NCBI GenBank assembly: GCA_964526375.1
Contig: CAZGLK010000001.1
Location: forward strand, 4,811-68,810
Reading direction: 5' to 3'
Length of the DNA stretch: 64,000 nucleotides
DNA from: an uncultured Candidatus Saccharibacteria bacterium
GTDB taxonomy: Bacteria > Patescibacteriota > Minisyncoccia > JACQLN01
Shown here: in pieces, positions 1 through 64,000 of the stretch
How positions within the stretch are numbered: position 1 is the first letter of the stretch
How the letters are laid out: each line of letters begins with the position of its first letter
Notes under the pieces: generated by a model
What the model was told of the DNA's origin: nothing
Seen by the model: only the letters and a program-made list of their open reading frames with translations
The model's database searches: none
Made by a program: the position numbers and the translations under genes

Positions 1-2
1 GA

Positions 3-185
3 AAGAAAAGAAACTGGTTGAGGATAAACTTGGTTGCGGCTAACTACAGTCAGCTGCAAAAAAGTGTTTGGTTGGGTTATAACCCTTTGCCTGAAAGTTT
101 TATAAAATTTCTTGACGAGTTAAGGCTGAAAAATAAAGTTCATATCGTCAGTGTCAATAAATCAGGCACGATTGAGGAAGTTTAG
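3..185 (+). CDS. 3'-terminal fragment of an upstream ORF, truncated by the window edge; no recognisable family
   Basis: Open frame from the window start to TAG at 183-185 (…NKSGTIEEV*); shorter than the ORF-track cutoff. Confidence 0.25.
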   Translation, partial: KKRNWLRINLVAANYSQLQKSVWLGYNPLPESFIKFLDELRLKNKVHIVSVNKSGTIEEV

Positions 186-223
186 ATAAAATTTTTGCGT
201 TATCTGCGTTTGCCATTATTATT

Positions 224-269
224 TATTGTTTCCACCAACTAGACGATCGTCCAAGGCAAGGAAACAATA
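224..269. repeat. 46-nt stem-loop repeat, copy A
   Basis: Perfect 10-bp stem TATTGTTTCC/GGAAACAATA enclosing a 26-nt loop with the palindromic core AGACGATCGTC; two more copies in the window share the same architecture. Confidence 0.6.
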
Positions 270-323
270 GCCGCTGACGAGTTTTTGGTAGTTTAGTAAA
301 AGGACAATAGACTGTTTATCTTT

Positions 324-371
324 CTATTGTTTCCTTACCGTAAACGATCGTCTGATAGAGGGAAACAATAG
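324..371. repeat. 46-nt stem-loop repeat, copy B
   Basis: 11-bp stem CTATTGTTTCC/GGAAACAATAG with a 26-nt loop containing AACGATCGTCT. Confidence 0.6.
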
Positions 372-545
372 CACTTTTTAACTACTCTCAAAAACCCGCA
401 TAAAAGCTGGGTTTTTGTGGGGTTGACAGGCATTTAATAATTTGCTAGCATAAAAGAGTTCTTTTCGTATAAATCCACAAGAAAAGCCGCCCTCAGCTAC
501 TTTTCCGCTCTAAGACTATCTAACTTAAAATTCGAGAGGTTTAAG

Positions 546-995
546 ATGAGGCTCGATCAGGATATCAATTTTAATCTGGGAGGAGTGCCGATGGTGATGA
601 GACTTGATACCACGGCGCCAGAAAATGTGTGGATTATTACGCCGAAATGTCAAGAAGACATGGGAGACTCTTTCGCTAACGCCATTAAGAAATGCATCGG
701 CTTTCCTCATCAATTGTTCTCGTTTGGATTTGATGAGGCTGATGTCTACGTTGCTTTAGTGGCGGATGACCAGGCCGTTGTAATATATGGTGGAGATGAG
801 CCCGGTGCTTCTATGGCCTGTAACATTTTCGCCAGTTTGCCAGATTGGAGCGGCGAAAGTCTAAAGGGGCTCAGGGGAGCGGGAGAGTTTGTTGATTTTC
901 TCTCACTTCTTAAAGAGCATGCTGGAATCGAAGTATTTCGACGCAGCGATGGGGAGGTGATTGATTACACAAGCGCTCTTTTACTCTTACGATGA
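546..995 (+). CDS. hypothetical protein (149 aa)
   Basis: ORF with a GAGAGG Shine-Dalgarno 7-8 nt upstream of ATG; no family recognised. Confidence 0.5.
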   Translation: MRLDQDINFNLGGVPMVMRLDTTAPENVWIITPKCQEDMGDSFANAIKKCIGFPHQLFSFGFDEADVYVALVADDQAVVIYGGDEPGASMACNIFASLPDWSGESLKGLRGAGEFVDFLSLLKEHAGIEVFRRSDGEVIDYTSALLLLR

Positions 996-1109
996 GGAGC
1001 CCATTGAATTCTCTCAGATGTTTGATGATTTAGAGGATTCAAAGCTTTTTTGAATCCCATAAAGCCAAAACGGTCGTTAAAAAAATGAACAGCCTGACCA
1101 GCTGTTTTT

Positions 1110-1673
1110 TTATTCCTCGGTTGCTCGTCGAGTATACTCACTTGTTCTGGTATCTACTTCAATAAAATCGCCGGCTTCCACAAAAAGCGGAGTTTTAACC
1201 GTAATGCCGGTTTCTAAAAGAACATCTTTTAAGCCGCCTTGAACGGTGTCGCCTTTTAAGCCGGGCGGAGCATCTTTTACGCGCAGAACAACTTTTATGG
1301 GCAGCTCCAGGCTAATGGGCTGGCCGTTAAAAATAAGAACTTCACACGGCAAATCTTTTTTTAAGTAGCCGGTTTTTTCTTGCAGCAAATCTTGAGCCAA
1401 GCCAAATTTCTCTCCGCCGTCGGTTTGAAAGAAAAATTCGTCCCTGGTGCGATAAGCAAACTTGGCCTTGAGGCGCTCAATGTCGGCCTCGTCAACCTTA
1501 TCGGATTGCTGAAAAGTTTCGGCGCGAACTTTGCCGCTGATCAAGTGGCGGATTTTGGTTTGCATCACCGGCCGTCTTTGGGCCACCTTATTGTGATGAG
1601 CTTCCAGAACTTGATAAGGCTCGCCCTCCAGTTCAATCAAAACGCCGGGTTTTAGGTTGTTCATTGAAAGCAT
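1110..1673 (-). CDS. efp: translation elongation factor P
   Basis: Colinear with EF-P (…NGQPISLELP…PGLKGDT…GG…LETG…VKTPLFVEAGDFIEVDTRTSEY…). The start is taken at the internal Met (MLSMNNLKPG; MNN at 1664 also possible); the ORF-track start at 1724 lies in the repeat-rich upstream region. Confidence 0.85.
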   Translation of the reverse strand: MLSMNNLKPGVLIELEGEPYQVLEAHHNKVAQRRPVMQTKIRHLISGKVRAETFQQSDKVDEADIERLKAKFAYRTRDEFFFQTDGGEKFGLAQDLLQEKTGYLKKDLPCEVLIFNGQPISLELPIKVVLRVKDAPPGLKGDTVQGGLKDVLLETGITVKTPLFVEAGDFIEVDTRTSEYTRRATEE

Positions 1674-1689
1674 AATGCGATGCCAATCA

Positions 1690-1779
1690 ACGAATGACAT
1701 GCGAATTATGCGAATAGAATCCATTCAAATCAAATAAAAAATTCGTATCATTCGCACGAATTCGCATATTAGCATCGCG
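1690..1779. promoter_or_regulatory. divergent efp/comEC intergenic region carrying an inverted array of ATGCGAAT / ATTCGCAT units
   Basis: atgcgaattatgcgaata … attcgcacgaattcgcat arranged as an imperfect palindrome around ~1731; the same CGAAT unit family recurs upstream of other genes. Confidence 0.3.
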
Positions 1780-1798
1780 TTGAGTATACTAAATACTA

Positions 1799-2947
1799 AT
1801 GAGCTTATCAAGGGCGGCGGTTATCGGCGCGGTGGCGTTTATGGCGGGCGTGGCGGTTTATTCCGTGGCTGGTTTGCAGTGGTGGCTGGTGAGCGCGCTC
1901 GTGGGCGCGGTGGCGGTTTTGGGTGTGGTAGGCGCTCGGGTTAATGTAAAATATCTCGCGCCCATTTTTGTTGTTGTTTTGTCTTTGCTGGCTGGGCTGG
2001 TTTGGGGGGCCGTTTATCGGCCTCAACCGAAGCAGGAAAAAACTTTTTGGCAGGATGCGCGGGCGGCGTTAACGGCCAAGGCAGATAAAATTATGCCCCA
2101 ACCCGAGGCCGCGGTTTTTGACGGCATGGTTTTGGGCTACGATAAAAACATCCCCGCTTCTTTGAAAGACATTTACAACATTACCGGCACGCGGCATATT
2201 CTGGCCATATCGGGCATGAACATTTCCATTGTGTCCTTAATGCTGATGAGTTTTGGTTTGGCTCTCGGTTTGTGGCGGCGTCAGGCTTTTTGGCTGGCGC
2301 TCGCGGGCATAATCGCTTTTGTTCTTTTGGTAGGCAGTCCGCCTTCAGCTGTTAGGGCCGGCTTGATGGCCGGCATAGTTTTGTGGGCCAGAAACCACGG
2401 TCGGCTGTTCTTAGCTTGGCGGCCGCTGGTATTGGCCGCATTTTTTATGGTCTTGTTGAATCCGCGCCTCTTGATTTTTGACATTGGGTTTCAGCTTTCT
2501 TTTTTGGCGGTGGCCGGCATTTTATATTTTAAGAACTTTTGGGATCATGTTTTCGGCTGGCTGCCCGTAAAACTTGCCCGTGAGTTATTGTCGCTTTCGT
2601 TTGCGGCCCAAATTACCACTTGGCCCATTATTCTTTACAACTTCGGCACCTTTTCACTGGTCGGCCCCATAGCCAATATCTTTGTGGTGCCGCTTTTAAA
2701 CCCCATAATGCTTTTGGGTTTAGGATTTGCGATTTTTTCATGGTGGCCGATATTGTCCCAGGTGTTTTTGTGGCCAGCTTGGCTTATCTTGAAATTAGCC
2801 GACAAAGCCGTGGAATTTTTTGCTACCTTCCCTTGGGCCAGTTTGAACTTGGGCCAGCCGGGTTTGATCGTGCTCGCTTATTATCCTTTCCTGTTGTGGC
2901 TGTGGAAGTTTTTAGAAAGAAAGGGCTTGAACGAGGCGGTGCATTGA
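1799..2947 (+). CDS. comEC: ComEC/Rec2 competence-domain membrane protein (N-terminal half of a split ComEC)
   Basis: Polytopic membrane protein with the ComEC competence-domain signature (NITGTRHILAISGMNISIVSLML). Confidence 0.8.
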   Translation: MSLSRAAVIGAVAFMAGVAVYSVAGLQWWLVSALVGAVAVLGVVGARVNVKYLAPIFVVVLSLLAGLVWGAVYRPQPKQEKTFWQDARAALTAKADKIMPQPEAAVFDGMVLGYDKNIPASLKDIYNITGTRHILAISGMNISIVSLMLMSFGLALGLWRRQAFWLALAGIIAFVLLVGSPPSAVRAGLMAGIVLWARNHGRLFLAWRPLVLAAFFMVLLNPRLLIFDIGFQLSFLAVAGILYFKNFWDHVFGWLPVKLARELLSLSFAAQITTWPIILYNFGTFSLVGPIANIFVVPLLNPIMLLGLGFAIFSWWPILSQVFLWPAWLILKLADKAVEFFATFPWASLNLGQPGLIVLAYYPFLLWLWKFLERKGLNEAVH

Positions 2948-2974
2948 TATCGAGGTTGTGTATCCAGTTCATAA

Positions 2975-3085
2975 ACCGACCCGAACAATCCGAATTTTAC
3001 CCGAATGACCCGAACCAATTCGGATGAGATATTCGTTAAGTTCGGATTATTTCGCGTCATTCGGATGTATTCGTGGTTAGGGATC
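2975..3085. repeat. phased CCGAA(T)/ATTCGG heptamer array between the two ComEC halves
   Basis: cccgaacaatccgaattttacccgaatgacccgaaccaattcgg followed by the inverted ttcggatg…ttcgttaagttcggatt…cattcggatgtattcg; unit spacing is ~9-11 bp. Confidence 0.4.
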
Positions 3086-3092
3086 GCGTTTT

Positions 3093-3911
3093 ATGTGGTT
3101 GTCTAAAAAATTTGTCTTGGGGGTTTTGGCGTTTATTTTAATCTTGATTTCTTATGCCGTTTGGCAGAAGGGGAACCAGTCGCCGCGGCTGGTGTTTTTG
3201 AATGTGGGGCAGGGCGATGCCATGCTGGCCAGTTTGCCCGGCGACATTCAAATTTTGGTGGACGCCGGGCCGTCGGGCGAGTTGGCTTCTAAACTTTCCG
3301 GCTATTTGCCTTTTTACGATCGCGATATTGAACTGGCAATTTTAACCCATCCCCACGCCGATCACCTGCGGGGTTTTTTGGAGATATTCAAAAATTACAA
3401 TGTTAAAAATTTTATCTTTTCGGGTGCCAATTATTCCAGCCGGGTTTATGCCGATTTTATGGAGGCGTTAAGAAAAGAGGGCAGCGGTGTTTACTTGGCC
3501 GGAAAAGGTGATGTTGTCAGTTATCGGGGCAGACCGATATTGAGAATTTTTTCTCCCGATAAGGTTGAACTTGGGCGTGATTTCAAAAAAATTCACGAGG
3601 CCAACATTGTTAGCCAGCTGGAACTGGGCCATAGAAAATTTTTGCTGATGGGCGATGCCGAAGAAGATCTTGAATTGCGGCTCATCGCGTCAAAGACGAT
3701 TCAAGACGTGGACATTCTAAAAGTCGGCCACCACGGTTCTAAAACCTCCACCTCGGAAAAATTGCTCCAAGCCGCTCGTCCCGAAGAAGCCATCATCTCC
3801 GTCGGCCGCAACTCCTACGGCCACCCCAACCCCGGTGTCCTGGATCGCCTGCATCAAACCGGAGCCAAAGTTTTTAGGACGGATCAGGTGGGGGATGTGG
3901 TTTATAGGTAG
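3093..3911 (+). CDS. comEC: ComEC C-terminal metallo-beta-lactamase domain protein (second half of split ComEC)
   Basis: N-terminal TM helix then MBL motifs LTHPHADHLRG and KVGHHGSKTS. Confidence 0.8.
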   Translation: MWLSKKFVLGVLAFILILISYAVWQKGNQSPRLVFLNVGQGDAMLASLPGDIQILVDAGPSGELASKLSGYLPFYDRDIELAILTHPHADHLRGFLEIFKNYNVKNFIFSGANYSSRVYADFMEALRKEGSGVYLAGKGDVVSYRGRPILRIFSPDKVELGRDFKKIHEANIVSQLELGHRKFLLMGDAEEDLELRLIASKTIQDVDILKVGHHGSKTSTSEKLLQAARPEEAIISVGRNSYGHPNPGVLDRLHQTGAKVFRTDQVGDVVYR

Positions 3912-3947
3912 AAGTTAGAATCTAGAAGTTAGAAAATAGAATATCTT

Positions 3948-4012
3948 TTGGAGACCGAATCTCCAAAAATTGTAATCCCGGAGTTTCTGTTTTGGAGACT
4001 TAGTCTCCAAAA
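3948..4012. repeat. 65-bp direct repeat R1 (copy 1) with two internal hairpins
   Basis: ttggagaccgaatctccaaaaattgtaatcccggagtttctgttttggagacttagtctccaaaa; identical to 4789-4853; contains hairpins GGAGAccgaaTCTCC and GGAGACttaGTCTCC. Confidence 0.7.
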
Positions 4013-4016
4013 TTGG

Positions 4017-4048
4017 GCTCCCGGTGAAAAACATCGGGGGCTTTTTTT
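4017..4048 (+). terminator. rho-independent terminator T1 (copy 1)
   Basis: gctCCCGGTGaaaaaCATCGGGGgcttttttt: 7-bp stem (one G·U), 5-nt loop, U-run; duplicated at 5831-5860. Confidence 0.6.
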
Positions 4049-4077
4049 ATTTTTGAAATTAAGCTAGGATAACAGCA

Positions 4078-4416
4078 ATGAGGTTGGAGCATCAATCAGC
4101 TGAAGAATTAAAAAAGGAAATCTTGGGAATTACGGGTAAATATCTTGATTTAACCAAGTACCGGCTTTTCTTTTTTGGCTCGCGGGTGGCGGGTGATGGT
4201 GATGAGCATTCCGATGTGGATGTGGGTATTGATGGCATTGAGCCACTCCCGCCCGGGGCTATTTCGAGTATTCAGCAGGAACTGGACGATTTGAATACAC
4301 TCTATAAGATACAGGCTGTTGATTTCCAAAAAGTCTCGGAGGATTTTCGCAGGGTTGCCCTGAGCAAGGTAGAGATAATCAATCAACAAGATGAGCAAGC
4401 TAACAGCGGTGATTAA
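4078..4416 (+). CDS. minimal nucleotidyltransferase (MNT) antitoxin-type protein
   Basis: Pol-beta-like NTase motif GSRVAG…SDVDVGI; its 3' end overlaps the downstream HEPN gene. Confidence 0.75.
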   Translation: MRLEHQSAEELKKEILGITGKYLDLTKYRLFFFGSRVAGDGDEHSDVDVGIDGIEPLPPGAISSIQQELDDLNTLYKIQAVDFQKVSEDFRRVALSKVEIINQQDEQANSGD

Positions 4417-4768
4417 ACAATTTGAACAGGCTCTAAGCCGCTTGGACGAGGTTTTGAAAGAACCCAAGACCGATATAGTTAGAGATTCGGCTATAAAGAG
4501 ATTTGAGATTGTTTTTGATCTGTCTTGGAAGGCGGTCAAGGTTTTTTTGGAAGAGAAGAAGGGCATAGTTTGCCGCTCTCCGAAGGAATGTTTTCGTTCG
4601 GCTTATCAGGAGAAGCTGTTGGAGTACGACAATTTCTGGCTGGAGCTGACTGATAGTAGAAACGACATTGTGCATGTATACGGTGAATCGGAGGCGGAGA
4701 AAGTTTATGGAATTTTGCCCGAAGCCCTGCTTAGATTTAAGGAGTTGTTGGGTGCTCTCAAATCGTAG
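4391..4768 (+). CDS. HEPN-domain (nucleotidyltransferase substrate-binding, HI0074-like) toxin-type protein
   Basis: About 125 aa and helical; the overlap (4391-4416) with the MNT gene is typical of MNT-HEPN toxin-antitoxin pairs. Confidence 0.7.
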   Translation: MSKLTAVIKQFEQALSRLDEVLKEPKTDIVRDSAIKRFEIVFDLSWKAVKVFLEEKKGIVCRSPKECFRSAYQEKLLEYDNFWLELTDSRNDIVHVYGESEAEKVYGILPEALLRFKELLGALKS

Positions 4769-4788
4769 GCGGATATTCCGGTCTCGAT

Positions 4789-4853
4789 TTGGAGACCGAA
4801 TCTCCAAAAATTGTAATCCCGGAGTTTCTGTTTTGGAGACTTAGTCTCCAAAA
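4789..4853. repeat. 65-bp direct repeat R1 (copy 2)
   Basis: Identical to 3948-4012 up to …tctccaaaa, then diverges. Confidence 0.7.
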
Positions 4854-4859
4854 ATATCG

Positions 4860-5825
4860 TTGTTATCTCGGCGATGTATCTAAGTCTGCCTAAGCTTAGT
4901 TTGGGAATGGAATAGCAATTGCTTTGGGTTAGGTTAGGTTAGACCAACAAGGTCGGGTGTTTATAACTTGTCCTTGCGCATTTTTTCAATTGGGTATAAG
5001 GTTAAAATAATGTAATGTGATGAAAGTTCTTTAAATTTTGTAGGATGCGTCTGCACTGCGTCCGCCATCCGGAGTTTCCGTGCCACGGAGCTACCGGGTA
5101 ATCAACGGGGTCGATTTTGGTACATCCAATTAAGGAGGTTACCATGTTAGCGCCGCGGAATCGTGGCCGACCTCTTCTGAACAGCTCTAATTCTGTTTCC
5201 GTTCAGGAGAGTTAAGCGTCGACTGCCGGGCGGGCGGGAAACAGCGCCAATGCTAACTGGGAGAATGAGATAAACCGGGGTTCGGGGTGTCGGCTGAGGG
5301 GAGAGGTTATCAGCGACAGCCAGGGGATGAAATTGCCGGCGAGGCAGTTCTTCAAAAAATATCTGCTTCGATGATCAATGTTGTCCGGCGGGCGCGCGTC
5401 TGCCGTGTCAGTAACGGGGAGATGCGCGTTCGCCATTTAGTCTCGCTCCGGAACTTAATCAAATCGCCCGCGCCAAAATTGGCAGCGACGAATTTTGAAA
5501 AAGCTCTGGCTTCAACCGCAAGTTGAGGGCATAATAAGGAGGATCCAAATATGATTGCCCACAACAATCCCGTGCACACGGCCACGCGCGCTTCTCCCTC
5601 TCCGATCACAGGGAACGCAAGTGGTCACAGCGCCGTCGGTCAGAATCAGAACAGCTCCTCGGAAAACTAGTCGGAGATGCGTTAAGGCATATCTGATTGT
5701 GGGCCGACAGCTATCAAAAAAGGTATGCGGCGCTAGAGTCGCGTTTTGTCTCGGTGCACTAAGGAGCGACCGAGCTCCAAAATGCGGCGGCTGACGCAAA
5801 TGTAAGCCATCGAGATTCAACCTCG
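4860..5825. other. GC-rich orphan segment without a long ORF (possible structured RNA, small-peptide locus or decayed foreign DNA)
   Basis: GC visibly higher than flanks; only short overlapping ORFs in all six frames. Two mini-ORFs have perfect AAGGAGG Shine-Dalgarno sequences (ATG 5144, 23 aa; ATG 5551, 39 aa). The segment is bracketed by repeat R1' and terminator copy T1'. Confidence 0.3.
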
Positions 5826-5830
5826 ATAGA

Positions 5831-5860
5831 GCTCCCGGTGAAAAACATCGGGGGCTTTTT
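5831..5860 (+). terminator. rho-independent terminator T1 (copy 2)
   Basis: gctcccggtgaaaaacatcgggggcttttt, identical to 4017-4046. Confidence 0.6.
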
Positions 5861-6104
5861 ATTTGTTATTTGTAGCAATATTGCAGAGTCTTCGGATATT
5901 TCTGTTTCAGGCGATCGCTGGAAATAGAAATATCTGCTGATAGCCGATAGATGTCGATAGATGCTGATGGATTTGGGTTAGAAGTACCTCTTTTTTTATT
6001 CCGGCAGATACGTTAGACTGACAAAACGCAAATTGACGCGGATGATGACCCTGCTTCGCTAGTCAGCTGCGCAGGACACGGCGCGGATTCGCGCGGATAA
6101 TAAT

Positions 6105-7175
6105 ATGACAAAAGGGTTTCCTATTTTTAAAACAAGAATTAAGGGGGTGAATCAAGTTTTTAAACTGGAAGATCCGGTAGATCGCCAAAAGTATTTCCGG
6201 CTTAAGGCCGGGCGGGAAATAGCAAAAATACGCGGCTACCTAAAGAAAAACACTTTTGTTGGTTTTCTTTTGGGCAAGAAAAATTCGGGTAAGGGCACTT
6301 ACGCTAAGTTGTTTATGGAGGCAATTGGCTCAGCCCGCCTTGCTCACATTTCCATTGGCGACATCGTGCGCGGCGTTCACAAAGATTTGAATGATAGGAA
6401 AAGAAAGAAAGATCTGGTTGAGTTTTTAAGGCGCCGTTATCGCGGGCCGATTACCATTGAAAGCGCCTTGGAGATAATCTTGGGCCGGGACACCAAAGGC
6501 CTCTTGCCCACGGAAGTCATATTAGCTTTGGTGGAGCGCGAAATTGACAAGCTGGCCGGCAAAGCCGTTTTTATAGACGGTTTCCCGCGCGATCTGGACC
6601 AAATATCTTACTCGCTTTATTTTAGGGCCTTGATGGGTTACCGCGACGACCCCGATTTTTTTGTTTTTATAGATGTGCCTGAAAGCATCATAGACGAGCG
6701 CATGAAATATCGGGTGGTTTGCCCGTTGTGTCAGACCCCGCGCAATATGCGGGTCCATGCCACCAAAGAGGTGGATTATGATTCCGGCGCCAAAAAGTTT
6801 TACTTGCTGTGCGACAACCCCGGCTGCGGCAAAAAAAGAATGACGGCCAAAGAGGGCGATGAGTTGGGCATTGAGGCTATTCGCTCGCGCATAGAAATAG
6901 ACGATAAAGTTATGAAAACTCTGCTGAACTTTAACGGCATAGACAAAATATATTTGCGCAATTCTGTGCCGGTCAAAACGGCCAAGAGGTATGTGGATGA
7001 CTATGAAATTACGCCGGCTTATCGGTACGAGTGGGACAAAAATGTCAGTAAAGTTAGGATCGTAGAAGAGCCCTGGGTGGTTAAAGACGGCGCCGGAGAA
7101 AAATCTTACAGCTTACTGCCGCCGGCTGTAGTTGTGTCTTTGATTAGGCAAGTGGCCAAGGTTTTATCCTTGTAG
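6105..7175 (+). CDS. adenylate kinase family protein, divergent and extended (356 aa)
   Basis: P-loop GKKNSGKGT, ISIGDIVRG (cf. STGDMLRA), IDGFPRDLDQ (cf. LDGFPRTIPQ), a zinc LID CPLC…C..GC and RSRIE. The N-terminal ~50 aa and C-terminal ~120 aa extensions have no Adk counterpart. Confidence 0.65.
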   Translation: MTKGFPIFKTRIKGVNQVFKLEDPVDRQKYFRLKAGREIAKIRGYLKKNTFVGFLLGKKNSGKGTYAKLFMEAIGSARLAHISIGDIVRGVHKDLNDRKRKKDLVEFLRRRYRGPITIESALEIILGRDTKGLLPTEVILALVEREIDKLAGKAVFIDGFPRDLDQISYSLYFRALMGYRDDPDFFVFIDVPESIIDERMKYRVVCPLCQTPRNMRVHATKEVDYDSGAKKFYLLCDNPGCGKKRMTAKEGDELGIEAIRSRIEIDDKVMKTLLNFNGIDKIYLRNSVPVKTAKRYVDDYEITPAYRYEWDKNVSKVRIVEEPWVVKDGAGEKSYSLLPPAVVVSLIRQVAKVLSL

Positions 7176-7255
7176 ATGGTCAGCTTCCCACATATGTGGA
7201 TAAATGGTTGTTGACTTTTTGATCTATGGTGCTACACCGAAAGCAAGATAAAAAA

Positions 7256-7284
7256 CCCCAGACTTCAAATCTGGGGCTTTTTAT
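7256..7284 (+). terminator. rho-independent terminator
   Basis: CCCCAGActtcaaaTCTGGGGcttttta directly after the adk-like gene. Confidence 0.7.
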
Positions 7285-7339
7285 GCTGGCTACGAAATAC
7301 GACGTAAAGTCGCGTGGCGACCACGTCGCTTTACGCGAA

Positions 7340-7378
7340 TTGTTACGAATATACGAATATGAAATCAAGTGGTATAAT
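7340..7378 (+). promoter_or_regulatory. candidate nth promoter: tandem TACGAAT units plus an extended -10 (TGgTATAAT)
   Basis: ttacgaatatacgaatatgaaatcaagTGgTATAAT, with the -10 at 7373-7378, 20 nt upstream of the nth ATG; the 18-mer tacgaatatacgaatatg recurs at 12576-12593. Confidence 0.4.
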
Positions 7379-7397
7379 TTTAAAAGAGGGAATTTGT

Positions 7398-8111
7398 ATG
7401 TCTAATGTTGTGGCAATAAATCCAAAACTCAAAATCCAAAATCCTAAGCAAATCCCAATGACCAAAATCCAAAACAAATCCCGCGGTGAGGGTTTAGAAG
7501 AGAAAAAGTCTCGGGCGAGCAAGGTTATTGCCTACTTAAAGAAAAAATTTCCCGGTGCCAAAATAGCCCTGAAGTACGGCAACCCAATCCAATTATTAGT
7601 GTCGGTTGTATTATCGGCTCAATGCACCGACAAAAAAGTCAACGAGGTTACGGCGGAGCTGTTTAAGAAATACAAAACAGGGGCTGATTTTGCCGAAGCG
7701 AACACAAAAAAATTTGAGCGGGAAGTAAAGCCCTGCGGGTTTTACCGCAATAAGGCCAAAAATATTATCGCCGCTTGTAAAATCATCCAAGACAAATTCA
7801 AAGGCAAACTGCCGCGAACGATGGCCGAGATGTTAACTTTGCCGGGCGTGGCCCGCAAAACCGCCAATGTGGTTTTGGGCAATGCCTTTGGTGTGGTGGA
7901 GGGGATTGCGGTGGATACGCACATGATCCGCATCAATCAGAAGCTTGGTTTTTCTACCAGTACCGACCCCAAAAAAATTGAGAGGGATCTTATGCAGATT
8001 ATTCCTAAAAAGGATTGGTTTAAATACACCTATTTAATAATTGACTACGGCCGCCAGGTTTGCCCGGCGCGGCATAAAAAATGTGAGTGCGGGATTTATA
8101 AAATTAAATAG
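7398..8111 (+). CDS. nth: endonuclease III (DNA glycosylase/AP lyase)
   Basis: HhH-GPD motifs LVSVVLSAQCTD and LPGVARKTANVV, DTHMIRI, and a C-terminal [4Fe-4S] cluster C-x6-C-x2-C-x5-C. The start is chosen at MSNVV with an AGAGGG RBS; the ORF-track start at 7314 lies inside the promoter repeats. Confidence 0.85.
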   Translation: MSNVVAINPKLKIQNPKQIPMTKIQNKSRGEGLEEKKSRASKVIAYLKKKFPGAKIALKYGNPIQLLVSVVLSAQCTDKKVNEVTAELFKKYKTGADFAEANTKKFEREVKPCGFYRNKAKNIIAACKIIQDKFKGKLPRTMAEMLTLPGVARKTANVVLGNAFGVVEGIAVDTHMIRINQKLGFSTSTDPKKIERDLMQIIPKKDWFKYTYLIIDYGRQVCPARHKKCECGIYKIK

Positions 8112-8127
8112 GATTCGTCTGATAACG

Positions 8128-8168
8128 CGATCCGAAAAATCCGAATACATCCGAATGACCCGAATAGA
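8128..8168. repeat. four phased direct repeats of (A/C)TCCGAA(T)
   Basis: atccgaaaa atccgaatac atccgaatg acccgaatag with ~10-bp periodicity, immediately 5' of / overlapping the next ORF start. Confidence 0.4.
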
Positions 8169-9294
8169 ATTCAAAAAATTGATGGCCATATTTTTGGTTT
8201 GCGTTTTGCTATTTGGTCTGGTCGGATTTGTGGAAGCAGGCAAAATTAAGGACATTAAAAAGCGCAGCCGCGCGTCTGTTTTTATTCCTCCGCAAAGCCG
8301 CCAAGAGATAATCCGGCCGGCTCGCAACGCCGTGTTTTTTAGTCCGCTGGAAACAATCATCACTTCGGGTCCGGCGAACAACAATTTTGTTCAAAGCACC
8401 AGTGTTGAGTTTGTTTTGGACGGCTGGCAGATAGTGCCTTTTAAAAAAACCAATCGTTTTGAGGTTTGGCTGTTTGGCCTGGACGCTGGCTGGCGCGAGG
8501 CCGGGGAGAGAATAAGCTATAACCTGCCGCCCGGCAAGCGGCTTTATACTTTTATGGCCCGGGCCAAAAACGAAGCCGGCGAGACGGATCGCACCGCCGC
8601 GGTTAGAAATTTTTATACTTTCACCTCGCCCTATTACGGCAAGATTGACATTACTGCCGTGGACGGCCGCGGTTCTTTTGACAAGCCGCAGTATGAGCGC
8701 GTCACTTTGTACGCTCGTAATCTGGCCGGCCCCGTTAATGTTAGCGGCTGGCGGCTGGCTACCCGCCGCAAGAGTTTTTCGTTTGCAATCCCTTCGGCGG
8801 CGCGGTTGTTTGATCCCGCCAATCTTATCGGCATAGAGCCGATCAAACTCTCGTCTGGAGATTCGCTGAATGTTTTTGTGGGCAAGGCAAGCCCGGTGGG
8901 AAGCGGTTTTCAGGAGAATGGCTGTATGGGCTATTTGCGGTCGGGTTTTGAAGGTTACGATGCTCTGGCCGGCGGCGGCAGTTGCTCGGCTGTCAGCCCT
9001 TCCGTGTATAGCAGTTACAGCGTTGACTGCCGCCGGTTCTTAAACGGCTTGAGCGCTTGCGCCAGCGTGAACTTGGAGCCGTGGCAATTCGGGGCCGATC
9101 CCGCTTGCCGTGATTTTATAGTTAGAAATTACAATTACGCCGCTTGCGTGGAGCGCGGCAAAAACCAAGCCAACTTTTTTACCGGCCGCTGGAGAATTTA
9201 TCTGGGCCAGAGCGATGAAATTCTGGATGATTTGGATGACACGGTTTATTTGTACGACGGGCAGGGGTTGTTGGTGGACATATACAGTTATTAG
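8155..9294 (+). CDS. secreted protein with a lamin-tail-like (LTD) segment and a Cys-rich C-terminus
   Basis: N-terminal signal/TM (MAIFLVCVLLFGLVGFVEA); YERVTLYARNLAGPVNVSGWRL resembles LTD; the start could also be 8182. Confidence 0.55.
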   Translation: MTRIEFKKLMAIFLVCVLLFGLVGFVEAGKIKDIKKRSRASVFIPPQSRQEIIRPARNAVFFSPLETIITSGPANNNFVQSTSVEFVLDGWQIVPFKKTNRFEVWLFGLDAGWREAGERISYNLPPGKRLYTFMARAKNEAGETDRTAAVRNFYTFTSPYYGKIDITAVDGRGSFDKPQYERVTLYARNLAGPVNVSGWRLATRRKSFSFAIPSAARLFDPANLIGIEPIKLSSGDSLNVFVGKASPVGSGFQENGCMGYLRSGFEGYDALAGGGSCSAVSPSVYSSYSVDCRRFLNGLSACASVNLEPWQFGADPACRDFIVRNYNYAACVERGKNQANFFTGRWRIYLGQSDEILDDLDDTVYLYDGQGLLVDIYSY

Positions 9295-9323
9295 TGAGTA
9301 GGGAGTAGGGGGGTAAAAATTAA

Positions 9324-9362
9324 AACAGCCGCTTCGTTTTTTGTGCGAAGGGCTGTTTTATG
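9324..9362. terminator. bidirectional hairpin terminator between convergent genes
   Basis: acagccgcttcg-ttttttgtg-cgaagggctgt with T-runs on both strands. Confidence 0.5.
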
Positions 9363-9557
9363 TTACGAGACCGTGGCCCCGAAACGGATGGTGGGGTTGC
9401 ATACGATTTCTTCTATGCATTTTGTGAATAAGTCTCCTAGGGTATCGGGGTGAAAGTCTTCATGGTGGATTAGATCTCTGATCTTGTCTGGTGTCATTAG
9501 GTCGGGAGGCGGCCTTTGACCCATTAGTTTTTCCCAAGCCTGTTCAATGGGAGTCAT
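9363..9557 (-). CDS. small hypothetical protein (64 aa), paralog of 9873-10151
   Basis: Shared pattern AW..M.G..PPP……HP……C..EI with the neighbouring ORF; GC-richer than the backbone. Confidence 0.45.
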   Translation of the reverse strand: MTPIEQAWEKLMGQRPPPDLMTPDKIRDLIHHEDFHPDTLGDLFTKCIEEIVCNPTIRFGATVS

Positions 9558-9708
9558 AAAATATCACCACCTTTGTGTTGAAAGAACTTGGTTCTATTTT
9601 CTCACGGCGGTTGCAGCGGCGCAAGTGTATAAACTACGGCACCGCCCAATTTTTACAGCCAAAGTATTCCGAGGGGGCAGGTCAAACATGTAGCAACTCA
9701 TTTCATTG

Positions 9709-9754
9709 TATTGTTTCCTCTTCCCAGACGATCGTCTGTGGGATGGAAACAATA
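9709..9754. repeat. 46-nt stem-loop repeat, copy C
   Basis: 10-bp stem TATTGTTTCC/GGAAACAATA and a 26-nt loop with AGACGATCGTC; same architecture as copies A and B. Confidence 0.6.
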
Positions 9755-9872
9755 TCAAAGTCGCTTACAAATCATCGCTGGAAGAAATTTTTAGCGGGAT
9801 TCTTGCAAAGGAACAAATAAAAATCCGCCCCGATGCGCGCATCGGGGCGGGGGAGGAGGGAAGGAACTTGCT

Positions 9873-10151
9873 TTAGATGGACTCCAGCACTGGACCATCT
9901 AGAAAAGAACTCGCCGGGGTGTGTTCCAGAAACTGGTTACCGGCCCAGATTTGTATCTCCTCCGAGTCGTAGGTGTCGGGATCGTTCCGAATCTCATCCA
10001 CACAGGCTCGGAAGGTTGCCAGCCCTATAATACGAGGATGAAAACTCGGATCACCGATCAGGATTTTGGCAATAACCTGCGCCCGGGCCGGTGGTGGCCC
10101 GTCGCCATTCATTGCCTGCCAAGCCGCGTAAAACGGGTGGTTCTGGTCCAT
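9873..10151 (-). CDS. small hypothetical protein (92 aa), paralog of 9363-9557
   Basis: See its paralog; GC-rich; immediately downstream of murD on the same strand. Confidence 0.45.
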   Translation of the reverse strand: MDQNHPFYAAWQAMNGDGPPPARAQVIAKILIGDPSFHPRIIGLATFRACVDEIRNDPDTYDSEEIQIWAGNQFLEHTPASSFLDGPVLESI

Positions 10152-10153
10152 TT

Positions 10154-11530
10154 TTATTCTCCTTTCAAAATTGATTTTACGAGAAGATTAAATTGTTTTC
10201 CGCGGTCAAATTCGTTTTTGAACTTTTCAAACGAAGCCGCGGAGGGCGAAAAAAGAACCAGGGTCGATTTGACAATCTTGGCATACCTAATGGCGCTTGT
10301 CAATAAAGGGGGCAGGGTAGGGTAGAGTTGGGGCTGGGAGTTCTTAAAGTATTTCTGACGGTCAAGCGCCGCGATCATTTTGTTTGTGGCTGAACCTTCC
10401 AGCAAAAACAAGTTTTCTTTTTTTACGAATTTTTTTACGGCGGCGGCCCAGTCGTCAAAAATCAAATTTTTGTCCGTGCCGCCGGTTATCAGTATCAAGT
10501 TTCTGGCCTGTGCGTGGAATCGTTTTAAGGCGGCCATGGTAGCGTCGGGTGAAGTGGCCACCGCGTCGTTTACTATAGTCAGTCCACCCCCACGGTAGAT
10601 AATTTCCTGGCGGAATTTTATCTGGGGCAGGGTTTTAATGGCTTTCTTTATCGTTGCCCAGCTTAGGCCGGCTAGATTGGCGGCTAGCGCCGCGAGCATT
10701 AAGTTTTGCAGGTTATGGTTACCAAAGGGTGGCAAATGGGGAAAACGGGATGAAAAAGGGAAAGGCACGAATAAGATTTGGCCAGGCGGTTTTTGCTTAA
10801 GAAAAAATTTGGTCCATTTGTCTCCCCTGTTCAGAATCAAGAAATCATTCTTGGTTTGGTGCTTAAAGATGTTGGCCTTGGCTAGGGCGTAGTCGGTTAG
10901 GTTTTTATAACGATTTAGGTGGTCGGGTAAAATATTTGTTATCAGGGCTATATGGGGTTTTTTGTTCCAAGCTAAGCTTGGAACATTTAGGAGTTCAAGA
11001 TGCCAGCTGGAAAGTTCCACCACCACTGGGCTTTTGCCGTCCAATTTGTCCAACGCTTTTAGCATGGGGTTGTCCGAAGAATTTCCAGCCAGCGCGGCGT
11101 CCGGAAATTTTTGTTTCAGCAGGTGATAGGTCCAATTAGCCGTGGTGGTTTTGCCTCGGGTGCCGGTGACGCCGATGATTGGATTTTTGCAAAACCTAAA
11201 AAACAAACTGGCTTCGTTTTCCAATTGGGCGCCGCTCTGGCGCGCGGTTTTCAAATACGGGCTTTCTCGGGGCACGGCTGGGTTTACGACCACGATATCG
11301 TGAGACCGAAAGTCGGAGGCCAGATGTCGGCCTAAAACAAACCGGATTCGTTGGGCGGTTTGCCCTAAAGCTTTTATTGAGGCAGCCAGTTCGCGTCGCG
11401 GTTTTAGGTCAGTCACGGTAACTTTAGCTCCATGTTTAACCAGCCATTTGGTAGCGGCCACTCCCCCGCCCAAAAGCCCCAAACCCATCACCAGAACTTT
11501 TTTGTTTTTTAGGTAATCCTCCGGTGTCAT
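10154..11530 (-). CDS. murD: UDP-N-acetylmuramoylalanine--D-glutamate ligase
   Basis: KVLVMGLGLLGGG Rossmann N-terminus, Mur ligase P-loop IIGVTGTRGKTTT, about 458 aa. Confidence 0.9.
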   Translation of the reverse strand: MTPEDYLKNKKVLVMGLGLLGGGVAATKWLVKHGAKVTVTDLKPRRELAASIKALGQTAQRIRFVLGRHLASDFRSHDIVVVNPAVPRESPYLKTARQSGAQLENEASLFFRFCKNPIIGVTGTRGKTTTANWTYHLLKQKFPDAALAGNSSDNPMLKALDKLDGKSPVVVELSSWHLELLNVPSLAWNKKPHIALITNILPDHLNRYKNLTDYALAKANIFKHQTKNDFLILNRGDKWTKFFLKQKPPGQILFVPFPFSSRFPHLPPFGNHNLQNLMLAALAANLAGLSWATIKKAIKTLPQIKFRQEIIYRGGGLTIVNDAVATSPDATMAALKRFHAQARNLILITGGTDKNLIFDDWAAAVKKFVKKENLFLLEGSATNKMIAALDRQKYFKNSQPQLYPTLPPLLTSAIRYAKIVKSTLVLFSPSAASFEKFKNEFDRGKQFNLLVKSILKGE

Positions 11531-11560
11531 GGATTTAATCGTAACCGCAGGAGGGGGACT

Positions 11561-11589
11561 TTGACAAGCGTTAGCTAAAGCGATAGCAT
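11561..11589 (+). promoter_or_regulatory. sigma70-like promoter candidate
   Basis: TTGACA-17 nt-TAGCAT followed by RBS GGAAGGAGG and ATG 11627. Confidence 0.4.
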
Positions 11590-11626
11590 TTCAAAAATGT
11601 TCTTTTTGGGAAGGAGGTGAAGCATT

Positions 11627-11812
11627 ATGTCCGGGCTTTGTGATCCCGCCGATCGCTATCCGATACAAGAAGCACCAATAGGTATCCGGGAACAGATACT
11701 GGACCTTTGGGAGCAACTTGTTAAGGAACTGCCGGTGGAAGGCAGGCGTTGGTTGATTTTTGAGTTACACAAAATTGACCCCGAGCCGTTTTCGCAATGG
11801 TTTGGCAAATAA
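11627..11812 (+). CDS. small hypothetical protein (61 aa)
   Basis: Strong RBS GGAAGGAGGTG; no family recognised. Confidence 0.4.
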   Translation: MSGLCDPADRYPIQEAPIGIREQILDLWEQLVKELPVEGRRWLIFELHKIDPEPFSQWFGK

Positions 11813-11827
11813 GAGGAGGCGCCGGGT

Positions 11828-12082
11828 ATGTCAAAAAAGATATTGCTGCGAGACACCGGAGTCTATATTGTTGGGATGGCGGTTTTGATTCTGGCGATAT
11901 TTGGGCTTTTCTGGCTGTCCCAAACAATGTGGGCGAGTTTTGGGTCTGTTTGGGTTCTCTTGGCTATGGGCGGCATCGCGCTGGAAGGTTTGGTTATTGC
12001 CGCGAGTGTCATCTTGCTTAGTGTGTGGTACGGTTTTGGCTGGAGGGAATTCATTCATCTACATCTAGCGCGGCGAGGTTAA
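11828..12082 (+). CDS. small membrane protein (84 aa, 2-3 TM helices)
   Basis: RBS AGGAGG, hydrophobic helices. Confidence 0.5.
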   Translation: MSKKILLRDTGVYIVGMAVLILAIFGLFWLSQTMWASFGSVWVLLAMGGIALEGLVIAASVILLSVWYGFGWREFIHLHLARRG

Positions 12083-12098
12083 ACCTTACCCCAAAAAA

Positions 12099-12126
12099 GC
12101 GGCTTGTAACCACAGGCCGTTTTTTA
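12099..12126. terminator. hairpin terminator between the + operon and tRNA-His
   Basis: GGCTTGTaaccACAGGCC followed by GTTTTTT. Confidence 0.5.
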
Positions 12127-12134
12127 TAAAAAGG

Positions 12135-12206
12135 GGTGGGTAAGGGGAATCGAACCCCCCTCACCGCTGCCACAGAGCGGCGCTTTACCACTAAGCTATA
12201 CCCACC
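12135..12206 (-). tRNA. tRNA-His (anticodon GTG)
   Basis: Hand-folded cloverleaf: G-1 GTGGGTA acceptor, D-stem GCTT/AAGC, anticodon stem CCGCT/AGCGG with loop CTGTGGC, T-arm GGGGG-TTCGATT-CCCCT, discriminator C. Confidence 0.8.
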
Positions 12207-12299
12207 ATAAAAGCTCTACAGCTTATGGCTAATAGCTTATAGTTTTTTTGGGGAAAATTCAAATTAATGGGTCCAATAGGACCGATAGGCCTGATAAAA

Positions 12300-12548
12300 C
12301 TATTCCTCGGCCTTTAACACCGACGCGCCTTCGCGGGCTTTCTCGGTTACTTTTAAGCCGACAACATCGCCGGCCACGGCTAGGCTGACGCTTTTGCGGT
12401 CTACCTCCATAGATTCCACGGTTTGTTCAAACTCGTTTTTGCCGCCTTCAATTTTTATGCGGTCGCCCACTTTTAAATCGCCGGTCAGTTCCACAATGGC
12501 CACGCCCAGTTTGCCGTAGTAATGGGTAATTTTGCCGATGGGTTTCAT
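12300..12548 (-). CDS. small beta-barrel protein (82 aa), EF-Tu domain-2-like
   Basis: …GKLGVAIVELTGDLKVGDRIKIEG… pattern; sits between two tRNA genes. Confidence 0.5.
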   Translation of the reverse strand: MKPIGKITHYYGKLGVAIVELTGDLKVGDRIKIEGGKNEFEQTVESMEVDRKSVSLAVAGDVVGLKVTEKAREGASVLKAEE

Positions 12549-12619
12549 AGGGTAACGAATTTACGAATTGATTACGAATATACGAATATGTTTCCAAGGT
12601 CGACCTTTGGGAGTTTTCG

Positions 12620-12628
12620 TGGTAATAT
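12620..12628 (+). promoter_or_regulatory. extended -10 (TGgTAATAT) for the tRNA-Arg transcript, downstream of TACGAAT repeats
   Basis: Preceded by aacgaatttacgaattgattacgaatatacgaatatg (12557-12593); a 14-bp tandem repeat gacaag(a/c)gacatgg x2 (12636-12663) lies in the leader. Confidence 0.35.
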
Positions 12629-12674
12629 GTCTGGTGACAAGAGACATGGGACAAGCGACATGGAAAAATTGACC

Positions 12675-12746
12675 GCCCCAGTAGTTCAATGGACAGAACA
12701 GGACTCTTCTAAGGTCTAGATGGGGGTTCGATTCCCTCCTGGGGCG
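12675..12746 (+). tRNA. tRNA-Arg (anticodon TCT)
   Basis: Hand-folded: acceptor GCCCCAG/CTGGGGC, D-stem GTTC/GAAC, anticodon stem GGACT/GGTCT (two G·U) with loop CTTCTAA, T-arm GGGGG-TTCGATT-CCCTC; 72 nt. Confidence 0.8.
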
Positions 12747-12787
12747 CATATAAAAACCAAATCTCAAATCTAAAAAATCCGCAAGCG

Positions 12788-12816
12788 TTGACACAGCTTT
12801 TTGGGTTTGGTAAGAT
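12788..12816 (+). promoter_or_regulatory. sigma70-like promoter candidate for clpB
   Basis: TTGACA-17 nt-TAAGAT. Confidence 0.4.
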
Positions 12817-12818
12817 TA

Positions 12819-12845
12819 TTATCACTCTATAGAGCCAAGTGATAA
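12819..12845. promoter_or_regulatory. CIRCE-like inverted repeat (candidate HrcA operator) between promoter and clpB start
   Basis: TTATCACTC-N9-AAGTGATAA versus the CIRCE consensus TTAGCACTC-N9-GAGTGCTAA (3 mismatches, a perfect 9-bp IR). Confidence 0.4.
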
Positions 12846-12878
12846 TGGGTTCTATAAGTCCTATAAGACCAATATTAC

Positions 12879-15497
12879 ATGAATTTCGGAAATTTTACCA
12901 CCCGGGCCCAGGAGGCTTTTCAAAAGGCCCACTATATTGCCCAAGAAAAAAGCAGTGAGCAGGTCAACTGCCTGCATTTGCTTTTGGCGTTATTGCGCCA
13001 AGACGACGGTTTGGTAGCCACCATCTTAAAAAAGATGGAGGCCGATGTGGGCCGACTGGACGCGGCTTTGGAACTGGAAATCAACCGACTCCCCCGTTTG
13101 GTTGGCGGCGGCGGGGTGGCCCAGATTTTTTTGGGTCAGGATTTGGCTTTAGTGATTGAGCAGGCCCAAAAAGAAGCCATGGGTTTTAAGGACGAATATG
13201 TTTCCACCGAACACTTGCTTTTGGCGGTGCTGGCCGTGCCGTCGCGGGCGCGGCAAATTTTGGAAGAAATGGGAGTCGGCGCCGAGAATGTTCTTAAAGT
13301 GCTTAAAGATGTTCGTGGCAGTGGGCGGGTAACATCTTCTGAACCCGAGCAAACCTATCAGGCCCTGCAAAAATACGGACGCAACTTAACCGATTTAGCC
13401 CGACGCGAAAAGCTGGATCCGGTGATCGGCCGCGATTCCGAAATTCGCCGAGTGATGCAGGTTTTGTCGAGGCGCACCAAAAACAATCCGGTTTTGATAG
13501 GCGAAGCCGGTGTGGGCAAAACGGCCATTGTGGAGGGCTTGGCCCAGCGCATTGTGGCCGGCGATGTGCCCGAAGGTTTGCTTAACAAAGAGATCGTGGC
13601 TTTGGATATCGGCTCGCTGGTGGCTGGCACCAAGTTTAGGGGCGAGTTTGAGGAGCGGCTTAAAGCCATATTAAAAGAAATAGACCGCGCCGAAGGGCGG
13701 ATGGTTTTGTTTATAGACGAACTTCATACTCTGGTGGGCGCCGGCGGCGCTGAGGGCGCGGTGGACGCCTCCAATTTGCTTAAACCTCCCCTAGCCCGGG
13801 GCGAATTGCATGCCATTGGCGCTACCACTCTAAAGGAATATCAAAAATACATAGAAAAGGACCCGGCCTTTGAACGAAGATTCCAGCCGATTTTAGTAAG
13901 TGAGCCCTCGGAAAAAGATGCCGTGGCCATTTTGCGCGGCATTAAAGAAAAATACGAGGTTCACCACGGCGTTAGAATCACCGATGCCGCCATTGTGGCG
14001 GCGGTGGAGCTTTCCCAACGCTACATATCCGATCGCTTTTTGCCCGACAAGGCCGTGGACTTAATAGACGAAGCCACCTCGGCTTTGAGAATGGAAATAG
14101 ATTCCATGCCCGACGAGCTGGATGTGCTTTCGCGCGAAATCAGGCGGCTTGAAATTGAACGTGAGGCCCTAAAAAAAGAAAAAGAGGCCGCCGACAAATT
14201 AAAAAAGATCAAACACAATCTGGCCGACATAAAAGAAAAATATCAGGCCTTGGAAGCGCAATGGCAGGGCGAGAAAAGTTTGATTACCAAAATGCGCGAA
14301 ACCCAAAAAGAGGTTGAGCGTTTGCGCAGCGAGGCCGAGATTGCCGAGCGCGAGGGCCGCCTGGAGCGGGTGGCCGAAATCCGCTACGGCCTTATACCCT
14401 CTTTGGAAAAAACCATTGGCGAGTGTTCGGAGAAACTGGGCCATTTGGAAAAGTCGCATCGCCTGTTAAAAGAAGAAGTTGGCGCCGACGACATTGCCGA
14501 AGTAGTCAGCCGCTGGACGGGCATTCCCGTAAGCCGTCTGCTGGAAGAAGAATCCAAAAAACTGGCTCGCATGGAGCAGGAATTGTCGCAGAGAGTGGTG
14601 GGCCAGATGAAAGCGGTGCAGGCGGTTGCCAATGCCATCCGCCGCGCCCGCACCGGTTTGGGCGAGGAATCGCGGCCGATCGGTTCGTTTGTGTTTTTGG
14701 GCCCCAGCGGCGTGGGCAAAACGGAATTGGCGCGGGCTTTGGCCGAGTTTATGTTTAACGACGAGAACGCGCTTATTAGGGTGGATATGTCGGAATACAT
14801 GGAGCGGCATTCCGTAAGCCGTATGATCGGTTCTCCGCCCGGCTATGTGGGCCACGAGGAGGGTGGCCAACTGACCGAACTGGTGCGCCGCCGGCCCTAC
14901 AGCGTGGTGCTTTTTGACGAAATAGAAAAAGCTCACCCCGAAGTGTTTAATTTACTGCTTCAGGTTTTGGACGACGGCCACCTAACCGACGCCAAAGGCC
15001 GCCGCGTCAACTTTAAGAACGCCATTATTATTATGACCTCTAACCTCGGCACCGAGATTATCCACGAATACCACGGTTTGGGTTTTGCCCACGACGACGG
15101 CAAGCGCCAAGAGGCCCAAGCCCGTGAAGCCGAAGATAAAATAATGGAAATCCTGCGGCGGAACTTTAGGCCCGAATTTTTGAACCGCTTGGATGAAATT
15201 ATTGTTTTTAACCAGCTAAGAAAAAGCGATCTGGAAAAGATTGTGGAATTGCAATTGGAAAAAGTTAAAGAGCGCCTGGCCAAAAAGGGCATTAAACTGC
15301 GCGTCTCGCCCGAACTAAAGGCTTATTTGGTTAAGAAGGGTTTTGATCCGGTCTACGGCGCCCGGCCGCTCAAGCGGGCGATTCAGGATTTGGTTTTGAA
15401 TCCTTTGGCCCAGCGCCTTTTGCAAAAACAGCCCGCCCCTGTGGCAGAACAGATTTTTAAGGCCGACTTCAGCCGGGGGGAAGTTCTCATTAAATAG
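12879..15497 (+). CDS. clpB: ATP-dependent chaperone ClpB
   Basis: Clp N-domain, two AAA+ modules ([30 protein letters not shown]) and a long middle coiled-coil; 872 aa. Confidence 0.95.
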
Positions 15498-15628
15498 CTT
15501 CCTTAGCTTGTTAGAAAAAATTCTCTGACCTAAAAAGCCAATGAAGCTAATAAGCTAACGAAGCTTTAGAATAATCCACAGCTTGGCTGTTGGAGGTGGC
15601 GGTTTTTTGTGATATTGTAGGTGGAGAT

Positions 15629-15793
15629 GGTTACAAAACTCTCTCTGCTGCAATTTCATATTTTCGGCTGCGACTTCGTCAGACTGCGCAAAAAGGTTTT
15701 CACCGTAGTTTTACTACGGCTTCAAACCTTTTTGCTTGCCTTCCTCGTCTCGCCAGAAAATATGAAATTTCGCCACGAAAGAGTTTTGTAACC
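15629..15793. repeat. 165-bp imperfect palindrome (arms ~70 bp) in the long intergenic region after clpB
   Basis: Outer blocks GGTTACAAAACTCT / AGAGTTTTGTAACC are perfect. Inner blocks are aatttcatattttc / gaaaatatgaaatt and caaaaaggttt / aaacctttttg, with a central small IR ccgtagt…actacgg. Confidence 0.5.
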
Positions 15794-16515
15794 ATCTCGT
15801 AAATAGTTTTTGCCGGGTTTCTTTATGCTGGTGTTTATCCACAACCCTGCCCTTGCTCTAGGTTGGCTTGTGGTATAATTGCTGTAAAGAGTTTTGACCT
15901 GTGTATAAACCATGTCTCTTGTGATGGGTTGACGGGTCTTGTTGACTTGTGAAATGCGCTAGCATATCATTTGGTCTAAGGAAGATCTATCAGCTCGCGT
16001 ACGGAGTGTGAGTGTTAAACCAAGCGGTTCGCAGGCAATATATGATTGTTTCCCAAACAAAGATATTTTGAAGGCCTTTTGCAACGGCTCTTTTGTGATT
16101 TACGAAATACGAATTGGTACGCCTGCCTGCGGTAGGCAGGAATCTACGAAAATTAAAGATGTGGACAGATGAGTTTGCGCGAGGATTGATTTGAGATTAG
16201 GACTCGTGTATGCTCATATGTTCATGTCCGGTGTAGTTTTCCAGCAAGCTCGCACCTTGACAATTGAATATCCTGTAAGTCTCGAATCTTGAATCTTGGA
16301 TCTTGGATCGTGAATATTGGATCATGGGGTGCGATTCAAGAAGTGCGAATAGTGATTTTAGTGGAGTGTCTTAAGTCGGGTCGGTCTCTTTAGGAGGAAG
16401 ACTTGACCTCCGATTGAATGCGATTATTAAAATTAGCAACTAACTTTGCGGGTTGATAGCAACCAAGGGATCGCAAGATACCTGGGCTGCCTTCAGCCAA
16501 AAACGAGAAAAACAA

Positions 16516-19500
16516 ATGAGTTATCTAAATAGCAAAACCCGCGAGTTGGGCAAAAAGGTTATCTCCGTCGGTTTGGCGGTAACAACCTTTGCCTGGCTGG
16601 TGGGTGTTCCTTCTGCGGGCGCGCAAACAAGCGCCGATCAGATCGCGGCGTTGCTGGCGCAGATTCAAGCTCTGCAGGCGCAGTTGGTGGCTTTGCAGGC
16701 GCAAAGCGGCGGCAGTGCCGGTGCGGCGGCTTGTACTTTCACCCGAAGCTTAACAATGGGCTCGCGGGGTGATGATGTAAAGTGTCTGCAGGAATATCTA
16801 ACTGATACGGGTCACTTTACCTACTCCGGCGGCGCTACCGGATACTTTGGTTCCATAACCAAAGCGGCCGTGGCGGCTTGGCAGGCCGACAATGATATCA
16901 GCCCGGCGCGAGGTTACTTTGGCCCTATTTCAAGGGCAAAGTATAGTGAGATGGCAGTGGTGGCGCCAACTACTCCCACAACTCCGACAACGCCAACCAC
17001 GCCCGGGACAACTCCGACAACCCCGGCCGGCACCGGCTTGACGGTGGCTTTGGCTTCCGATACTGCCGCGGCTGGTTTGTTCGGCGAGAGCTTTGCTTCG
17101 CGGCCGTTTACCAAAATAAACTTTACGGCTTCGGCCGACGGCGACATTACGGTAAAATCGGTAACGGTGGAAAGAACCGGTCAGGCGGCTGATGCGGTCT
17201 TTAGTGGCCTTATTGTGCTGGATGAAACCGGCACCAGAATCGGAACTTCCAAAACACTAAATTCCAATCACCAAGCCGTTTTGAACGAACCCTTTGTGGT
17301 TAAAGCCGGAACAACGCGAGGCATGACTTTGGCGGGAGATTCCGATAACAACCAAGACGCTTATGCCGGCCAGATTGCCACCTTGAGCTTGATAGCGGTG
17401 GATGCCGGTACGGCCACGGTCAACGGCACTTTGCCAATAACCGGTAACGGCATGACCATTAACTCAACTTTGGCGGTGGGTACTTTGACTTTGACCACCG
17501 GCGCTAGAGAGCCCGGTTCCAGCCCCACCAAAGAGGTCGGTTTGACCAACTATACCTTTGCCTCTATTAAGTTGTCGGCTGGTTCAGCGGAAGATATGAC
17601 TGTTAAATCCATTCGCTGGAATCAGTCGGGTTCGGCGGCTACGGGCGACTTAGCTAATGCTAAAACATGTATTGACGGCGGCGATTGCTACGATCATGTT
17701 GTTTCCAGCGACGGCAAGTACTACACGGCCAAATTCGGTGATGCCGGTTTGAAGCTGACTAAGGGCGAATTCAAAGATATCTACATTAAGGGAGATATTG
17801 TCAGCGGTTCCGGCCGCGGCGTGGACTTTGATTTGTACCGCTATGCCGACATCAAAGTTACCGGCAATGTTTACGGCTACGACATTTTGCCCACGGCCAC
17901 CAACTCGGCTGACTCGGCCACGGACGATGATGGCACCTTCCAAGATGCTAACCCCAACTACGATGGGTATGAAGTTACGATTTCCAACGGCACCATCAAT
18001 GTAACCAAGTCCAACAAGGTGGCGGCCCAGAATGTGGCGGTCAATCTTTCCAACCAGATTTTGGGTGGGTTTGATGTGGAAGTAAAGGGCGAGGAAATTT
18101 CGGTGGCGGCCATGAATTTTGATGTGTCCACAATAGATGCGGCTGGCACGGGAGGCGCCATTGATTCCAACGACATTACCAGCATCACTTTGGTGGATGG
18201 CAATGGCAACACGGTGGCCGGTCCGGTGGATGGCGTGGCCGGCGGTAACAACGGTATTCAGTTTACCGACACGGTTACCTTCCCCATCGGCACCAACACT
18301 TACACCATTAAGGGTAAAATGGGCACCGATTTCTTGAGCAACGACACGGTGGCGGCTTCCACCACGCCCAGTTCCGACTGGACCACGGTCAGAGGCAAGA
18401 CCACGGGCAATTCCATTACGCCCAGCCCGACCAGTGCCGTTACCCTAAACACCATGACGGTTAAGGCGGCGGCGATGACGGTTACGGTTTCCCCCACGCC
18501 GACGGCTCAAAATATAGTGACTGGTTCCAAAGCATTCGTTTTTGCCAACTATGTTTTTGACGCTTCGGCTTCGGGCGAAGACATTAGATCAACCTTAATA
18601 AAGACCCGATTCACTGGCACCAGCAATACGGCTGATCAATTGCAGAGTTGCGGATTGTTTGACGGTACGAACGCGCTGACCACCGGCGGCAATACCAACA
18701 GCCCGGCTAACACCGTGGCAACCGGCGATGACCTTACTTTCAATTTGGACAGCGGTTTGATTACGCCCAAGGGCTCGGTTAAGACCATTAGCTTAAAGTG
18801 CGATGTTAAAGGCAATGTGGATGCTGAAGCCACGGCTGGCACAACCACCTTTAGTTTGGGCATAACCAACGCGGCCGGCAGCATAACCTCAACCGGCCAG
18901 ACATCGGGCCAATCGGTTACCGAGACCATTACCCAAGCCAACGGCCAGGCCATGACCCTGCAGAGCGGCGGATCGCTTACTCTAGCTTTGGATGCTTCCA
19001 GCCCGGCTTTGAAGTGGGTGCAAGCGGGGGCAACCGACCAAATCTTGGCGGTATTCCGGCTTAATGCCAACTATGAGGCCGTTAAGCTGGAACGGATGGG
19101 ACTGCAGCTTTCTACTTCCACCAATGCCGCGCCGAATGCTATGGCTTCTAACACGCCGGCCGATATTCAGAAGGTGACTCTGTGGAATGGCGCTAAGAAG
19201 ATAGGCGAGGTTCAGTTTAGTAGTTCTGATTTTGCTACTACCACCTTTTCTACTAGCTTTGGCGCTACCGATGAGGATCTGACGGTGCCTAAGGACGGCC
19301 AAATGCTGTTAACGGTTAAAGGTGACATCGGAAGCATCGGCACTGTGACTCAAGCTTTCCCCGGACACTTGGCAGTGGTTAACTATGATTCCGGTTCAGC
19401 GGATGATGAAGCCAACCGCGGGGTGAAAGGCACTGGAGCGTCTTCGGGTACGGCTTTGTATGCGGCAGGATCGGATACGGCATCCAACGGCGCCAGAATT

Positions 19501-20337
19501 AGCAAGGCAATTCCTACGGTGGAAAGAGTGGCGTTTACGAGCGCTAAGTTTGCCAACTTGAATGACCAGAACCTGTATCGCTTTAAGGTTTCCGCTCCGG
19601 CTGGGACAAACGGCATTAGCTTGTACAAGTTTACCTTTAATGTGGCTACTTCAGTCAGCGGTTACTTGCAGGAGCTGCCGGGTGATGGCGATATACCCCC
19701 GGAACTGTCCGGCTTTAGAGTGACCAACTTTAGGGTATACTGCTACGATGATGCCGCCTTTTCCAACGCGTCTTGTCCGAATGTCGGCGCTACCGGTGGG
19801 TTGTTGAACGGAAGCGGAGTTTCGGATGAATCCACGGTTATGTCCAGCTCTACCGCTGGCTTAACGGCTCCGGCTAATGATGTAGACATCAACATAACCT
19901 TTAATCCAACCAATCCTTCCAGCGCCACGACAGAGGGAGTTAAGATTGACGCGGGAACAAGCAAGTACTTTGTCTTGAAAGCCGATGTTACGGGTGCAAG
20001 CTCCACGCCTTCCATCTCTACCAAGATGCTGGGTGACGCTTCATTCGCTTCTATTGTGAATGCGGTGGGCAGCTTTAGCGATGCCGGTGCTATTCCCGAT
20101 GGCGTTGACACTGATTTGACCATGGCCGGGGATGATTGGACCAATGGTTTCTACATCTTTGCCACCACGGCGAGCGATGTGGATCTGTGGGATGACGATG
20201 ACTTCATCTGGTCCGGTAATTCTACCAACACCGCCGCGACGGATGTGAATGCCTATGACTGGTTTAACGGATTCTTGGTGCCGGGGCTGTCTAACACCGA
20301 TGTCTCTCAAACCGAGATTTTGACCTTGAGCCAGTAG
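16516..20337 (+). CDS. giant secreted surface protein (≥1273 aa)
   Basis: Signal peptide, coiled-coil QIAALLAQIQALQAQLVALQAQ, a PG_binding_1-like segment (GSRGDDVKCLQEYL…AAVAAWQ), a PTTPTTPTT linker, then ~1100 aa of low-complexity T/G/S/A/V-rich beta-type sequence. GC is higher than the backbone. The ORF-track start 16453 is probably upstream of the true start. Confidence 0.8.
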   Translation: MSYLNSKTRELGKKVISVGLAVTTFAWLVGVPSAGAQTSADQIAALLAQIQALQAQLVALQAQSGGSAGAAACTFTRSLTMGSRGDDVKCLQEYLTDTGHFTYSGGATGYFGSITKAAVAAWQADNDISPARGYFGPISRAKYSEMAVVAPTTPTTPTTPTTPGTTPTTPAGTGLTVALASDTAAAGLFGESFASRPFTKINFTASADGDITVKSVTVERTGQAADAVFSGLIVLDETGTRIGTSKTLNSNHQAVLNEPFVVKAGTTRGMTLAGDSDNNQDAYAGQIATLSLIAVDAGTATVNGTLPITGNGMTINSTLAVGTLTLTTGAREPGSSPTKEVGLTNYTFASIKLSAGSAEDMTVKSIRWNQSGSAATGDLANAKTCIDGGDCYDHVVSSDGKYYTAKFGDAGLKLTKGEFKDIYIKGDIVSGSGRGVDFDLYRYADIKVTGNVYGYDILPTATNSADSATDDDGTFQDANPNYDGYEVTISNGTINVTKSNKVAAQNVAVNLSNQILGGFDVEVKGEEISVAAMNFDVSTIDAAGTGGAIDSNDITSITLVDGNGNTVAGPVDGVAGGNNGIQFTDTVTFPIGTNTYTIKGKMGTDFLSNDTVAASTTPSSDWTTVRGKTTGNSITPSPTSAVTLNTMTVKAAAMTVTVSPTPTAQNIVTGSKAFVFANYVFDASASGEDIRSTLIKTRFTGTSNTADQLQSCGLFDGTNALTTGGNTNSPANTVATGDDLTFNLDSGLITPKGSVKTISLKCDVKGNVDAEATAGTTTFSLGITNAAGSITSTGQTSGQSVTETITQANGQAMTLQSGGSLTLALDASSPALKWVQAGATDQILAVFRLNANYEAVKLERMGLQLSTSTNAAPNAMASNTPADIQKVTLWNGAKKIGEVQFSSSDFATTTFSTSFGATDEDLTVPKDGQMLLTVKGDIGSIGTVTQAFPGHLAVVNYDSGSADDEANRGVKGTGASSGTALYAAGSDTASNGARISKAIPTVERVAFTSAKFANLNDQNLYRFKVSAPAGTNGISLYKFTFNVATSVSGYLQELPGDGDIPPELSGFRVTNFRVYCYDDAAFSNASCPNVGATGGLLNGSGVSDESTVMSSSTAGLTAPANDVDINITFNPTNPSSATTEGVKIDAGTSKYFVLKADVTGASSTPSISTKMLGDASFASIVNAVGSFSDAGAIPDGVDTDLTMAGDDWTNGFYIFATTASDVDLWDDDDFIWSGNSTNTAATDVNAYDWFNGFLVPGLSNTDVSQTEILTLSQ

Positions 20338-20354
20338 TAATTAGCCACCTTGTG

Positions 20355-20423
20355 CCCCGACTCAAGTCGGGGGGCTAGAACACCCCCTCACTCGATTTAT
20401 CGAGTGAGGGGGTTGTTTTTTTG
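20355..20423 (+). terminator. tandem-hairpin rho-independent terminator
   Basis: CCCCGACtcaaGTCGGGG, then CACCCCCTCACTCGatttatCGAGTGAGGGGGTTG followed by TTTTTTT. Confidence 0.75.
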
Positions 20424-20472
20424 TGTGGATCCTGTTAGATTTAAGTCCTATCTGTAGTGAGCTTGTCGAACT

Positions 20473-21279
20473 ATGTTCAAACTAAACAAAAAATTGTTGG
20501 TTGGCGTCGGTGTTGTTCTTGTTTTGGCATTGATAATTATAGCCGATCGTTTGCTGAAAAAACCGGCTCTGCCTCCTGACAATACGCCCACGGCATTGGA
20601 GCACAATAGCCAAGACATTGCTGGCAATGTGCCGAGAGAGTCAGTCCAAAAACCTTCCGGCAAATCTGGGCAGTTGAGCCAGATACCGCCTTACTCGGGC
20701 CGGCCTTTGAGCGAGGTACGTTTTGGGCAAGGTTTTTCCGCGCCCCAGGAAAGGATAAGCCAGCAGCGCCGCGATCTGGCTTTGTTGGCCGCGGTTTTAA
20801 CTGCCCAGCCGTTGGGGGCGGAAGGGGTTAATGATTGGATTGCTTTGGGATCAATTAAAAAATTTTTTAACGATTACGAAGGCGCCAAAGACGCCTGGGA
20901 GTATGCCGGTGTTTTATACCCCGGAAACGCCCTTTCTTTTGCCAATTTGGGACACCTTTATGGGTTTTATTTGGGTGATGCAGCCAAGGCAGAGAATAGT
21001 TTTAGACGCGCCATTGACAGCGATCCCTACCAGCCCAGCTATTATATTGGGCTGGCTGATTTGTACAGGCACGCCTATGCTTCCAAAAAATCGGAAGCCC
21101 CCAAGGTTTTGCTGGAAGGAATGAGTGTGATTGGAGACGCAAATTTAGTGCTGAGTTTGGCTACTTTTTATCGGGATGAGGGAGACAAGACCAATGCCGT
21201 AAAGTACTACGAGGAAGTTCTAAAAATCGCGCCGGATCAGGCGGGGGTGAGGGAAGAGATTGACAGATTAAGTAATTAA
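20473..21279 (+). CDS. membrane-anchored TPR-repeat protein
   Basis: N-terminal TM, then TPR-like repeats (…AENSFRRAIDSDPYQPSYYIGLADLY…, …AVKYYEEVLKIAPDQ…). Confidence 0.6.
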   Translation: MFKLNKKLLVGVGVVLVLALIIIADRLLKKPALPPDNTPTALEHNSQDIAGNVPRESVQKPSGKSGQLSQIPPYSGRPLSEVRFGQGFSAPQERISQQRRDLALLAAVLTAQPLGAEGVNDWIALGSIKKFFNDYEGAKDAWEYAGVLYPGNALSFANLGHLYGFYLGDAAKAENSFRRAIDSDPYQPSYYIGLADLYRHAYASKKSEAPKVLLEGMSVIGDANLVLSLATFYRDEGDKTNAVKYYEEVLKIAPDQAGVREEIDRLSN

Positions 21280-21386
21280 GTAACTGGTAATTACGTAATT
21301 ACTTAGTTACTAAATTACTGCATTTCCCTTGTTATTTTTACCTGCGGTTTTGGGTTATAGTGTTAGTGAATTAGGAATAAGGAATT

Positions 21387-23741
21387 ATGAATGATCCAAG
21401 GCCGCGGATTTTGATTTTTTCTCTGGCCTATTTCCCTTTAGTGGGTGGCGCCGAAATTGCCGTAAAAGAAATCGCCGATCGCCTCGGTGATGTTTTTGAT
21501 TTTGACCTGATAACTCTGGGATTTGGCAAAGACTGGCCCAAAGAAGAAAAAATAGGCCAGACGAGGGTTTTTCGGGTAAAAAAGGGCTTTATACTGCCCA
21601 AGCTGACCTTCGCCCTTAAGGGGGCAATTTTGGCCCACAAACTGCATTCCCGCAGCCAATATCAGCTAATCTGGCCGATTATGGCCGCCTATGCCGGCTT
21701 GGCCGGTTTGCTGTTTAAGTTTCTGCACCCCAAAATACCCCTGCTTTTGACTTTGCAGGAAGGCGACTCGGAATCACATATTTTAAAACGAGTGGGCGTA
21801 TTTTACCCTCTATGGCGGCTGATTTTTAAGAAAGCTGATTACATACAAGCCATCAGCAATTACTTGGCTGGTTTTGCCCGTAGGCATGGAGCGAGGTGTC
21901 CGGTAGAGATAGTTCCTAATGGTGTGAATCTTAAAAATTTCCAATTTCCAATTTCCAATTTCCAATTAAATTCCAAATTCCAAACAAGCTCCAAGTTCCA
22001 AGCTCCAAGCTCCAAGACGATAATCACTACCTCTCGGTTGGTTTATAAGAATGGAATTGATATTTTGATTAGGGCCGCGGCAGATCTAAAGTTCCAAGCT
22101 CCAAGCTCCAAGTTCCAAGTTCTCATTGTCGGCGATGGCCCCGATCGTTCCAAGTTAGAGAAACTTGCCGCCGATCTTGCTGTTTCCGATAGGATTAAAT
22201 TCGTTGGCCATATTGATCCCGACCTAATTCCCGGCTATCTTGCCCAAGCCGATATTTTTGTCCGTCCATCCCGCTCCGAGGGTTTGGGTAATTCGTTTTT
22301 AGAGGCCATGGCGGCCGGTCTTCCGATTGTTGGTACAGCTGTAGGCGGGATCACCGATTTTTTAAAAGATGGCGAGACTGGTTTGGTGTGCCAAGTTGAC
22401 GATTCTAACGATTTGGCCGAAAAAATTGTTAAAGTTTTGAGTGATGCCGAGCTGTCTCATAAATTGGCCGAGAATGGTAGGAGGTTGGTTGAAACTGGCT
22501 ATTCTTGGGATAAAATTGCGTCAAAAATGAAAGCAATCCTGAACTCCCTATACCCTAAACCCTATACCCTATACCCTATACCCTATACCCCAAACCCTCG
22601 AATCTTGTTGGCCACCGGCATTTATCCCCCCGAAATCGGCGGGCCGGCCACTTATGCCGTTTTGCTGGAAAAGGAATTGCCCAAGCGAGGTATCGGCGTA
22701 TCCGTGCTGCCATTTAGAGCCGTAAGAAATTGGCCAAAGGGTTTGCGCCACCTTCTTTATTTTATAAAGGCCACGCGTCTTTGCCGCGGGCACGATTTGA
22801 TTTTGGCGCAAGACACCATCAGCGTCGGCTTGCCTTCCTTGCTGGCGGCTAAACTATTAAGAAAAAGATTCTTGATCCGCGTGCCCGGGGATTATGTTTG
22901 GGAACAATCCGTTCAGCGCTTTGGCGTTAAAGATTCCATAGATGATTTTCAGCACCCGAATAGCGCGCCTTCGCCTGGCGGCTTCGGCAACACGAAAGCG
23001 CCCACCCGAATAAAAAGATATCCCTGGCGAGTAGAATTTTTAAGATCGGTTCAGAAATTTGTCGTTAACCACGCCGACACGGTTATTACCCCAAGTATTT
23101 ATTTCAGGGATTTGGTCCGCAGTTGGGTCAAGGACAAAAACAAAGTAATAACTATTTATAACGGTATTGATTTATCAATTTATGAACCAACCCTAAACCC
23201 TAAACCCTATACCCTAAAAACTATTGTTTCCGCTGGTCGGTTGGTGCCGTGGAAGGGCTTTGATATGGTTATAGAGATGATGCGGGATTTGCCGGAGTGG
23301 AGGTTGGTTATAATCGGCGATGGTCCGGAGCGGGAAAATCTCCAATTACTAATTACTAATTACCAATTACAAAACCGCGTTACGCTTACCGGCGCAATTC
23401 CAAGAGAAAAAGTGTTGGAATATTTGATGCAAGCTAAGATATTTGTTCTGAATACCTCCTTTGAAAGTTTTTCGTTTCAGATTGTGGAAGCCATGAGTTT
23501 GGGTCTGCCGGTTATTGCTTCTAATATAGGCAATCTTGCGGAGATTATAGAAAACGGCGTCGACGGAATGTTGGTGGAGCCGAATAACAAAGAGCAGTTT
23601 TTGGCCGCCGTGGCGAGACTGGAGCGAGACGAAGGTTTTAGGAAAAGCATTTCCGAACAGGCCCGGGTAAAAGCCCAAAACTTTTCTTTAGAAAGGACCC
23701 TGGCCGCCCTAGAGAATTTATTAAGAAACTTACTGCCATGA
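21387..23741 (+). CDS. tandem double GT4 glycosyltransferase (two complete GT-B GT4 modules fused)
   Basis: Module 1 has SRSEGLGNSFLEAMAAGLPIVGTAVGG; module 2 has SFESFSFQIVEAMSLGLPVIASNIG. Five in-frame simple-repeat linkers. Confidence 0.8.
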   Translation: MNDPRPRILIFSLAYFPLVGGAEIAVKEIADRLGDVFDFDLITLGFGKDWPKEEKIGQTRVFRVKKGFILPKLTFALKGAILAHKLHSRSQYQLIWPIMAAYAGLAGLLFKFLHPKIPLLLTLQEGDSESHILKRVGVFYPLWRLIFKKADYIQAISNYLAGFARRHGARCPVEIVPNGVNLKNFQFPISNFQLNSKFQTSSKFQAPSSKTIITTSRLVYKNGIDILIRAAADLKFQAPSSKFQVLIVGDGPDRSKLEKLAADLAVSDRIKFVGHIDPDLIPGYLAQADIFVRPSRSEGLGNSFLEAMAAGLPIVGTAVGGITDFLKDGETGLVCQVDDSNDLAEKIVKVLSDAELSHKLAENGRRLVETGYSWDKIASKMKAILNSLYPKPYTLYPIPYTPNPRILLATGIYPPEIGGPATYAVLLEKELPKRGIGVSVLPFRAVRNWPKGLRHLLYFIKATRLCRGHDLILAQDTISVGLPSLLAAKLLRKRFLIRVPGDYVWEQSVQRFGVKDSIDDFQHPNSAPSPGGFGNTKAPTRIKRYPWRVEFLRSVQKFVVNHADTVITPSIYFRDLVRSWVKDKNKVITIYNGIDLSIYEPTLNPKPYTLKTIVSAGRLVPWKGFDMVIEMMRDLPEWRLVIIGDGPERENLQLLITNYQLQNRVTLTGAIPREKVLEYLMQAKIFVLNTSFESFSFQIVEAMSLGLPVIASNIGNLAEIIENGVDGMLVEPNNKEQFLAAVARLERDEGFRKSISEQARVKAQNFSLERTLAALENLLRNLLP
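21934..22016. repeat. intragenic heptanucleotide SSR (AATTTCC x4, AAATTCC x2, CCAAG(C/T)T x5)
   Basis: aatttccaatttccaatttccaatttcc…ccaagttccaagctccaagctccaag; in frame (NFQFPISNFQLNSKFQTSSKFQAPSSK). Confidence 0.85.
22090..22124. repeat. intragenic heptanucleotide SSR (CCAAG(C/T)T x4)
   Basis: gttccaagctccaagctccaagttccaag, encoding KFQAPSSKFQ. Confidence 0.8.
22546..22597. repeat. intragenic heptanucleotide SSR (CCCTATA/CCCTAAA x7) at the junction of the two GT4 modules
   Basis: ccctataccctaaaccctataccctataccctataccccaaaccct, encoding LYPKPYTLYPIPYTPNP. Confidence 0.85.
23190..23218. repeat. intragenic heptanucleotide SSR (CCCTAAA/CCCTATA x4)
   Basis: ccctaaaccctaaaccctataccctaaaa. Confidence 0.8.
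23341..23375. repeat. intragenic heptanucleotide SSR (ATTAC(C/T)A x4)
   Basis: ccaattactaattactaattaccaattac, encoding LQLLITNYQLQN. Confidence 0.8.
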
Positions 23742-24895
23742 TCATTTTAATGCTTTCTACCGATGAAAATATCTTAAAAGAGGGTTCGGAATCCCAAAAA
23801 CGGATGATTGATTACGGAGGTTTGGTGGAAGAATTGCATATCATCGTTTTTACAAAACGAAATTACCAATTACCAATTACCAATTACCAACAAAATTCCA
23901 AATTCCAAATTTCAAAAAATGTTCGGATATACTCTACAAACACTTGGTTCAGACCGTTATATTTTTTCGATGCTTATCGGATTGGTCGAAGAGTTATTGA
24001 AAATTGTAAATTGAAAATTGAAAATTGGGTCGTGACGACCCAAGATCCTTTTGAAACTGGCCTGGTCGGTTGTTGGCTCAAGAAAAAATACAAATTGCCC
24101 CTGCAGATTCAAGTCCACGCCGATTTTTTAAGCCCGCATTTTTGGCGAGAATCATTGAAGAATAAAATCCGTGTTTTGGTGGCTCAACGGTTAGTAAAGA
24201 AAGCAGACGGTATCAGAGTAGTTTCTGAGCGAATTAAAAATTTGTTATTATCCCTATACCCTAAACCCTATACCCTAAACCCTATTTCCGTCCTGCCGAT
24301 TTTTGTGGATGTAGAAAAAATCAAAAACTCTCCAGTCAGAATTGATCTGCACCAAAAATATCCCGGCCGGTTCATAATTCTAATGGCTTCCCGCCTGACG
24401 CGGGAAAAAAACATCCCCATGGCTCTGGAAGCCATACGCGGATTAACGCGGAATAATACGCGGATTAACGCGGAAAAGATTTTATTACTTATTGTCGGTG
24501 ATGGTACAGAGCTTGAAAAGCTCAAACTACTCACTACTCACTACTCACTACAAACCGATGTCGTTTTTGAGCCCTGGACGGATGATTTGCCGTCGTATTA
24601 CAAAACCGCCGATCTGTTTCTTTTAACTTCCAACTACGAAGGCTATGGTCGGACTGTTGTGGAAGCCGCAGCCGCCGGTTTGCCGGTTTTGATGACCGAT
24701 GTCGGCGTGGCCATCGGCTCGGTTGTGCCTGTGGGCGACAGGGAAGTGTTGGCGGGTCATTTGGAATTGCTTGTCGGAAATCGGCTGGAGCGGGAGGGAA
24801 TTCTGGAGGGCCAAAGGAGAAATTTAGAATTTTATCGTTCAAAAGAGGATTACCTAAAACAGCTTAAACAATCATGGCTAAACTGCTTTTCATAA
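23738..24895 (+). CDS. GT4 glycosyltransferase
   Basis: …RLTREKNIPMALEA…EGYGRTVVEAAAAGLPVLMTDVG; ATGA overlap with the upstream gene; five in-frame SSR linkers. Confidence 0.8.
   Translation: MIILMLSTDENILKEGSESQKRMIDYGGLVEELHIIVFTKRNYQLPITNYQQNSKFQISKNVRIYSTNTWFRPLYFFDAYRIGRRVIENCKLKIENWVVTTQDPFETGLVGCWLKKKYKLPLQIQVHADFLSPHFWRESLKNKIRVLVAQRLVKKADGIRVVSERIKNLLLSLYPKPYTLNPISVLPIFVDVEKIKNSPVRIDLHQKYPGRFIILMASRLTREKNIPMALEAIRGLTRNNTRINAEKILLLIVGDGTELEKLKLLTTHYSLQTDVVFEPWTDDLPSYYKTADLFLLTSNYEGYGRTVVEAAAAGLPVLMTDVGVAIGSVVPVGDREVLAGHLELLVGNRLEREGILEGQRRNLEFYRSKEDYLKQLKQSWLNCFS
23861..23915. repeat. intragenic heptanucleotide SSR (AATTACC x4, AAATTCC x2)
   Basis: aattaccaattaccaattaccaattaccaacaaaattccaaattccaaatttc. 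Confidence 0.85.
23998..24026. repeat. intragenic heptanucleotide SSR (AAAATTG x4)
   Basis: gaaaattgtaaattgaaaattgaaaattg. Confidence 0.8.
24251..24285. repeat. intragenic heptanucleotide SSR (CCCTATA/CCCTAAA x5)
   Basis: tccctataccctaaaccctataccctaaaccctat, the same unit as in 22546-22597 of the upstream gene. Confidence 0.85.
24435..24474. repeat. intragenic repeat (ACGCGGATTAACGCGGA x2; CGCGGAT heptamer family)
   Basis: acgcggattaacgcggaataatacgcggattaacgcgg; related to 25060-25101 and 6080-6103. Confidence 0.8.
24524..24553. repeat. intragenic heptanucleotide SSR (ACTCACT x3-4)
   Basis: aactactcactactcactactcactac. Confidence 0.8.
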
Positions 24896-25968
24896 CCCAA
24901 AAAGTGGACAAAGACGACGACGTTTTGGGCGTGTATCACCGCTGGATAGAGGAATTGTCTAAAAAGGCGGATAAGATAAGTGTCGTTTGTCTTTATAAAG
25001 GCCGTTCCGAACTTCCCGGAAATGTGAGGGTCTTCTCTTTAGGCAAAGAAATCCTATCGGACGCGGATTCACGCGGATGGCGACGCGGATTCACGCGGAT
25101 CAAATATATTCTCCGGTTCTATAAATATATTTGGGGATTGAGAAAAGAATGCGACTCGGTTTTTGTCCACATGAATCCAATCTATATTGTTTTGGGGGGA
25201 TTATTTTGGAAAGCGCTCGGTAAGAAGGTATTGTTGTGGTACAACCATCCGCTGGGCAACTTAACGGCTAGATTCGGTATCGCTCTGGCTGATAAGGTGT
25301 TTTGCACATCCCGCTATTCTTTTTCGGCGAAATATAGAGGAACTGAAATTATGCCGGTGGGCGTAGATACATCTTTTTTTGAACCGATGCCGGAGGTGGT
25401 TAAAAAACGCAACAGAATTTTATACTTGGGCCGCATATCGCCCATCAAAAAAATAGGGGTTTTGATAGACGCGGTCAAGATGCTGGAGATTCAAGGCCTT
25501 GATTTTGAACTCTGGGTTGTTGGCTCACCCGCTTCGCCGCAGGACAAAAGGTACGAAATTGAGATAAAAAAAACAACGGCGGGATTGTTTTTAAAAGGCA
25601 AGGTTGTTTTTAAATCTGCTGTGCCTCACCACGAAGCGCCAAAAATTTATAATTCAGCCGGAGTCTTTGTTAACCTTACTCCCACTGGCAGTTTTGATAA
25701 AACTATTTTGGAAGCTATGGCTTGTGAAACACCAGTGTTGGTAGCCAATAGAACCATGGAACAATATTTACCAAAGAAATTGCAACAACTCTGCCTTTTT
25801 CAAGAAGACAACGCGGGTGAGTTGTGTGGCCGGCTGGAGCAGTTGTTTGAATTATCCTATGGAGAAAGGCAGAAGATGAGTCAAGAGCTACGGGATATAG
25901 TGACGAAACAACATAGCATGGATAGTTTAATAGAACGATTCTCGCATTTTTTTGAGAGTCGTTTGTAG
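24874..25968 (+). CDS. GT4 glycosyltransferase
   Basis: …GRISPIKKIGVLIDA…GSFDKTILEAMACETPVLVANRT…; contains the CGCGGAT repeat pair. Confidence 0.75.
   Translation: MAKLLFITQKVDKDDDVLGVYHRWIEELSKKADKISVVCLYKGRSELPGNVRVFSLGKEILSDADSRGWRRGFTRIKYILRFYKYIWGLRKECDSVFVHMNPIYIVLGGLFWKALGKKVLLWYNHPLGNLTARFGIALADKVFCTSRYSFSAKYRGTEIMPVGVDTSFFEPMPEVVKKRNRILYLGRISPIKKIGVLIDAVKMLEIQGLDFELWVVGSPASPQDKRYEIEIKKTTAGLFLKGKVVFKSAVPHHEAPKIYNSAGVFVNLTPTGSFDKTILEAMACETPVLVANRTMEQYLPKKLQQLCLFQEDNAGELCGRLEQLFELSYGERQKMSQELRDIVTKQHSMDSLIERFSHFFESRL
25060..25101. repeat. intragenic repeat (ACGCGGATTCACGCGGAT x2)
   Basis: gacgcggattcacgcggatggcgacgcggattcacgcggatc, encoding DADSRGWRRGFTRI. Confidence 0.8.
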
Positions 25969-25973
25969 AACCA

Positions 25974-27449
25974 ATGATTACAAGTCGTCTGGCTTCTGCC
26001 GATTTCATCAAAAAGCATTCATCCCTGTACGAGTTTTTTATCAAGGGGGAAGGTTATTGGCGTTTAAGCGATGCTATAGCTAGTGGTTTGGCTTTAGTTA
26101 GTTCTTTTCTGGTTTTGTCTTTGTTAAGCGTCCACGAGTTCGGTCTTTATCAGTTAGTTCTGGCTTTTATTGGGCTGGTTGGGGGTTTTATTGTTATAGA
26201 TTCTTTTGACGGCATCGTCGCGGTGGAAATGCGCCATTATCTAAATGGCAAACGCACTGATTTGGCCGAGGGTATTTTAAGGGAATATGCTTGCGTGAAA
26301 GTGCTGGTAGTGACAATGACGACCGCGGCTATATTTTTTGCTTCCGACCTGATTGCCCGCAGATACGGTGCTGATGTAAGCCTCTTCGTTAAAATAGCTT
26401 CACTTTTTCTGATAATTGACACTCTTCAGTCTTTAGCAAATATTTTTCTTAAGGTTATATTCTCGTTTGTTTACTTTTTTGGTGCGGTCGTGCGGGAGGT
26501 AGTTAAATTGACATTGCTCGTGGGGTGGATGTTTTGGGGTAAGGTAGGCATAGCCACAATATTGATGCTGGGTATTTTTGGTTGGGCGGCTGCTTTGATA
26601 TTTACCTCCGGATATTTTTTTAAATTTTATAGGATGGTTTTTAAAACGCCGCAGGAATCTGATTTAGAAAAACAACGTTTTCCTATACTTGCCTATAAAC
26701 AGCGGGAATGGTATAAAATTAAGTTGTTGCTCAACATTTTAAAAAAGCATGGTTTTTGGACCACGGGCCGGTATTTATTTTCTAAAGCGACGAAAAACAC
26801 AACCCCGTGGCTGATAAAGTTTTTTATCAACACCGAAGCGGTGGCGATTTATGCGTTGGCTATTAATTTGGTTGACTTTGTAGAAAAGTTTTTTCCAATG
26901 AACATGTTAGGTTGGATAATGATGCTGAAGATTGACAGAAGGGAGGAACTTAACCGTATTTTTTCCAAAGCAGTAAAGTATGTTGTTTGTTGGGGTGTTA
27001 TTTTAGGATTTTTAAGTATGATATTTGCGCCGTTCTTAATAAGGTGGATATTGCCCAAGTATGAATCTGCTTTGCCCCTTTTTAAGTTCATGATCTTGGC
27101 GCTGCCTATTTTTGGTTTTTATAAGGTGATGAAGGCTCAATTACTGGTTTTGCGGGAGTATAAAATTTTGGCTTTGCGCATCGTTTTTGAAAGTGTGGTT
27201 ATGGTGGGGATTTTAGTCACGCTTTTACCCACTATCGGTTTAATTGGTGCCGCCGTAGCTTATATTGGAGTTTATATTACCAGGGTGCTGTTTTCGTATC
27301 CCGCCCTGATTCGCAGCCATCCTTATTTGCGTTTGAGTTTTAAGGAATTGGCAAGTTTTGATAAATCTGATAAAGAGTTTTTAATAAGGTTTTGGCAGCA
27401 GCTGATTAGTATTGTTGGATCTTATTGGACCAGATTGAGATTCAAGTAG
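25974..27449 (+). CDS. polysaccharide-biosynthesis membrane protein (Wzx/MOP-type flippase-like, ~12-14 TM helices)
   Basis: 491-aa polytopic protein with the architecture of the oligosaccharide-flippase superfamily. Confidence 0.6.
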   Translation: MITSRLASADFIKKHSSLYEFFIKGEGYWRLSDAIASGLALVSSFLVLSLLSVHEFGLYQLVLAFIGLVGGFIVIDSFDGIVAVEMRHYLNGKRTDLAEGILREYACVKVLVVTMTTAAIFFASDLIARRYGADVSLFVKIASLFLIIDTLQSLANIFLKVIFSFVYFFGAVVREVVKLTLLVGWMFWGKVGIATILMLGIFGWAAALIFTSGYFFKFYRMVFKTPQESDLEKQRFPILAYKQREWYKIKLLLNILKKHGFWTTGRYLFSKATKNTTPWLIKFFINTEAVAIYALAINLVDFVEKFFPMNMLGWIMMLKIDRREELNRIFSKAVKYVVCWGVILGFLSMIFAPFLIRWILPKYESALPLFKFMILALPIFGFYKVMKAQLLVLREYKILALRIVFESVVMVGILVTLLPTIGLIGAAVAYIGVYITRVLFSYPALIRSHPYLRLSFKELASFDKSDKEFLIRFWQQLISIVGSYWTRLRFK

Positions 27450-27458
27450 GGTGATAAG

Positions 27459-28850
27459 GTGTCCTCGCAAAGAAACAGACAAAGACCAGAAATTATGTTT
27501 AAGAAAACTATTTTCATAACGGCGTTTTTTAATCTGGCGGTCCGGAATATTTTAAGCACCGATTTTTTGGATATCCTAAAATCGAGAAAGGATTTGAGGG
27601 TAATTCTGCTTGTGCCGGAGGGAAGAAAATTCTTGTTTGAACGGGAGTTTGGAGAAACCAATGTAGTGGTGGAGGAAATCCCTTTCAGACGTATATCGCG
27701 ATTGAACCTCTTGTTTCATTTTTTGTCGTGGAATTTACTTAGCACGCACAGCAAGAAAATCCATCGTCTTGTTCAATTGCGCAAGGATAACAATTATTTG
27801 ATGTTCTGGCTGACCAGCCTTTTGGGGTTTTTGGGCAGATTCAACCCGACAAAAAAAGTGTTTAGGTGGCTGGATTATAATTTTTCCCCGCGGGATGTTT
27901 TTGATCCCTGGTTTGATAAATATAAACCCGACTTGGTTTTGGCCACAGACATTCAGGATTTAAGAGTTCAGGAATTAAGCGATACCGCCTTGGTGCGTGT
28001 GGCTAGAAACAAGGATGTGGCGAGCGTGGGCATGTCTCGCTCTTGGGATGCTATAACCACAAAAGGTTTGCTGCGAACTCTGCCCGATATCTTGGTGACC
28101 CAGAGCGAGAACATGAAAAAGATGGCGGTTTGTTATCATGGTTTGGACCCCGAAAGGGTTGCGGCGGTTGGTTTTCCTCATTACGACTCTTATGTTAAAG
28201 GTACCAGGATTGATCGCGGAGTTTTTTTTAAGAGATTGGAATTGAATCCCAACAAACGGCTGATATTTTTTGTCCCGCCAAGTGACCTTTGGACCGGTGA
28301 CAAATCGCTCAATTTTTATTTATTGCGGCTCCTGGCTGGTTTAGGTGAGCAGGTTGTGGTTCGGTTCCCTTTGTTTGGGGAGCTTGATATTGGCGACTTT
28401 GTTCCCCCAGGCTACATGATTTTTGACAAGCCCAGAAATGTTTCTCAACTGGAAGAATCATTTTTGAACAGGCAAGATGATGCTCATTTGGCTGATCTTA
28501 TCTATCACAGCGATGTTGTGCTGACCGGTCCATCAAGTATAATTTTGGATGCGGCTATTTTGGATAAACCGACTATCCTGCTTGGTTTTGATGGTGATAC
28601 AAGTAAACCTTACTGGAAGAGTTTAAGAAGGTATTATGATTATGAACATCAGCAGGTTGTTATTAATGGAGCCGGGACCAGAATTGCCACCAGCGGGGAA
28701 GAATTGATTGCTTATTTGCGGGTCTGTCTGAATAACCCCCAGCAGGGGTCGACATTTAGGCGCACGATTGCTCAAGAGGCCTGTTATAGTTTAGACGGAC
28801 AGTCGGGCGAGCGTTTGGCCAAGCTGGTTTTAAAAAGGTTGGACTTATGA
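27459..28850 (+). CDS. GT-B-fold transferase, TagB/TagF (CDP-glycerol glycerophosphotransferase) / KpsC-like family, paralog 1 of 5
   Basis: Shared family pattern: N-terminal …I(F/L)(S/T)… Rossmann, YKPDLVLATDI…, (M/I)(S/R)SWD(N/A)(I/L)T(S/T)KG…, GxPxxD(S/R)Y…, then a C-terminal …(I/L)(I/L)(Y/F)(S/A)P… and …SLDGQSGERLA. Confidence 0.6.
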   Translation: MSSQRNRQRPEIMFKKTIFITAFFNLAVRNILSTDFLDILKSRKDLRVILLVPEGRKFLFEREFGETNVVVEEIPFRRISRLNLLFHFLSWNLLSTHSKKIHRLVQLRKDNNYLMFWLTSLLGFLGRFNPTKKVFRWLDYNFSPRDVFDPWFDKYKPDLVLATDIQDLRVQELSDTALVRVARNKDVASVGMSRSWDAITTKGLLRTLPDILVTQSENMKKMAVCYHGLDPERVAAVGFPHYDSYVKGTRIDRGVFFKRLELNPNKRLIFFVPPSDLWTGDKSLNFYLLRLLAGLGEQVVVRFPLFGELDIGDFVPPGYMIFDKPRNVSQLEESFLNRQDDAHLADLIYHSDVVLTGPSSIILDAAILDKPTILLGFDGDTSKPYWKSLRRYYDYEHQQVVINGAGTRIATSGEELIAYLRVCLNNPQQGSTFRRTIAQEACYSLDGQSGERLAKLVLKRLDL

Positions 28851-29932
28851 AGATTTGTTACCTGAACCGCCATCTGCAGGACAATACCGGCGTGGGCGCT
28901 TTCTGTTTGTCGTTAACCAGGTCCATAGTCGGTATTAGATCCGATGTTTCTTATAATGTTTTGACCGGTGAGGATATTCTCTCGGGCGGTTTTTTTGGCT
29001 TGGTTTTCAATTTTTTTAAAATACGAAGGTTTTTTAGGCAATATGACATAATCCATGCTTTGGACGCATGGCCTTATGGGGTCATAGCTGCATTTTTTTC
29101 TTTGGGTCTTAAAAAAAGGGTTCTGATTACAGCGGTCGGCACGGGTGCGGTGGAGCCGTTATACCACACTTTAAAAAAGCAGTTGTTAATCTGGGCTTAC
29201 AGAAACGCCCATAGGGTTGTGGCGGTAAGCAGTAACACCAGATCCGAGATTTTGAAGGTGGTTCCTGATCTTAAAATTGATGTTATCAACCACGGAGTCG
29301 ATGTTTCCAAGTTCCCCGCCTCCGCCGACCCGCTTCGCCAGAGCTTCAGCGAGATTGAAAATCTCAGACCTTACATTTTGAGCGTTGGTTGGCTTAAACC
29401 AAGAAAGGGATTGATCTATTCTTTGAGAGCCTTTGCCCTGATTGCCCCTAAGTTTCAAGGGCTTCGCTACATGATTGTAGGCGAGGGTTTGGAATACGAA
29501 AACCTTGTAGCGGAGAGTATAAGATTGGGTGTTCATGATAAGGTAATCATACTCAAGAAAGTCTCGGAGGAATACTTGGCATCTTTGTATAAGGGCGCGG
29601 AGTTGTTTTTGTTGCTTCCCCAGAGCGACAGCAAAGATATCGAAGGATTTGGGCTTGTCTTTCTGGAGGCGGCCGCTTGCGGCCTGCCGGTGGTAGGAAC
29701 TTATAAAAGCGGGGCCGCAGACGCAATTTGGGAAGGCCACAACGGCTTTTTGGTAGAACCACGGGATCCTCAAGCCGCTGCCGAGGCCGTGTTGAAAATT
29801 TTGACGGATCACACTCTTAGGAATGAATTTTCTCGCAACTCTATTTTGTTTGCCCAAAAGATGAGTTGGGACAAAGCGGCCCGCCTGTATTTGGATGTTT
29901 ACGAGTCCCAGATCAAGCAAAAACAAACTTGA
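28847..29932 (+). CDS. GT4 glycosyltransferase
   Basis: …EGFGLVFLEAAACGLPVVGTYKSGA…. Confidence 0.8.
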   Translation: MKICYLNRHLQDNTGVGAFCLSLTRSIVGIRSDVSYNVLTGEDILSGGFFGLVFNFFKIRRFFRQYDIIHALDAWPYGVIAAFFSLGLKKRVLITAVGTGAVEPLYHTLKKQLLIWAYRNAHRVVAVSSNTRSEILKVVPDLKIDVINHGVDVSKFPASADPLRQSFSEIENLRPYILSVGWLKPRKGLIYSLRAFALIAPKFQGLRYMIVGEGLEYENLVAESIRLGVHDKVIILKKVSEEYLASLYKGAELFLLLPQSDSKDIEGFGLVFLEAAACGLPVVGTYKSGAADAIWEGHNGFLVEPRDPQAAAEAVLKILTDHTLRNEFSRNSILFAQKMSWDKAARLYLDVYESQIKQKQT

Positions 29933-30567
29933 TCGGCGAATAGATTGGGCCAGAAATATTTTAACAATCGCGTTCCAGAACTAACCTCCCTTTGGCTGAT
30001 CTTAAAACCTAGTTTTTGGGTTGCAGCTTCAAAGTCTTTTACGGAAAAAAAGCGCAGGTGTTCCCTTGGTTCAAGAATCCATTGTTTGGGGAATCGTCCT
30101 AAAATTAACAGCCGGAGACGATGTTTCCAGAGAGCGATATTAGGTATAGAAACCAGCACGGCTTTTTTGGTTACCCGCCGGGCTTCCAGCAGCAGTTCTT
30201 CCGGATTGGGGATGTGTTCTAATGTTTCGGAGATGATTGTAAAATCAAACTCGCCGTCGTTAAACGGCAACTTTTTAGCGGCATCATGTCTTTGGGCTGG
30301 TATCTTTCTTTCCCGGCAGATATTTAAGGCAGTTTCCGAGATATCCAGCCCCAAGGGCCGGATGTTCCGCTTGGAGGCAACGAGGTAACGGAGCAGGGAG
30401 CAATCGCCGCAGCCCACATCTAAAACCTTGGAGCCATCGGCTATCCATTGGGCGAATATCTTGTGCCGGGGGCGATAACCGGATTGACCTCGGTGCCGCC
30501 AGTAGCTTTCGTAGAATGGAGAGTTGGGGTCGTCCGTTTTTGTTTTTAGTAGAGTTTTTTCTTCCAA
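29899..30567 (-). CDS. class I SAM-dependent methyltransferase
   Basis: Motif I VLDVGCGDCSLL. Confidence 0.7.
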   Translation of the reverse strand: MEEKTLLKTKTDDPNSPFYESYWRHRGQSGYRPRHKIFAQWIADGSKVLDVGCGDCSLLRYLVASKRNIRPLGLDISETALNICRERKIPAQRHDAAKKLPFNDGEFDFTIISETLEHIPNPEELLLEARRVTKKAVLVSIPNIALWKHRLRLLILGRFPKQWILEPREHLRFFSVKDFEAATQKLGFKISQREVSSGTRLLKYFWPNLFADQVCFCLIWDS

Positions 30568-31589
30568 GTTTGAGGTATGTGTTTATGTTCCAATTCCAGG
30601 GAATCAAGATATTTAAATTTTTGCGGCCCTAACGTTTTGGCCCAGGCTATTGTCTTTTTAAGACCCGTCTCCAGGGAGGTTTGTTTTATATTGCCCAAGA
30701 GTTTTCTCATGGTCTCGTGGCTGGAATAAGCCAATTTGACTTCTTGGGGTCTGGACGGCAAATACTCTGGATTAAATTGCGGCGGCGCTTTTTTCCCAAA
30801 AAATTCTTTCAGGATGATATCTTTTAAGTGATTCAAGGTTACATTTTCGTTTGAGCCTACATTTATGGTGTTATTCTGGCACTTTTTGGAGAAGGCGGCT
30901 TTAACCATAGCCGTGGTGACATCGCTTATGTAACTAAAGGCCCGTTGTTGTAAGCCATCGCCGTAAATATAGAAGTTTTTGCCTTGCCCGAGTCTGTTTA
31001 TAAAAATACCGACGACATTGCGGTAAGGATCGCTAAGATTTTGTCTGGGCCCATAGACGTTGTGCGGCCTGATGATGACATACTTAAAACCATAGACTGT
31101 GGACATAATCCTGGTTACACTTTCCATGGCTGCTTTGGCCACACCATAGATGTCCTCTGGAGCAGGTGTCATGCTCTCTCTGAAAGGAACTTGTTGGTTG
31201 CCATAAACGCTCATGGAACTCACCAGTATTATCTTTTTAACGCCATTTTTTATGGCTGGCACCAGCAGGTTTAAATAGGCCAGCAGGTTTCTGTCCATGG
31301 CACTAAATGGGGTAAATTGGCTTCGCCCTTCTGTGGCATCGGCGGCTAAATGAAAGATTGTGTCTGGCTTAAGCTTATTAATGTATTCGGCCGTTTTTTC
31401 GCGGCGGCGTAGGTCCAATTTGGTAAAGTATTTCTTTTGGGAGACATTGCGCATAAAACCACCAGAAAGATCATCAACTCCGAAAACCTTGTATTTTTTA
31501 AGGTCATGGAGTCTATCGTAAATATGGCTGCCCATGAATCCGGCTGAGCCGGTTATCAGAATCTTTTGTTTTGGCATGGCACTGGTCAT
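30546..31589 (-). CDS. NAD-dependent epimerase/dehydratase family protein
   Basis: ILITGSAGFMGSH… YxxxK (YGVAKAA). Confidence 0.75.
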   Translation of the reverse strand: MTSAMPKQKILITGSAGFMGSHIYDRLHDLKKYKVFGVDDLSGGFMRNVSQKKYFTKLDLRRREKTAEYINKLKPDTIFHLAADATEGRSQFTPFSAMDRNLLAYLNLLVPAIKNGVKKIILVSSMSVYGNQQVPFRESMTPAPEDIYGVAKAAMESVTRIMSTVYGFKYVIIRPHNVYGPRQNLSDPYRNVVGIFINRLGQGKNFYIYGDGLQQRAFSYISDVTTAMVKAAFSKKCQNNTINVGSNENVTLNHLKDIILKEFFGKKAPPQFNPEYLPSRPQEVKLAYSSHETMRKLLGNIKQTSLETGLKKTIAWAKTLGPQKFKYLDSLELEHKHIPQTWKKKLY

Positions 31590-31596
31590 TATGACT

Positions 31597-32646
31597 CTAT
31601 TTGATTAAACACTTTAACATACTTTTCAGGTTTTTTCCAATCAACTCCGGCGTGGCGCTGGAAGTAAATTTCGCATGTCCCTGCCGGGCTATGGCCTGAC
31701 GCAACTCGGGGTTTCCCTTTAGAGTTATGATAGCCCGGGCTATTGATTCGGGATTGGCTATTGGCACGAGCATAAGTTCTGTTTCGTCAAACAGCTCTCG
31801 TATGGCCGGCGTGTCGGCGGTTATAACCGGTTTGCCCATAGCCAGGTATTCGTACACTTTGTTGGGAATTACCATTTTTGTTTTTGAGGTGTTGCCAAAG
31901 ATACCCAGGCAAATGTCCATTCTAGCTACCCATTGAGGTACTGCCTCTGCGGGTATTCTGACGTCGTGAAATTTAACATTATTAAGTTCTAAGCCCCGGG
32001 CTATTTTTTTGGCTAAGTTTAGCGTCTGGCCGTTACCCACCATCAGCAGTTCAAGGCTGGGGTCTTTGATTAAGCCTAAGGCTTGGATAATATATTCTAC
32101 CCCCTGTAAGGGCACGAACGTTCCCTGGAAACCAATGGTCGTCTTTTCGTTGACGAGGCCATCTTGGGGATAAAAGATGTCTGTATCCGCCCCAATCCAA
32201 ACTCGCGCGAATTTTGACGGAGGCTGGTGAAAAGTCCGACAAAAATATTTTATGTGTTCTTGGGTGTCCAGCAATACCAAATTGGCGACTCTGGCCGAGG
32301 CCCAATCCAGAAAATAGTTGTGGCAGGCTGTCCACGAGAGCTTGGCGTGCAGTTTTCTGTCTTCAACCACGGTGTTGTAAAGGGAATAGAAAGCGTCAAG
32401 TACTATGGGTTTTCTGGTTATGAGACGGGCGAATAGGGCCATGCCTTGGCCGGCAAATCCAACAATCATAATATCGTAGCTGTCTCTGATTCGCCGGTGT
32501 TTACGGAACAGACTAACGAGTTTTTTAAAACCGGCCGCTCTTTCGTGGCATTCAATAACATTCACTCCGTTTTTTCGGAGGCCTTTGATTATTATTCTGT
32601 TTCTGGAGTAATCTCGGTTATAGGAGCCGAAGTAGCAAATGGTCAT
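31597..32646 (-). CDS. GT4 glycosyltransferase
   Basis: …KVYEYLAMGKPVITADTPAIRELF…. Confidence 0.75.
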   Translation of the reverse strand: MTICYFGSYNRDYSRNRIIIKGLRKNGVNVIECHERAAGFKKLVSLFRKHRRIRDSYDIMIVGFAGQGMALFARLITRKPIVLDAFYSLYNTVVEDRKLHAKLSWTACHNYFLDWASARVANLVLLDTQEHIKYFCRTFHQPPSKFARVWIGADTDIFYPQDGLVNEKTTIGFQGTFVPLQGVEYIIQALGLIKDPSLELLMVGNGQTLNLAKKIARGLELNNVKFHDVRIPAEAVPQWVARMDICLGIFGNTSKTKMVIPNKVYEYLAMGKPVITADTPAIRELFDETELMLVPIANPESIARAIITLKGNPELRQAIARQGHAKFTSSATPELIGKNLKSMLKCLIK

Positions 32647-34541
32647 TTTTTAATTCGGTAGATTGCTACCGAAGGATTTTTATAAATTAAAGTCAAGTTT
32701 TCATCTAAATCCGAGCGGACGGAATTGATCTGCTGTTCCCACGGCCCATAGTAGGCATAATCGGCTGGCGAGCTTTTCCAATCAGTCTTGAGAAGGCGAT
32801 AACGTTCTATCAGTTCATCAAACTTTTGAAGCTTGGCTAGCTCAATCGCATCAGGCGCGTCGGAGTCAGCGCCCCTTAGGAAGTGGCGAAAATCGCCGTA
32901 TTTGCTGGCAAAATAGTTGCCATAGATATGCCAGACGCTATCATTTAAATTGCTGTCTTTGTCGGGGGGGCATTGGTATTCAAGGCATCCGATTGGGACT
33001 TTACGTTCAAGTCTCTGTCTTAAGATATCTTCGGGGACCTTGAATAATTTATGAGCAGTCAAATATCTTTCTTCTATTTCTTTCATGCTCAACAAAGTAG
33101 TGAAAGCGGTGGCTAGATATGGGCGGGCAGAAGTATAGGTGTTTAGATAAAAAGAGTTCATGCTTGAAGGAGAAAGCAACTTGGGCTCAGGCTCCAGATT
33201 ATTGTTTATCCACCCCCAGGAAGCGGTGATATCGTTGGGAAAAGCATAATACATTACCAGATGGGGCTGGATGCTTTTTTTAATCTCCAAAACATTTACT
33301 ATTTTTTTGGTAACGGTGGCAACACTTAGCAGGACCACCAATAAAACCACCATTTTTTTCAGATGGACATGGCGGTTTTGATATTTCTTGATTAGATCAT
33401 GAGCCAGGATAAACAGAATTATGAACATCGTGGGGCCAATGACCTTAAACCAGGTATGGGGCACGGGTACATAGCCGACTAGCAGCTGAATGTTCCAGAC
33501 CGTTATCATGGTGGCACACATTGACCATAGAAAGACGGCTTTTCTAGAATTTGCCCTGAAGCAAATAAAGTAAATGGCCGGTATCAATAGTAAATAAACC
33601 AAATAGTCCAATATGTTGGCCGAATTTATGCCAATAAATCTGCCTTGGGCCAGACCCAGGCGGAAGGTGTAGTCTTGACTGGCGGGGAGTTGAGAAAATT
33701 TAAAGTAGTTTACAAAGTAAGGTATGGCCATGACGGCCGTGGTTGCCGTCAGCAGGGCCAGGCTTTTTAGCTGGACGGCGTTTTTTCTTTCAAAGGCAAC
33801 GGCATAGCCGAAGAGAATGCCGATTAACACTACCCAGAAGACCCAGAGGTGGAAGTAAATGTAAAAAAGCAATCCAGCGAATAAACCGGCCAGGACGGCT
33901 TTTTTATAAGAAGGCTGTTTCCAAAATCTGTAGAGACTCCAGCAGGCCAACAGGTAAAATGGAACGGTCAAAAGAGGATTATCTATTTGAGCCAGATACA
34001 ATTTGTCAAATTGAGTTTTAACCACGGGGATAAAGTTTTTTACAAAGAAAGCCAAAAAATCATTCCAGCCACGCCAGTCATAAAAGGGCAGTTTGCCCGG
34101 TATGGGGGTGAGGGTTCCAGCCAGCGCCATTAAAACCGACCAGAGTCGGGATTCAAGGATAATTCTTCCGACTAGGTAGAACCCTGCAAAAGCTAGGGCA
34201 GAGAATATAAATTGGGTCAACAAATAGGCCGCATTCATATTCCCTTTGGTTATGAACATTGAGGCGGCAGATAGCGTAGAGGTCAGGGTGTTCATTACTG
34301 TCGGTTGTTCCCTGATGTCACCGGATAAGTCGGCGGGCGGGAAATTGCCGTCATAGATTTCTCGGGCGCGGGGCAGATAATGAAGCAGGCTATTACGGTA
34401 GGTTTTGAACTGGGCCAGCGTAAACTCTTCCCCCGATCTTTCAAAATATTCCTTGATCATTAAAGGCGGCCCAATATAAAGCGAACCTACCAGGATTGAT
34501 AGGCTGGCTATGATTATGATTTCGGTTGACTTGGTTGTCAT
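32643..34541 (-). CDS. large polytopic membrane protein (632 aa), candidate GT-C-fold glycosyltransferase/polymerase
   Basis: More than 12 predicted TM helices; adjacent (divergent) to a DPM1-like GT2, the classical polyprenyl-P-sugar synthase/GT-C pairing; paralog of the partial ORF at 63031. Confidence 0.55.
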   Translation of the reverse strand: MTTKSTEIIIIASLSILVGSLYIGPPLMIKEYFERSGEEFTLAQFKTYRNSLLHYLPRAREIYDGNFPPADLSGDIREQPTVMNTLTSTLSAASMFITKGNMNAAYLLTQFIFSALAFAGFYLVGRIILESRLWSVLMALAGTLTPIPGKLPFYDWRGWNDFLAFFVKNFIPVVKTQFDKLYLAQIDNPLLTVPFYLLACWSLYRFWKQPSYKKAVLAGLFAGLLFYIYFHLWVFWVVLIGILFGYAVAFERKNAVQLKSLALLTATTAVMAIPYFVNYFKFSQLPASQDYTFRLGLAQGRFIGINSANILDYLVYLLLIPAIYFICFRANSRKAVFLWSMCATMITVWNIQLLVGYVPVPHTWFKVIGPTMFIILFILAHDLIKKYQNRHVHLKKMVVLLVVLLSVATVTKKIVNVLEIKKSIQPHLVMYYAFPNDITASWGWINNNLEPEPKLLSPSSMNSFYLNTYTSARPYLATAFTTLLSMKEIEERYLTAHKLFKVPEDILRQRLERKVPIGCLEYQCPPDKDSNLNDSVWHIYGNYFASKYGDFRHFLRGADSDAPDAIELAKLQKFDELIERYRLLKTDWKSSPADYAYYGPWEQQINSVRSDLDENLTLIYKNPSVAIYRIKK

Positions 34542-34668
34542 AATCCAGTATTCTATCTTGATATCGGCTATGGTTAATAATAGACCGGTTTTACCGGTAA
34601 TGACAATCCGTCTAGTGATTTAGCCCCTTTGATTTACGGCGAGTTTTTTTTGTTTTATCATTAGATAT

Positions 34669-35409
34669 ATGCTTCACGGTAAAAAGATATCGGTAGTTTT
34701 TGCGACTTACAGGGAAAAAGCCTCAATCCGAAACGTCATAACAGAGTTTGAAGAAACCGGAATTGTTGACGAAATAGTGGTGGTCAACAACAATGCCGAG
34801 CCGGGCACGGACGAAGAAGTAAAAAAGACAAAAGCGCGGCTGGTTTATCAAACGAAACAGGGCTATGGCTGGGCTCTCCGGAAAGGCATTAAAGAGGCCA
34901 CAGGAGATTATATCGTGTTGTGTGAGCCGGATTACACTTATGCCGGCAAGGACATTTGGAAGTTTCTTGCCTATGCCGAAGATTTTGACATTGTTTTTGG
35001 TTCCCGCACCAATCGCGCTACTGTTGCTCTCAATACCGACATGAATGTGCTGCGGCGAATTGGCAATGTTTTTTACGCCAAAGTAATTGAAGTCTTGTAC
35101 GGCGCTAAAACCATTACCGACATCGGTTGCACTTACAAGCTTTTCAGAAAGGAGGCGCTTCGGATGATTGAGCCGTATTTTAGCTCGGGTGATCCGAAAT
35201 TCGCGACAGAACTTATTTTATTGGCGGCGAGTTTCAAAATTCCATTTGTGGAAATACCGGTTAATTATCGAAGTCGGGTTGGAGAATCCACTATAATTTC
35301 TCATTGGTATAAACTGATCCGTTGGGCTTTCAAGCTTATGTGGTTTTTCTTTTCTTTCCGAGCGAAATGGGCCTTAGGCCGGATCAGGGCCAATCACTAT
35401 AATGTTTAA
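34669..35409 (+). CDS. GT2 polyprenyl-phosphate sugar transferase (DPM1/GtrB/ArnC-like)
   Basis: …ISVVFATYREKASI… DEIVVVNNNAEPGTDE… LCEPDYTY…. Confidence 0.75.
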   Translation: MLHGKKISVVFATYREKASIRNVITEFEETGIVDEIVVVNNNAEPGTDEEVKKTKARLVYQTKQGYGWALRKGIKEATGDYIVLCEPDYTYAGKDIWKFLAYAEDFDIVFGSRTNRATVALNTDMNVLRRIGNVFYAKVIEVLYGAKTITDIGCTYKLFRKEALRMIEPYFSSGDPKFATELILLAASFKIPFVEIPVNYRSRVGESTIISHWYKLIRWAFKLMWFFFSFRAKWALGRIRANHYNV

Positions 35410-36637
35410 GATTAATAAGGCCTGCCGCGATTGCGGATCAAGCGACTTGGTTAAGTTTCTTGATTTGGGAGATCAACCGGCAGCCAACAGTTTTCTGAAT
35501 AAAGAAAAATTGAAAGGAGACGAACCCAAGTTCCCCTTGGGGGTTTATTTTTGCGGAAACTGCAATTTGGCCCAACTTATTCACATAGTTGATCCGGCCG
35601 CCCTTTTCCGGAGTTATATTTATCTCTCTTCCGGTATGCCCAAGGTTTCACCCTATTGGCAGGCCTATGCCCAACAGGTAATAACCGATTACTTGCCCCA
35701 GAGAGACGGATTCATTGTTGAGTTTGGAAGTAATGACGGAGTTTTACTTAGATTTTTTAAAGATTCCGGTTATAAGGTTCTAGGAATTGATCCTGCTGAA
35801 AATGTGGCCAAGATAGCCCAAGAGCGAGGTATGCCAACGATTGTGGATTTTTTTGGTGAAGCCGTCGCATCGGAGATTGTTAAAAACCATGGCCGCGCCG
35901 AAGTTATAATGGCCAACAATGTCTTGGCGCACATTGATGATCATCAGGATGTCTGCAGAGGAGTGAGGACGCTTTTAGCCCCGAGAGGGGTGTGGGTGAT
36001 AGAAGCCCCTTACCTAATTGATATGTTCGAAAACCTCACTTATGATACAATTTACCATGAGCATCTTTCGTTCTTGTCAGTTCGGCCTTTGCAGAAACTG
36101 TTTGCTCGTTACGGACTGGAAATTTTTAAGGCTGATGTGGTTCAAGCGCAGGGACAATCTTTGAGGTTGTTTGTTGGCCACAGCGGAACTCGCCCGGTTT
36201 CAGAAACAGTTTTTGAACTGACAAGCCGGGAACTTGAATACCGTTTAGATTCCGGTCAAAGTTATTTTGATCTGGCTCGGCGAGTCGAAAAATCAAGATC
36301 CATATTGGTGTCGCTGTTGAGAAGGTTGAAATCGGAGGGGAAGACCGTGGCTGCTTATGGGGCCCCGGCCAAAGGCAATACGGTTCTTAATTATTGCAAT
36401 ATCGGCGCCGATATTTTGGATTATGCCTTGGATGATCTGCCGACCAAACAGGGTCTTTATACGCCAGGTCAACGCATACCGGTGCTTGATCGGGAATGGG
36501 CCCATCTTAATCCACCCGATTATTATTTGATGCTGGCCTGGAATTATAAAGGAGCCATTCTGGAAAAGGAAGCGGATTACATTAGAAAAGGGGGTAAATT
36601 TATTATGCCCATAGGCGATGAACCAAAAATCATATAA
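35402..36637 (+). CDS. NDP-hexose C-methyltransferase family protein (TylC3/NovU-like)
   Basis: N-terminal Zn-ribbon CRDC…CGNC plus a class I SAM-MTase core and the C-terminal domain typical of sugar C-methyltransferases. Confidence 0.65.
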   Translation: MFKINKACRDCGSSDLVKFLDLGDQPAANSFLNKEKLKGDEPKFPLGVYFCGNCNLAQLIHIVDPAALFRSYIYLSSGMPKVSPYWQAYAQQVITDYLPQRDGFIVEFGSNDGVLLRFFKDSGYKVLGIDPAENVAKIAQERGMPTIVDFFGEAVASEIVKNHGRAEVIMANNVLAHIDDHQDVCRGVRTLLAPRGVWVIEAPYLIDMFENLTYDTIYHEHLSFLSVRPLQKLFARYGLEIFKADVVQAQGQSLRLFVGHSGTRPVSETVFELTSRELEYRLDSGQSYFDLARRVEKSRSILVSLLRRLKSEGKTVAAYGAPAKGNTVLNYCNIGADILDYALDDLPTKQGLYTPGQRIPVLDREWAHLNPPDYYLMLAWNYKGAILEKEADYIRKGGKFIMPIGDEPKII

Positions 36638-37658
36638 AAACATACTTATCTGCGGCGGTTGCGGTTTTATGGGGTCAAATTTTGTTCGCCGACTCCACAA
36701 TAAGTATCCGGCCTATAAAATATTTAATCTGGATCTTTTAACTTACGCCGGCAACCCGGAAAATTTATCGGATGTAGCCGTGAGTCAGCGGTATCAGTTC
36801 GTCCACGGCGATATTGGAGATCGGCCGATGGTTGAAGATCTCTTTTCCACGCATAAATTTGAAGTAGTTATTAACTTTGCCGCCGAAAGCCATGTTGACC
36901 GCTCTTTGGTTGACACTCTGCCGTTTATCAAGACCAATGTTCAAGGGGCTTATATTTTGCTTGAGGTCGCTCGAAATTACAAAACCCCCAGGTTTATTTA
37001 TATTTCTACAGACGAAGTCTATGGCGATGTTCCCCGGGGCATAAAAACCCAAGAGTCCTATCCCCTTAATCCCACTAATCCTTATGCCGCCTCCAAGGCC
37101 GCCGCCGACCTGATGGTTCAAGCCTACATTAAAACCCACAATATTCCGGCTTTGATTTTGCGAAGTTCAAATAATTATGGACCGTATCAGTACCCGGAAA
37201 AGTTGAATTCGTTGGTGGTAACTAATTTGATTGAGGGCAGAAAGGTTCCCGTTCATGGCCAGGGCCAGCATATTCGGAGCTGGATTCATGTTGAAGATTT
37301 TTGCAATGCTTTGGATTTGATTATGCATAGGGGTTATGATCACCGAATTTATAATATCGCCGGAGAAGAAAAAAGCAACATGGATATTATTAAAGAAATC
37401 GCTCAAGCCCTGGGTAAGAATCATCAGGAACACCTGGAATACGTACATGATCGTCCTGGCGCGGATTTTCGTTACTCGCCCGATCATTCTTTAATAACCA
37501 AAGAATTGAGTTGGAGCCGAGAGCATTCTTACGGGGAGTCTTTGGCTGGCTTGGTAAATTGGTACATAGATAACCGATCCTGGTGGGAAAAAATTAAACA
37601 AAGGAGGGAATTTTTAGACCACTACGATAAACAAAGCAAAGGGCAATATGATCTCTAA
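36618..37658 (+). CDS. rfbB: dTDP-glucose 4,6-dehydratase
   Basis: ILICGGCGFMGSNFVR… VINFAAESHVDRS… YISTDEVYGD… YAASKAAAD. Confidence 0.85.
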   Translation: MNQKSYKNILICGGCGFMGSNFVRRLHNKYPAYKIFNLDLLTYAGNPENLSDVAVSQRYQFVHGDIGDRPMVEDLFSTHKFEVVINFAAESHVDRSLVDTLPFIKTNVQGAYILLEVARNYKTPRFIYISTDEVYGDVPRGIKTQESYPLNPTNPYAASKAAADLMVQAYIKTHNIPALILRSSNNYGPYQYPEKLNSLVVTNLIEGRKVPVHGQGQHIRSWIHVEDFCNALDLIMHRGYDHRIYNIAGEEKSNMDIIKEIAQALGKNHQEHLEYVHDRPGADFRYSPDHSLITKELSWSREHSYGESLAGLVNWYIDNRSWWEKIKQRREFLDHYDKQSKGQYDL

Positions 37659-38541
37659 AAATGCCGCAGTCTTGATCGTGGGCGCCAGCGGCCAATTAGG
37701 TTTTGATCTGATGCGGGTTTTTGGCGACCGGGCAGTCGGTTTGACCCATCGGGATATTGAGGTTTCTAATTTTGAAAAAGTTGCCCAAATCGTAAAAAGC
37801 CATAAGCCGGCCTTGGTAATAAATGTTGCCGCTTTTGTGAAAGCAGAAGAGTGTGAAACCAAACCGGAATTATGTTTTAATGTTAATGCTGTGGGTGCGT
37901 TTAATGTTGCGAAAGCCGCCTCTGATGTGGGAGCGGATATTGTTTACTTAAGCACTGATTATGTTTTTGACGGCTCTAAACGAGTTTTTAGGGAAAACGA
38001 CGCGATTAATCCATTGAATGTTTATGGTGCCAGCAAAGCCGCGGGGGAAAGTTTAGTCAAAATTGCCAATAGCCGTCATTACATAATACGGTCCAGCTGG
38101 TTTTTTGGCGCTAATTTACCGCATAAGGGTCTTGATTTTCCAAGAAAAATGTTAGAATTAGCCCGCAGAAAGTCAGAAATGAAGGTGGTTAACGACCAGT
38201 TCGGTTCCCCAACATATACGAAAGACCTGGCGTTTAAAATTAAAGAAGTAGTCCAGTGCGCGCCTTATGGGGTTTACCATATTACCAATCAAGGTGCAGC
38301 CTCGTGGTTTGATTTTGCCAAAGAAGTTCTAAGAGTGTCTGGTTCTAACATCAAACCTAGTCCCATTCCAACTTCTGAAAGCGGTTCCAAAATTAGAAGG
38401 CCAAAAAGTTCGGTTTTAGAGAACGCGAAACTTAAAAAATTGAACATCGGCCTTTTGCGCCCGTGGCAGGAAGCTCTGTCTGTATTCTTCAAAGAAATCA
38501 GCAAGCGAGGAGTAAATAATCTTCGCAAAAACAAAAGCTGA
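37648..38541 (+). CDS. rfbD: dTDP-4-dehydrorhamnose reductase
   Basis: VLIVGASGQLG… YLSTDYVFDGS… NVYGASKAAGE. Confidence 0.8.
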   Translation: MISKNAAVLIVGASGQLGFDLMRVFGDRAVGLTHRDIEVSNFEKVAQIVKSHKPALVINVAAFVKAEECETKPELCFNVNAVGAFNVAKAASDVGADIVYLSTDYVFDGSKRVFRENDAINPLNVYGASKAAGESLVKIANSRHYIIRSSWFFGANLPHKGLDFPRKMLELARRKSEMKVVNDQFGSPTYTKDLAFKIKEVVQCAPYGVYHITNQGAASWFDFAKEVLRVSGSNIKPSPIPTSESGSKIRRPKSSVLENAKLKKLNIGLLRPWQEALSVFFKEISKRGVNNLRKNKS

Positions 38542-38561
38542 TTCTGTTATGTTTTAAACAG

Positions 38562-39935
38562 ATGAAAACGGTATTTCTGGTTATTCCAAACCCAGTAATA
38601 ACTTCGGATATTCTACGCACCAGGTACATAGAGTACTTGGCGTCTAAATACCGAGTAATTGTCGTCAACCCATTTTTTGGCGAGGGCGCGGCTAAAAAAA
38701 TGGGTTACTTTGTTTCTCCTGCCACTGAATACATAAAATGGAAGCTGGAGCATCCTAGTTTCTGGGATATCCTCAAGCTCTTTCGCATAAGCTTAATAGG
38801 TGAGTTTGATTATCTGTCGGCCGTTCAGTTTTTTTACCGCCGCCCCAACTTTAGAAATAATCGGAGGAGGAGATTTTTAAGGATGCTGGGTAGGCCCTTT
38901 TCTGCTTTTCTGACGGCAGATTTTTTTACCAACTTAGAGAAATTGTTGTTGCCTCGATCGGTATTTTTCGAAAGTCTCCTCAAGAAGTATAATCCAGCTC
39001 TTTTGATTACAGCCACACCCGGTTTTGACCCTATGGAGGCGGAGGTGATCATATGCGCCAAAAGAGCCGGTTTAACTACCGCGGCCATTGACTTTTCTTG
39101 GGACAATTTGACTACCAATTGCAAACATATCAGGCGGACGGACTATTTAATAGTTTGGAATGACATTGTTAGAGACGAAGCAATTCGTATTCATCACTAT
39201 GACCGCAGCAAGATATTCACAGCCGGCGTTTTAAAATTCGACCACTACTTCCGGAATCAGTCCGGCGAACTTTCCCGCGAAGATTTTTTGACGTCCAGGA
39301 ACCTGAATCCTGCCAATAAGACCATAGTTTTCGCCACCAAGCCTAGGATCTATGGTGAACAGATTGAGCATATTAGGGCCGTAATCAAGGCGCGTGAGGC
39401 GGGTCAATTTGGACAAACCCTTAACATTTTGATTAGGCCGCACATTTTGGATGATCCAAAATTCTATCAGGAGTTTCTGTCTTTTGATAATGTTTATGTG
39501 GATTGCCCGGGCAAAAGATTAATTTTGGAAAACGGAACTCCGAGCAGTGCCATGGAGATGGATCAAGAAGACTTGGTTAATCTTAAGCACATTCTCAAAT
39601 ACGGCGATGTTCATCTTCAATACGGTTCGACTCTGGCTTTGGAGGCAGCGGTGTTTGATAGGCCCGTGGTTAATATAGGATTTTTAAAAACCATGCTTCA
39701 TAACGAAAGCTACCGGATAGATCATTACTGGCCGGTGATTAAAAGCGGCGCCGCTCCTTTGGCCAAAGACATGGGCGAATTGGTCGGCTGGATCAATAAA
39801 TATCTTAATCAACCGTCGTTGCACAGAGAAAACAGAGCCGGATTAGTTGCCGCCTACATACCCTTCCAAGACGGTCTGGCTTATCAAAGAAGTGTCCAGT
39901 TTTTAGACGGCATTTTGCAATCTGGCCATGGTTAA
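38562..39935 (+). CDS. GT-B-fold transferase, TagF/KpsC-like family, paralog 2 of 5
   Basis: …YNPALLITATPGFDPMEAEVIICAKRAGLTTAAIDFSWDNLTTNC… VLKFDHYF… KTIVFATKP…. Confidence 0.6.
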   Translation: MKTVFLVIPNPVITSDILRTRYIEYLASKYRVIVVNPFFGEGAAKKMGYFVSPATEYIKWKLEHPSFWDILKLFRISLIGEFDYLSAVQFFYRRPNFRNNRRRRFLRMLGRPFSAFLTADFFTNLEKLLLPRSVFFESLLKKYNPALLITATPGFDPMEAEVIICAKRAGLTTAAIDFSWDNLTTNCKHIRRTDYLIVWNDIVRDEAIRIHHYDRSKIFTAGVLKFDHYFRNQSGELSREDFLTSRNLNPANKTIVFATKPRIYGEQIEHIRAVIKAREAGQFGQTLNILIRPHILDDPKFYQEFLSFDNVYVDCPGKRLILENGTPSSAMEMDQEDLVNLKHILKYGDVHLQYGSTLALEAAVFDRPVVNIGFLKTMLHNESYRIDHYWPVIKSGAAPLAKDMGELVGWINKYLNQPSLHRENRAGLVAAYIPFQDGLAYQRSVQFLDGILQSGHG

Positions 39936-41040
39936 CTTTGGGCTGGTGAAAAAAACGGAATTAGATTTGTTGCATCGGTTTTATGAAGATGTCTATCCTG
40001 TCGGCCATATTTTGCGGCAGCAGGAATTTTTAGATTGGTATACCATAGCCAGTCCTTATTATCGCGGTTCCGTTTTTGAAAAGAATGGATGCTACCCCAT
40101 TATTGCCGCCTATGAGCAAAAAAAGATAATCGGTCAATGGATTTGTCAGCCAAGCAAGTTTAATTTTTATGGCCGGCTATTCTCAATGGCTTGGTTGTCC
40201 AATTGGATGATTCATCCGGCTTGGCGCCATCGGGGTGTGGGTGTTTTTTTTATTAAATTTTTGCTGGAGCAAGATTTTGACGTTTTTGCCGCCAATATGG
40301 TTACCCCCGAGGTAAACAAGATGCTGACTCATTTTGGCTACAGCCACCACGATCTCCGCCGCTACCTGGCTGTTCTTTCGCCTCAAGCGATTCGATTGGT
40401 TCAGCGGCCAACGTCGCAGTTACAAGAAAAGATAAACTCAAACTTGATTATTCAAGATAATCCCGACCCAGCCGTGCTTAATGATGTTGATCATTTTGAC
40501 AGCCGCTACGATCTTTTTTGGGAGGCTGTTTTTGCCAATAACACCATGGGTTCTCTGCGCTCGGCGGATTTTTTGAATTGGCGCTACTTTCAAGATCCGT
40601 TTTTAACCTACAAAGGCTTTGTGGTGCAGGATGAGGCCGGCCATGTTAAAGGCGCGGTGGTTCTACGTTTAGAAAATATCAGGAATACCGGACTTAAAGC
40701 TTGCCGCCTAGTAGAGTTTATAGTTGATCCTGCATTTGTAACATTGGCAATGAAATCGGTTCTTGTTCAGGCATTGAAACGGGGCTGTGTCTTTATGGAT
40801 TTTTATAATTTACTGGAAAATTTTGACAAAGAGTGGTATAGTCTGGGTATTTTGAAAAACGATCCAGTATTGTCTTGTGCTTTGCCTCGTCTAACCCAGC
40901 CTGTTTCTTATGAGAACTTTTTTATTAATTTAGCTGTTTTTGAAAAGCATCCCGCGATTCCATTGGCAGAGTTTTTAGATTTTAAAAAATGGTATACCAC
41001 TTCGGGAGATGCCGATCAGGACAGGAAAAATTTTTCATGA
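39928..41040 (+). CDS. FemAB/BioF2-like GNAT-fold acyltransferase, paralog 1 of 2
   Basis: …MIHPAWRHRGVGVFF… GNAT-like motif; paralogous to 59454-60467. Confidence 0.5.
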   Translation: MVNFGLVKKTELDLLHRFYEDVYPVGHILRQQEFLDWYTIASPYYRGSVFEKNGCYPIIAAYEQKKIIGQWICQPSKFNFYGRLFSMAWLSNWMIHPAWRHRGVGVFFIKFLLEQDFDVFAANMVTPEVNKMLTHFGYSHHDLRRYLAVLSPQAIRLVQRPTSQLQEKINSNLIIQDNPDPAVLNDVDHFDSRYDLFWEAVFANNTMGSLRSADFLNWRYFQDPFLTYKGFVVQDEAGHVKGAVVLRLENIRNTGLKACRLVEFIVDPAFVTLAMKSVLVQALKRGCVFMDFYNLLENFDKEWYSLGILKNDPVLSCALPRLTQPVSYENFFINLAVFEKHPAIPLAEFLDFKKWYTTSGDADQDRKNFS

Positions 41041-41996
41041 TCAAAGAAGATCAATATTTTATTGTTAACTATCATTATGTGCTTGACCCGGTTTTACACC
41101 CGCGACTGGAGGGCATTTATCCGGTGCTCCCGGACGATTTTAGGGATCAAGTCCGTTTTCTCTGCGGTAATTTCAAAATAGTTACGGTTGAAGAACTTTA
41201 CCATGCGGCTAGAGAGAACCTGGCTGGCAGGTTTTGCTCTCTAACTTTTGACGATGGTTTAAAAGAGCACGCTAATTTTGTTTTGGCGACTCTTAAGGAA
41301 TATAAAGCGCCGGGGACATTTTTTGTCATCACCATTCCCTTGGCTGGCAGAATTCCTTTGGCTCACAAAATTCATTGCTTGAGATCCAAGTATTCTGTGC
41401 CGGAACTGGCGGAGTTTTATCGTTGCTTTGCACAAGAACGTTATCCGGATTTGCTAAAGACGCACGCAGTAAAAGAGAACAGCCCGCGGCCCGCCTCAAA
41501 AATTAAAGTTTATGATGACGCCTTAACGGCTAGTTTTAAGGTAGCCATGTCTAGATTATCTCCGGCCGTGAGTCAGGAATTTGCGGATCTTCTTTGGTCT
41601 AAGTGCGGTTGGGATAGCAAGTACGAACAGTCAATGGCGCGAGAGATGTTTTTGAGCGCCGAAGAGATTAAAGAGATGGTGCGTCGGGGCATGGCTATAG
41701 GCTGTCATACCCACAGCCACAACGCTCTGGGGCTGTTAGATAATAAAGCCGCCAAATCGGATATATTAAATTCACAGAAAATTTTGTCGGACATTACCGG
41801 ACATAGAATAAATTTATTCTCTTATCCCCACGGGATCTATTCTTCAAAGGACGGAGATATGCTTAAAGAACTGGGTTTCAATTATGCTGTAACCACAGAA
41901 AGACGGGGTTTGAGTGAGGCGGATTACCCACTGCAAATACCGAGGTACGATGTCCGTGATCTGGAAAATGCCAAATTGCTGAACATAGGTAATTAA
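41037..41996 (+). CDS. polysaccharide deacetylase (CE4/NodB-homology)
   Basis: …TFDDGLKEHANFVLATLKEYKAPGTFFVI… and HTHSHNAL; the start is chosen at the ATGA overlap. Confidence 0.75.
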   Translation: MIKEDQYFIVNYHYVLDPVLHPRLEGIYPVLPDDFRDQVRFLCGNFKIVTVEELYHAARENLAGRFCSLTFDDGLKEHANFVLATLKEYKAPGTFFVITIPLAGRIPLAHKIHCLRSKYSVPELAEFYRCFAQERYPDLLKTHAVKENSPRPASKIKVYDDALTASFKVAMSRLSPAVSQEFADLLWSKCGWDSKYEQSMAREMFLSAEEIKEMVRRGMAIGCHTHSHNALGLLDNKAAKSDILNSQKILSDITGHRINLFSYPHGIYSSKDGDMLKELGFNYAVTTERRGLSEADYPLQIPRYDVRDLENAKLLNIGN

Positions 41997-42042
41997 CCAA
42001 AACAAAACTTGCCGGAAATGTGTTTTAATAGCAAGCCTTTTT

Positions 42043-43671
42043 ATGAACTTTCGTGAGGTCCAACTTCGGGTTTTTGACTTGATGACCAGCGGCGCGGCTT
42101 CGCTGGCCGATTATTTGGCATGTCAGCGCGACTTAAAGAATCTAGCCGAGCAACCCCCCTCGTATTTTAGAAATCTGCGGGTCGCTTTTTTAAGTAATTT
42201 TACCCTGCAAGGACTCCCCGAGGTTTTTGAGGTTCAAGCCATTTTTCATAATTTGCGTTCTCAAACCTACCTAAGTCCTTATAACCAATATCCCCAGGAT
42301 ATATTAAATCCCAATAGTGAACTGAACCGATTTAAACCAGACCTGGTTTATTTTTTGATGGACATGACGGATGTCGACCAGGCGCAATTTACGACTTTAT
42401 TGAACAATCTTTTAGATAACGTTAGAGCCAAGGTAATAGTGCCTCAAAGTTTTTTGGCGCTTGAGGCTAATGGTTTTTCCAACCGCAACCTGGTTGGTTT
42501 TGATTGGGACGGTTTTATAGACAAGATAGGCCGTGATGAGTTTTGGTATACCAAATACAAGGAATTGGGCGATTTAAGGCTGTCTCCGGCGGCTTTCTTG
42601 TCTTTGGCTAACGCCATTATGGGCTATGCCGTGTCTGTGGCTGGAGCCGACAAGAAGTGTTTGGTGACGGATTTAGACAATACGCTTTGGCGGGGTGTGG
42701 TTGGCGAGGACGATTTGGAAAGGATTGATCCTAATATCAATTTTCAAGATTTACTCTTGGGGTTTTATAGCCGAGGCGTAGTTTTGGCGGTTAACAGTCG
42801 CAACAACCAAGCCGATGCTTTGGCTGTTTTTGACGATCATCAGGAAATGAGGCTGCGTAAAAATCATTTGGCGGCTTGGCGCATAAATTGGGACGACAAA
42901 GTCACCAACATGAGAAGTTTGGCCGCGGAACTTAATTTGGGATTGGAATCTTTTGTTTTTGTTGATGATGATCCTTTTCAAAGAGGTTTGGTTAAGGAGT
43001 CTTTGCCGGAGGTGGCTGTGCTGGCCCCGGGTGGTTTGGAAGCATATCAAGGATTCACTAAATTGACCCTGACCGAAGAAGACGCGATGCGGGGGCAGAT
43101 GTACGCCCAAGAGCGCGGTCGCAAGGAACTGGAGGCTGTCTTTACCAACCTGGGCGATTTTTTAAGCCAGTTGCAGATGGGCATATCCGTAGAACCAATC
43201 TCGGCCTTAACGATTCCACGAGTTAGCCAACTTACCCAAAAGACCAATCAATTTAACTTGGTTACGCGGCGATACTCGGAAGCAGAAGTGCAAGAATTGA
43301 TCTCCAGCGGCTGGAAGATTTGGACGGCGCAGGCGCGGGATCGTTTTGGCGATTATGGGATAATAGCCGTGGCGGTTGTAGAGCCCCGGTCGAATTCAGT
43401 TTGGAGAATTGATAACTTTTTGTTAAGCTGCCGGGTTCTGGGTCGTGGGCTGGAGACAGCTTTTTTGTCTTACATTTTGGACAAAGCCAGAAATGAAGGC
43501 GTGTTGAAGGTTGTTGGAGAATTTGTTCCCACTTCCAAAAACAAGCCATGCGAGATGTTCTATCAGGGTCATAAATTTAAAGAGGTGGCCCGGCGGGACA
43601 ACTCCACTTTTTACGAATATGACTTTAGCCAGCAGTGTCCCAGCCCGGAATTCATTAAGTTTTTAACCTAG
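42043..43671 (+). CDS. FkbH-like HAD-superfamily protein with C-terminal GNAT-like domain
   Basis: HAD motif I in the FkbH form (VTDLDNTLWRG), HAD motif-containing middle region, C-terminal GNAT-like segment; immediately followed by a carrier protein. Confidence 0.65.
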   Translation: MNFREVQLRVFDLMTSGAASLADYLACQRDLKNLAEQPPSYFRNLRVAFLSNFTLQGLPEVFEVQAIFHNLRSQTYLSPYNQYPQDILNPNSELNRFKPDLVYFLMDMTDVDQAQFTTLLNNLLDNVRAKVIVPQSFLALEANGFSNRNLVGFDWDGFIDKIGRDEFWYTKYKELGDLRLSPAAFLSLANAIMGYAVSVAGADKKCLVTDLDNTLWRGVVGEDDLERIDPNINFQDLLLGFYSRGVVLAVNSRNNQADALAVFDDHQEMRLRKNHLAAWRINWDDKVTNMRSLAAELNLGLESFVFVDDDPFQRGLVKESLPEVAVLAPGGLEAYQGFTKLTLTEEDAMRGQMYAQERGRKELEAVFTNLGDFLSQLQMGISVEPISALTIPRVSQLTQKTNQFNLVTRRYSEAEVQELISSGWKIWTAQARDRFGDYGIIAVAVVEPRSNSVWRIDNFLLSCRVLGRGLETAFLSYILDKARNEGVLKVVGEFVPTSKNKPCEMFYQGHKFKEVARRDNSTFYEYDFSQQCPSPEFIKFLT

Positions 43672-43675
43672 CAGC

Positions 43676-43900
43676 ATGAGTATCGTCGAAGAGGTTTTGT
43701 GTAAAGTTATGGGGGTTGGGTCTGTTTCGGACAGCACCTCTCTCAAGGACATAGCCAGTTGGGATTCTTTTAATAGTTTGGTTTTGCTTAACGAGCTGGA
43801 GAGCCAATTTGAAGTTAGGTTTACTTTGGATGAGGCCACGAGCTTTAATAGCGTGGCTGACATTAAACGAATCCTCCAGCAACGCGGCATTAAGGTCTAA
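43676..43900 (+). CDS. acyl/peptidyl carrier protein, paralog 1 of 3
   Basis: 74 aa, phosphopantetheine Ser in the SWDSFNSL motif; paralogs at 55457 and 58643. Confidence 0.7.
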   Translation: MSIVEEVLCKVMGVGSVSDSTSLKDIASWDSFNSLVLLNELESQFEVRFTLDEATSFNSVADIKRILQQRGIKV

Positions 43901-43908
43901 AATACATT

Positions 43909-44607
43909 ATGAAAACTTTTATTTTAAATTTTTTAAAGAAAAAATATCCCGCCGTAAAGTTTATTCTTGAGTATCAACCCAAAAACATAGAGAGAAAGGA
44001 AATATTGCGGCGGATAATGAATTACGTTTCGGCCTGTCGGATCAGCGGGGATTATTTGGAATTTGGCGTTTACAAGGGATCAACTTTCATTGAGGCCTAT
44101 AAAATGGCCAAGGCCAAGAAATTGGAATCAATGAGGTTTTTTGCCTTTGATTCATTTGAAGGTCTGCCGGAAATATCTAAAAAAGAAAGTGATCCGGTTT
44201 CTTTAGAACAATTTAGGGAAGGTCAATATTCATTCTCGCTGGAGAATTTTAGAAAGAATCTAGAGCGGGCTGCCGTTTCTATGGCTGATGTTAAGATTGT
44301 GCCCGGTTGGTTTGATAAGGTTCTTAACGAGGACACCAAAAACAAAATAGGCCTGGGAGCCATAGCGGTAGTGTGGGTGGACGGGGATCTGTACGAGTCG
44401 GCCGTGCCGGTTTTGGATTTTATAAGAGACCATATTGTTGACGGCACGATTTTGGTTTTTGATAATTGGTTTCTCTTCCGGGGTTCTCCCTTTAGAGGTG
44501 AACAGCGGGCTTTTAGGGAATGGCTTAGCCGGAATCCGGACCTTAGTTTTTCGGAATTTCATAAATACTTTTGGCACGGTAATTCTTTTATTATTCATAA
44601 AAACTGA
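43909..44607 (+). CDS. TylF/MycF-family (macrocin-type) O-methyltransferase
   Basis: GDYLEFGVYKGST… VWVDGDLYES… VFDNW. Confidence 0.7.
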   Translation: MKTFILNFLKKKYPAVKFILEYQPKNIERKEILRRIMNYVSACRISGDYLEFGVYKGSTFIEAYKMAKAKKLESMRFFAFDSFEGLPEISKKESDPVSLEQFREGQYSFSLENFRKNLERAAVSMADVKIVPGWFDKVLNEDTKNKIGLGAIAVVWVDGDLYESAVPVLDFIRDHIVDGTILVFDNWFLFRGSPFRGEQRAFREWLSRNPDLSFSEFHKYFWHGNSFIIHKN

Positions 44608-44611
44608 TTTG

Positions 44612-45064
44612 ATGTTTAAGATAACGCAGTTAAAACAAGCCGCGCCGCAGGCCCTAAAAGAAATAAATAATTTGATTTCTAAACTTAGCTTGAGCCGTAT
44701 TCCTCCTAAAAAGCTGACTCGGGACCTTTTTAAGAAGATGCTGGATCAGAAAGATTTTTTTCTTTTTGCGGCGACCGCGCCCAGCGGTGTGGATAACAGG
44801 ATAGTCGGTACTTTAAGCATTTACTTTGTGAGAATACCGACTGGGTTGATTGCCGTGGCCGAAGATTTGATTGTGGAAGAAATTTACCGCCGCTGGGGCG
44901 TGGGGCGCTTGCTTATGGAGAAGGGCATAACCCTGGCCCGCTCCCGACGAGCTAGACACATCAGTCTAAGAACAAATCCCAAGCGGGCGGAGGCCAATAG
45001 GTTGTATCGCTCGTTGGGTTTTAAGCAGATGGCCGCGAATTTTTACCGCATAAACCTTTTTTGA
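44612..45064 (+). CDS. GNAT N-acetyltransferase
   Basis: …EEIYRRWGVGRLLMEKGITLAR… motif A; the start is chosen at MFKITQ 5 nt after the upstream stop, and the ORF-track 5' extension overlaps the upstream gene. Confidence 0.7.
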   Translation: MFKITQLKQAAPQALKEINNLISKLSLSRIPPKKLTRDLFKKMLDQKDFFLFAATAPSGVDNRIVGTLSIYFVRIPTGLIAVAEDLIVEEIYRRWGVGRLLMEKGITLARSRRARHISLRTNPKRAEANRLYRSLGFKQMAANFYRINLF

Positions 45065-45088
45065 TAAGGTCACCGATTTGGGCATCAA

Positions 45089-46465
45089 ATGAACAGGAGC
45101 ACTATTTTTATATCCAGTTTCAATCCTTTTATATCAAGAAACATCCTGTGCACGGATGCCTTTGGTTTGTTTAGAAACAGAGAGGATGTTCTTGTGGTTA
45201 TTTTCGTGCCCGACTACAAATCCGCCTATTTTGTGGAGCGGTTTGGCGGCCCTAATGTTGTTGTTGAGGGCGTGGCTCTGCCCCCGGTTTCATCCGCCGA
45301 TATTTTTTTTACCTACCTGGCCAGTTCTTTAATATGGACTGGAACCCTCTGGGCGCATAAAAAAGAGAAGTTTTTTAGAGACAAAAAACTTTTGCGCTTT
45401 TTAATTTCCGGATTATTGATGAAACTGGCGGGGCGGCTTGGTTTTGTGAAAGACCTGGTGCGCTGGCTGGATCTGTGGACTATGTCGGGGCGTGTGTTTA
45501 GGGACTACTTTGAGAAGTATAAGCCCGATCTTGTTTTTGCTACGGACATTTTTAATAATAATGACGCTAAGCTGATCGCTGAGGCTAAGCTTTTCGGCGT
45601 TGTTAGCGTGGCCATGATCCGTTCCTGGGACAATATTACCTCCAAAGGCATGTTTCGGGTTAAGCCCGGTAAGCTGATAGTTCATAATGAGATTATTAAA
45701 CATGAAGCTGTAAAATACGAACGTATGAACCCCGGTGATATTTTTGTCAGCGGCCTGCCTCAATTTGATAGATACACTAAAGCTCCCCGTCTGGCGCGCG
45801 AGCAGTTTTTCCGCAGGATTAAGCTTGATCCCAAAGGCAAATTGGTTCTGTTTTCACCATTTGGTCAGCGGTTTAGTTCGACCGACTGGCAGGTTCTTGA
45901 TATTTTGAAACAAGGACGTTTGAGAGGAGAGATTCCGAAAGAGACTCAATTTTTGGTTAGACCGCCGCCCAATGACTCTGTTGCTTTTCTGGATAGATTT
46001 GCGGCTGATGAGGCCTTCTTTCTAGATGTGCCCGGCCACCAATTTTCTGCGGGTGTGTTCAGGGACACCGAACTGGACGACAAAGACGCGGAATGGTTAG
46101 CCGATTCTTTGTATCACTGCGATTTGATAATCAGCGCTGGCGCCACCTTGCTTGTGGATGGAGCTGTTTTTAATAAACCGGGGATCTTAATTTATCTGGA
46201 CGGCTGGGAGCAGAGGCCTTATCCAAAGAGCGTCCGCAGGTTTACGGAGTATGATCATGGATTGTTGTTAAGAAACAGCGGGGCAATCAAAACCGTGTTT
46301 ACCCAAGAAGAGCTGTTTGAGGCCATCAATGAATGTTTGCTTAGTCCGGAGAATGACTCGGTTAAACGGCTTAGTATGGCCCAAGAGCAATGCTGGCGGC
46401 TGGATGGTCAATCGGGACGCAGGATTTATAATTTTATATCCAGTCTTTTAGATCCGGATGTCTAG
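45089..46465 (+). CDS. GT-B-fold transferase, TagF/KpsC-like family, paralog 3 of 5
   Basis: …KPDLVFATDI… IRSWDNITSKGMFRV… GLPQFDRY… KLVLFSPFG… RLDGQSGRR. Confidence 0.6.
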   Translation: MNRSTIFISSFNPFISRNILCTDAFGLFRNREDVLVVIFVPDYKSAYFVERFGGPNVVVEGVALPPVSSADIFFTYLASSLIWTGTLWAHKKEKFFRDKKLLRFLISGLLMKLAGRLGFVKDLVRWLDLWTMSGRVFRDYFEKYKPDLVFATDIFNNNDAKLIAEAKLFGVVSVAMIRSWDNITSKGMFRVKPGKLIVHNEIIKHEAVKYERMNPGDIFVSGLPQFDRYTKAPRLAREQFFRRIKLDPKGKLVLFSPFGQRFSSTDWQVLDILKQGRLRGEIPKETQFLVRPPPNDSVAFLDRFAADEAFFLDVPGHQFSAGVFRDTELDDKDAEWLADSLYHCDLIISAGATLLVDGAVFNKPGILIYLDGWEQRPYPKSVRRFTEYDHGLLLRNSGAIKTVFTQEELFEAINECLLSPENDSVKRLSMAQEQCWRLDGQSGRRIYNFISSLLDPDV

Positions 46466-46534
46466 CCACGCTGGTTTGGGGGGAAACCTATTTTCTGTAG
46501 CGATTGTTTAATTTGTATGAATTTGGTTTGTTAA

Positions 46535-47542
46535 ATGAATTCAAATAGTATGCCTCAAGTCAATATAGGTGGAATGTCAATTGGTGAAAATCGACCCGTT
46601 TTTATTTTGGCCGAAGTAGGCCTTAACCATAATGGTGACTTAGGTTTAGCTAAAAGACTTATTGATGTGGCTGTGGACGCCGGCTGCCAAGCCGTAAAAT
46701 TTCAAAAAAGAACCATACCCTTGGCTTTCAGCGAGAGTGACTTAAAAAAGCCGCGTGAAGCCCCAGCGGAGGTTTTGGTTAACGCTATTAAACGTGGAGT
46801 CTTGCCCTCAGAGAATGTAGCTCGTCTGGCCGCATCCAATTTTCAGAATGCAACCTACGGCGACGCCAAGTGGGCGTTAGAATTTACCGAGAGTGAATAT
46901 CGTGAAATAGATAGTTATTGTAAAACCAAAGGTATTTTGTGGACAGCTTCTGTTTGGGACGAGGCCAGCGTTGATTTTCTTGAAAGGTTTAATCCACCCG
47001 TTTATAAAATTCCTTCCCCGTCTTTAACCGATGATAGTTTGTTGCGGCGTGTCCGCAGTACAGGGAGGCCTGTAATTCTCTCTACCGGTATGAGCACTGT
47101 TGAAGAAATTGATCATGCCGTGGCTATTTTAGGCGCAAAAGATTTAGTATTGATGCATTGTGTTTCCACTTATCCTTGCGAGTTGGGGGATATTAACCTT
47201 AGGGTGATTGAATTTTTGGCCAAACGCTACAATGTTCCGATAGGTTACAGTGGCCATGAAAAAGGCGTTTACCCATCTGTACATTCTATTGCTCATGGCG
47301 CCTGTATGGTTGAACGTCATATAACTCTGGATAGAACTATGTGGGGTGGGGATCAGGCGGCTAGTTTGGAACCAAAGGGATTGAGCCTGCTGGTTAAGGC
47401 GATTAAGGTTTACGAAAAGTCGCGTGGCGACGGCGTAAAAAGAGTTTTGGAGTCCGAACTAGTTAAAATGAAAACCTTGCGCCGCAATAAGTCGCCCGAT
47501 ATTTCGGTGGTTAGCCAACCAAATATTATACAACATGGCTAA
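46535..47542 (+). CDS. NeuB-family PEP-condensing sugar-acid synthase (sialic/Kdn/nonulosonate synthase-like)
   Basis: …PVFILAEVGLNHNGDLGLAKRLIDVAVDAGCQAVKFQKRT… (cf. NeuB IVAEIGCNHNGS…AVKFQ); C-terminal SAF-like tail. Confidence 0.75.
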   Translation: MNSNSMPQVNIGGMSIGENRPVFILAEVGLNHNGDLGLAKRLIDVAVDAGCQAVKFQKRTIPLAFSESDLKKPREAPAEVLVNAIKRGVLPSENVARLAASNFQNATYGDAKWALEFTESEYREIDSYCKTKGILWTASVWDEASVDFLERFNPPVYKIPSPSLTDDSLLRRVRSTGRPVILSTGMSTVEEIDHAVAILGAKDLVLMHCVSTYPCELGDINLRVIEFLAKRYNVPIGYSGHEKGVYPSVHSIAHGACMVERHITLDRTMWGGDQAASLEPKGLSLLVKAIKVYEKSRGDGVKRVLESELVKMKTLRRNKSPDISVVSQPNIIQHG

Positions 47543-48290
47543 ATCAATGAACGCCCCTTTTTCTGTAAGCAATAAAGTGGTCATAATAACTGGCGGTAGT
47601 GGTTTTTTGGGCGGCCAGTATGTAGAAGCTTTTAGGGCCGGAGGAGCCACAGTAATCAACTGGGATAGAGATACCGGAGTCGATATTGCCAGCGAAGCTT
47701 CGGTTAGAAGGGCCATTCAAAAGGTTATCAACGAACATGGCCGAGTGGATGTTTTGGTTAATAATGCGGCTTTTAATCCGCAGGTGGGAGAGAAAAGTAT
47801 TTCTGAAAACAATTGGGTTCCCTACGAAAAGTTTTCTGTTTCTGCTTGGGAAAAAGAACTGAAAATAAACCTAACCGGCCAGCTTATTACGACACAGGCG
47901 GTAGCGCCGCGTATGATGAAGCGAAAGTCCGGGTCAATTATATTTGTTTCTTCAGATTTTGCTTTTATGGGGCCCAACAACAGTATCTATGAGTCCGGCA
48001 AGTTTAAGGATGTTGCCTATATAACCTCCAAGGCCGGAGTTTTGGGTTTGATGCGTTCTTGGGCGGCTTACCTTGGTCCGTATAATGTTCGGGTTAACGC
48101 TTTGGTGCCTGGCGGCATGTATCGCAACCAACCGCCCGGTTTTGTTAAGAAGAACGGACGTCTTAATATGTTGGGTCGGATGTCACGGCCGGGAGAATAC
48201 AGCGGTGCCGTGCTTTTCTTGGCTTCGGATGCCGCTTCGTATGCGACTGGTTCTTGTTTGGTAGTGGATGGCGGGCGGACTGCTTGGTAA
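47535..48290 (+). CDS. short-chain dehydrogenase/reductase (SDR)
   Basis: VVIITGGSGFLGG… YITSKAGVLGL…. Confidence 0.75.
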   Translation: MAKSMNAPFSVSNKVVIITGGSGFLGGQYVEAFRAGGATVINWDRDTGVDIASEASVRRAIQKVINEHGRVDVLVNNAAFNPQVGEKSISENNWVPYEKFSVSAWEKELKINLTGQLITTQAVAPRMMKRKSGSIIFVSSDFAFMGPNNSIYESGKFKDVAYITSKAGVLGLMRSWAAYLGPYNVRVNALVPGGMYRNQPPGFVKKNGRLNMLGRMSRPGEYSGAVLFLASDAASYATGSCLVVDGGRTAW

Positions 48291-48293
48291 AAA

Positions 48294-49349
48294 ATGAAAT
48301 TTTTAATTTGCGGTTTGGGCTCTATAGGCCAAAGGCATTACAAAAATTTAAAATCCCTCGGATACGATGATATTTTCGTTTTTCGCAGCGGAAGGGGGGA
48401 CTCTGATTTTGTAAAAAAATTCCTTTTGGAATTTAAGCCCAGGGAGATTTTCAATTTGAAGGAAGCTCTGACTTTAAAGCCGGATGTTGTTTTTGTTACG
48501 AATCCTACAGCTTATCACATTCCGACTGCTTTGGAGGCGGCTCGGGCGAATTGTCACATTTTTATTGAGAAGCCCATTTCCCACACGTCAGAAAATTTGG
48601 AGTATCTTCTTAATGAAGTAACGAAGCGGAATCTAATCAGCTATGTGGCTTATCATTTAAGATTTCATCCCTTGTTGTTAACAATCAAGACTTGGCTTAG
48701 CAATAACAAAAGATTTGGTCGGGCAATCTCGGTGCACGCGGCTTTGGGTGAGCGAGTGACCAATTGGCATCCTTGGGAGGATTATCGAACCAGCTATTCT
48801 TGCCGCGGGGATTTGGGCGGTGGAGTTGTCTTAACTCAAAGCCACGAAGTAGATTACCTGCATTGGTTGTTTGGCCCGGTTAGCCAAGTAAGTGCAATGG
48901 GTGGGCAATTAAGCGATTTGGAAATTGATGTTGAAGATGTGGCCAAAGCTATTTTCAAGTTCAAATCCGGCGTAATAGGCTCTCTGGATCTGGATTACTT
49001 GAAAAGCCCGCCTAAAAGAACATTAGAAATAGTTACTACCTCGGGAAAAATTGCCTGGGACTATTTTGGAAAAACAGCCGAATTTGCTTCAATAAAAAAC
49101 CCGGAAGATAATCTAAAAATTTCGGAGCCGGATAATTTTGAGCGCAATACCTTATACTTGCTAGAACTTGAAAATTTTATAAAATGCGTACAGGAAAACA
49201 GGCAGCCATTGAATTCTTTGGCGGAAGCATATGAGGTTTTTAAATTAATACTGGGCGTTAAAAAATCAATGCTTCTGGACGGCCAATCTGTTCGAATTCT
49301 CTCCAGACGTCCGACCACTGGGAAACAGTGGTCGGACGTCTGTATTTAA
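48294..49349 (+). CDS. Gfo/Idh/MocA-family NAD(P)-dependent oxidoreductase
   Basis: MKFLICGLGSIGQRH… N-terminal Rossmann fold of the family. Confidence 0.7.
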   Translation: MKFLICGLGSIGQRHYKNLKSLGYDDIFVFRSGRGDSDFVKKFLLEFKPREIFNLKEALTLKPDVVFVTNPTAYHIPTALEAARANCHIFIEKPISHTSENLEYLLNEVTKRNLISYVAYHLRFHPLLLTIKTWLSNNKRFGRAISVHAALGERVTNWHPWEDYRTSYSCRGDLGGGVVLTQSHEVDYLHWLFGPVSQVSAMGGQLSDLEIDVEDVAKAIFKFKSGVIGSLDLDYLKSPPKRTLEIVTTSGKIAWDYFGKTAEFASIKNPEDNLKISEPDNFERNTLYLLELENFIKCVQENRQPLNSLAEAYEVFKLILGVKKSMLLDGQSVRILSRRPTTGKQWSDVCI

Positions 49350-51307
49350 GAGTTATTTTTTGGCTTAAAATAGAACCCAAAACGGTACAAACCGGATTTA
49401 AAATTGTTTTCTAAAAGGAATTGGGCGTATTTATTGGCCAGCATCATCTTTTTTTCAAGAAATTTTCGGTAATTGTTATTCATTTTTAGCGCTTGGGGTG
49501 CCGATAGTAGTTTTAATTGTTTGAGCATTTGGCGGCTCAAAGCTCCTGTTTGTTTACTATAGATTAAAAAGTGCGGCAATAATCTTGAGTCTACCGGCAC
49601 GACTACTTTTTCTAAGTTGGAGAAAGAGAGGGCAATATCGGGATCAATTTCAGACGCATTATTTGTGAAAAATATTTTCTGCCAAGCAAAGAGAGATAAC
49701 TTTGCGCAGACGTCGTGTTTTTGATTAAAAAATTTTTCCGTGAAAACATTCAAGGCTTCATAGCCGACGTATACGAGCCGCGTTATCAAGTGGCGCAGGT
49801 CTTGGCGGCCGCCCTTCAACCACAACAATCTTGCTTTAAGCACCTCCTCGGCGAAGCCGGCAAAATAGGGATCTCGTGTCAGTTGAGCGACTCTTTCGAG
49901 AACATAACAAAATGACCTTAAATACAGCAGGGAATTTCTAACATCCAAGGCCGGTTGTTTAAGCATACGCACCAGCCGAGCCAATCTTTCTGGCAACCAA
50001 TCTACCACGCTGGCTACCTCTCTTTGTTTAAGATCTCTTTTCCCAATCTTGTTTAGGGGAATATCTTCTCCCCAGAGTTTAGATAGATTTACCTCGTCAA
50101 AAAGTTTTATATCGGCAAAGTTTTTTTGGCTTATTACCATTAAAGTTCCTGTGGCTACCTGAGAGCCGTATGGGAATTTTTCCGGGGTGATGATATAATC
50201 AGCCGGTTGGGAAGATTTAAGGTTGCCCCGTGTTACCACTATCAGGTCTAAGTCGCTTATGCCAGGTGTTTGCACGCGCCCGTATTCATAAATTGCCGCC
50301 ACATCGCGGTTGTTTTTAAATTTCTTTACCAACTCTTGCCGCGCCTTTTCGTAGACGTTGATTAAAATTGGTCGGGGCTTGTTTTTGTATAAGACGTCTT
50401 GATGCCTTTGCGCCTTAAGGCCTTGTTTCATTTCCTCTATCATGTTTTTGGCTTGGGAAAGATAGTCACGACCCAAAAGCCGCCCCAATTTTTTTAGCGG
50501 TTTTTGGGAGAAGTTTTTTCGAACCAAGGTTGCTTTATCCAGAAGGGGATGGGTGTACAGTTTGAACGAATGTTTTTTGTATAGAATCGAGCCCCGAGCT
50601 TGAAGATAGAGCGCCGGCATTAAGAGCAGTACCGAAACAAAGTATTTAAGATCAAAAATGGTTACCGAGTTGGGATCAAACCTTTTTTTGTCCAGCAATA
50701 TGCGGGCGAACCTTTCAAAAACTTGTTTTTGTTCCGCTCGGGAGTCCCTCAAATGAAAAGTGATGCGGCTGGGACCGAGCAAAATTTTGGCGTTTCTAAA
50801 AACAGGTATGGGCATATAAGCGCTGCAGTAATAATCAAGGTCGGCTTCGTTGCAGCACAAAAAACCGTGGTGACTATTGGGGTCGATCTCTTTTAACAAG
50901 TTTCGGGCCAAGGCCAGTTTGGCTTTGAATTGTTTAAGTTTTTTGGGTTGGGCGCAGACGGCTTTTTTAACAAAGATATAAGTGTCAAGATCGCTGAAAC
51001 CAGGAGTATAGTCTAGAGTAGCCAAACTGCCGTGTATGAAGAAGTAAACCACAAAGGGTGTTAATTCCCCGCGAGCAAAGCTACTTAACCGTTTTAGCGT
51101 TTTGTGAAAAGCTGTACCCCGATACTTTTTTAGATCCAGCGGAGTTGTTTTAAGTGTAAGCCGGCTGGTTTGTTTTGATGTCTCAAAACCGCGGCCGAAC
51201 ATTTTTTGATAACCACGGGCTATTTTAAGAGCTAGTTTAGGATTATCATTTTCGGAGTTTAGGTAGCGGTTTAGGTTATAGTGAAGCTCGTTTTGTTCTT
51301 CCGTCAT
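49346..51307 (-). CDS. hypothetical 653-aa protein with two nucleotidyltransferase-fold-like motifs
   Basis: HGSLATLDYTPGFSDLDTYIFV (~aa 95) and YGRVQTPGISDLDLIVV (~aa 365) both fit the GS…DxD minimal NTase motif; sits in an operon with the CMP-sugar-acid synthetase. Confidence 0.45.
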   Translation of the reverse strand: MTEEQNELHYNLNRYLNSENDNPKLALKIARGYQKMFGRGFETSKQTSRLTLKTTPLDLKKYRGTAFHKTLKRLSSFARGELTPFVVYFFIHGSLATLDYTPGFSDLDTYIFVKKAVCAQPKKLKQFKAKLALARNLLKEIDPNSHHGFLCCNEADLDYYCSAYMPIPVFRNAKILLGPSRITFHLRDSRAEQKQVFERFARILLDKKRFDPNSVTIFDLKYFVSVLLLMPALYLQARGSILYKKHSFKLYTHPLLDKATLVRKNFSQKPLKKLGRLLGRDYLSQAKNMIEEMKQGLKAQRHQDVLYKNKPRPILINVYEKARQELVKKFKNNRDVAAIYEYGRVQTPGISDLDLIVVTRGNLKSSQPADYIITPEKFPYGSQVATGTLMVISQKNFADIKLFDEVNLSKLWGEDIPLNKIGKRDLKQREVASVVDWLPERLARLVRMLKQPALDVRNSLLYLRSFCYVLERVAQLTRDPYFAGFAEEVLKARLLWLKGGRQDLRHLITRLVYVGYEALNVFTEKFFNQKHDVCAKLSLFAWQKIFFTNNASEIDPDIALSFSNLEKVVVPVDSRLLPHFLIYSKQTGALSRQMLKQLKLLSAPQALKMNNNYRKFLEKKMMLANKYAQFLLENNFKSGLYRFGFYFKPKNNS

Positions 51308-52025
51308 ATTTTATGATAGTTTCAGCTACGACCAAGTCTTTGGGCGAATCAATGTCTACGGTTTTTTCCGGACTGACCACAAAACCACGGATGTCGGGGC
51401 CATAAACCCGATTTTTCTTTATGAACTTGGCTCGGGTGGCGTCTACCACTGCATTTTGCCAATAGACGGCTGGTAACCATTGGCGGGGTACATCCGTGCC
51501 CAAGGTTTTGAAATATTTTGTGGCCAGCAAAGGTTTAATTTTACCTTTTTTTTGATCAGCTAGTGTCCACATTTTGTAAGGATTGTATGGATTGGGTGGG
51601 GAAACTGTTCTAACCGAGTCGCAATTTTCTTTAGTCATAAAACTTACAACCTCGTCTATGTCTTTGGATGTTCTTAGGGGCGTGGTGGGTCTTAACAGCA
51701 CGATTATTTCGGGATGCCAATTCCTGTTTTTTTCCAACCAAACTAGGGCGTGTTTGAGGAATTGGATATCGGTGGCGTTGTCGCCAGAGATGTTCTTTGG
51801 TCTTAAAAAGGGCACATCTGCTCCCAGGGACCTAGCCACACCGGCTATTTTTTCGTCGTCGGTGCTAACAATAAAAGCGTCGAGTTGCCTCGATTCTTGT
51901 GCGGATTTTATGGTGTAGTATATCAAAGGTTTTCCGGCTAAAAGCGCTATGTTTTTGTGGGGGATGCCCTTGGAACCACCTCTGGCCGGGATGATGCCCA
52001 GCACTTTTATTTCTTTTTTTGACAT
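51276..52025 (-). CDS. CMP-sugar-acid synthetase (acylneuraminate cytidylyltransferase/NeuA/KdsB family)
   Basis: …LGIIPARGGSKGIPHKNIALLAGKPLIYYTI…. Confidence 0.8.
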   Translation of the reverse strand: MSKKEIKVLGIIPARGGSKGIPHKNIALLAGKPLIYYTIKSAQESRQLDAFIVSTDDEKIAGVARSLGADVPFLRPKNISGDNATDIQFLKHALVWLEKNRNWHPEIIVLLRPTTPLRTSKDIDEVVSFMTKENCDSVRTVSPPNPYNPYKMWTLADQKKGKIKPLLATKYFKTLGTDVPRQWLPAVYWQNAVVDATRAKFIKKNRVYGPDIRGFVVSPEKTVDIDSPKDLVVAETIIKYDGRTKRASL

Positions 52026-52069
52026 TTGCTTATTATTGCATTTTTATATATAGTTATCAATACTTCAAG

Positions 52070-52588
52070 ATTATGGATTCAAAACTGAAAAATAGATTCT
52101 CTAATGTAAAACTTCTGGTTTCTGACTTTGACGGCGTAATGACAGACGGCTATGTTTACTTGGATGAGAACGGCCGGGAGTCGGTTAAGTGCAGCCGCAA
52201 GGACGGTTTGGGTGTGGAACTTCTTAAAAACGCTGGTGTAGAAGTAATGGTTTTGTCCAAGGAAAATAACTCGGTGGTTAAAGCCAGGTGCCGCAAACTG
52301 AAAATAAAATGCCGGCAGGGAATCTCCAGCGGGGCTGGCAAGGTTGGTATTTTAAAGGAAATACTTAAGGCGAAAAATCTTGATAATAAGTCAAGTTGCT
52401 ATATTGGTGACGATATCAATGATGTCGCTGCCATAAAATACGCGGCTGTGGGTGTTGCCGTGGCCGACAGCCACCCGCTGGTTAAAAAAGCGGCCGACTA
52501 TATCACCAAGGCCCGGGGTGGTCACCATGCCGTCAGAGAACTGGCGGAATTGATATTGGAGTCTCAAGGCACCGAGCTTAAGATTTAA
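52070..52588 (+). CDS. KdsC-type HAD phosphatase (sugar-acid phosphate phosphatase)
   Basis: VSDFDGVMTDG… GDDINDV…; the start is taken at MDSKLKN. Confidence 0.75.
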   Translation: MMDSKLKNRFSNVKLLVSDFDGVMTDGYVYLDENGRESVKCSRKDGLGVELLKNAGVEVMVLSKENNSVVKARCRKLKIKCRQGISSGAGKVGILKEILKAKNLDNKSSCYIGDDINDVAAIKYAAVGVAVADSHPLVKKAADYITKARGGHHAVRELAELILESQGTELKI

Positions 52589-52592
52589 AACC

Positions 52593-53942
52593 ATGGAAAC
52601 CATTTTTTTGTTTGTGGATAAAGATTTATTGATACGAGACCTGCTTACCGGCGATTTTTTGCCGTATCTTGCTTCCAAATTTCAAGCGGTAGTTTTTATG
52701 CAGGAGAAATCATATGCAAGAAACAAGGATTTTTTGTTTGCCGGGAGCGATCGTGTTGAATATAAAATCTGGCCGGTTTACAACAATAAATTTTTAGACT
52801 GGATGAAAGCGATTCGGAGCGTGTTCGTAAGGCAATTTGACCACCTGAACGTGCAGCAGTTCAAAAAAAGAAAGCTTCCCGGAACTAAATTCAATCGCTG
52901 GCTGCTGCCATTGGCTAGCGCCGGCCGTCGTTTTTTTACCCTGAAGTTTTTTAAGTCTTTAGAAAAACAGCTTCTTTCCGGTAAATCAAAGGAGATTTTT
53001 AGAGGTTATGTTAACAAATACCGTCCCAGTTGCGTTGTAACCGCGTCTTGCGGCATTATGAATTTTGAGGCCGAAGGGTTGCTGTTGGCGGAATTTTTTG
53101 GTATCCCCACGGTAGCCGTTAACTTTAATTGGGACAATTTGACGTCTAAAGTGCGAAGCTTAAGGTTGCCGGATAAATTGGTTGTTTGGAATGAACCAAT
53201 CAAGAATGTCGCTTTGGAGATGCATGGGTATGAAGCTAATGAAGTGTTTGTTTCGGGGATTATCAGGTTTGATCCCTATTTTAACAAGAGTGCTCCCGAG
53301 TTGCCCGGTCGGGAGGGGTTTTTAAGGTCTAAAGGATTGGATCCCAACAATAAAACGATTGTCTATGCCAGCACGGCTGATTTTGTGTATCCTTTTCAAA
53401 AGGAATTGATAAGTCTGCTGATTGAATTGAGGGATCAAGGCAAACTTTTGGGCCAGCCCAATATCTTTGTTCGTCTCCATTACAAGGATCCAATAGACGG
53501 CTACCGCCGTTTTTTAAACCAGCCCAATGTTTACATAGAAAAATATGAATCTACTTCCTTGGAGCGGGATGGTTTGAATTTGAAGGCGACCCTGCTGTAC
53601 GGTGATGTCCATTTAAATTATGCGTCCACTGTCTCTTTAGATGTCTGTGCCCTAAACCGGCCGCTTATTAATTTGGCCTTTCCGGCCGATGTTGTGGCAA
53701 GATTCCCCAATCAGGATTTTCCGCATTACCGGCCTTTAGTGGAAACCGGCGCGGCGCGGCTGGCTCGCGACCCGATTGAACTGGTTAATCTGATCAACGG
53801 TTATTTTCTTAATCCCGACTTAGATTCAGAAAAACGTGGGGAAATTGCCGCAAATTTGGTTTGTAACGCGGACGGTCTGGCCCATAAGCGGGTTGTGGAT
53901 TTTCTTGTAAATATGGCCGCCGGCAGCTCCAAGAAGGATTGA
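52593..53942 (+). CDS. GT-B-fold transferase, TagF/KpsC-like family, paralog 4 of 5
   Basis: …NFNWDNLTSKVRSL… IIRFDPYF… KTIVYAST…. Confidence 0.6.
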   Translation: METIFLFVDKDLLIRDLLTGDFLPYLASKFQAVVFMQEKSYARNKDFLFAGSDRVEYKIWPVYNNKFLDWMKAIRSVFVRQFDHLNVQQFKKRKLPGTKFNRWLLPLASAGRRFFTLKFFKSLEKQLLSGKSKEIFRGYVNKYRPSCVVTASCGIMNFEAEGLLLAEFFGIPTVAVNFNWDNLTSKVRSLRLPDKLVVWNEPIKNVALEMHGYEANEVFVSGIIRFDPYFNKSAPELPGREGFLRSKGLDPNNKTIVYASTADFVYPFQKELISLLIELRDQGKLLGQPNIFVRLHYKDPIDGYRRFLNQPNVYIEKYESTSLERDGLNLKATLLYGDVHLNYASTVSLDVCALNRPLINLAFPADVVARFPNQDFPHYRPLVETGAARLARDPIELVNLINGYFLNPDLDSEKRGEIAANLVCNADGLAHKRVVDFLVNMAAGSSKKD

Positions 53943-55417
53943 AGCTCCCCGCCCCAAGTGTGAGTTTCACTGGCCCATGGCGCGATTTGGTTACAATTAA
54001 GTTGGCAGCGGAGTTATTAAGTTATGACGGCATGAAGACCATTCTGATCAGTATTTTACAGGGCATTGAAGCCAAAAATATTTTAAGAACTGAGATTTGC
54101 AAAACGCTCTTGGCAACACCCGACATAAGGCTTGTTTTTTTGGTTGGCACCAAGGACAAATTGGATTATTATGGCCGGGAGTTTACGCATCCCAGGATGA
54201 TCTACGAGCTGGTTTTGCCCGTTAAGGTTTCAAGGTGGGATCGTTTTTTGGGTTTCTTAAAATTTAAGCTGATTAACACCGAGACCATAGATTTAAGAAG
54301 AAAACTGGCAGCTAAAGACAATCGCGTCAGTTTTTTTCTGTACCCGTTCATTTTTTTGTTTAATAGAATTTTTGCCCGAAGAATTTTTAGAAAATTTGTT
54401 AGGCAGTTAGACCAGAGCTTGGCCCCGAGTGCCGATTTTTCCTGTCTTTTTGACAAGTATAATGTTGCCGCGGTTTTCCTGGCTCATCTTTTTGACGATA
54501 CGGAGGCCGCTTTGCTGCGCGAGGCGAAGCGAAGGGGAATTGTAAATGTGGGGCTTATAAATTCTTGGGACAAATTAACAGCCCGGTGCATGTTGAGGGT
54601 GTTGCCGGACAAATTGCTGGTTTACAACGATATCGTGAAAAAAGAGGCTGTTGAGTATGCCGATATGCCGCCGGAGAACGTTGTAGCGGTTGGCGTGCCG
54701 CATTATGATCAGTATTTTACCGATAAACCCCCTTCGCTCGATGAATTTTATAAGAGGGCGAACATTGATTCTAAAAAAAGGATTATTCTTTATTCTCCCA
54801 TAGGCAAGTATTTTAGCGACTCGGATTGGGATATAATAGATTTACTCAACGGTTTTACGGAAAACGAGCTAAGGAGTTATAATGTAGAATTGCTGGTTAG
54901 ATTTCAGCCCAATGATTTTGTCAGTGAGATTGAAATCAAGAAAAGGCCTTGGCTTAAATACGATCTGCCCGGCATTAGATTTTCCAATAAGCGCGGGGTT
55001 GACTGGGATATGAATTTTGCGGATCTAAAAAATCTGTTTGACACTCTGTATTACTGTTCACTCCTGGTTTGTTACGCGGCCAGTATAACCGTTGAGGCTG
55101 CTATTTTGGGCAAGCCGGTTATAAATATAAATTTTGAGGTTAAAGACAAGCAAAAACATTCCCAAACGCCAACCTATTTTTACGGCATGAGCCACTATCG
55201 CAAGGTTTTAGCAACCGGCGGCATCCGTTTGGTTAATAGTAAAGAGGAGTTGTTGAAATGGATTAAAATATATTTGGATCAGCCCGAAATTGATGCTGAC
55301 GGCAGATCTAGACTTGTCAGCGAGCAGTGTTGGAGACAAGACGGCCGGGCCGGGCAAAGGATTGCGGGGTTTTTAATAAGCGAAATTGGTTCAAACCGAG
55401 ACGGTGCGGTGGCTTAA
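53939..55417 (+). CDS. GT-B-fold transferase, TagF/KpsC-like family, paralog 5 of 5
   Basis: …LINSWDKLTARCMLRV… GVPHYDQYF… RIILYSPIGKYF… RQDGRAGQR. Confidence 0.6.
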   Translation: MKLPAPSVSFTGPWRDLVTIKLAAELLSYDGMKTILISILQGIEAKNILRTEICKTLLATPDIRLVFLVGTKDKLDYYGREFTHPRMIYELVLPVKVSRWDRFLGFLKFKLINTETIDLRRKLAAKDNRVSFFLYPFIFLFNRIFARRIFRKFVRQLDQSLAPSADFSCLFDKYNVAAVFLAHLFDDTEAALLREAKRRGIVNVGLINSWDKLTARCMLRVLPDKLLVYNDIVKKEAVEYADMPPENVVAVGVPHYDQYFTDKPPSLDEFYKRANIDSKKRIILYSPIGKYFSDSDWDIIDLLNGFTENELRSYNVELLVRFQPNDFVSEIEIKKRPWLKYDLPGIRFSNKRGVDWDMNFADLKNLFDTLYYCSLLVCYAASITVEAAILGKPVININFEVKDKQKHSQTPTYFYGMSHYRKVLATGGIRLVNSKEELLKWIKIYLDQPEIDADGRSRLVSEQCWRQDGRAGQRIAGFLISEIGSNRDGAVA

Positions 55418-55456
55418 TTGGGAACTTGGTTTGACTGCTAATTATCAAGTGCAAAA

Positions 55457-55687
55457 ATGGACAGGTTAGAAAATTTAATAGCTAGGGTTTTGAATGTTGA
55501 ACCCACCGCGGTAAACGACAACACCAGCCCCGATAATGTGGAAAGCTGGGATTCTTTTAGCAGTTTAATTTTGGTTACGGAACTGGAAAAGAATTTTAAA
55601 GTTAAGTTTAGTTTGGAAGAGGTTGTTCTGGTTAAAAATGTGGGGGACATTAAAAAAGCCTTAAGGAATCATGGCGTGAAAGTATGA
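55457..55687 (+). CDS. acyl carrier protein, paralog 2 of 3
   Basis: 76 aa, SWDSFSSL motif. Confidence 0.7.
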   Translation: MDRLENLIARVLNVEPTAVNDNTSPDNVESWDSFSSLILVTELEKNFKVKFSLEEVVLVKNVGDIKKALRNHGVKV

Positions 55688-56112
55688 CTTTAATTTCCAG
55701 CAACCTGGAGTTTGAGCAAATTAAGATAGGGGATGTTTTTTCGTTTAAAAAACTTATAGATGACGAATTGATTGATCGTTTTGCCGTGCTGGTGGGTGAT
55801 TACAATCCTCTGCATACGGATATTGCTTATGCTAAAGAAAATGGTTTTGATGGCCGATTGGCTCAAGGTCTGTTGACGGGAAGTTTATTTTCAACCCTGG
55901 TGGGTATGTTTTGCCCGGGTCGGCGGGCCTTATACTTATCGCAGAGTTTAAATTTTAAAAAACCCGTGGTTGCCGGCAGAGAGGTGTTAATTAAGGGCGA
56001 GGTATTGGATAAATCTGAAAGTACCAGAGTTATTAGGTTAAAAACTTTGGTTTGTGACGAGAAAGAAGATATAGCCGTAGAGGGGGAGGCTTTAATTAAA
56101 GTCGGGTTGTAA
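55684..56112 (+). CDS. MaoC-like (R)-specific enoyl dehydratase (hot-dog fold)
   Basis: …GDYNPLHTDIAYAKENGFDGRLAQG…. Confidence 0.7.
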   Translation: MTLISSNLEFEQIKIGDVFSFKKLIDDELIDRFAVLVGDYNPLHTDIAYAKENGFDGRLAQGLLTGSLFSTLVGMFCPGRRALYLSQSLNFKKPVVAGREVLIKGEVLDKSESTRVIRLKTLVCDEKEDIAVEGEALIKVGL

Positions 56113-56143
56113 ATTTTGTTAGGTAAAGAGATAGTTTCAAATT

Positions 56144-56839
56144 ATGAGATTCAAAAACAAAGTTATTCTTATTTTAGGGGGCACGGGGCACATTGGTTCG
56201 GCCGCGGCCGCGGCTTTTGAAAGAGAGGGCGCCAAAGTATGCCGCCACGGGCGATCCGGAAAATACAAAGCTGATCTAAGAAACGAAAAAGATATTGATG
56301 ATTTGGTTTCTAGTGTATTGGCTGATCATGGGCGGGTTGATGTTGTGGTTAATTCGGTTAGCCATCCCGTTAAAATAAATAGTTTTGACAAAAAAACATG
56401 GTCCGATTTTAAGGATCAGTTTCTGGTTCAGCTGGGTGGCGGTTGGGAAGTAATACAAAGATTGCTGCCGGGCATGAAAACAAACAGAGAGGGGAGAATA
56501 ATAAATATTCTCACGTCTTATGCCGTCGGCCAGCCGCCTTCTGGTTTAGCGGATTATGTCACGGCCAAATATGCTTTATTGGGTTTGACAAAGGCATTGG
56601 CTAAGGAGTTGGGCAAGTATGGAATTACCGTTAATGCAGTTTCGCCCAGTTTAATAAAAAACGCTTTTTCTGGTGGCGTGCCGGAGAAGCTCTTGGATTT
56701 GATCGTTGCCCAAACGCCGTTGGGCCGTTTAGCCACAGCGGAAGATGTTGCCGGTAGCGTGTTATTTTTGGCTTCCGATGAGGCCGCTTATATAACTGGA
56801 CAGAATATCGTCGTGGCTGGCGGAAATGCAATGCTATGA
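56144..56839 (+). CDS. SDR-family 3-oxoacyl-(ACP) reductase-like (FabG-like)
   Basis: ILGGTGHIGSA… YVTAKYALLGLTKALAKE…. Confidence 0.7.
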   Translation: MRFKNKVILILGGTGHIGSAAAAAFEREGAKVCRHGRSGKYKADLRNEKDIDDLVSSVLADHGRVDVVVNSVSHPVKINSFDKKTWSDFKDQFLVQLGGGWEVIQRLLPGMKTNREGRIINILTSYAVGQPPSGLADYVTAKYALLGLTKALAKELGKYGITVNAVSPSLIKNAFSGGVPEKLLDLIVAQTPLGRLATAEDVAGSVLFLASDEAAYITGQNIVVAGGNAML

Positions 56840-56884
56840 AATTAAATCAACCAAGGTAGTATATAGTAGCACGGTCTAGCGTCC

Positions 56885-58627
56885 ATGACAAAGAATATTA
56901 CTAACATAGAACCTAATTTGGCTGATTATGATAAAACCCGTGCTAATTTCTCTTGGGAGGATTGGCATAGGGAGTTTTATTTCTATAACCATGGCAACAG
57001 GGTTAACTATGCCTATGAGGTTACCAACCATCAAGTGGAGAAGGGCAACGGCGGTGTGGCGGCGATAATAGAACAAAGGGCTGACGGAAGCATCGACAGG
57101 ATAACTTACCGGGGATTAGCCCGGGCCACCGATGTAATTGCCGGCAACCTCAAGTCTCTTGGTTTAAAACCCGGAGAGAGGTTTGCGATCTACGCCCCTA
57201 GATCAATCGATTATGCGAAAGTACTTTTGGCGTCTGTAAAATGCGGCGCCGTGGCTGTTCCTCTTTTTGATGCTTTTGGCCCGGGCGCGATCAAGGATAG
57301 AATTAATGATTGTTCAGCCAGCTGGATTTATGTTGCCGGTGATTTGTTCAATAATGTGCGTCTCGGGGAATTACCTTCTCTGAAGAAGGTATTAATGAAT
57401 AGATTGCCGGCCGGGCTTGAGAAAACCAAGAGTGATGTTCGGTTTGTTACATTGGCAGAGCTCATGAGGGGTAAGGTTGGTTGGGACGCAGTTAGTTTCG
57501 GGGATTTAGAAACAGCCTTTATTATTCATTATACCTCCGGCTCCACAGCTAAGCCCAAGGGTGTGTTGTTGGCCAACAGGACCATGGTGGGCCATTTGGT
57601 TACGGGACTATATGTTTTAGATTTGCGGCGGGGTGACAGGTTATGGAATACCGGCGATCCGGGCTGGATAACAGGAATGGTTTATAATTTTTTTGCACCT
57701 CTGTTACTAGGTGCTACTACTCACATATACCATGGTCCTTTTCATCCCCAGGGTTGGTCTAATTTTATGAGAAAGATGAAAATAACGGTTTGGTACAGCA
57801 CACCTACGGCTTTCAGGTTGCTCCGTTATTATAATGCGCCAGTAAACAGAAAAAATACTCCCTGTTTGAGGCATATAGTCAGTGCCGGTGAGCCGCTTAA
57901 TTCCAGTTTGGTTGACTGGACCATGGAAAATCTTGGAATTCCCATACATGATTCTTGGTACATGACGGAAAATGGGCATCAGCTTATAAATAATTACCGC
58001 TGTCTGACGGTTAAAAAAGGTTCCATGGGCAAGCCGTTTCCGGGAATTGAGGCCGCGATTATTGATGAAAAATGCAGAAAGTTGCCGGTCGGAAAAGTTG
58101 GGCGTCTGGCTGTAAAAACTCCCTGGCCCGGTTTAATGAAAACAATCTGGAATAACCGTAAAAAATTTGATTCCTATTTTGAGAAAGGATGGTATATATC
58201 TGGAGACATGGCATATCGGGATAGGGATGGATATTTTTGGTTCCAGGGTCGGGAGGATGACATGATAAAAAGCGCTGCCGAGAGAATAAGCCCCTTCGAG
58301 ATAGAAAATATCTTGGTTTCTCATCCGGCTGTTGGGGAGGCGGCAGTTATAGAAAAACCGGACGACTTGTATGGGGGAATTGTTAAAGCCTTTGTGGTGC
58401 TAAAACCAAATTTCGCTTCTTCGGAGTCTGTCAGGGAAGACATAGTAAGACACGTGAGAGACAATTTATCCACTTCTCAAGTCCCGCGAGAGGTGGAGTT
58501 CGTGGGTGATTTGCCAAAAACAAGGAGTGGTAAAATAATGAGACGGCTGCTAAGGGCCAAAGAAATGAACATGGATCTCGGCGATGTTTCTACATTGGAT
58601 ACGGAAATGAAAACAGATCTTAAGTGA
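56885..58627 (+). CDS. AMP-dependent synthetase/ligase (acetyl/acyl-CoA or acyl-ACP synthetase-like)
   Basis: IHYTSGSTAKPKGV… GDPGWITGM… YISGDMAYRDRDGYFWFQGREDDMIKS… LPKTRSGKIMRR. Confidence 0.8.
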   Translation: MTKNITNIEPNLADYDKTRANFSWEDWHREFYFYNHGNRVNYAYEVTNHQVEKGNGGVAAIIEQRADGSIDRITYRGLARATDVIAGNLKSLGLKPGERFAIYAPRSIDYAKVLLASVKCGAVAVPLFDAFGPGAIKDRINDCSASWIYVAGDLFNNVRLGELPSLKKVLMNRLPAGLEKTKSDVRFVTLAELMRGKVGWDAVSFGDLETAFIIHYTSGSTAKPKGVLLANRTMVGHLVTGLYVLDLRRGDRLWNTGDPGWITGMVYNFFAPLLLGATTHIYHGPFHPQGWSNFMRKMKITVWYSTPTAFRLLRYYNAPVNRKNTPCLRHIVSAGEPLNSSLVDWTMENLGIPIHDSWYMTENGHQLINNYRCLTVKKGSMGKPFPGIEAAIIDEKCRKLPVGKVGRLAVKTPWPGLMKTIWNNRKKFDSYFEKGWYISGDMAYRDRDGYFWFQGREDDMIKSAAERISPFEIENILVSHPAVGEAAVIEKPDDLYGGIVKAFVVLKPNFASSESVREDIVRHVRDNLSTSQVPREVEFVGDLPKTRSGKIMRRLLRAKEMNMDLGDVSTLDTEMKTDLK

Positions 58628-58642
58628 AACCATCTCTTAAAT

Positions 58643-58873
58643 ATGAAGCAGAAACTCGAGAAAATTTTAGGGAAAGTTTTTGGAGTAAATCCAAAGAGAA
58701 TCACAGACAAAACAAGTCCAGAAAACTTGCCCAGTTGGGATTCTTTTAACGGTTTGGTTTTGGTGCGGGAGCTGGAAAAGAATTTCAATATTAAGTTGGA
58801 TGTTGAAGAGATGGCTAAGATCAAAAGAGTGGCGGATATAAGAAGATTACTGAAACGTTACGGCCGTCTTTAG
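58643..58873 (+). CDS. acyl carrier protein, paralog 3 of 3
   Basis: 76 aa, SWDSFNGL motif. Confidence 0.7.
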   Translation: MKQKLEKILGKVFGVNPKRITDKTSPENLPSWDSFNGLVLVRELEKNFNIKLDVEEMAKIKRVADIRRLLKRYGRL

Positions 58874-58985
58874 TTGGCGCGCGGCTATGCGCAAAAGCGG
58901 TTTGTTGAATAGTTAAATGTAATTTGTTAAGCTTGAGTTTGCAGTTTATGAAGTTCTTTTCGCACCCACATAGGAGGGAGCCCGG

Positions 58986-59363
58986 ATGGTTAAGGTTAAG
59001 CATGGGCAAGTCTTCGCTGCCAGAATGGATGACGCGGTTTTTGTTGACCGAAAAATAAAATTAATTGCTAAGGAGGTTTGGGATGTTATCAATCAGGAGT
59101 TAGAGGTTGATCTCGAACCAGGTGATTTGGGGGAGCATATCATTACCGAGGGTTTAGGTGATCTCTCCGATATCACGCCGGGGACGTTCTTGCTGATCGG
59201 AGACTCGATTGGATTGTCCTTGCAGGTACAAGAAAGAGAGCATCTTGAAAAAATCGAAGGGTATCACTCTGGTCCTAGTGTTTGCGGAGCGGTTTTGATA
59301 GCTGTTGTAAGGAGAGGTCTGTATTACAGAATTAAACCGAGGGATGTTATAACAGCTGCGTAA
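58986..59363 (+). CDS. small beta-barrel protein, MOSC-domain-like
   Basis: …GEHIITEGLGDLSDITPGTFLLIGDSIGLSLQV… resembles the MOSC core; weak. Confidence 0.35.
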   Translation: MVKVKHGQVFAARMDDAVFVDRKIKLIAKEVWDVINQELEVDLEPGDLGEHIITEGLGDLSDITPGTFLLIGDSIGLSLQVQEREHLEKIEGYHSGPSVCGAVLIAVVRRGLYYRIKPRDVITAA

Positions 59364-59453
59364 AAGCAAAAGCCGCGGGTGGCGTGTTAAAATTAAACAC
59401 GCCATCTTTTTTCAACACTATTACACCACTATTACACCAATAGAAATTATAAG

Positions 59454-60467
59454 ATGTTTGTTACAACTTACCAGAATACTGATTTTAAGATCTTTTCTGA
59501 ATATATAAAATCGGTTTTTAATCCTAATTATATATTAGGCTATGAGAAATATCTTAAATGGCAATACTCCGATTCTTTGTATCTTCTTAAGGCCGGAGAT
59601 CAAATTGCGGGCCATTTTGGCTTCAGAGATATTTCCTACAAAGTGGGAGAAATGGTAAAAAATGTACGGGTGCTGATGAATCTGTTTGTTTTGCCTCAAT
59701 TTCGCGTTTCGGGCGGGGGAGCGATACTTTCTGGGAAAGTTTTTGACACCGCTAACGCCGTTATGGTTTCTGGCTACAACCCGGCTCTTCACGGTCTCGG
59801 CGCGCACCTGATTTCGGGCTGGAAAGCCGCCGGCAATCTTTCTAGGTTTATGGCCGTGCTGAATCCTAAAAATCCCATGCTGGCCCAATATAAGTCGTCC
59901 TGGGCTAGACCCGTTCGCAAACGGCACAGGGGTTGGGTGGTGGATTTGGGCATTAGTGACCCGGATGTTTTGGAACGGGCCTGGCTGGAATCTAGGTTCA
60001 ATTACCGATTGACCGTTGAACGCAGCAGCAGTTATGTGAAATGGCGTTTTTTTGATCACCCCTTTATAGATTACCGGGTTTTTGTTTGTTTTAATAACGG
60101 GTCGCCTCGCGGTTATTTGATTGGTCGGATAGAGGGGAATAGTGTTTTCAAAATAGCTCGGATTATAGATCTGGTGGCCGTTGAGCCGGCTGATTACTGC
60201 CTTATAAGCAGTTTTATTGATTGGGCCGGACAGGAGTTTTGTGACGCTGCGGATTTCATGTTTTCTGGAAAGGCGCACCGGGAGGCTTTACGGGATGTCG
60301 GTTTTTTTGATGTGTTGGATACGGATTTTGCTGATTTTCCGATACTTTTTAGTCCGATTTCTAACAGGAAAAATTTTATCAACATAGCCTATAACCTGGA
60401 ATTTGGTTTAGGAGAGTGTTACTTCACCAAGGCCGACGGCGACCAAGACAGATATAATCCTTATTAA
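59454..60467 (+). CDS. FemAB/BioF2-like GNAT-fold acyltransferase, paralog 2 of 2
   Basis: Same architecture as 39928-41040. Confidence 0.5.
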   Translation: MFVTTYQNTDFKIFSEYIKSVFNPNYILGYEKYLKWQYSDSLYLLKAGDQIAGHFGFRDISYKVGEMVKNVRVLMNLFVLPQFRVSGGGAILSGKVFDTANAVMVSGYNPALHGLGAHLISGWKAAGNLSRFMAVLNPKNPMLAQYKSSWARPVRKRHRGWVVDLGISDPDVLERAWLESRFNYRLTVERSSSYVKWRFFDHPFIDYRVFVCFNNGSPRGYLIGRIEGNSVFKIARIIDLVAVEPADYCLISSFIDWAGQEFCDAADFMFSGKAHREALRDVGFFDVLDTDFADFPILFSPISNRKNFINIAYNLEFGLGECYFTKADGDQDRYNPY

Positions 60468-60469
60468 TC

Positions 60470-61210
60470 ATGACCAAGTTGGGATACGGCATTTCGGTTT
60501 TTTTCCCGGCTTATAACGAGGAGGAAAACATAGGTGATCTTGTTTTAACCGCCTATCGCTATCTTAGGCGCCGGTTTGAAGATTTTGAGATTTTGGTGAT
60601 AAGTGAAGGCAGCACCGACAGAACCAAAGAGATTGTCTTAAGCCTAAGCCGGAGTATTCCCAGCTTGAGATTATTATACCAACCACGGAGTTTTGGTTAT
60701 GCCGGCGCCTTGAGAACCGGTTTTAGGAACGCCCGCAAAGAGCTTGTCTTTTACACCGACGGCGATAATCAGTTTGACATAAACGAGCTGGATAAGTTAA
60801 TTCCCCTTATAGAAACTCATGGAGTGGTAACGGGTTATAAAATCAAACGTCATGATCCGCCAGTGCGCCGTTGGGCCTCGTGGCTGTATAATTTGGCCAT
60901 GAGGCTATTTTTTGGACTAAGGCTCCGAGACATTAACTGCGCTTTTAAGCTTTACCGCCGGGAGGTGATTGAGAAGATTGATTTCATTCCTAGCCTGACC
61001 CAGGGAGTTATCAACGCCGAGATTTATGTGAACGCTCTGGCCAATGGTTATAAAATAGCCGAGGTGGGAGTTAACCATTACCCGCGCGTTAAGGGTGTTT
61101 CCGGAGCAGAGTTGGGGCGGACGCTGGGGTTTGTTAAACCAAAAATTATCTGGCTTTTTTTAAAGGACACTTTGAGTTTATGGACAAAAATTCACCTAAG
61201 AAAAAATTAA
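60470..61210 (+). CDS. GT2 polyprenyl-phosphate sugar transferase (DPM1-like), second copy
   Basis: …ISVFFPAYNEEENI… TDGDNQFD…. Confidence 0.75.
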   Translation: MTKLGYGISVFFPAYNEEENIGDLVLTAYRYLRRRFEDFEILVISEGSTDRTKEIVLSLSRSIPSLRLLYQPRSFGYAGALRTGFRNARKELVFYTDGDNQFDINELDKLIPLIETHGVVTGYKIKRHDPPVRRWASWLYNLAMRLFFGLRLRDINCAFKLYRREVIEKIDFIPSLTQGVINAEIYVNALANGYKIAEVGVNHYPRVKGVSGAELGRTLGFVKPKIIWLFLKDTLSLWTKIHLRKN

Positions 61211-62133
61211 AGGCGCTGGTTAGCGGCGAGGCCGGAATTTTCAGCTCCAACCTGGTTGAGGTTTTCTTCGACAAAGGGCACGAGGTAAAGGTCGTTAATG
61301 ATTTTACGTATGGTTTTCGGACGTTTGTTGATAAAAGCGCTAAATTTCATCGTGGTTCCATAGCCGATGTTAAGCTTTTAGGGAAAATTCTGCCCGGGGT
61401 TGATGTTGTTTTCCACTTGGCCGCCACGGCCACCATAGCCTTTTCTCTCAATCAGCCCGAAAAGTATTTTGAGAATAATTTCATGAACGGGATCGTTCTG
61501 TTGGAAGCCATGAGGCGAGCCGGCGTAAAAAAAATAATTTATTCTTCCAGCGGGGCTGGCTACGGCCAGCCACAAAATCCTTATGTTAAGGAGACCACTC
61601 CAACGGAGCCGATAAACCCCTACGGTGCCTCCAAATTGGCTTTTGAGCACGCCCTTAGCGCTTACTGCAATTCTTTCGGCTTAGAAAGCGTTTCTCTTAG
61701 ATACACCAATGTTTACGGACCGCGGGATGAGCAAAAATCCAGCACCCGCGCAATTTCGCGCTGGATCAGGTCTGCAATTAAAGGTGAACCGTTAATTTTG
61801 TACTGGGCTGGTAAACAAACGAGAGACTATGTCTATGTTGAGGATATAGCTAGAGCCAATCTTCTGGCCGCGGAGCGTGGCCGCGGTTTAAAGGTTTATA
61901 ACGTGGGTTCGGGCGAGGGTATAATCATGAAAGATATTGTTAAAAAGTTAGAGTATTTGTTCGGCCGCAAACTAAAAACCAAGGATTTGGGTGAGCGTAA
62001 GGGGGATCCCAGTATTGTGATAGCAGACATTTCTAAAATCAAACAGGAGCTAGGCTGGAAACCACAGATGGATTTTGACGCTGGACTGGCTAAGACCGTA
62101 GATTATTACCTAAATCACGCCATTAAATTATGA
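61180..62133 (+). CDS. NAD-dependent sugar epimerase (GalE/WbpP-like), copy 1 with an atypical GEAGIFSS dinucleotide motif
   Basis: …VFHLAATATIAFS… YGASKLAFE…; tandem paralog of the next gene. Confidence 0.7.
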   Translation: MDKNSPKKKLKALVSGEAGIFSSNLVEVFFDKGHEVKVVNDFTYGFRTFVDKSAKFHRGSIADVKLLGKILPGVDVVFHLAATATIAFSLNQPEKYFENNFMNGIVLLEAMRRAGVKKIIYSSSGAGYGQPQNPYVKETTPTEPINPYGASKLAFEHALSAYCNSFGLESVSLRYTNVYGPRDEQKSSTRAISRWIRSAIKGEPLILYWAGKQTRDYVYVEDIARANLLAAERGRGLKVYNVGSGEGIIMKDIVKKLEYLFGRKLKTKDLGERKGDPSIVIADISKIKQELGWKPQMDFDAGLAKTVDYYLNHAIKL

Positions 62134-63050
62134 AAGCTCTGGTCACTGGAGGGGCTGGTTTTATCGGTTCCAACTTAACCAAATTTATGTGCGATCAAGG
62201 CCACCAGATAACGGTAATTGATGATTTGTCTTCCAGCGGCCGCAAAAAGATTGACCCGCGAGCCAAGCTGGCTATCGGATCGGTTGGCGATTCTAAATTG
62301 ATGGAAAAACTTGTGCGGGGCCAAGATGTTGTTTTCCACTTAGCCGCCACCGGGATTATCAAGTTTTCTTTAGAACGGCCGGTTGATTATTTTAAGAATA
62401 ATGTTATGAACGGAATTGTTTTATTGGAAGCCATGAGGAAAGGGAATGTCAATAAAATGGTTTATTCTTCCAGCTCTGGCGCTTACGGCGAACCAAAAAA
62501 AATTCCCATAAAAGAAGACTACCCCAAGAACCCCATCAACCCCTACGGAGCGGCTAAGCTGGCTTTTGAGAATGTCTTAAGTTCTTATTATCATGCTTAT
62601 GGGATAGAAAGTGTTTCCCTTAGATATTTCAATGTCTACGGCCCCGGCGATGAACAACGGCCGGCCACGCGGGCTGTGCCTAACTGGATCAAGTCGGCAC
62701 TTAAAAGCAAACCTCTAACTCTTTATTGGGGCGGCCGGCAGATCAAGGATTATGTTTTTGTGGGAGATGTTATTAGGGTCAACCTCTTGGCGGCCCAAAA
62801 GGGCAAGGGTTGCCTTGTTTATAACATCGGTAGCGGTGTGGGCAGAAAAATGATAGATGTGGCCGGGAGGTTGGAAAAAGTCTTTGGCAAAAAATTAAAG
62901 ATAAAGCAAATGGGCGACCGAGCCGGCGACCCCAATATCTTGGTCGCGGATATCAGCAAAATCAGGAAAGAGTTGGGCTGGAAGCCGGAGATTAGTTTTG
63001 AAGAGGGATTAGAGAGAACCATTGAGTATTATGCCCAGAGTCTCATTTAG
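62130..63050 (+). CDS. NAD-dependent sugar epimerase (GalE/WbpP-like), copy 2
   Basis: ALVTGGAGFIGSN… YGAAKLAFE…. Confidence 0.75.
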   Translation: MKALVTGGAGFIGSNLTKFMCDQGHQITVIDDLSSSGRKKIDPRAKLAIGSVGDSKLMEKLVRGQDVVFHLAATGIIKFSLERPVDYFKNNVMNGIVLLEAMRKGNVNKMVYSSSSGAYGEPKKIPIKEDYPKNPINPYGAAKLAFENVLSSYYHAYGIESVSLRYFNVYGPGDEQRPATRAVPNWIKSALKSKPLTLYWGGRQIKDYVFVGDVIRVNLLAAQKGKGCLVYNIGSGVGRKMIDVAGRLEKVFGKKLKIKQMGDRAGDPNILVADISKIRKELGWKPEISFEEGLERTIEYYAQSLI

Positions 63051-64000
63051 GTATCTCGCCTTAGTTCTGGCGGGCGTATTGTTAACGGGTGTGCTGTATG
63101 TGTCCCCCCAGATTTTAATTTTAAGACAGGTTGAAAATAGCGGGGGTGCTTTTGCGCTAAGACAATTTGTGGAATTTACCGACGAAGTTCATGGTTATTT
63201 TCCTCGGGCTAAAGAGGTGGCTGACGGCCATTTTCCTCCCAGCGATCTTTTTCTCGGCAGCGGAGCTCCAATCGTGCTTAATCCATTGCCGCCTTTGTTG
63301 TTTGGGGCGTTAATATTTTTATTTGGCGACATAACCCGGGCCTACTTCGCCGCCCAGTTTATTTTTTCGGGATTATTATTTCTTTTGTTTGTCTGGCTGG
63401 GCCGCGAGATTTTTAACGGTTCCCGGTTTGGATCAGTAGTGTTAGGTTTGGTGGGCATTTTAACGCCCATAGCTTTGCATCTGCCGCGAGCTTTTTTTGG
63501 TCTGGAGAACTTTCTTAATATTGTGGCTAAAAATTTTTTCCCTTTGGTTAAGACACACCTGGGAACCCTGTTTTTTTCGCGCATAGACGACCCTTTGTTG
63601 ACCTATCTTTTTTATCTGCCCGCCATTGTTTTACTGCTTAGGTTTTGGAAAGATCCCTCCCGCCGCGGCGTGGCCGTGGGCGCTGGTCTTTTAGGAGCAT
63701 CCCTGATGTATGTCTATTTCCATTTTTGGGTCTATTGGATTGTTGTTTTGGGACTATTGGGCATCATCTGCATCTTGTTAAAAGAAAGGAACAAAGATTA
63801 TTTTAGCGGGTTTAGGTGGTTGCTGGGGGCTTTCCTGGTAACGGCTTTGCCCTACGGTGTTAATTATTTTAACTTTTCAAGGTTGCCGTCGTCGGCTGAT
63901 TACCTCTTGAGATTGGGTCTAGAATCGGGCAGAATTTTTAAGCCCGAGGCCATCCCTCATTTTATTGCCTATTCCGTTTTGGCGGTTTTGGTTTATTTTG
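63031..64000 (+). CDS. large polytopic membrane protein, N-terminal part (continues past the window); paralog of 32643-34541
   Basis: YFPRAKEVADGHFPPSDL aligns with YLPRAREIYDGNFPPADL; IDDPLLTYLFYLPA… aligns with IDNPLLTVPFYLLA…; FHFWVYWIVVLGLL aligns with FHLWVFWVVLIGIL in the - strand protein; again adjacent to a DPM1-like GT2. Confidence 0.6.
   Translation, partial: MPRVSFRYLALVLAGVLLTGVLYVSPQILILRQVENSGGAFALRQFVEFTDEVHGYFPRAKEVADGHFPPSDLFLGSGAPIVLNPLPPLLFGALIFLFGDITRAYFAAQFIFSGLLFLLFVWLGREIFNGSRFGSVVLGLVGILTPIALHLPRAFFGLENFLNIVAKNFFPLVKTHLGTLFFSRIDDPLLTYLFYLPAIVLLLRFWKDPSRRGVAVGAGLLGASLMYVYFHFWVYWIVVLGLLGIICILLKERNKDYFSGFRWLLGAFLVTALPYGVNYFNFSRLPSSADYLLRLGLESGRIFKPEAIPHFIAYSVLAVLVYF

What the first reader, a model, noticed from the sequence alone, without database searches (positions are those of the whole stretch)
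224..9754. Three copies of a conserved 46-nt stem-loop (ATTGTTTCC-N26-GGAAACAAT) with a GACGATCGTC palindromic core
Seen in sequence: copies at 224-269, 324-371 and 9709-9754 share a perfect 10-11 bp stem, an identical loop length of 26 nt and a central AGACGATCGTC block, while the other loop bases vary. Conservation of structure rather than sequence suggests a functional RNA hairpin (small RNA or attenuator) or a protein-binding or recombination site. Two copies are tandem upstream of a hypothetical gene. The third lies between two GC-rich paralogous small ORFs (9363-10151). The family may therefore mark boundaries of inserted DNA.
Basis: seen in the sequence. Interest (0 to 1): 0.6.

Follow-up and report, generated by a model that had tools for sequence, protein, structure and literature searches.

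The report
Operator sites of a PaaX-like regulator
The three 46-base palindromes are most likely DNA binding sites for the small PaaX-like transcription regulator encoded right beside them in an uncultured Parcubacteria (CPR) genome. They are an ordinary kind of element, but they give a first view of how an abundant protein family, which NCBI labels as Cas2 in three of the homologues seen here, is wired.

Summary
TATTGTTTCC-N8-(A/G)ACGATCGTC-N8-GGAAACAATA occurs at 224-269, 325-370 and 9709-9754, against 0 expected by chance.

A fourth copy lies just left of the window, in that gene's promoter region.

I examined 13 genes of this protein family. Twelve have a palindrome 21-76 nt upstream of the start codon, and all 12 that could be checked have one 37-112 nt after the stop codon. 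Ten of the 13 loci use this same design, with an invariant CGATCG centre and outer arms that differ by paralogue (TGTTTCC, TGTTAAC, TTATAAC). The arm type tracks changes in the recognition helix. Read as TGTTTC-N28-GAAACA, the arms match the published E. coli PaaX box (TGATTC-N27/28-GAATCA).

Mid-spacer bases are unconstrained, RNA folding stability is not conserved, and separate canonical terminators sit next to the copies. The best reading is therefore a three-part DNA operator, not an RNA hairpin, a terminator or an insertion boundary.

Binding is inferred, not shown. Two features are unexplained: the invariant centre, and the site that follows the gene even where the next gene converges on it. 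This is a new variant of a known kind, of moderate interest.

The parts
3..185 (+). 3' end (last 60 codons) of a 177-aa PaaX-like regulator gene. The rest of the gene lies left of the window; the full gene is L040 9107-9640.
   Evidence: Translation. The window's first 4012 bases are identical to the end of JACQLP010000049.1. Pfam PF20803 PaaX_M, E = 3.5e-14. A profile built from 50 homologues hits only this ORF in the window. An AlphaFold2 model of the 85%-identical orthologue best matches E. coli PaaX 8A39 and Jannaschia 3L09.
224..269 (.). Palindrome 1: TATTGTTTCC-ACCAACTA-GACGATCGTC-CAAGGCAA-GGAAACAATA. Its centre is 61 nt after the regulator's stop codon. The 85% orthologue locus L043 has no counterpart.
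325..370 (.). Palindrome 2: TATTGTTTCC-TTACCGTA-AACGATCGTC-TGATAGAG-GGAAACAATA. It is orthologous to the single downstream site of L043. Its spacers resemble those of the upstream promoter copy (13 of 18 positions).
389..417 (+). Terminator-like hairpin (AAAAACCCGC-ATAAAA-GCTGGGTTTTT) that would end the regulator's transcript after the two palindromes.
   Evidence: RNA fold -17.9 kcal/mol, z = -5.0. The simple terminator scan did not flag it because the stem has a bulge.
423..451 (+). Promoter-like site TTGACA-17-TAGCAT, with TG before the -10 box, in front of the 149-aa ORF.
   Evidence: This is a consensus match only.
546..995 (+). 149-aa ORF of unknown function, a candidate regulated gene. 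It is absent from the orthologous locus L043.
   Evidence: No family hit in Pfam, NCBIfam or PADLOC.
9709..9754 (.). Palindrome 3: TATTGTTTCC-TCTTCCCA-GACGATCGTC-TGTGGGAT-GGAAACAATA. It ends 151 nt upstream of the start of the 64-aa minus-strand ORF, and lies 70 nt beyond the terminator of the 92-aa ORF.
9363..9557 (-). 64-aa ORF with a good ribosome-binding site, a candidate regulated gene. Its L043 orthologue has no palindrome upstream.
9825..9850 (-). Canonical intrinsic terminator (11-bp GC-rich stem plus T run) of the 92-aa ORF. It shows that the palindrome next to it is not needed as a terminator.
9873..10151 (-). 92-aa ORF, a weak paralogue of the 64-aa ORF. It lies upstream of palindrome 3 in the direction of transcription.

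Best explanation
The palindromes are three-part DNA operators for the truncated PaaX-like regulator encoded beside them.

Shown:
- Each site has two 7-10 bp inverted outer arms, an invariant central CGATCG (usually ACGATCGT) exactly on the dyad, and about 5 unconstrained bases in the middle of each spacer.
- One site sits in the regulator's own promoter region, and one or two follow its stop codon.
- Paralogous regulators, including two in this same genome, carry sites with the same centre but different arms.
- The arms have the spacing of the E. coli PaaX box and nearly its sequence.

Inferred:
- A dimer of the 177-aa protein places its two winged-helix recognition helices on the outer arms, 34 bp apart centre to centre (about 3.2 helical turns).
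- The Cas2-like dimerisation domain, or the wings, lies over the dyad and contacts CGATCG.
- Binding at the upstream site represses the regulator's own promoter.
- The site or sites after the gene act as auxiliary operators, either by DNA looping over roughly 600-750 bp or as roadblocks. Where the next gene runs the same way, they may also act as its operator.
- Copy 3 brings the 64-aa ORF under the same control, and copies 1 and 2 possibly the 149-aa ORF.
- The signal that releases the protein is unknown, because the ligand-binding C-terminal domain of true PaaX is missing.
For: 1. Adjacency. Window 3-185 is the end of a PF20803 PaaX_M protein. A fourth copy lies at L040 9011-9056, 74 nt (centre) before its ATG, with two TATAAT boxes in between.

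2. Generality. All 10 loci that carry the CGATCG design (L040, L043, L044, L045, L047, L049, L051, L052, L054, L061) have a site 21-76 nt upstream of the start codon. All 9 with enough sequence also have one 37-112 nt after the stop codon. More distant members are bracketed by other palindromes (L057 and the 217-aa gene in L059).

3. Chance. A random window position has an outer perfect run of 7 or more with probability 0.0015, yet 4 of the 13 CGATCG sites in the window have one.

4. Specificity.
- Arms are TGTTTCC beside the window's regulator and its 85% orthologue.
- Arms are TGTTAAC beside seven paralogues, including P0021 from the same genome assembly (3 of 3 sites there).
- Arms are TTATAAC beside P0053.
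- The recognition helix reads RKFSV(I/V)LSK, mostly RT(F/L)SxxLSR (P0086 has RSFSAILSK), and PTFLTLLHR respectively.

5. Family match. The AlphaFold2 model (pLDDT 80) best matches E. coli W PaaX 8A39 and Jannaschia 3L09 over about 175 columns. The published EcoPaaX box is TGATTC(N27)GAATCA (PMC9493321). In E. coli K-12 I find TGATTC-N27-GAATCG before paaA and TGTTTC-N28-GAATCA before paaZ. The window sites read TGTTTC-N28-GAAACA.

6. Selection pattern. Between orthologous sites the arms and centre are kept while the spacers diverge.
Against: - No binding experiment or expression data exist, and promoters are inferred from TATAAT-like boxes only.
- Copies 1 and 2 lie before a terminator-like hairpin and 50-150 nt upstream of the nearest promoter-like site, which is an odd place for a simple repressor operator.
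- In 4 of the 12 loci that could be checked the downstream palindrome lies between convergent genes, where there is no promoter to control (L043 and L054 with the CGATCG design; L057 and L059 with other palindromes). A further palindrome of the same design, not next to a regulator gene, also lies between convergent genes (L045 1132-1175).
- No central element is reported in the published E. coli PaaX box, so what reads CGATCG is unknown.
- The link between helix and arms rests on few independent lineages.
- The contexts examined were chosen for long contigs, not at random.
Confidence: 0.72

Rival explanations
1. RNA-level element. The palindromes are transcribed and act as hairpins in the 5' and 3' untranslated regions of the regulator's mRNA and of other mRNAs. 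They could stabilise the mRNA, serve as processing sites, or bind the Cas2-like (RRM-fold) domain.
For: - Several copies fold well as RNA (-14 to -25 kcal/mol, z = -3 to -6).
- The downstream copies lie between the stop codon and a terminator, so they are probably transcribed.
- In L044 and L051 a TATAAT box lies just upstream of the palindrome, which would put it in the 5' leader.
- The arms are 90% Watson-Crick symmetric, with changes on both sides.
Against: - Stability is not conserved: L051 and L054 give -6 to -7.5 kcal/mol, z about -1.5.
- The mid-spacers pair at chance level, leaving large internal loops.
- G-U pairs are almost absent from the inner arms, as expected for a symmetric DNA site.
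- The L043 upstream site keeps the centre and one arm only, so it cannot form the hairpin.
- In L040, L045 and L057 the TATAAT boxes lie downstream of the palindrome.
- No Rfam family reaches its threshold.
- Symmetry is equally expected for a dimeric DNA-binding protein, and the arms copy the PaaX box.
Confidence: 0.1
2. Mobile or recombination element. The palindromes are recombination or att-like sites that bracket a movable regulator cassette, analogous to REP sequences flanking RAYT genes. The Cas2-like domain would then act as a nuclease at CGATCG.
For: - The gene is flanked on both sides by its own palindrome in nearly every locus.
- Extra solitary copies exist (window copy 3, L017, L047 2730, L045 1153).
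- The aspartate that aligns with the Cas2 catalytic residue (D111) is invariant in 51 homologues.
- Copy 1, copy 3 and the 149-aa ORF differ between 85%-related genomes.
- The upstream copy and copy 2 share spacer sequence in direct orientation, 13 of 18 positions.
Against: - The cassette position is conserved between relatives (window versus L043; L045 versus L049).
- Copy number is low, 3-4 in about 73 kb.
- Spacer similarity between the flanking sites is at background level in all other lineages except L051, where it is borderline (12 of 18, an AT-rich locus).
- The loci of this genome hold no transposase or integrase. The one Y1_Tnp gene seen, in L049, lies about 7.5 kb from the regulator.
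- There were no hits in viral contigs.
- No HUH or catalytic tyrosine motif is among the invariant residues.
Confidence: 0.07
3. The centre and the arms are read by different factors. For example, CGATCG could be a methylation or restriction target, or the site of a second conserved protein, while only the arms belong to the PaaX-like protein. Alternatively the sites could be protein-bound insulators or roadblock terminators rather than promoter operators.
For: - CGATCG is invariant across lineages whose arms differ, and it contains GATC.
- Palindromes occur between convergent genes (L043, L054, L045 1153).
- Other CGATCG-centred palindromes with unrelated arms exist (window 5892-5937, L043 3763-3798).
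Against: - No methyltransferase or second regulator is consistently nearby.
- The centre always lies exactly on the dyad of the arms, at a fixed distance of 8-9 nt. This argues for one complex rather than independent sites.
Confidence: 0.08

Closest known systems
PaaX repressor and its operator (PaaX box) of the phenylacetate catabolic genes in E. coli and Pseudomonas
   Same: - The protein fold is shared: an N-terminal winged helix plus a Cas2-like middle domain. The top structural hits are 8A39 and 3L09.
- The operator design is shared: two 6-bp inverted half-sites 27-28 bp apart, TGATTC...GAATCA versus TGTTTC-N28-GAAACA.
- In both systems a site lies in the regulator's own promoter.
   Different: - The protein here is 177 aa and lacks the PaaX C-terminal domain. 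It scores 19 bits against the PaaX equivalog model, whose cut-off is 264.
- No paa genes are nearby.
- The sites have an invariant CGATCG on the dyad, which is not part of the published PaaX box.
- A second site follows the stop codon in all 12 loci that could be checked.
- Many paralogues carry different arm specificities.
Repressors with auxiliary operators that act by DNA looping (lac O1/O2/O3, gal OE/OI, deo)
   Same: There are two or more copies of the same operator a few hundred bp apart. One is at the promoter and one is inside or beyond the transcription unit.
   Different: Looping here is only inferred. The second site lies after the whole gene (602-748 bp away) rather than within or just upstream of it. 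The protein's oligomeric state is unknown.
REP/REPIN palindromes flanking RAYT (Y1 transposase) genes
   Same: A gene is flanked on both sides by the palindrome that its product presumably recognises, and further solitary copies lie in intergenic regions.
   Different: The protein is not a Y1/HUH transposase. Copy number is a few, not tens to hundreds. The internal sequence is not conserved among copies, and loci are syntenic between relatives.
Intrinsic (Rho-independent) terminators
   Same: Both are inverted repeats located after stop codons.
   Different: The palindromes have AT-rich arms, a large unpaired interior and no consistent U run. Real GC-rich terminators sit beside them, and copies also lie upstream of genes.

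Membership tests
PaaX-type operator (PaaX box) | Two inverted 6-bp half-sites related to TGATTC/GAATCA, separated by about 26-28 bp | tested here: met
   The window sites read TGTTTC-N28-GAAACA, 5 of 6 bases per half-site. E. coli K-12 has TGATTC-N27-GAATCG before paaA and TGTTTC-N28-GAATCA before paaZ. The published box is quoted in PMC9493321.
PaaX-type operator (PaaX box) | Sites lie at the promoter of the regulator gene and of regulated genes | tested here: inconclusive
   The upstream site is present in 12 of 13 loci, within 21-76 nt of the ATG and beside TATAAT boxes. However, promoters are only sequence guesses. Window copies 1 and 2 lie before a terminator, and some palindromes lie between convergent genes.
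PaaX-type operator (PaaX box) | Bound by the cognate PaaX-family protein | not testable with these tools
   Only indirect support is available: adjacency, and arms that track the recognition-helix sequence.
PaaX regulator proper (TIGR02277 equivalog) | Full three-domain protein with a C-terminal phenylacetyl-CoA-responsive domain, linked to paa genes | tested here: not met
   The protein is 177 aa and only PaaX_M is detected. It scores 19 bits against a cut-off of 264. No paa genes are in the window or the loci. It is a distant, truncated relative, not a PaaX orthologue.
Structured RNA family (Rfam) | A match to a curated covariance model at its gathering score | tested here: not met
   Only two tRNAs reach threshold in the window. 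Hits over 150-560 are far below threshold.
Intrinsic terminator | A GC-rich stem of at least 5 bp followed directly by a U run | tested here: not met
   The terminator scans did not flag the palindromes. Separate terminator hairpins exist at 389-417 and 9825-9850.
REP/RAYT system | The flanked gene encodes a Y1 (HUH) transposase, and the palindromes occur in tens to hundreds of copies | tested here: not met
   The gene is PaaX_M, not PF01797. There are 3 copies in 64 kb plus 1 outside. The whole-genome copy number could not be counted.
MITE or other non-autonomous transposon | Near-identical copies including the internal sequence, terminal inverted repeats and target-site duplications | tested here: not met
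   The interiors differ completely among copies, and no flanking duplications were seen.
CRISPR array with Cas2 | An array of identical direct repeats with unique spacers, plus cas1 and cas2 genes | tested here: not met
   Only two tandem units are present and their interiors differ. No Cas1 is nearby. The Cas2 similarity is a sub-threshold domain match inside a PaaX-like protein.

The most novel reading that the evidence does not exclude
The short winged-helix plus Cas2-like proteins of Parcubacteria, each bracketed by its own palindrome, may be more than ordinary repressors. The invariant CGATCG on the dyad, the invariant Cas2-type aspartate and the obligatory site after the stop codon could mark one of two things. 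One is a self-contained unit in which the protein cuts, recombines or insulates DNA at these sites, as a REP/RAYT-like or cassette-like system built on a Cas2 fold. The other is a CPR-wide family of protein-dependent roadblock insulators with programmable arm specificity.
Probability: 0.1. Interest if true: 0.75.

Novelty: new variant of a known kind. Interest (0 to 1): 0.45.

Why it matters
Almost nothing is known about gene regulation in Candidate Phyla Radiation bacteria. This protein family is large: 3,467 clusters at 50% identity have E ≤ 1e-10. Several members carry the NCBI label 'CRISPR-associated endonuclease Cas2'.

The work here links the family to a recognisable DNA site whose arms can be read off beside each gene. 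That gives a direct way to predict regulons in uncultured genomes, and it corrects the Cas2 annotation.

It also supplies natural orthogonal regulator and operator pairs within one cell, TGTTTCC versus TGTTAAC arms.

Two questions about PaaX-family DNA recognition become testable. What reads the invariant CGATCG at the dyad? Why does a second site always follow the gene?

Tried and rejected
- **Genome collection scan.** The exact pattern gave 29 hits. Inspection showed that 28 are single chance matches in unrelated taxa without the centre. Only L017, a Patescibacteria genome bin, is a true relative.
- **Metagenome scan.** Searching GTTTCC-N9-ACGATCGT-N9-GGAAAC gave 10 hits. Only two are real, and both are the same locus as L017.
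- **Viral contigs.** No hits.
- **Limit of these scans.** They used one arm type with exact matching, so they undercount the family.
- **Rfam.** Nothing reached threshold, either at gathering score or by E-value.
- **Terminator reading.** Rejected.
- **att-like duplication.** I tested whether flanking sites are direct duplicates. Only L040-upstream versus copy 2 (13 of 18) stands out from a background of 6.4 ± 2.5.
- **Discrete insertion around copy 3.** The alignment with L043 is too diverged to tell.
- **Promoter scans.** These were uninformative for the upstream sites, because both hexamers are required.
- **PDB sequence searches.** They gave no PaaX hit. Only the fold search did.
- **Candidate target ORFs.** The 149-, 64- and 92-aa ORFs have no family hit in Pfam, NCBIfam or PADLOC.


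Full report
**Observation.** The pattern ATTGTTTCC-N26-GGAAACAAT occurs exactly three times in the window, at 225-268, 326-369 and 9710-9753. None of 100 shuffles gave a match. With the flanking T/A pair the units are 46 nt long: 224-269, 325-370 and 9709-9754. They read TATTGTTTCC-N8-(A/G)ACGATCGTC-N8-GGAAACAATA. Relaxed searches found no further full or half copies in the 64 kb.

- Window 3-185 encodes the last 60 residues of a protein.
- The window's first 4012 bases are identical to the end of contig JACQLP010000049.1 of assembly GCA_016204085.1, a Parcubacteria-group genome bin (the organism name comes from a protein of the same assembly).
- On that contig the gene is complete (L040 9107-9640, 177 aa). 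It has a predicted winged helix followed by Pfam PF20803, the 'PaaX central Cas2-like domain' (E = 3.5e-14), and no PaaX C-terminal domain.
- A fourth copy of the palindrome lies just left of the window, at L040 9011-9056. Its centre is 74 nt before the ATG, and two TATAAT boxes lie in between.
- The regulator gene is therefore bracketed: one palindrome in its promoter region, and two after its stop codon (window copies 1 and 2). A terminator-like hairpin follows at 389-417 (-17.9 kcal/mol, z = -5.0).

**Related loci.**
- The protein has many homologues in Parcubacteria and Sungbacteria (136 hits). A profile search finds 5,805 clusters at 50% identity with E ≤ 1e-3, and 3,467 with E ≤ 1e-10.
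- I fetched the genomic context of twelve homologues and scanned for palindromes centred on CGATCG.
- All ten loci of the closer subfamily have such a palindrome 21-76 nt (centre) upstream of the start codon. These are L040, L043, L044, L045, L047, L049, L051, L052, L054 and L061.
- All nine of them with enough downstream sequence also have one 37-112 nt after the stop codon.
- The centre is always CGATCG. It is ACGATCGT in most sites and CCGATCGT in L054.
- The arms differ by lineage:
  - TGTTTCC beside the window's gene and its 85% orthologue (L043), and also in L017.
  - TGTTAAC beside P0004, P0016, P0021, P0034, P0064, P0086 and P0095.
  - TTATAAC beside P0053.
- P0021 is a paralogue in the same assembly as the window (contig 109). 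All three sites around it carry TGTTAAC arms, whereas all four around the window's gene carry TGTTTCC.
- More distant family members are bracketed by other palindromes. L057 has TATCAGTTATCAMTGC-TATC sites on both sides. The 217-aa gene in L059 has TATACCATTAG...ACGGCCGT sites on both sides. For P0119 in L059 only a downstream palindrome was found.
- A random position in the window has an outer perfect run of 7 or more with probability 0.0015, yet 4 of the window's 13 CGATCG sites have one.

**Anatomy of the site.** I aligned 22 sites without gaps (A6) and counted pairs.
- The outer arms are 90% symmetric, and nearly all variation is on both sides at once.
- The centre is 95.5% symmetric and essentially invariant.
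- The spacers are 62% symmetric overall. That symmetry is confined to the base next to each arm and the three bases next to the centre.
- The middle five positions of each spacer pair at chance level.
- Spacing between arm and centre is 9 nt in most sites and 8 nt in L043 and L052.
- Between orthologous sites the spacers have diverged while the arms and centre are intact (window copy 2 versus L043; L045 versus L049).

This pattern indicates selection on three sequence blocks, not on base pairing as such.

**Link to PaaX.**
- An AlphaFold2 model of the 85% orthologue P0001 (mean pLDDT 80) shows a winged helix, with the recognition helix at 50-62 and the wing at 66-79. A linker helix and a beta-alpha-beta-beta-alpha-beta domain follow.
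- Its best matches among solved structures are E. coli W PaaX (8A39) and the Jannaschia PaaX-like protein (3L09), over about 175 columns. Winged-helix regulators and Cas2 match the two halves separately.
- A review gives the E. coli PaaX binding sequence as TGATTC(N27)GAATCA, and states that PaaX represses its own promoter (PMC9493321).
- In the E. coli K-12 paa locus I find TGATTC-N27-GAATCG before paaA and TGTTTC-N28-GAATCA before paaZ.
- Read with 6-bp half-sites, the window palindromes are TGTTTC-N28-GAAACA. That is the same design and differs from the E. coli consensus at one base per half-site.
- The recognition helix differs in step with the arms. It reads RKFSV(I/V)LSK with TGTTTCC, RT(F/L)SxxLSR with TGTTAAC (six proteins; P0086 has RSFSAILSK), and PTFLTLLHR with TTATAAC.
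- This correlation is suggestive, but it rests on few independent lineages.
- The protein is not a PaaX orthologue. It lacks the C-terminal domain, scores 19 bits against an equivalog cut-off of 264, and has no paa genes nearby.

**Most likely mechanism (inferred).**
- A dimer binds each 46-bp site, with its two recognition helices on the outer arms. The arms are 34 bp apart centre to centre, about 3.2 helical turns.
- The dyad-placed Cas2-like dimerisation domain or the wings contact CGATCG. The Cas2-like domain carries the invariant or nearly invariant residues D111, P113, E114, K119, R120 and R124.
- The upstream site overlaps or abuts the promoter and would give autorepression.
- The downstream site or sites would serve as auxiliary operators, through looping over 602-748 bp or as roadblocks. 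Where the next gene is co-directional they may also be that gene's operator, as for rpiB in L045 and L049.
- In the window, copy 3 lies upstream of the 64-aa ORF at 9363-9557, beyond the canonical terminator of the 92-aa ORF. Copies 1 and 2 lie upstream of the 149-aa ORF.
- These small ORFs have no recognisable family and are candidate regulon members.
- In L017 the same site lies 51 nt before a 155-aa gene with a weak, sub-threshold DUF4878 match.
- The regulon is not fixed. L043 lacks copy 1, the 149-aa ORF and the copy 3 region.

**Rivals.**
- *RNA hairpin.* Some copies fold well, but others do not (-6 to -7.5 kcal/mol, z about -1.5). The interior is unpaired. The L043 upstream site keeps only the centre and one arm. 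The palindrome lies upstream of the TATAAT boxes in some loci and downstream in others. Rfam gives nothing.
- *Plain terminator.* Excluded, because canonical terminators sit beside the copies.
- *Mobile or recombination element.* The bracketing and the solitary copies resemble REP/RAYT, and the Cas2-type aspartate is invariant. Against this, loci are syntenic between relatives, copy number is low, and no transposase lies near the window's regulator. Spacer similarity between flanking sites is at background level except for one clear pair and one borderline pair.
- *Separate factor for the centre.* A second factor that reads CGATCG cannot be excluded, but the centre's fixed position on the dyad argues for one complex.

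**Unexplained.**
- Why CGATCG is invariant while the arms diversify.
- Why a site follows the stop codon even where the next gene is convergent (L043, L054, L057, L059).
- What signal controls a PaaX-like protein that has no ligand domain.

**Verdict.** This is a real and non-random feature. It is best explained as a PaaX-type three-part operator of the adjacent truncated PaaX-like regulator, which makes it a new variant of a known kind. I found no paper that describes this family's operators, within the limits of the held library. Interest is moderate: the kind of element is ordinary, but it opens up regulon prediction for a large protein family that is sometimes mislabelled as Cas2.

Noticed in passing
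window 5892-5937; L043 3763-3798: A second kind of long palindrome centred on GCGATCGC, with unrelated arms. The window has GATATTTCT...AGAAATATC and L043 has GTGTATACC...GGTATACA. Both lie at the same place, upstream of the adenylate-kinase-like gene. It may be the operator of another regulator.
   Followed up: partly
window 4800-5850: About 1 kb of relatively GC-rich DNA without a convincing long ORF, ending in a terminator-like hairpin near 5835-5860. It contains two mini-ORFs with strong AAGGAGG ribosome-binding sites, starting at about 5145 and about 5552. There is no Rfam match. The whole 3.9-6.1 kb insert is absent from the orthologous L043 locus.
   Followed up: partly
window 4078-4416 and 4391-4768: An overlapping gene pair encoding a nucleotidyltransferase (Polbeta/NTP_transf_2) and a protein with NTase_sub_bind and HepT-like domains. 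This is the usual MNT/HEPN toxin-antitoxin arrangement. It lies in the segment that L043 lacks.
   Followed up: no
L040 8877-8960 (left of the window): A 27-codon, very hydrophobic mini-ORF (MVFGVVIGFIVGFVLAGVIAVIIAANS) ends about 50 nt before the upstream palindrome of the regulator gene.
   Followed up: no
L045 1132-1175: A nearly perfect 44-nt palindrome with the same AGACGATCGTCT centre but arms TATATTAC. It lies between the convergent lepA and release-factor genes, where there is no promoter. It may belong to another paralogue, or hint at a role other than promoter control.
   Followed up: no
L054 9825, 9950, 10573 (site centres): All three sites around this Sungbacteria homologue have the asymmetric centre CCGATCGT in the same orientation. 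The downstream site has arms CTTACC/GGTAAG, unlike the two upstream sites (TGTTAAC type).
   Followed up: no
P0021, P0074, P0086: NCBI labels three homologues of the regulator 'CRISPR-associated endonuclease Cas2' (P0021, P0074, P0086), and JGI labels a fourth, P0116, similarly. They are winged-helix plus Cas2-like proteins with no cas1 gene in the contexts examined (P0074's was not examined). This looks like a systematic misannotation.
   Followed up: partly
window 1799-2947 and 3093-3911: The ComEC competence protein is encoded as two separate ORFs, one with the Competence domain and one with the metallo-beta-lactamase domain. The same split is seen in L040 through L043.
   Followed up: no

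Follow-up and report, generated by a model that had tools for sequence, protein, structure and literature searches.

The window analysed here, a 64,000-nt stretch of DNA from an uncultured Candidatus Saccharibacteria bacterium, carries short repeated words close to several gene starts, and the question is whether these are regulatory sites or only repeats. The CGAAT arrays consist of 3-10 copies of ATNCGAAT, about 9-10 bases apart and directly 5' of several housekeeping genes, with the unit a-T-[A/G/C]-C-G-A-A-T. The arrays also occur at the same genes in relatives, and they are therefore most likely docking sites of a regulatory protein rather than random repeats. Read from sequence, they would be operator-like cis-regulatory arrays for a putative oligomerising DNA-binding protein, an interpretation to which we give about an even chance.

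The arrays are non-random. With a same-strand array defined as at least three CGAA cores 7-13 bp apart, the window holds 7, against 0.68 expected (maximum 3) from 200 dinucleotide-preserving shuffles, and 4 arrays with at least four cores, against 0.03. All seven lie in non-coding DNA (6.3 kb, or 9.8% of the window), and the density of CGAAT/ATTCG is 5.24 per kb in non-coding and 1.11 per kb in coding sequence. The first-pass annotation listed six repeat sites near promoters, and all of them are present with their cores located; the motif of these arrays is not spread uniformly, being restricted to non-coding DNA about 6-90 bp from gene starts, and it is present at orthologous promoters. Two independent Logan assemblies from two sequencing runs (L087 and L088) are 100% identical to the window over 1-3908 and 249-3099, arrays included, and reproduce the first two array sites exactly. 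The NCBI contig JACQLP010000020 is near-identical over 7390-25497 (6 SNPs, no gaps, no SNPs in arrays), with copy number unchanged at the sites from 8.1 kb onward.

Sequence information in the logo is confined to ATNCGAAT, and the spacers, of variable length, contribute about 0 bits. At positions free of ascertainment, T is found at +1 in 57/68 units, T at -2 in 42/68 and A at -3 in 46/68. The arrays might be clusters of DNA methyltransferase targets read by a methylation-sensitive binder, as SeqA reads GATC clusters, and the targets of SeqA are indeed organised as clustered, roughly phased short sites. CGAAT is the recognition sequence of the type III restriction-modification system HinfIII, and CCGAA is a Haemophilus ModA site. 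The logo, however, reaches past CGAAT to -3 and -2, and we allow this explanation only the slimmest of chances. Core spacing ranges from 7 to 13 bp, wider than the 8-11 bp first proposed; 9-10 bp is the commonest value and 9.5 bp the mean, and helical phasing is therefore loose. Two adjacent spacings sum to a peak of 19-20 bp rather than 21.

The first site lies between the divergent efp and comEC genes, with cores starting at 1691, 1702 and 1711 on the plus strand and at 1742, 1751 and 1761 on the minus strand. On the efp side, a type-A cassette (1676-1720, plus strand) comprises GCGATGCCAATCA, ACGAAT (1690-1695), GCGAAT (1701-1706) and GCGAAT (1710-1715), then AGAAT, and is identical at 37 of 38 positions to its ortholog in L082. 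On the comEC side, an inverted type-A cassette (1741-1778, minus strand) reads ATTCGT (1741), ATTCGC (1750) and ATTCGC (1760), then ATAT-TAGCAT-CGC with TAGCAT at 1770-1775; here a promoter scan proposed TTCGCA-18-TATACT at 1761-1790. The two cassettes form a convergent quasi-palindrome whose minus-strand fold has z = -2.8.

The 145 bp that separate the ORF of the ComEC competence domain (1799-2947) from the metallo-beta-lactamase (MBL) ORF (3093-3911) hold a complete convergent double array. Four CCGAA(T/C) units on the plus strand (2981-3015; cores at 2982, 2991, 3002 and 3011) face six inverted units of TTCGG/TTCGT/TTCGC on the minus strand (3018-3075; cores at 3019, 3032, 3041, 3051, 3060 and 3070), followed by TAGGGATCGCG and the MBL gene start. 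For the whole of 2975-3085, the folding energy is -38 kcal/mol (z = -3.1). Three CCCGAA units stand at the matching place in L084, and in L085, L001, L002, L089, L090, L229 and L231 the two ORFs either overlap or almost touch.

The units might also be -10-type boxes of a SigH/ComX (SigX)-family sigma factor governing a regulon of DNA uptake and repair. The streptococcal SigX box of late competence promoters, TACGAATA, with variants TgCGAATA, TcCGAATA and aACGAATA (PMC6001120), shares the T-N-CGAAT pattern, including the T-N-CGAAT-A word and a variable second base. Moreover, arrays in the window flank both ComEC ORFs, nth and the gene of an LTD-domain protein, and the box faces its gene at nth, LTD and tRNA-Arg; at comEC, efp and MBL the boxes of the distal array likewise face the gene. 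The SigX box, however, occurs once, at -10, together with a T-tract, whereas here 3-10 boxes stand in tandem and lack such a tract upstream, position +2 shows no preference for A (A 22, T 26, G 17) and no sigma gene was seen. Boxes at the best-conserved site face away from its target, the 82-aa gene discussed below, and they run antisense into tRNA-Arg in L089, L090, L095 and L230; no CGAAT arrays were found at comEC in L089, L084 or L229. Despite the resemblance, copy number and orientation argue against SigX-box membership, and we regard it as highly unlikely.

Upstream of nth, all on the plus strand, cores start at 7293, 7336, 7346 and 7354, with a degenerate CGAC at 7300. The left half of a type-B composite, TACGAAATACGAC (7292-7306), whose second core is the degenerate one, matches the intact nth-upstream composite of L098/L231 and L229. 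The composite is split by a 40-bp palindrome (7299-7338) that forms a hairpin in the fold of 7286-7365 and recurs as a 100% identical stretch 5' of nth in L230. Three units, GCGAAT, ACGAAT and ACGAAT, follow at 7335-7361, ending 11 bp 5' of the TG of the extended -10 element TGGTATAAT (7370-7378), with the nth start at 7398. They include the 18-mer TACGAATATACGAATATG, which recurs identically upstream of tRNA-Arg as first reported, although the copies lie at 7344-7361 and 12573-12590, not at 7350-7367 and 12576-12593. The two extended -10 elements noted at first are TGGTATAAT and TGGTAATAT (12620-12628), the latter one mismatch from TATAAT.

ACGAAT arrays precede nth in the same gene-sense orientation in L082, L098/L231 and L229, again 5' of a conserved extended -10 (TGGTATAAT or TGATAAGAT), and they should therefore be untranscribed promoter DNA. 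They occupy about -22 to -55 of extended -10 promoters without a -35 element, and this, with a period of roughly one helical turn (mode 9-10 bp), would suit intrinsic DNA-structure or RNA-polymerase-contact elements, UP-like or curved, that need no dedicated regulator. The conserved word, however, is C/G-centred rather than an A/T tract, a 9.5-bp mean loses phase over four units, and arrays occur in both orientations and even 6 nt from an ATG. Between array and -10 there are anywhere from 5 to about 39 bp, and at nth this distance shifts by about 5 bp, or half a turn, from species to species. Neither the strict helical phasing nor the UP-like elements of the first-pass annotation are borne out, and such structural elements have a very slim chance of being the explanation. 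Downstream, four (A/C)(T/C)CCGAA(T) units (8131-8166, plus strand; cores at 8133, 8142, 8152 and 8161) fill the 70-bp nth-LTD spacer, the last merging into TAGAAT, 11 nt short of the ATG at 8182. The array is specific to the lineage: in L082 the spacer holds TCGCAAA heptamers instead, and in L089 and L090 the genes overlap.

The best-conserved site belongs to a minus-strand 82-aa gene (12300-12548), which is EF-Tu-domain-2-like and adjoins tRNA-Arg (12675-12747). Four ACGAAT units of a type-B array (12554-12590, plus strand; cores at 12556, 12564, 12575 and 12583; spacing 8, 11 and 8) hold the second 18-mer copy, begin 6 nt from its start codon and lie 5' of the tRNA gene as well. Nine genomes carry 3-4 units here, always as ATTCG in the gene sense. 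A AAAGGTCGA box (12600-12608, minus strand), 5' of the array in that sense, is conserved even in array-less outgroups.

The arrays could instead act in RNA: transcribed within 5' leaders or inter-cistronic spacers, they would be bound by a translational regulator or fold into hairpins that stabilise the RNA or end transcription. At the 82-aa gene only 6-20 nt separate the array from the ATG, too little to fit a -10, and the array may be transcribed there; in L089, L090, L095 and L230 it lies between a co-oriented tRNA-Arg and the 82-aa gene. Strand is fixed per locus, the convergent arrays fold well, and Shine-Dalgarno sequences precede only 9 of 53 genes. Such a role has been proposed in Beggiatoaceae for TAACTGA heptamers, direct repeats found also in Cyanobacteria and Bacteroidetes (MacGregor, 2015; PMC4679880), which likewise form intergenic sets of 2-6 short direct repeats. 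In that case, however, 7-bp units follow one another without gaps and are interpreted as RNA elements, whereas here the cores have variable spacers, both orientations and convergent pairs, and at nth they stand 5' of the -10. The composite is used in opposite gene-relative orientations at nth and the 82-aa gene within one genome, unidirectional arrays are unstructured (z > 0), and the scarcity of Shine-Dalgarno sequences is genome-wide rather than specific to array genes. A role in RNA is thus distinctly improbable.

Orthologous loci give an unbiased comparison, since the relatives were picked by synteny or protein homology and the window was excluded. Upstream of the 82-aa gene, 25 ATTCG were observed against 3.3 expected at 14 loci (reached by 0/2000 shuffles), with no enrichment on the opposite strand at these loci. 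Upstream of nth there were 8 CGAAT against 1.27 (0/2000 shuffles), and at both genes the strand is fixed; in the efp-comEC spacer the motif is enriched on both strands. The motif was absent from eight outgroup loci. Strict CGAAT arrays number 16 in 240 kb of clade DNA, whereas 78 unrelated EF-P loci, 1.09 Mb in all, have 0. L231 keeps arrays at three orthologous loci, with its ComEC 56% and its 82-aa protein 68% identical to those of the window. Spacers and copy number vary around intact cores, even between the 99.7%-identical strains L082 and L083. Of their two nth arrays, one lacks a degenerate unit through an 8-bp deletion, and 4 SNPs in spacers and flanks also set them apart; all three intact cores are untouched.

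The same array region is a hotspot of variation between strains, where 4 of the 7 SNPs and the sole indel of a 5.5-kb stretch are concentrated, as might be expected if the arrays were non-adaptive, slippage-generated or self-copying repeats of clade intergenic DNA with incidental effects on expression. Repeat families of 7-9 bp abound in the clade (55 of 87 array regions are intergenic), and the window has 35 repeat arrays of at least four copies against 0.2 expected. Other words replace the arrays at the orthologous spot (AGCTAAT in L091; GTAGT in L084 and L229; TCCNAAT in L001, L230 and L090), and L002, L092, L099 and L100 have no array there. Within one genome cassette copies are near-identical, flanks included, and one in L089 (8084-8106) is flanked by the ends of two convergent genes rather than set at a promoter. 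Neutral repeats, however, would not be expected to preserve 3-4 cores of 5-8 nt intact, with site and strand unchanged, across species whose flanking non-coding DNA is unalignable. Slippage homogenises whole units, whereas invariant cores are found here with differing spacers within one array, and the efp-comEC spacer is 86% identical between the window and L082, above the roughly 81% of neighbouring coding DNA. Non-adaptive repeats are thus an unlikely explanation. The initial alternative of one more heptamer family was right that other families exist and sometimes replace the arrays, but the variable spacers and cross-species conservation set CGAAT arrays apart from perfect heptamer runs within ORFs.

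Conserved cores with diverging spacers fit protein-binding subsites, and an array of regulator binding sites, as first suggested, is therefore the best-supported reading. Each array would be a string of 8-bp subsites, 7-11 bp apart, with the near-palindromic consensus A-T-N-C-G-A-A-T, coated cooperatively by a small, sequence-specific oligomerising protein, for which the ribbon-helix-helix (RHH) type or a similar one would be the best geometric fit. The arrays lie over or just 5' of the core promoters of a small conserved set, the 82-aa gene, nth and efp/comEC, and binding would therefore co-regulate these genes, probably repressing by occlusion where an array abuts the start codon. The 'global' scope first proposed is not supported, only about four conserved target loci having been seen; no candidate regulator was found, the small neighbouring ORFs having no DNA-binding Pfam hit. 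Against operators stand the replacement words, the L089 cassette, the shifting nth -10 distance, the 82-aa gene array abutting its ATG with no recognisable -10 after it, and targets that share no obvious common function.

MraZ boxes and the direct repeats of response regulators place 3-4 copies of a 5-7-bp word in a promoter at a period of about 10-11 bp, as here, but the word differs, and the present arrays have up to 10 units, inverted pairs and no tie to the dcw cluster. Omega heptads (pSM19035) and MetJ metboxes are RHH arrays that share their layout with CGAAT arrays and with parH. Cooperative coating of short-box arrays with variable AT-rich spacers by an RHH protein is established for ParG at parH of TP228 (PMC3130281), where many 4-8 bp subsites, direct or inverted, lie 7-11 bp apart centre to centre in a promoter, with elastic order and number. 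The arrays here differ in having no known cognate protein, chromosomal housekeeping targets in a CPR bacterium, looser spacing (7-13 bp) and cassette spread to several loci.

The arrays are copied as cassettes of about 33-45 bp. They would evolve by gain and loss of whole units through slippage and by copying or gene conversion of cassettes among intergenic sites. Putative mobile promoters (Matus-Garcia et al., 2012; PMC3488235) and dispersed intergenic repeats of the REP/BIME type resemble the arrays in that near-identical short intergenic copies stand 5' of non-homologous genes in a single genome and convergent copies form hairpins; in contrast, the present cassettes are short, internally repetitive and kept at orthologous positions, with no known transposase or RAYT link. 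Cassette copying and unit slippage would account for the extra, window-specific copies between comEC and MBL, between nth and LTD, and at 16.1 kb. The last is half a type-B composite, TTTACGAAATACGAATTGGTACG (16099-16121, plus strand; cores at 16103 and 16110), about 330 bp 5' of a 1294-aa gene; next come a small GC hairpin (16122-16141) and, at 16146, a single ACGAA. The half composite matches the nth-upstream composite of L231 at 23 of 23 positions.

A mechanical scan returned same-strand CGAA or TTCG cores 7–13 bp apart at each of the sites where the first-pass annotation had described phased NCGAAT-type heptamers, which are thus real arrays. Arrays with at least three cores number 7 against 0.68 expected from 200 dinucleotide-preserving shuffles, and those with at least four cores number 4 against 0.03 in the same shuffles. 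Every array lies in non-coding DNA, which sums up to 6.3 kb (9.8% of the window) and in which the density of CGAAT/ATTCG is 4.7-fold higher than in coding DNA. The identical 18-mer reported earlier does occur twice in the window, at the corrected positions 7344–7361 and 12573–12590.

The window derives from an uncultivated population of Parcubacteria in the Candidate Phyla Radiation (CPR). The gene order along this part of the window is efp (1110–1673, minus strand), an ORF with the ComEC competence domain (1799–2947), a separate metallo-beta-lactamase (MBL) ORF (3093–3911), a MNT/HEPN toxin-antitoxin pair (4078–4768), an adk-like gene, nth (7398–8111), the gene of an LTD-domain protein (8182–9294), a murD-like gene followed by tRNA-His, the gene of an 82-aa EF-Tu-domain-2-like protein (12300–12548, minus strand), tRNA-Arg and clpB. 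Beyond about 20 kb the genes form a dense glycan-biosynthesis cluster with few promoters, which explains why all arrays fall within the first 16 kb. Window positions 1–3908 and 249–3099 are base-identical in two Logan assemblies from separate sequencing runs, and therefore the arrays in those stretches are not assembly artefacts. In addition, the NCBI contig JACQLP010000020 (GCA_016204085.1), which carries an exact ClpB, matches window 7390–25497 with 6 SNPs. With three independent assemblies an artefact is ruled out, and the equal array copy number in all three assemblies of the window organism also led to the rejection of a hyper-variable contingency locus in its population. One unit indel was found between strains of a sister species.

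The logo and the spacing were derived from 68 units in 10 genomes. The array unit reads a-T-[A/G/C]-C-G-A-A-T, and positions outside the detection core are informative (T after CGAA in 57/68, T at -2 in 42/68 and A at -3 in 46/68), while the inter-unit spacers hold about 0 bits. The unit is one base off the palindrome ATTCGAAT, and the base that would complete it is nearly avoided (3/68). Units are spaced by 7–13 bp, with a mode of 9–10 and a mean of 9.5, and two adjacent spacings total 19–20 in 19 of 30 cases. The resulting short-long-short pattern (8,11,8; 9,10,9; 9,11,9), slightly below two helical turns, looks like pairs of pairs. One-directional arrays of 3–4 units show no structure as single strands (z > 0). 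Hairpins form only in the convergent double arrays, which are long quasi-palindromes at efp|comEC (3+3 units, z = -2.8) and comEC|MBL (4+6 units, z = -3.1).

A simple tandem repeat of the heptamer family was rejected, as the spacers within an array differ in both length and sequence, and TRF gave 76–88% matches with indels for the arrays versus 89–100% at a period of exactly 7 for heptamers within ORFs. The latter occupy three adjacent GT4 glycosyltransferase genes (21936–22122, 22546–22598, 23189–23224, 23344–23370, 23861–23916, 23996–24027, 24252–24285 and 24526–24551) with the near-perfect units CCAATTT, CCAAGCT, CCCTATA/CCCTAAA, AATTACC, ATTGAAA and ACTACTC, and leave the frames unbroken. 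As a unit of 7 nt is not divisible by 3, selection must act for copy numbers that keep the frame. Of the 6 inter-assembly SNPs, one lies in such a run (23196). The same genes hold 10–12-bp ACGCGGAT arrays (24436–24474 and 25061–25100), whose word GCGGAT is also found three times just 5' of the adk-like gene (6044–6100; …GACGCGGATGA…GGCGCGGATTCGCGCGGATAATAAT-ATG).

Relatives were gathered by EF-P, ComEC and 82-aa protein searches, so that loci were chosen by protein and not by motif. Arrays of 3–4 units precede the 82-aa gene in the window and in the relatives' loci L089, L090, L094, L095, L096, L098/L231 (one genome), L106 and L229; L230 has two units and L097 one. At this gene ATTCG is the constant gene-sense reading, with a conserved AAAGGTCGA box on one side of the arrays and the ATG on the other. 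Upstream of nth, arrays with CGAAT in the gene sense occur in the window, L082, L098/L231 and L229, just 5' of a conserved extended -10, and convergent CGAAT arrays fill the efp|comEC spacer in the window, L082 and L231. When the window is left out, the motif count is 25 versus 3.3 expected at the 82-aa gene and 8 versus 1.27 at nth, which none of 2000 shuffles reached at either locus. At efp|comEC the counts are 6 and 7 versus about 1.6 on the two strands, and the observed values were reached by 0/2000 shuffles for ATTCG and 9/2000 for CGAAT. In all eight outgroup loci the motif count is 0. Strict CGAAT arrays number 16 in 240 kb of clade DNA versus 0 in 1.09 Mb of unrelated EF-P loci. The genome of L231 retains arrays at all three loci, despite only 56% identity in ComEC and 68% in the 82-aa protein, and thus the refuting outcome named in the first-pass annotation, which included absence from orthologous promoters, does not occur. 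The array family is real and clade-conserved, and it is a previously undescribed cis-element.

Conservation is concentrated in the cores. Between species the flanks are not alignable and the spacers vary both in sequence and in length, while the cores persist. Between L082 and L083, two loci that are 99.7% identical, 4 of the 7 SNPs and the only indel in 5.5 kb lie no more than about 30 bp from the nth array; an 8-bp deletion has removed a degenerate unit (TTATGAAT), the substitutions fall in spacers and flanks, and the three intact CGAAT cores are unchanged. Between the window and L082 the aligned columns of the efp|comEC spacer show 86% identity, compared with about 81% for the neighbouring coding DNA, and the spacer differences are whole-unit indels. 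Constant cores with free spacers are the pattern expected of binding subsites and not of decaying slippage products.

The arrays may be DNA-level operators bound cooperatively by a putative oligomerising protein, a reading to which we give about an even chance. A small oligomerising DNA-binding protein would coat arrays of short boxes cooperatively. This reading is favoured because the 8-bp subsite is near-palindromic and recurs at 7–11 bp with a pair structure, because direct and inverted arrangements occur with an elastic number of units, and because the arrays appear to lie over or just 5' of core promoters without a canonical -35. The canonical promoters of this genome are TTGACA-17-TAGCAT or TTGACA-17-TAAGAT, and the array-linked promoters rely on an extended -10. 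Omega and MetJ are further RHH precedents besides ParG. Operator arrays of this RHH kind have 4–8-bp subsites in direct or inverted orientation, 7–11 bp apart, with cores kept and spacers free, and the same was seen here across the 68 units. Among the closest mechanistic precedents is ParG, an RHH protein that coats short boxes at parH (PMC3130281). No DNA-binding Pfam domain was found in nearby small ORFs within the window. The 82-aa protein was discarded as its own regulator, being a widespread EF-Tu-domain-2/U32-C-type beta-barrel that is annotated as translation-factor-like and is not a known DNA-binding fold.

Most arrays lie 6–90 bp from a gene start. The first-pass annotation also suggested UP-like elements, but UP elements are A/T-rich tracts at -40 to -60 that the alpha C-terminal domain contacts. 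The arrays do not fit this description, since the conserved part is a CG-centred word and not an A/T tract, and the position varies from abutting the ATG to about -90; UP-like or curvature elements are highly improbable. Clusters of methylation sites have scarcely any chance of being the explanation, and the data gave little or no support to either of these readings.

The word itself recalls another class of promoter element. The 8-mer T-N-CGAAT-A is a striking match to the -10 box of SigX/ComX (SigH-family) sigma factors, whose published variants share this word (PMC6001120), and arrays lie near comEC. However, a SigX box stands singly at -10 behind a T-tract and faces its gene. Here the copies are tandem (3–10), the T-tract is absent, +2 is not A-specific here, and the word runs opposite to the 82-aa gene in 9/9 genomes and antisense to tRNA-Arg in four, which makes a SigX box very unlikely. 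The window encodes no alternative sigma gene. A broader version, in which T-N-CGAAT is the recognition element of a CPR competence-type regulator, be it a sigma factor like SigH/ComX or a transcription factor that has adopted the word, is quite unlikely as well. If it were true, the array sites beside the two ComEC ORFs, nth and LTD would mark a regulated DNA-uptake/repair regulon and give the first cis-regulatory handle on the control of DNA import in these host-dependent bacteria, which are thought to live on it.

A role at the RNA level is plausible for the 82-aa gene, whose array directly adjoins the ATG and may share a transcript with tRNA-Arg. The TAACTGA repeats of Beggiatoaceae offer a likeness (PMC4679880); these are contiguous heptamer direct repeats a few nucleotides 5' of start codons, with few ribosome-binding sites. 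Arrays close to the ATG and an absent Shine-Dalgarno coincide at the 82-aa, LTD, MBL and efp genes, and the array units are not contiguous heptamers. Nevertheless, nth uses the same composite in the opposite sense and 5' of the -10, and we regard an RNA role as unlikely. Shine-Dalgarno substitution was rejected as a specific role, as 44 of 53 genes lack a strong Shine-Dalgarno. The 9 of 53 window genes that have one, together with many starts preceded by -10-like hexamers 6–12 nt upstream, suggest widespread leaderless or Shine-Dalgarno-independent initiation.

The arrays also behave as units of copying. The type A cassette, ACGCGAyGCyAATAT-[R]CGAAT-kCAT-GCGAAT-gAy-RCGAAT, is found at efp and comEC in the window, L082 and L231, and at the 82-aa gene in L089, L094, L090 and, in part, L097. 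L089 carries it twice, the other copy being located in the gap in which RNR and a small ORF converge, away from promoters. An alignment of 12 rows shows the full cassette in the window, L082, L089 and L231. The type B cassette, TTTACGAAATACGAATTrrTACGAATATACGAAT, occurs at the 82-aa gene in L095, L098/L231, L229 and the window, and at nth in L098/L231, L229 and the window, so that the L098/L231 genome holds the composite twice. Half copies of type B at window 7292 and 16099 are each split by a small hairpin: the former by a 40-bp palindrome (7299–7338; CGACGTAAAGTCGCGTGGCGACCACGTCGCTTTACGCG) upstream of nth, the latter by a different small GC hairpin (16122–16141). The 40-bp palindrome is 100% identical at about 13180–13220 of L230 (reverse complement), where the 82-aa protein is only 74% identical to that of the window. 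Copies within a genome are more alike than orthologous copies (L094 has GCGAAT units and L098 has ACGAAT, with proteins 88% identical), which points to cassette copying or gene conversion. Similar intergenic sequence is thus found upstream of non-homologous genes in one genome, as described for putative mobile promoters and dispersed intergenic cassettes.

Turnover of the sites is marked. Most relatives, with overlapping ORFs, lack the spacer that the comEC|MBL array occupies, and only the window has the nth|LTD array. In the corresponding places AGCTAAT was found in L091 (82-aa protein 93% identical), GTAGT heptamers in L084 and L229, TCCNAAT in L001, L230 and L090, and nothing in some relatives. 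Several such repeat families exist in the clade, and to this extent the alternative raised earlier, one more repeat family, is borne out; it fails if it is taken to mean a lack of constraint. Non-adaptive repeats would explain the turnover and the non-promoter copy and leave the deep, strand-fixed core conservation unexplained, and we consider them rather unlikely. Most likely the array is a regulator's operator that also behaves as a copyable cassette. A second repeat family kept at an orthologous position is (T)AAGCTn, a heptamer in 3–4 units between the 82-aa gene stop and tRNA-His in at least 7 genomes (window 12206–12245; L091 541; L094 361; L096 5222; L097 409; L090 19777; L229 about 920); TAAGCT resembles a -10 hexamer.

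Several known kinds of element were set apart. Replication-origin iterons were rejected, because the units are 8 bp at six loci in 16 kb, a rep gene is absent and the GC skew is monotonic, whereas iterons are repeats of 17–22 bp at a single locus beside a rep gene and an AT-rich unwinding element. LexA (Cheo box), ArgR boxes, CRP-S, CtsR, NrdR and DnaA boxes do not fit, being inverted repeats or having another word or another spacing. As for REP/BIME or MITE traits, target-site duplication is not evident at the arrays. A search of Rfam 15 at the gathering threshold and at E <= 0.05 found only two tRNAs. A viral origin was rejected, as the 118 DNA stretches that match a 15-mer were judged to be at chance level by a rough estimate, the tool giving no expectation, and two unrelated 8-bp satellites also matched in this search. 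Nothing relevant on CPR/Parcubacteria repeats or promoter motifs was found in the literature searched.

To our knowledge, almost nothing is known of how CPR/Patescibacteria control transcription, since these bacteria are uncultivated and have few recognisable regulators. The array family is not new in kind, but it offers a workable way into CPR gene regulation. The cis-element (ATNCGAAT arrays), its small target set (the 82-aa gene beside tRNA-Arg, nth and efp/comEC) and the clade in which its presence and absence are defined together make the regulator findable. The arrays further illustrate the turnover of regulatory DNA in reduced genomes, by unit gain and loss, cassette copying and family replacement at the same site.

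Some further features of the intergenic DNA were observed. In five relatives the DNA 5' of nth contains a conserved non-coding stretch of about 250 nt (L231 14650–14900, L229 5150–5400 and L230 13200–13450, all reverse complement; L089 13700–13900; L090 14760–14900) that the window lacks. Rfam gave no match to this stretch at E <= 0.05, and a structured RNA of an undescribed kind may be encoded there. The 955 bp at 15498–16452, 5' of the gene of a 1294-aa PG-binding protein, hold a long inverted repeat (about 15624–15798) and TCTTGAA-type heptamers (16280–16327), with no Rfam match. Perfect DnaA-box nonamers (TTATCCACA) occur at 7196–7204 (minus strand) and 15839–15847, and L082 conserves the former in a non-coding block of 82% identity, together with a TTGACT hexamer and the adk terminator. 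The MNT/HEPN pair is flanked by a direct repeat of about 70 bp (3944–4012 and 4786–4854), a terminator hairpin is duplicated in the same region (4015–4043 and 5828–5858), and the 1.3 kb at 4769–6104 have no ORF or Rfam match. The block looks like an insertion with duplicated flanks, because relatives lack it (in L082, MBL to adk spans about 520 bp). Upstream of clpB (12788–12846) lies a canonical promoter, TTGACA-17-TAAGAT, and after it a CIRCE-like inverted repeat, TTATCACTC-N9-AAGTGATAA, which is probably a HrcA-type heat-shock operator, and similar repeats lie 5' of clpB in L089, L090 and L230.

What the first reader, a model, noticed from the sequence alone, without database searches (positions are those of the whole stretch)
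3912..6104. Toxin-antitoxin cassette bracketed by 65-bp direct repeats and a duplicated terminator, followed by a GC-rich orphan segment
Seen in sequence: the order is ComEC-MBL stop, R1 (3948-4012), T1 (4017-4048), MNT+HEPN (4078-4768), R1' (4789-4853), ~970 bp GC-rich DNA (4860-5825), then T1' (5831-5860). R1 and R1' are identical over 65 bp and each carries two hairpins. T1 and T1' are identical over 30 bp. The pattern looks like an ancestral R1-T1 terminator region split by insertion(s) that brought in an MNT/HEPN module and foreign-composition DNA. Such a footprint is expected for a small integrative element or a repeat-mediated cassette, with MNT/HEPN a common addiction/defence cargo.
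Basis: partly seen in the sequence, partly recalled or inferred. Interest (0 to 1): 0.6.

Follow-up and report, generated by a model that had tools for sequence, protein, structure and literature searches.

The report
Toxin-antitoxin cassette in a repeat-flanked hotspot
In one groundwater Parcubacteria lineage, about 2 kb of extra DNA (an intact MNT/HEPN toxin-antitoxin pair plus 0.9 kb of orphan non-coding DNA) sits in a gene spacer that holds different small cassettes in related genomes. It is bracketed by copies of the local terminator and by a small palindromic repeat that also occurs in many unrelated metagenome contigs, so the locus is real and mildly interesting but is not a new kind of system.

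Summary
The repeats are real. R1 (3947-4012) equals R1' (4788-4853) over 66/66 nt. T1 (4017-4046) equals T1' (5831-5860) over 30/30 nt. Neither occurs elsewhere in the 64 kb.

The nearest relatives keep ComEC-MBL next to the ADK-like gene with spacers of 184-522 bp. They have no MNT/HEPN, no R1 and no G. The window's 2193-bp spacer is therefore a lineage-specific expansion.

T1 is native. Relatives at 76-77% ADK identity carry it after the MBL gene. In L186 the same terminator-promoter module is followed, at the same distance, by the start codon of a different small gene (DUF2283). L185 holds four other small ORFs in this spacer. The spacer is a cassette hotspot framed by copies of a terminator/promoter module.

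R1 folds like a REPIN. Its 23-nt palindrome TTTTGGAGAC-TTA-GTCTCCAAAA recurs in about 10 unrelated metagenome lineages. In two of them it lies next to a Y1 (IS200/RAYT-like) transposase gene or a fragment of one. In another it lies in repeats that bracket HicAB/RelE cassettes.

MNT/HEPN is an ordinary, intact member of the HI0073/HI0074 family.

G has no homolog anywhere I searched and no long ORF. Its composition is native-like, not foreign. It holds two short ORFs with strong ribosome-binding sites.

The mechanism of insertion is unresolved. No recombinase gene was found in the locus.

The parts
3093..3911 (+). ComEC metallo-beta-lactamase domain gene (left flank, conserved)
   Evidence: Pfam Lactamase_B 57 bits. 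It is syntenic with the ADK-like gene in relatives.
3909..3946 (+). About 2.5 tandem copies of a 14-mer (TAGAAGTTAGAATC) that start at the MBL stop codon
   Evidence: the repeat finder family D9 and direct reading of the sequence.
3947..4012 (.). R1: 66-nt doublet of two perfect palindromes (3946-3968 and 3990-4012) separated by 21 nt; REPIN-like
   Evidence: 100% identical to 4788-4853. As a single strand the MFE structure is one long hairpin that pairs palindrome A with palindrome B, z = -6.0 together with T1. Absent from all relatives.
4017..4050 (+). T1: intrinsic terminator of the comEC operon (12-bp stem plus T-run)
   Evidence: Terminator scan. 30/30 identical to 5831-5860. Homologous terminators follow MBL in L009-L011 (27/30) and occur in L186.
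4041..4077 (+). Putative promoter built on the T1 T-tract (CTTTTTTTATT, 13 nt, TAGGAT), then 7 nt to the MNT ATG; leaderless-type start with no Shine-Dalgarno sequence
   Evidence: Inference from sequence. w4016-4066 matches L186 287-336 at 44/50, and there the same module precedes the ATG of a DUF2283 gene at the same distance. The ADK promoters of the window, L003 and L006 have the same layout.
4078..4416 (+). MNT (minimal nucleotidyltransferase) antitoxin gene, 112 aa
   Evidence: Pfam Polbeta 36.1 bits against a cutoff of 26.9. NCBIfam MntA 36.1 bits, below the equivalog cutoff of 60. The GS...DxD motif is visible in GSRVAGDGDEHSDVDV.
4391..4768 (+). HEPN toxin gene (HI0074 family), 125 aa, overlapping MNT by 26 nt
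   Evidence: TIGR01987 75.7 bits against a cutoff of 55.8. Pfam NTase_sub_bind 87 bits. R90-x4-H95 is invariant in 12 homologs. Nearest homologs are at most 65% identical.
4788..4853 (.). R1': second identical copy of the palindrome doublet
   Evidence: The Logan contig L061 ends 30 nt inside it, as expected for a repeat in a k=31 assembly graph.
4854..4908 (+). X': native spacer block with hairpin GCCTAAGC-TTA-GTTTGGG
   Evidence: 74.6% identical over 63 nt to L006 2517-2579, which in L006 directly abuts the ADK promoter block.
4909..5825 (+). G: orphan segment. AT-rich 5' part with a TAGGAT box (5041-5046), then a GC-richer body with two short ORFs behind TAAGGAGG sites: 5144-5215 (23 aa) and 5551-5670 (39 aa)
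   Evidence: No stop-free run longer than 104 codons, the lowest 3.6% of windows. No hit in Rfam, Pfam, PHROGs or PADLOC. No match in phages, plasmids, IMG/VR, JGI metagenomes or 56 related loci. sORF2 has no homolog among 1.84 billion representative proteins. Two of the window's 21 AGGAGG sites lie here.
5808..5830 (+). Native pre-terminator hairpin ATCGAG-N7-CTCGAT
   Evidence: Aligns with the hairpin that precedes the T1-like terminator in L186. It is a folded hairpin.
5831..5864 (+). T1': second copy of the terminator, ending the G unit
5895..5934 (.). GCGATCGC-centred palindrome (native type)
   Evidence: Inverted repeat I9. CGATCG-centred palindromes occupy this spacer in L003, L006 and L009 and occur at w224-271, w325-372 and w9709-9756.
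5987..6020 (+). ADK-like gene promoter block (CTCTTTTTTTATTCC, 11 nt, TAGACT)
   Evidence: 30/34 identical to L006 2582-2615. The same layout occurs in L003. Its function as a promoter is inferred.
6105..7175 (+). ADK-like nucleoside monophosphate kinase gene (right flank, conserved)
   Evidence: Pfam ADK. 3874 homologs, with conserved synteny.

Best explanation
The ComEC(MBL)-ADK spacer of this Parcubacteria clade is a hotspot where small gene cassettes sit between copies of a native terminator-promoter module. The module is a hairpin, a T-tract and a -10 box. In the window's lineage the spacer has grown from a few hundred bp to 2193 bp. It now holds two transcription units in series.

Unit 1 is an intact MNT/HEPN toxin-antitoxin pair of the HI0073/HI0074 family. 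The HEPN protein is an Rx4H RNase-type toxin and the nucleotidyltransferase neutralises it. The pair is probably transcribed as a leaderless mRNA from the promoter formed by the T-tract of terminator T1.

Unit 2 is G. It has an AT-rich promoter-like 5' part, about 0.8 kb without a real ORF but with two short ORFs behind strong ribosome-binding sites, and the second terminator copy T1' at its end. G is most likely an orphan or eroding second cassette.

T1 and T1' are copies of the native module. They insulate the cargo: one stops comEC transcription and restarts it for the cassette, the other stops transcription again before the ADK-like gene. They also supply the homology that lets cassettes be gained or lost by recombination.

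R1 and R1' are two copies of a 66-nt REPIN-like palindrome doublet. Its core belongs to a dispersed family associated elsewhere with Y1 (HUH) transposase genes and with toxin-antitoxin cassettes. R1 probably came in with the cargo, or transposed here, rather than being ancestral.

Shown: the insertion, the native origin of T1, the hotspot, the intact toxin-antitoxin motifs, and the dispersal of the palindrome. Inferred: the promoters, the recombination route, R1 mobility, and the nature of G.
For: Empty sites. Relatives at 86-87% ADK identity (L003, L006) and at 77% (L009-L011) have MBL-ADK spacers of 184, 522 and 265 bp by the called genes (193, 531 and 274 by tblastn extrapolation). They have no MNT/HEPN, R1 or G.

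Hotspot. L185 (77%) has an 1835-bp spacer with four unrelated small ORFs. L186 (76%) has a 70-aa ORF, a T1-like terminator and a DUF2283 gene upstream of ADK.

Native module. w4016-4066 matches L186 287-336 at 44/50, and in both an ATG of a different gene follows at the same distance. L186 repeats the module in degenerate form at 590-638 in front of ADK. L009 has T1 at 4772-4801 plus a degenerate copy that forms the ADK promoter. L185 has a 26-nt direct repeat 1275 bp apart. Deleting between T1 and T1' would leave a 379-bp spacer, inside the relatives' range (arithmetic). The homolog cassette in L064 is likewise framed by a 27-nt terminator repeat (93%) and by a truncated copy of the trmD 5' end.

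Toxin-antitoxin pair. TIGR01987 above cutoff, Rx4H invariant, 26-nt gene overlap.

R1. It folds as one long hairpin. Its core palindrome with the inner C..G pair occurs in 33 of 102 distinct metagenome contexts, where about 6% is expected. The exact TTA/TAA loop occurs in 15, where about 1 is expected, and the flanks are unrelated. It lies next to a Y1_Tnp gene in the L086 group and next to an N-terminal fragment of that gene in L179. It lies inside 133-300-nt repeats that bracket HicAB/RelE cassettes in L108 and L130.

G. It looks non-coding, has no homolog, has native-like composition, and carries two TAAGGAGG-ATG starts.
Against: No recombinase, integrase or transposase gene was found in the locus, and tblastn found no Y1 transposase in the 64-kb window. 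No excised or empty form of this exact genome was observed. The interleaved order R1-T1-TA-R1'-X'-G-T1' needs at least two events or a donor that already carried R1...T1, and I could not reconstruct the order of events. No relative closer than 87% exists in the databases searched. X', a native block that abuts the ADK promoter in L006, lies inside the T1-bounded segment, which sits awkwardly with a single T1-to-T1' insertion. R1 has only two copies in 64 kb, so its mobility within this genome is not shown. The promoters are read from sequence only, and the consensus scan did not pick them up. The structure signal in G is weak: local z-scores are only slightly below background and show no strand bias.
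Confidence: 0.55

Rival explanations
1. R1...R1' delimit a non-autonomous IS200/IS605-type element (a 'PATE') of about 0.9 kb that carries MNT/HEPN as passenger. The two identical hairpin-bearing ends, in direct orientation, would be the left and right ends recognised on single-stranded DNA by a Y1 HUH transposase encoded elsewhere. The element would move by peel-and-paste transposition, and G and T1' would be unrelated neighbours.
For: The identity of R1 and R1' begins and ends within 1 nt of the outer edges of the palindromes, as expected for a discrete element end rather than a random segmental duplication. The same core palindrome sits 19 nt and 9 nt upstream of a Y1_Tnp gene, or a fragment of it, in two other lineages, and also occurs inside that gene. 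It flanks other toxin-antitoxin cassettes in L108 and L130. R1 is absent from relatives and from the rest of the window, whereas the native palindromes are of the CGATCG type.
Against: No second copy of the R1-TA-R1' unit is known: exact look-ups of MNT and HEPN return only this locus, and the nearest HEPN homologs are at most 65% identical. No Y1 transposase is in the window. No conserved flanking tetranucleotide is seen next to the palindromes in other lineages. T1, which lies inside the proposed element, is native to this site in relatives. Known IS200/IS605 ends are imperfect hairpins rather than perfect 10-3-10 palindromes (from memory).
Confidence: 0.15
2. The 1814-bp T1-to-T1' block is what remains of a small site-specific integrative element that targeted the terminator (attB lying within T1). 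T1 and T1' would be attL and attR. The integrase gene has decayed, and G is its wreck.
For: A 30-nt identical core with flanks that diverge quickly (42 nt at 88%, then about 60%) resembles attL/attR. Empty sites exist in relatives. G is non-coding-like but has two good translation starts, as eroded genes would. The HEPN-homolog cassette of L064 lies next to a truncated copy of the target gene's 5' end at 70% identity, a classic signature of integration.
Against: No frame of G gives any residual similarity to integrases or to anything else in Pfam, PHROGs or PADLOC, even at permissive E-values. G is too short (0.9 kb) for a typical tyrosine or serine recombinase gene plus cargo. Diverged copies of the T1 module already exist in 'empty' relatives such as L009, so the duplication need not mark an integration event.
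Confidence: 0.15
3. G is a functional gene in its own right: an RNA of about 0.8 kb that runs from about 5050 to T1'. It would act as a structured RNA and/or encode two micro-proteins of 23 and 39 aa.
For: The 996-nt fold gives z = -4.45 on the + strand, based on 20 shuffles. G has a TAGGAT box like the one in front of MNT, a terminator at its end, and two TAAGGAGG sites 5 and 8 nt before an ATG. The whole window, both strands, has only 21 AGGAGG sites.
Against: The - strand folds nearly as well (z = -3.70). Local 150-nt z-scores average only -1.3 against -0.65 for background, with no strand asymmetry. There is no Rfam hit. No homolog of the DNA or of sORF2 was found anywhere, so conservation and covariation cannot be tested.
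Confidence: 0.25
4. The arrangement is an assembly artefact: a mis-join across the 66-nt repeat. The real genome would be MBL-R1-G-T1'-ADK, with the R1-T1-MNT-HEPN piece belonging elsewhere or to another strain.
For: The NCBI assembly of the same population breaks exactly at the end of R1 (4012) and resumes at 4023, and the Logan contigs also break between 3908 and 4084. The 4013-4022 join is seen only in the window.
Against: A 66-nt repeat is shorter than standard reads, so it can be spanned. All contigs are 100% identical to the window and consistent with it. L001 and L057 carry T1-MNT-HEPN-R1'-G-T1'-ADK in one piece, so the toxin-antitoxin pair is physically linked to this locus. Contig ends at the edges of a repeat are what a de Bruijn graph produces for a true two-copy repeat.
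Confidence: 0.04

Closest known systems
HI0073/HI0074-type MNT-HEPN toxin-antitoxin pairs (type VII HepT/MntA class)
   Same: Two small overlapping genes with the nucleotidyltransferase first. The HEPN protein carries the Rx4H motif and scores above the TIGR01987 cutoff. Pfam Polbeta and NTase_sub_bind both hit.
   Different: Both proteins score below the NCBIfam HepT and MntA equivalog cutoffs (26 and 36 bits against 60). The nearest relatives are at most 65% identical. The start is leaderless-type with no Shine-Dalgarno sequence. No activity has been tested.
REP / REPIN elements mobilised by RAYT (Y1 HUH) transposases
   Same: R1 is a short extragenic palindrome doublet that folds into one long hairpin. 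[quoted passage not shown] The core palindrome is found beside a Y1_Tnp gene in other lineages and in tandem clusters resembling BIMEs in L109 and L114.
   Different: The palindromes are perfect 10-3-10 units, not imperfect ones. Only two copies occur in 64 kb, and no RAYT gene is in the window. The identical 23-mer occurs across many unrelated lineages, whereas REPIN-RAYT systems are described as mostly vertically inherited (bioRxiv 10.1101/2022.05.22.493013, abstract seen). The palindrome also occurs inside the transposase coding sequence.
IS200/IS605-family elements and their transposase-less derivatives (PATEs)
   Same: Hairpin-bearing ends in direct orientation flank a passenger segment. 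There are no terminal inverted repeats in the classical sense. A Y1 transposase is associated with the same hairpin elsewhere.
   Different: There is no tnpA or tnpB. No second copy exists. No conserved target or cleavage tetranucleotide was found. A native terminator lies inside the would-be element.
Integron gene cassettes (attC-bounded, often toxin-antitoxin pairs in chromosomal arrays)
   Same: Small, promoter-poor cassettes, often toxin-antitoxin pairs, lie in series and are separated by conserved hairpin-forming repeats. In L108 and L130 successive cassettes share near-identical inter-cassette modules.
   Different: R1 and T1 lack the attC architecture: there is no R''/L''...L'/R' layout and no GTTRRRY core on either strand (read). 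No integron integrase was seen. The cassettes here carry their own promoter-like module.
Minimal mobile elements of Neisseria and pdif modules of Acinetobacter plasmids (from memory, not checked in a paper here)
   Same: A fixed site between conserved genes, or between short recombination sites, holds different small cargo in different strains, toxin-antitoxin pairs included. No recombinase lies in the module.
   Different: R1 palindromes have 3-5 nt centres, not the 6-nt centre of Xer sites. The locus is not at a GC-skew switch. The bracketing repeats here are terminator/promoter modules.

Membership tests
MNT/HEPN toxin-antitoxin pair (HI0073/HI0074; type VII HepT/MntA class) | HEPN protein with a conserved Rx4-6H motif | tested here: met
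   R90-NDIV-H95. R90, N91 and H95 are invariant in an alignment with 11 homologs.
MNT/HEPN toxin-antitoxin pair (HI0073/HI0074; type VII HepT/MntA class) | HEPN protein scores above the family model's curated cutoff | tested here: met
   TIGR01987 HI0074 75.7 bits against 55.8. Pfam NTase_sub_bind 87 bits against 31.8.
MNT/HEPN toxin-antitoxin pair (HI0073/HI0074; type VII HepT/MntA class) | Membership of the characterised HepT/MntA equivalogs | tested here: not met
   NF047751 HepT 26.3 bits and NF047752 MntA 36.1 bits, both below the cutoff of 60. The pair belongs to the wider family, not to the characterised subgroup.
MNT/HEPN toxin-antitoxin pair (HI0073/HI0074; type VII HepT/MntA class) | Adjacent, co-oriented MNT gene with a nucleotidyltransferase fold and the GS...DxD motif | tested here: met
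   Pfam Polbeta 36.1 bits against 26.9. The motif is visible in GSRVAGDGDEHSDVDV. The genes overlap by 26 nt.
MNT/HEPN toxin-antitoxin pair (HI0073/HI0074; type VII HepT/MntA class) | Toxicity of HEPN and its neutralisation by MNT | not testable with these tools
   Needs expression experiments.
REP/REPIN-RAYT system | Two palindromic units in inverted orientation, with a spacer, that fold into one hairpin | tested here: met
   Arms 3946-3968 and 3990-4012 are 87% complementary (I4). The MFE structure is one long hairpin.
REP/REPIN-RAYT system | Many dispersed extragenic copies within one genome | tested here: inconclusive
   Only the two copies occur in the 64-kb window. The rest of the genome could not be read.
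REP/REPIN-RAYT system | A single-copy RAYT (Y1 transposase) gene flanked by the repeat in the same genome | tested here: inconclusive
   None in the window (tblastn). In the L086 group the palindrome lies upstream of and inside a Y1_Tnp gene (PF01797, 28.2 bits against a cutoff of 23). In L179 it precedes a 41-aa fragment of that gene.
REP/REPIN-RAYT system | Lineage-specific repeat sequence that is vertically inherited | tested here: not met
   The identical 23-mer occurs in about 10 lineages with unrelated flanks and 30-46% GC. It is absent from the closest relatives.
IS200/IS605 element or PATE | Similar hairpins at both ends in direct orientation | tested here: met
   R1 and R1' are 66/66 identical and in the same orientation.
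IS200/IS605 element or PATE | tnpA and/or tnpB in the element, or other copies of the element in the genome | tested here: not met
   The only genes between the repeats are MNT and HEPN. Exact look-ups find no other location.
IS200/IS605 element or PATE | Conserved target or cleavage tetranucleotide next to the ends | tested here: inconclusive
   No conserved flank was seen next to 17 palindrome occurrences. The true element ends are unknown.
Integron cassette array | attC sites (R''-L''...L'-R' with a GTTRRRY core) and an integron integrase | tested here: not met
   No such core occurs in R1 or T1 on either strand (read). No integrase was seen among the ORFs of 1-9000.
Xer-dependent element (IMEX / dif module) | dif-like 11-6-11 sites; the chromosomal dif lies at the GC-skew switch | tested here: not met
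   The palindromes have 3-5 nt centres. GC skew is uniformly positive across the window, with no switch near 4 kb.
Site-specific integrative element | Direct repeats (attL/attR) at both ends and an empty site in relatives | tested here: met
   T1 and T1' are 30/30 identical. The spacers of L003, L006 and L009 lack the cargo.
Site-specific integrative element | Integrase gene in the element | tested here: not met
   No ORF or frame between 4047 and 5860 hits any recombinase model.

The most novel reading that the evidence does not exclude
Small-genome CPR bacteria may run an integrase-less, integron-like cassette platform. Toxin-antitoxin and other mini-cassettes would be stored between conserved hairpin modules: R1-type 10-3-10 palindromes and terminator/promoter units. 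The cassettes would be shuffled as single-stranded DNA by a trans-acting Y1 HUH (RAYT/IS200-like) transposase, possibly during ComEC-dependent DNA uptake. The window's R1-TA-R1' unit and the L108/L130 arrays would then be two instances of the same machinery.
Probability: 0.12. Interest if true: 0.75.

Novelty: new variant of a known kind. Interest (0 to 1): 0.4.

Why it matters
The toxin-antitoxin pair itself is routine. The value lies in the comparative picture. A deeply syntenic gene pair in Parcubacteria (ComEC-MBL and an ADK-like kinase) is separated by a spacer that turns over small cassettes in different lineages: MNT/HEPN, DUF2283 and orphan ORFs. Each cassette is framed by copies of a terminator-promoter module. 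This gives a concrete, testable example of how very small, recombinase-poor CPR genomes acquire and insulate accessory genes.

The by-product may be more useful. A 23-nt perfect palindrome is shared by about ten unrelated uncultured lineages. It sits beside Y1 transposase genes in some and frames toxin-antitoxin cassettes in others. My two literature searches turned up no description of REP/RAYT-type elements in Patescibacteria. If the link holds, it would extend that system to a new part of the tree and tie it to cassette mobility.

Tried and rejected
Known RNA family for R1-T1 or for G: Rfam found only two tRNAs in the window at gathering thresholds. The permissive scan of 3900-6150 gave only sub-threshold terminator-shaped matches (best trpB, 34.9 bits against 59) and nothing credible in G.

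G as phage or plasmid DNA: no blastn hit in either collection.

G as a decayed known gene: 16 stop-free translations in six frames gave no Pfam hit at E<=10, and no credible PHROGs or PADLOC hit. A composite six-frame query against 5.8 billion proteins gave nothing. That test is weak, because it did not even recover the spurious 74-aa ORF that I know is in the collection.

G elsewhere: six back-translated patterns found no relative in IMG/VR or in the JGI metagenomes. nhmmer and blastn found nothing in 56 related loci. sORF2 has no homolog among 1.84 billion representatives.

G as a strongly structured RNA: the whole-segment z-score looked good, but local z-scores are barely below background and are not strand-specific. 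A first, slower version of that script timed out.

Foreign composition of G: rejected.

R1 as chromosomal dif, or a Xer module: rejected by site geometry and by GC skew.

R1 as attC: rejected by reading the sequence.

R1 as a frequent repeat within this window: rejected.

R1 palindrome in viral contigs: none.

Source of the toxin-antitoxin pair: the nearest HEPN homologs are at most 65% identical and lie in unrelated contexts. One of the two contexts checked (L064) shows a repeat-framed cassette, and the other (L062) does not.

A single-event reconstruction of R1-T1-TA-R1'-X'-G-T1': none fits without assuming a donor that already carried R1...G...T1. I left the order of events unresolved.

Full report
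**1. The observation**

- R1 (3947-4012) and R1' (4788-4853) are identical over 66 nt.
- Each copy holds two perfect palindromes, TTTTGGAGA-CCGAA-TCTCCAAAA and TTTTGGAGAC-TTA-GTCTCCAAAA, separated by 21 nt.
- T1 (4017-4046) and T1' (5831-5860) are identical over 30 nt, and similar over 42 nt at 88%.
- Both T1 copies are hairpins followed by a T-run and score as intrinsic terminators.
- Shuffled controls expect essentially no such matches, and neither repeat occurs elsewhere in the 64 kb.
- The genes are as stated: ComEC (1799-2947) and its MBL domain (3093-3911), MNT (4078-4416), HEPN (4391-4768) and an ADK-like kinase (6105-7175).

**2. Is the arrangement real?**

The same population was assembled independently several times, and every contig is 100% identical to the window.

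- L058 (NCBI contig JACQLP010000049.1 of GCA_016204085.1) ends exactly at 4012, the last base of R1.
- L001 (NCBI contig JACQLP010000016.1) runs from 4023 to 7402.
- Logan contig L057 covers 4084-6596 and L059 ends at 3908.
- L061 covers 4824-6318 and stops 30 nt inside R1'.
- L002 covers 5887-7184.

So MBL-R1 and T1-MNT-HEPN-R1'-G-T1'-ADK are each confirmed in one piece. Only the 10 nt that link R1 to T1 rest on the window alone. Contigs that end at the edges of a repeat are what a true two-copy repeat produces in an assembly graph. I put a mis-join at about 4%.

**3. Comparison with relatives**

The organism is a groundwater Parcubacteria (CPR) bacterium. Homologs of the ADK-like protein led to orthologous loci with the same gene order: PaaX-like, EF-P, ComEC, MBL, ADK-like, Nth, LTD protein.

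| Relative (ADK identity) | MBL-ADK spacer (called genes) | Cargo in spacer |
|---|---|---|
| L003 (87%) | 184 bp | none |
| L006 (86%) | 522 bp | none |
| L009-L011 (77%) | 265 bp | none |
| Window | 2193 bp | MNT/HEPN, R1, G |

Sources for the table are. None of 56 related loci contains MNT/HEPN, R1 or G by blastn, nhmmer or fuzzy pattern search. The extra DNA is therefore lineage-specific. The database holds no relative closer than 87%, so intermediate states cannot be seen.

**4. What is native and what is not**

*T1 is native.* L009-L011 carry GCCCTCGGTGAAAAACACCGGGGGCTTTTT (27/30) after the MBL gene. L186, a 76% relative, carries the terminator together with the sequence that follows it. 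Window 4016-4066 and L186 287-336 match at 44/50. In both genomes an ATG follows at the same distance. In the window it starts MNT; in L186 it starts a DUF2283 gene.

*The module looks like a terminator fused to a promoter.* Its layout is a T-tract, about 13 nt, then TAGGAT or TATTAT, then 7 nt and the ATG. The ADK promoters of the window, L003 and L006 have the same layout. I therefore read it as a terminator whose T-tract doubles as the upstream part of a promoter for a leaderless mRNA. This is inference from sequence only.

*The module is repeated in relatives too.*
- L186 has a degenerate second copy at 590-638, directly before ADK.
- L009 has T1 plus a degenerate copy that forms its ADK promoter.
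- L185 has a 26-nt repeat 1275 bp apart around three of its four small ORFs.

*T1' has the ancestral context.* It keeps the native hairpin in front of it: 5808-5830 aligns with the corresponding hairpin of L186. T1 has palindrome B of R1 in that position instead.

*Other native pieces.* Block X' (4854-4908) and the ADK promoter block (5987-6020) are adjacent in L006, but 1078 bp apart in the window. The GCGATCGC-centred palindrome at 5895-5934 belongs to a family of CGATCG-centred palindromes. That family fills this spacer in L003, L006 and L009 and recurs at window 224-271, 325-372 and 9709-9756.

*R1 has no counterpart in any relative.*

**5. The spacer is a hotspot**

Two further relatives have different cargo in the same place.
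- L185 (77%) has an 1835-bp spacer with four small ORFs that lack any Pfam match.
- L186 has a 70-aa ORF and a DUF2283 gene upstream of ADK.

Across more distant Parcubacteria the two genes stay neighbours, with gaps that range from nothing to a few kb.

A similar framing occurs at another locus. In L064 the HEPN homolog (63% identical), its MNT partner and an 87-aa ORF lie between khpA and trmD. They are framed by a 27-nt terminator repeat (93%) and by a truncated copy of the trmD 5' end at 70% identity.

So cassettes framed by duplicated local terminator, promoter or gene-start sequence recur in these genomes.

**6. R1 belongs to a dispersed palindrome family**

As a single strand R1 folds into one long hairpin, in which palindrome A pairs with palindrome B. 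R1 and T1 together give z = -6.0. This is the REPIN architecture: two REPs in inverted orientation with a spacer (PMC3337134, abstract seen).

I scanned the JGI metagenome contigs for TTTTGGAGANNNNNTCTCCAAAA.
- Of 102 distinct contexts, 33 have the inner C..G pair that extends the arms to 10 bp. About 6% is expected by chance.
- Fifteen have exactly the TTA/TAA loop, where about 1 is expected.
- These fall into about ten lineages, with 30-46% GC and unrelated flanks.
- Six of the 33 sit at the tip of a longer perfect hairpin.

Associations with genes:
- In the L086 group the palindrome lies 19 nt upstream of a 220-aa gene that passes the Pfam Y1_Tnp cutoff (28.2 bits against 23). The protein carries an HYH motif and a downstream tyrosine. 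The palindrome also lies inside that gene, where it encodes FGDLVSK.
- In L179 it lies 9 nt upstream of a 41-aa fragment of the same protein, 85% identical.
- In L108, L130, L089 and L094 it lies inside direct repeats of 133-300 nt (96-98% identical) that frame HicB/HicA and RelE/HigB-like cassettes. In L130 those cassettes also share near-identical promoter and terminator modules.

Negative results:
- IMG/VR has no copy of the palindrome.
- The window has no Y1 transposase gene.
- Two literature searches found no description of REP/RAYT elements in Patescibacteria.

I conclude that R1 is REPIN-like. Membership of the REP/RAYT family is not established. Copy number in this genome is unknown, no RAYT gene is in view, and sharing of the same 23-mer across lineages does not fit the vertical inheritance described for REPINs.

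**7. The toxin-antitoxin pair**

- HEPN passes TIGR01987 (HI0074) at 75.7 bits against a cutoff of 55.8.
- It keeps R90-x4-H95, which is invariant among 12 aligned sequences.
- MNT passes Pfam Polbeta and shows the GS...DxD motif.
- Both proteins fall below the NCBIfam HepT and MntA equivalog cutoffs.
- The nearest HEPN relatives are at most 65% identical and come from varied phyla.

This is an ordinary, apparently intact member of the wider MNT/HEPN family. By analogy with the named families, the HEPN RNase is held in check by the nucleotidyltransferase. That mechanism is not tested here.

**8. The orphan segment G (4909-5825)**

*Composition and coding.* GC is 0.515, the 91st percentile of equal-sized windows. 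The dinucleotide signature is ordinary (63rd percentile), so the DNA is not foreign by composition. The longest stop-free run is 104 codons, in the lowest 3.6% of windows, so G looks non-coding.

*Homology.* Nothing matches it.
- No hit in Rfam, Pfam, PHROGs or PADLOC.
- No hit in phage or plasmid records.
- No relative in IMG/VR or the JGI metagenomes.
- No match in the related loci.
- No match in the protein collections.

*Structure.* The whole segment folds better than shuffles on both strands (z = -4.45 and -3.70 with 20 shuffles). Local 150-nt windows are only slightly below background (-1.3 against -0.65) and show no strand bias. The case for a structured RNA is weak.

*What does stand out.*
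- An AT-rich 5' part carries a TAGGAT box (5041-5046) like the one before MNT.
- T1' lies at the 3' end.
- Two of the window's 21 AGGAGG sites lie here. Both read TAAGGAGG and lie 5 and 8 nt before an ATG, opening ORFs of 23 aa (5144-5215) and 39 aa (5551-5670).

My best reading is a second small transcription unit: either micro-protein genes or the eroded remains of a two-gene cassette.

**9. Mechanism and its limits**

The order R1-T1-TA-R1'-X'-G-T1' interleaves two repeat pairs. One insertion with one target duplication cannot produce it.

- Deleting between T1 and T1' would leave a 379-bp spacer of native type. This makes the T1-bounded 1814 bp the best candidate for the gained block.
- That block, however, contains the native-looking X'.
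- A Campbell-type crossover at T1 with a circle carrying TA-R1-X-G-T1 would give the observed order. So would separate events: cassette gain between module copies, plus REPIN-type spread of R1.

I cannot choose between these. No recombinase gene was found in the locus.

I therefore commit only to the general model, at confidence 0.55: a hotspot of cassettes between terminator/promoter modules, with gain and loss by recombination at those modules, and R1 as an imported or transposed REPIN-like element. The alternatives are a PATE-like transposon bounded by R1 (0.15), a decayed integrative element bounded by T1 (0.15) and an assembly artefact (0.04).

**10. Verdict**

It is wrong on three others: R1-T1 is not one ancestral unit, G is not of foreign composition, and nothing shows a self-contained integrative element.

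The locus is a new variant of known phenomena rather than a new kind of system. The most interesting lead is the 23-nt palindrome family, with its links to Y1 transposases and to toxin-antitoxin cassettes in uncultured small-genome bacteria.

Noticed in passing
L086 6838-7645 (also L104, L105, L115, L148); L179 1408-1562: A 220-aa Y1_Tnp (IS200/RAYT-like) gene has the exact R1 palindrome B 19 nt upstream of its start. A second copy lies about 100 nt further upstream. One copy inside the coding sequence encodes FGDLVSK, and a variant (TTTGGACAC-TCG-GTGTCCAAA) lies near the 3' end. L179 has the palindrome 9 nt before a 41-aa fragment of the same protein.
   Followed up: partly
L108 1-2200; L130 1-1826; L089; L094: These loci hold arrays of small toxin-antitoxin cassettes (HicB/HicA and RelE/HigB-like with an antitoxin). 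The cassettes share near-identical promoter (28 nt) and terminator (35 nt) modules. They are separated by 133-300-nt direct repeats that hold several different 10-3-10 palindromes, including R1 palindrome B.
   Followed up: partly
window 224-271, 325-372, 9709-9756, 5895-5934; L003 3766-3799; L006 2290-2345 and 2420-2455; L009 4703-4733: A second, apparently native family of palindromes is centred on CGATCG/GCGATCGC. In the window its members have conserved outer arms (TATTGTTTCC...GGAAACAATA) and a variable middle. This family occupies the same ComEC-ADK spacer in relatives.
   Followed up: partly
window 21935-22133, 22531-22607, 23190-23224, 23336-23385, 23860-23909, 24237-24299, 7417-7474: Clusters of 7-nt tandem repeats occur in non-coding stretches. 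They include telomere-like CCCTAAA/CCCTATA runs and TTCCAAT/CTCCAAG runs. I have no explanation for them.
   Followed up: no
L001 1-138 (NCBI JACQLP010000016.1 end) = window 4067-4113 followed by 4023-4113: The NCBI contig end carries a 47-nt piece of the MNT start placed in front of the T1 3' half. This is what a 91-nt tandem duplication of 4023-4113 would look like. It could be an assembler end artefact or a real minor variant.
   Followed up: no
L064 3548-3641, 4741-4800, 4851-4943, 6370-7423: Truncated pseudo-copies of the trmD 5' end (70% identical to the real start) flank the inserted cassettes. GIY-YIG and LAGLIDADG homing-endonuclease ORFs lie just downstream.
   Followed up: partly
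window 10963-10985: The perfect palindrome TGTTCCAAGC-TAA-GCTTGGAACA lies inside a 458-aa ORF on the minus strand. It resembles the hairpin of block X' (GCCTAAGC-TTA-GTTTGGG) and its counterpart in L006.
   Followed up: no
window 4041-4077, 5041-5046, 5989-6018; L003 3866-3900; L186 310-347: A recurrent promoter-like layout occurs in this clade: T-run plus ATT, about 13 nt, then TAGNNT or TATTAT. It is often fused to the T-tract of the preceding terminator. In two cases it lies 7 nt before an ATG with no Shine-Dalgarno sequence, suggesting leaderless mRNAs. AGGAGG is rare in the window: 21 sites on both strands, only 4 of them before ORFs of 60 codons or more.
   Followed up: partly
window 6105-7175 and homologs: The ADK-like protein is unusually long (356 aa) and carries a Cys-rich insert (CPLC...CDNPGC). 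It has thousands of CPR homologs, mostly annotated only as nucleoside monophosphate kinase. It stays next to the ComEC MBL gene across Parcubacteria.
   Followed up: no
window 43730-43868, 55517-55655, 58706-58844; 39069-39123, 45596-45650, 53100-53143: Diverged repeats of 29-139 nt (66-76% identity) recur kilobases apart in the second half of the window. They are probably paralogous coding segments. I did not examine them.
   Followed up: no
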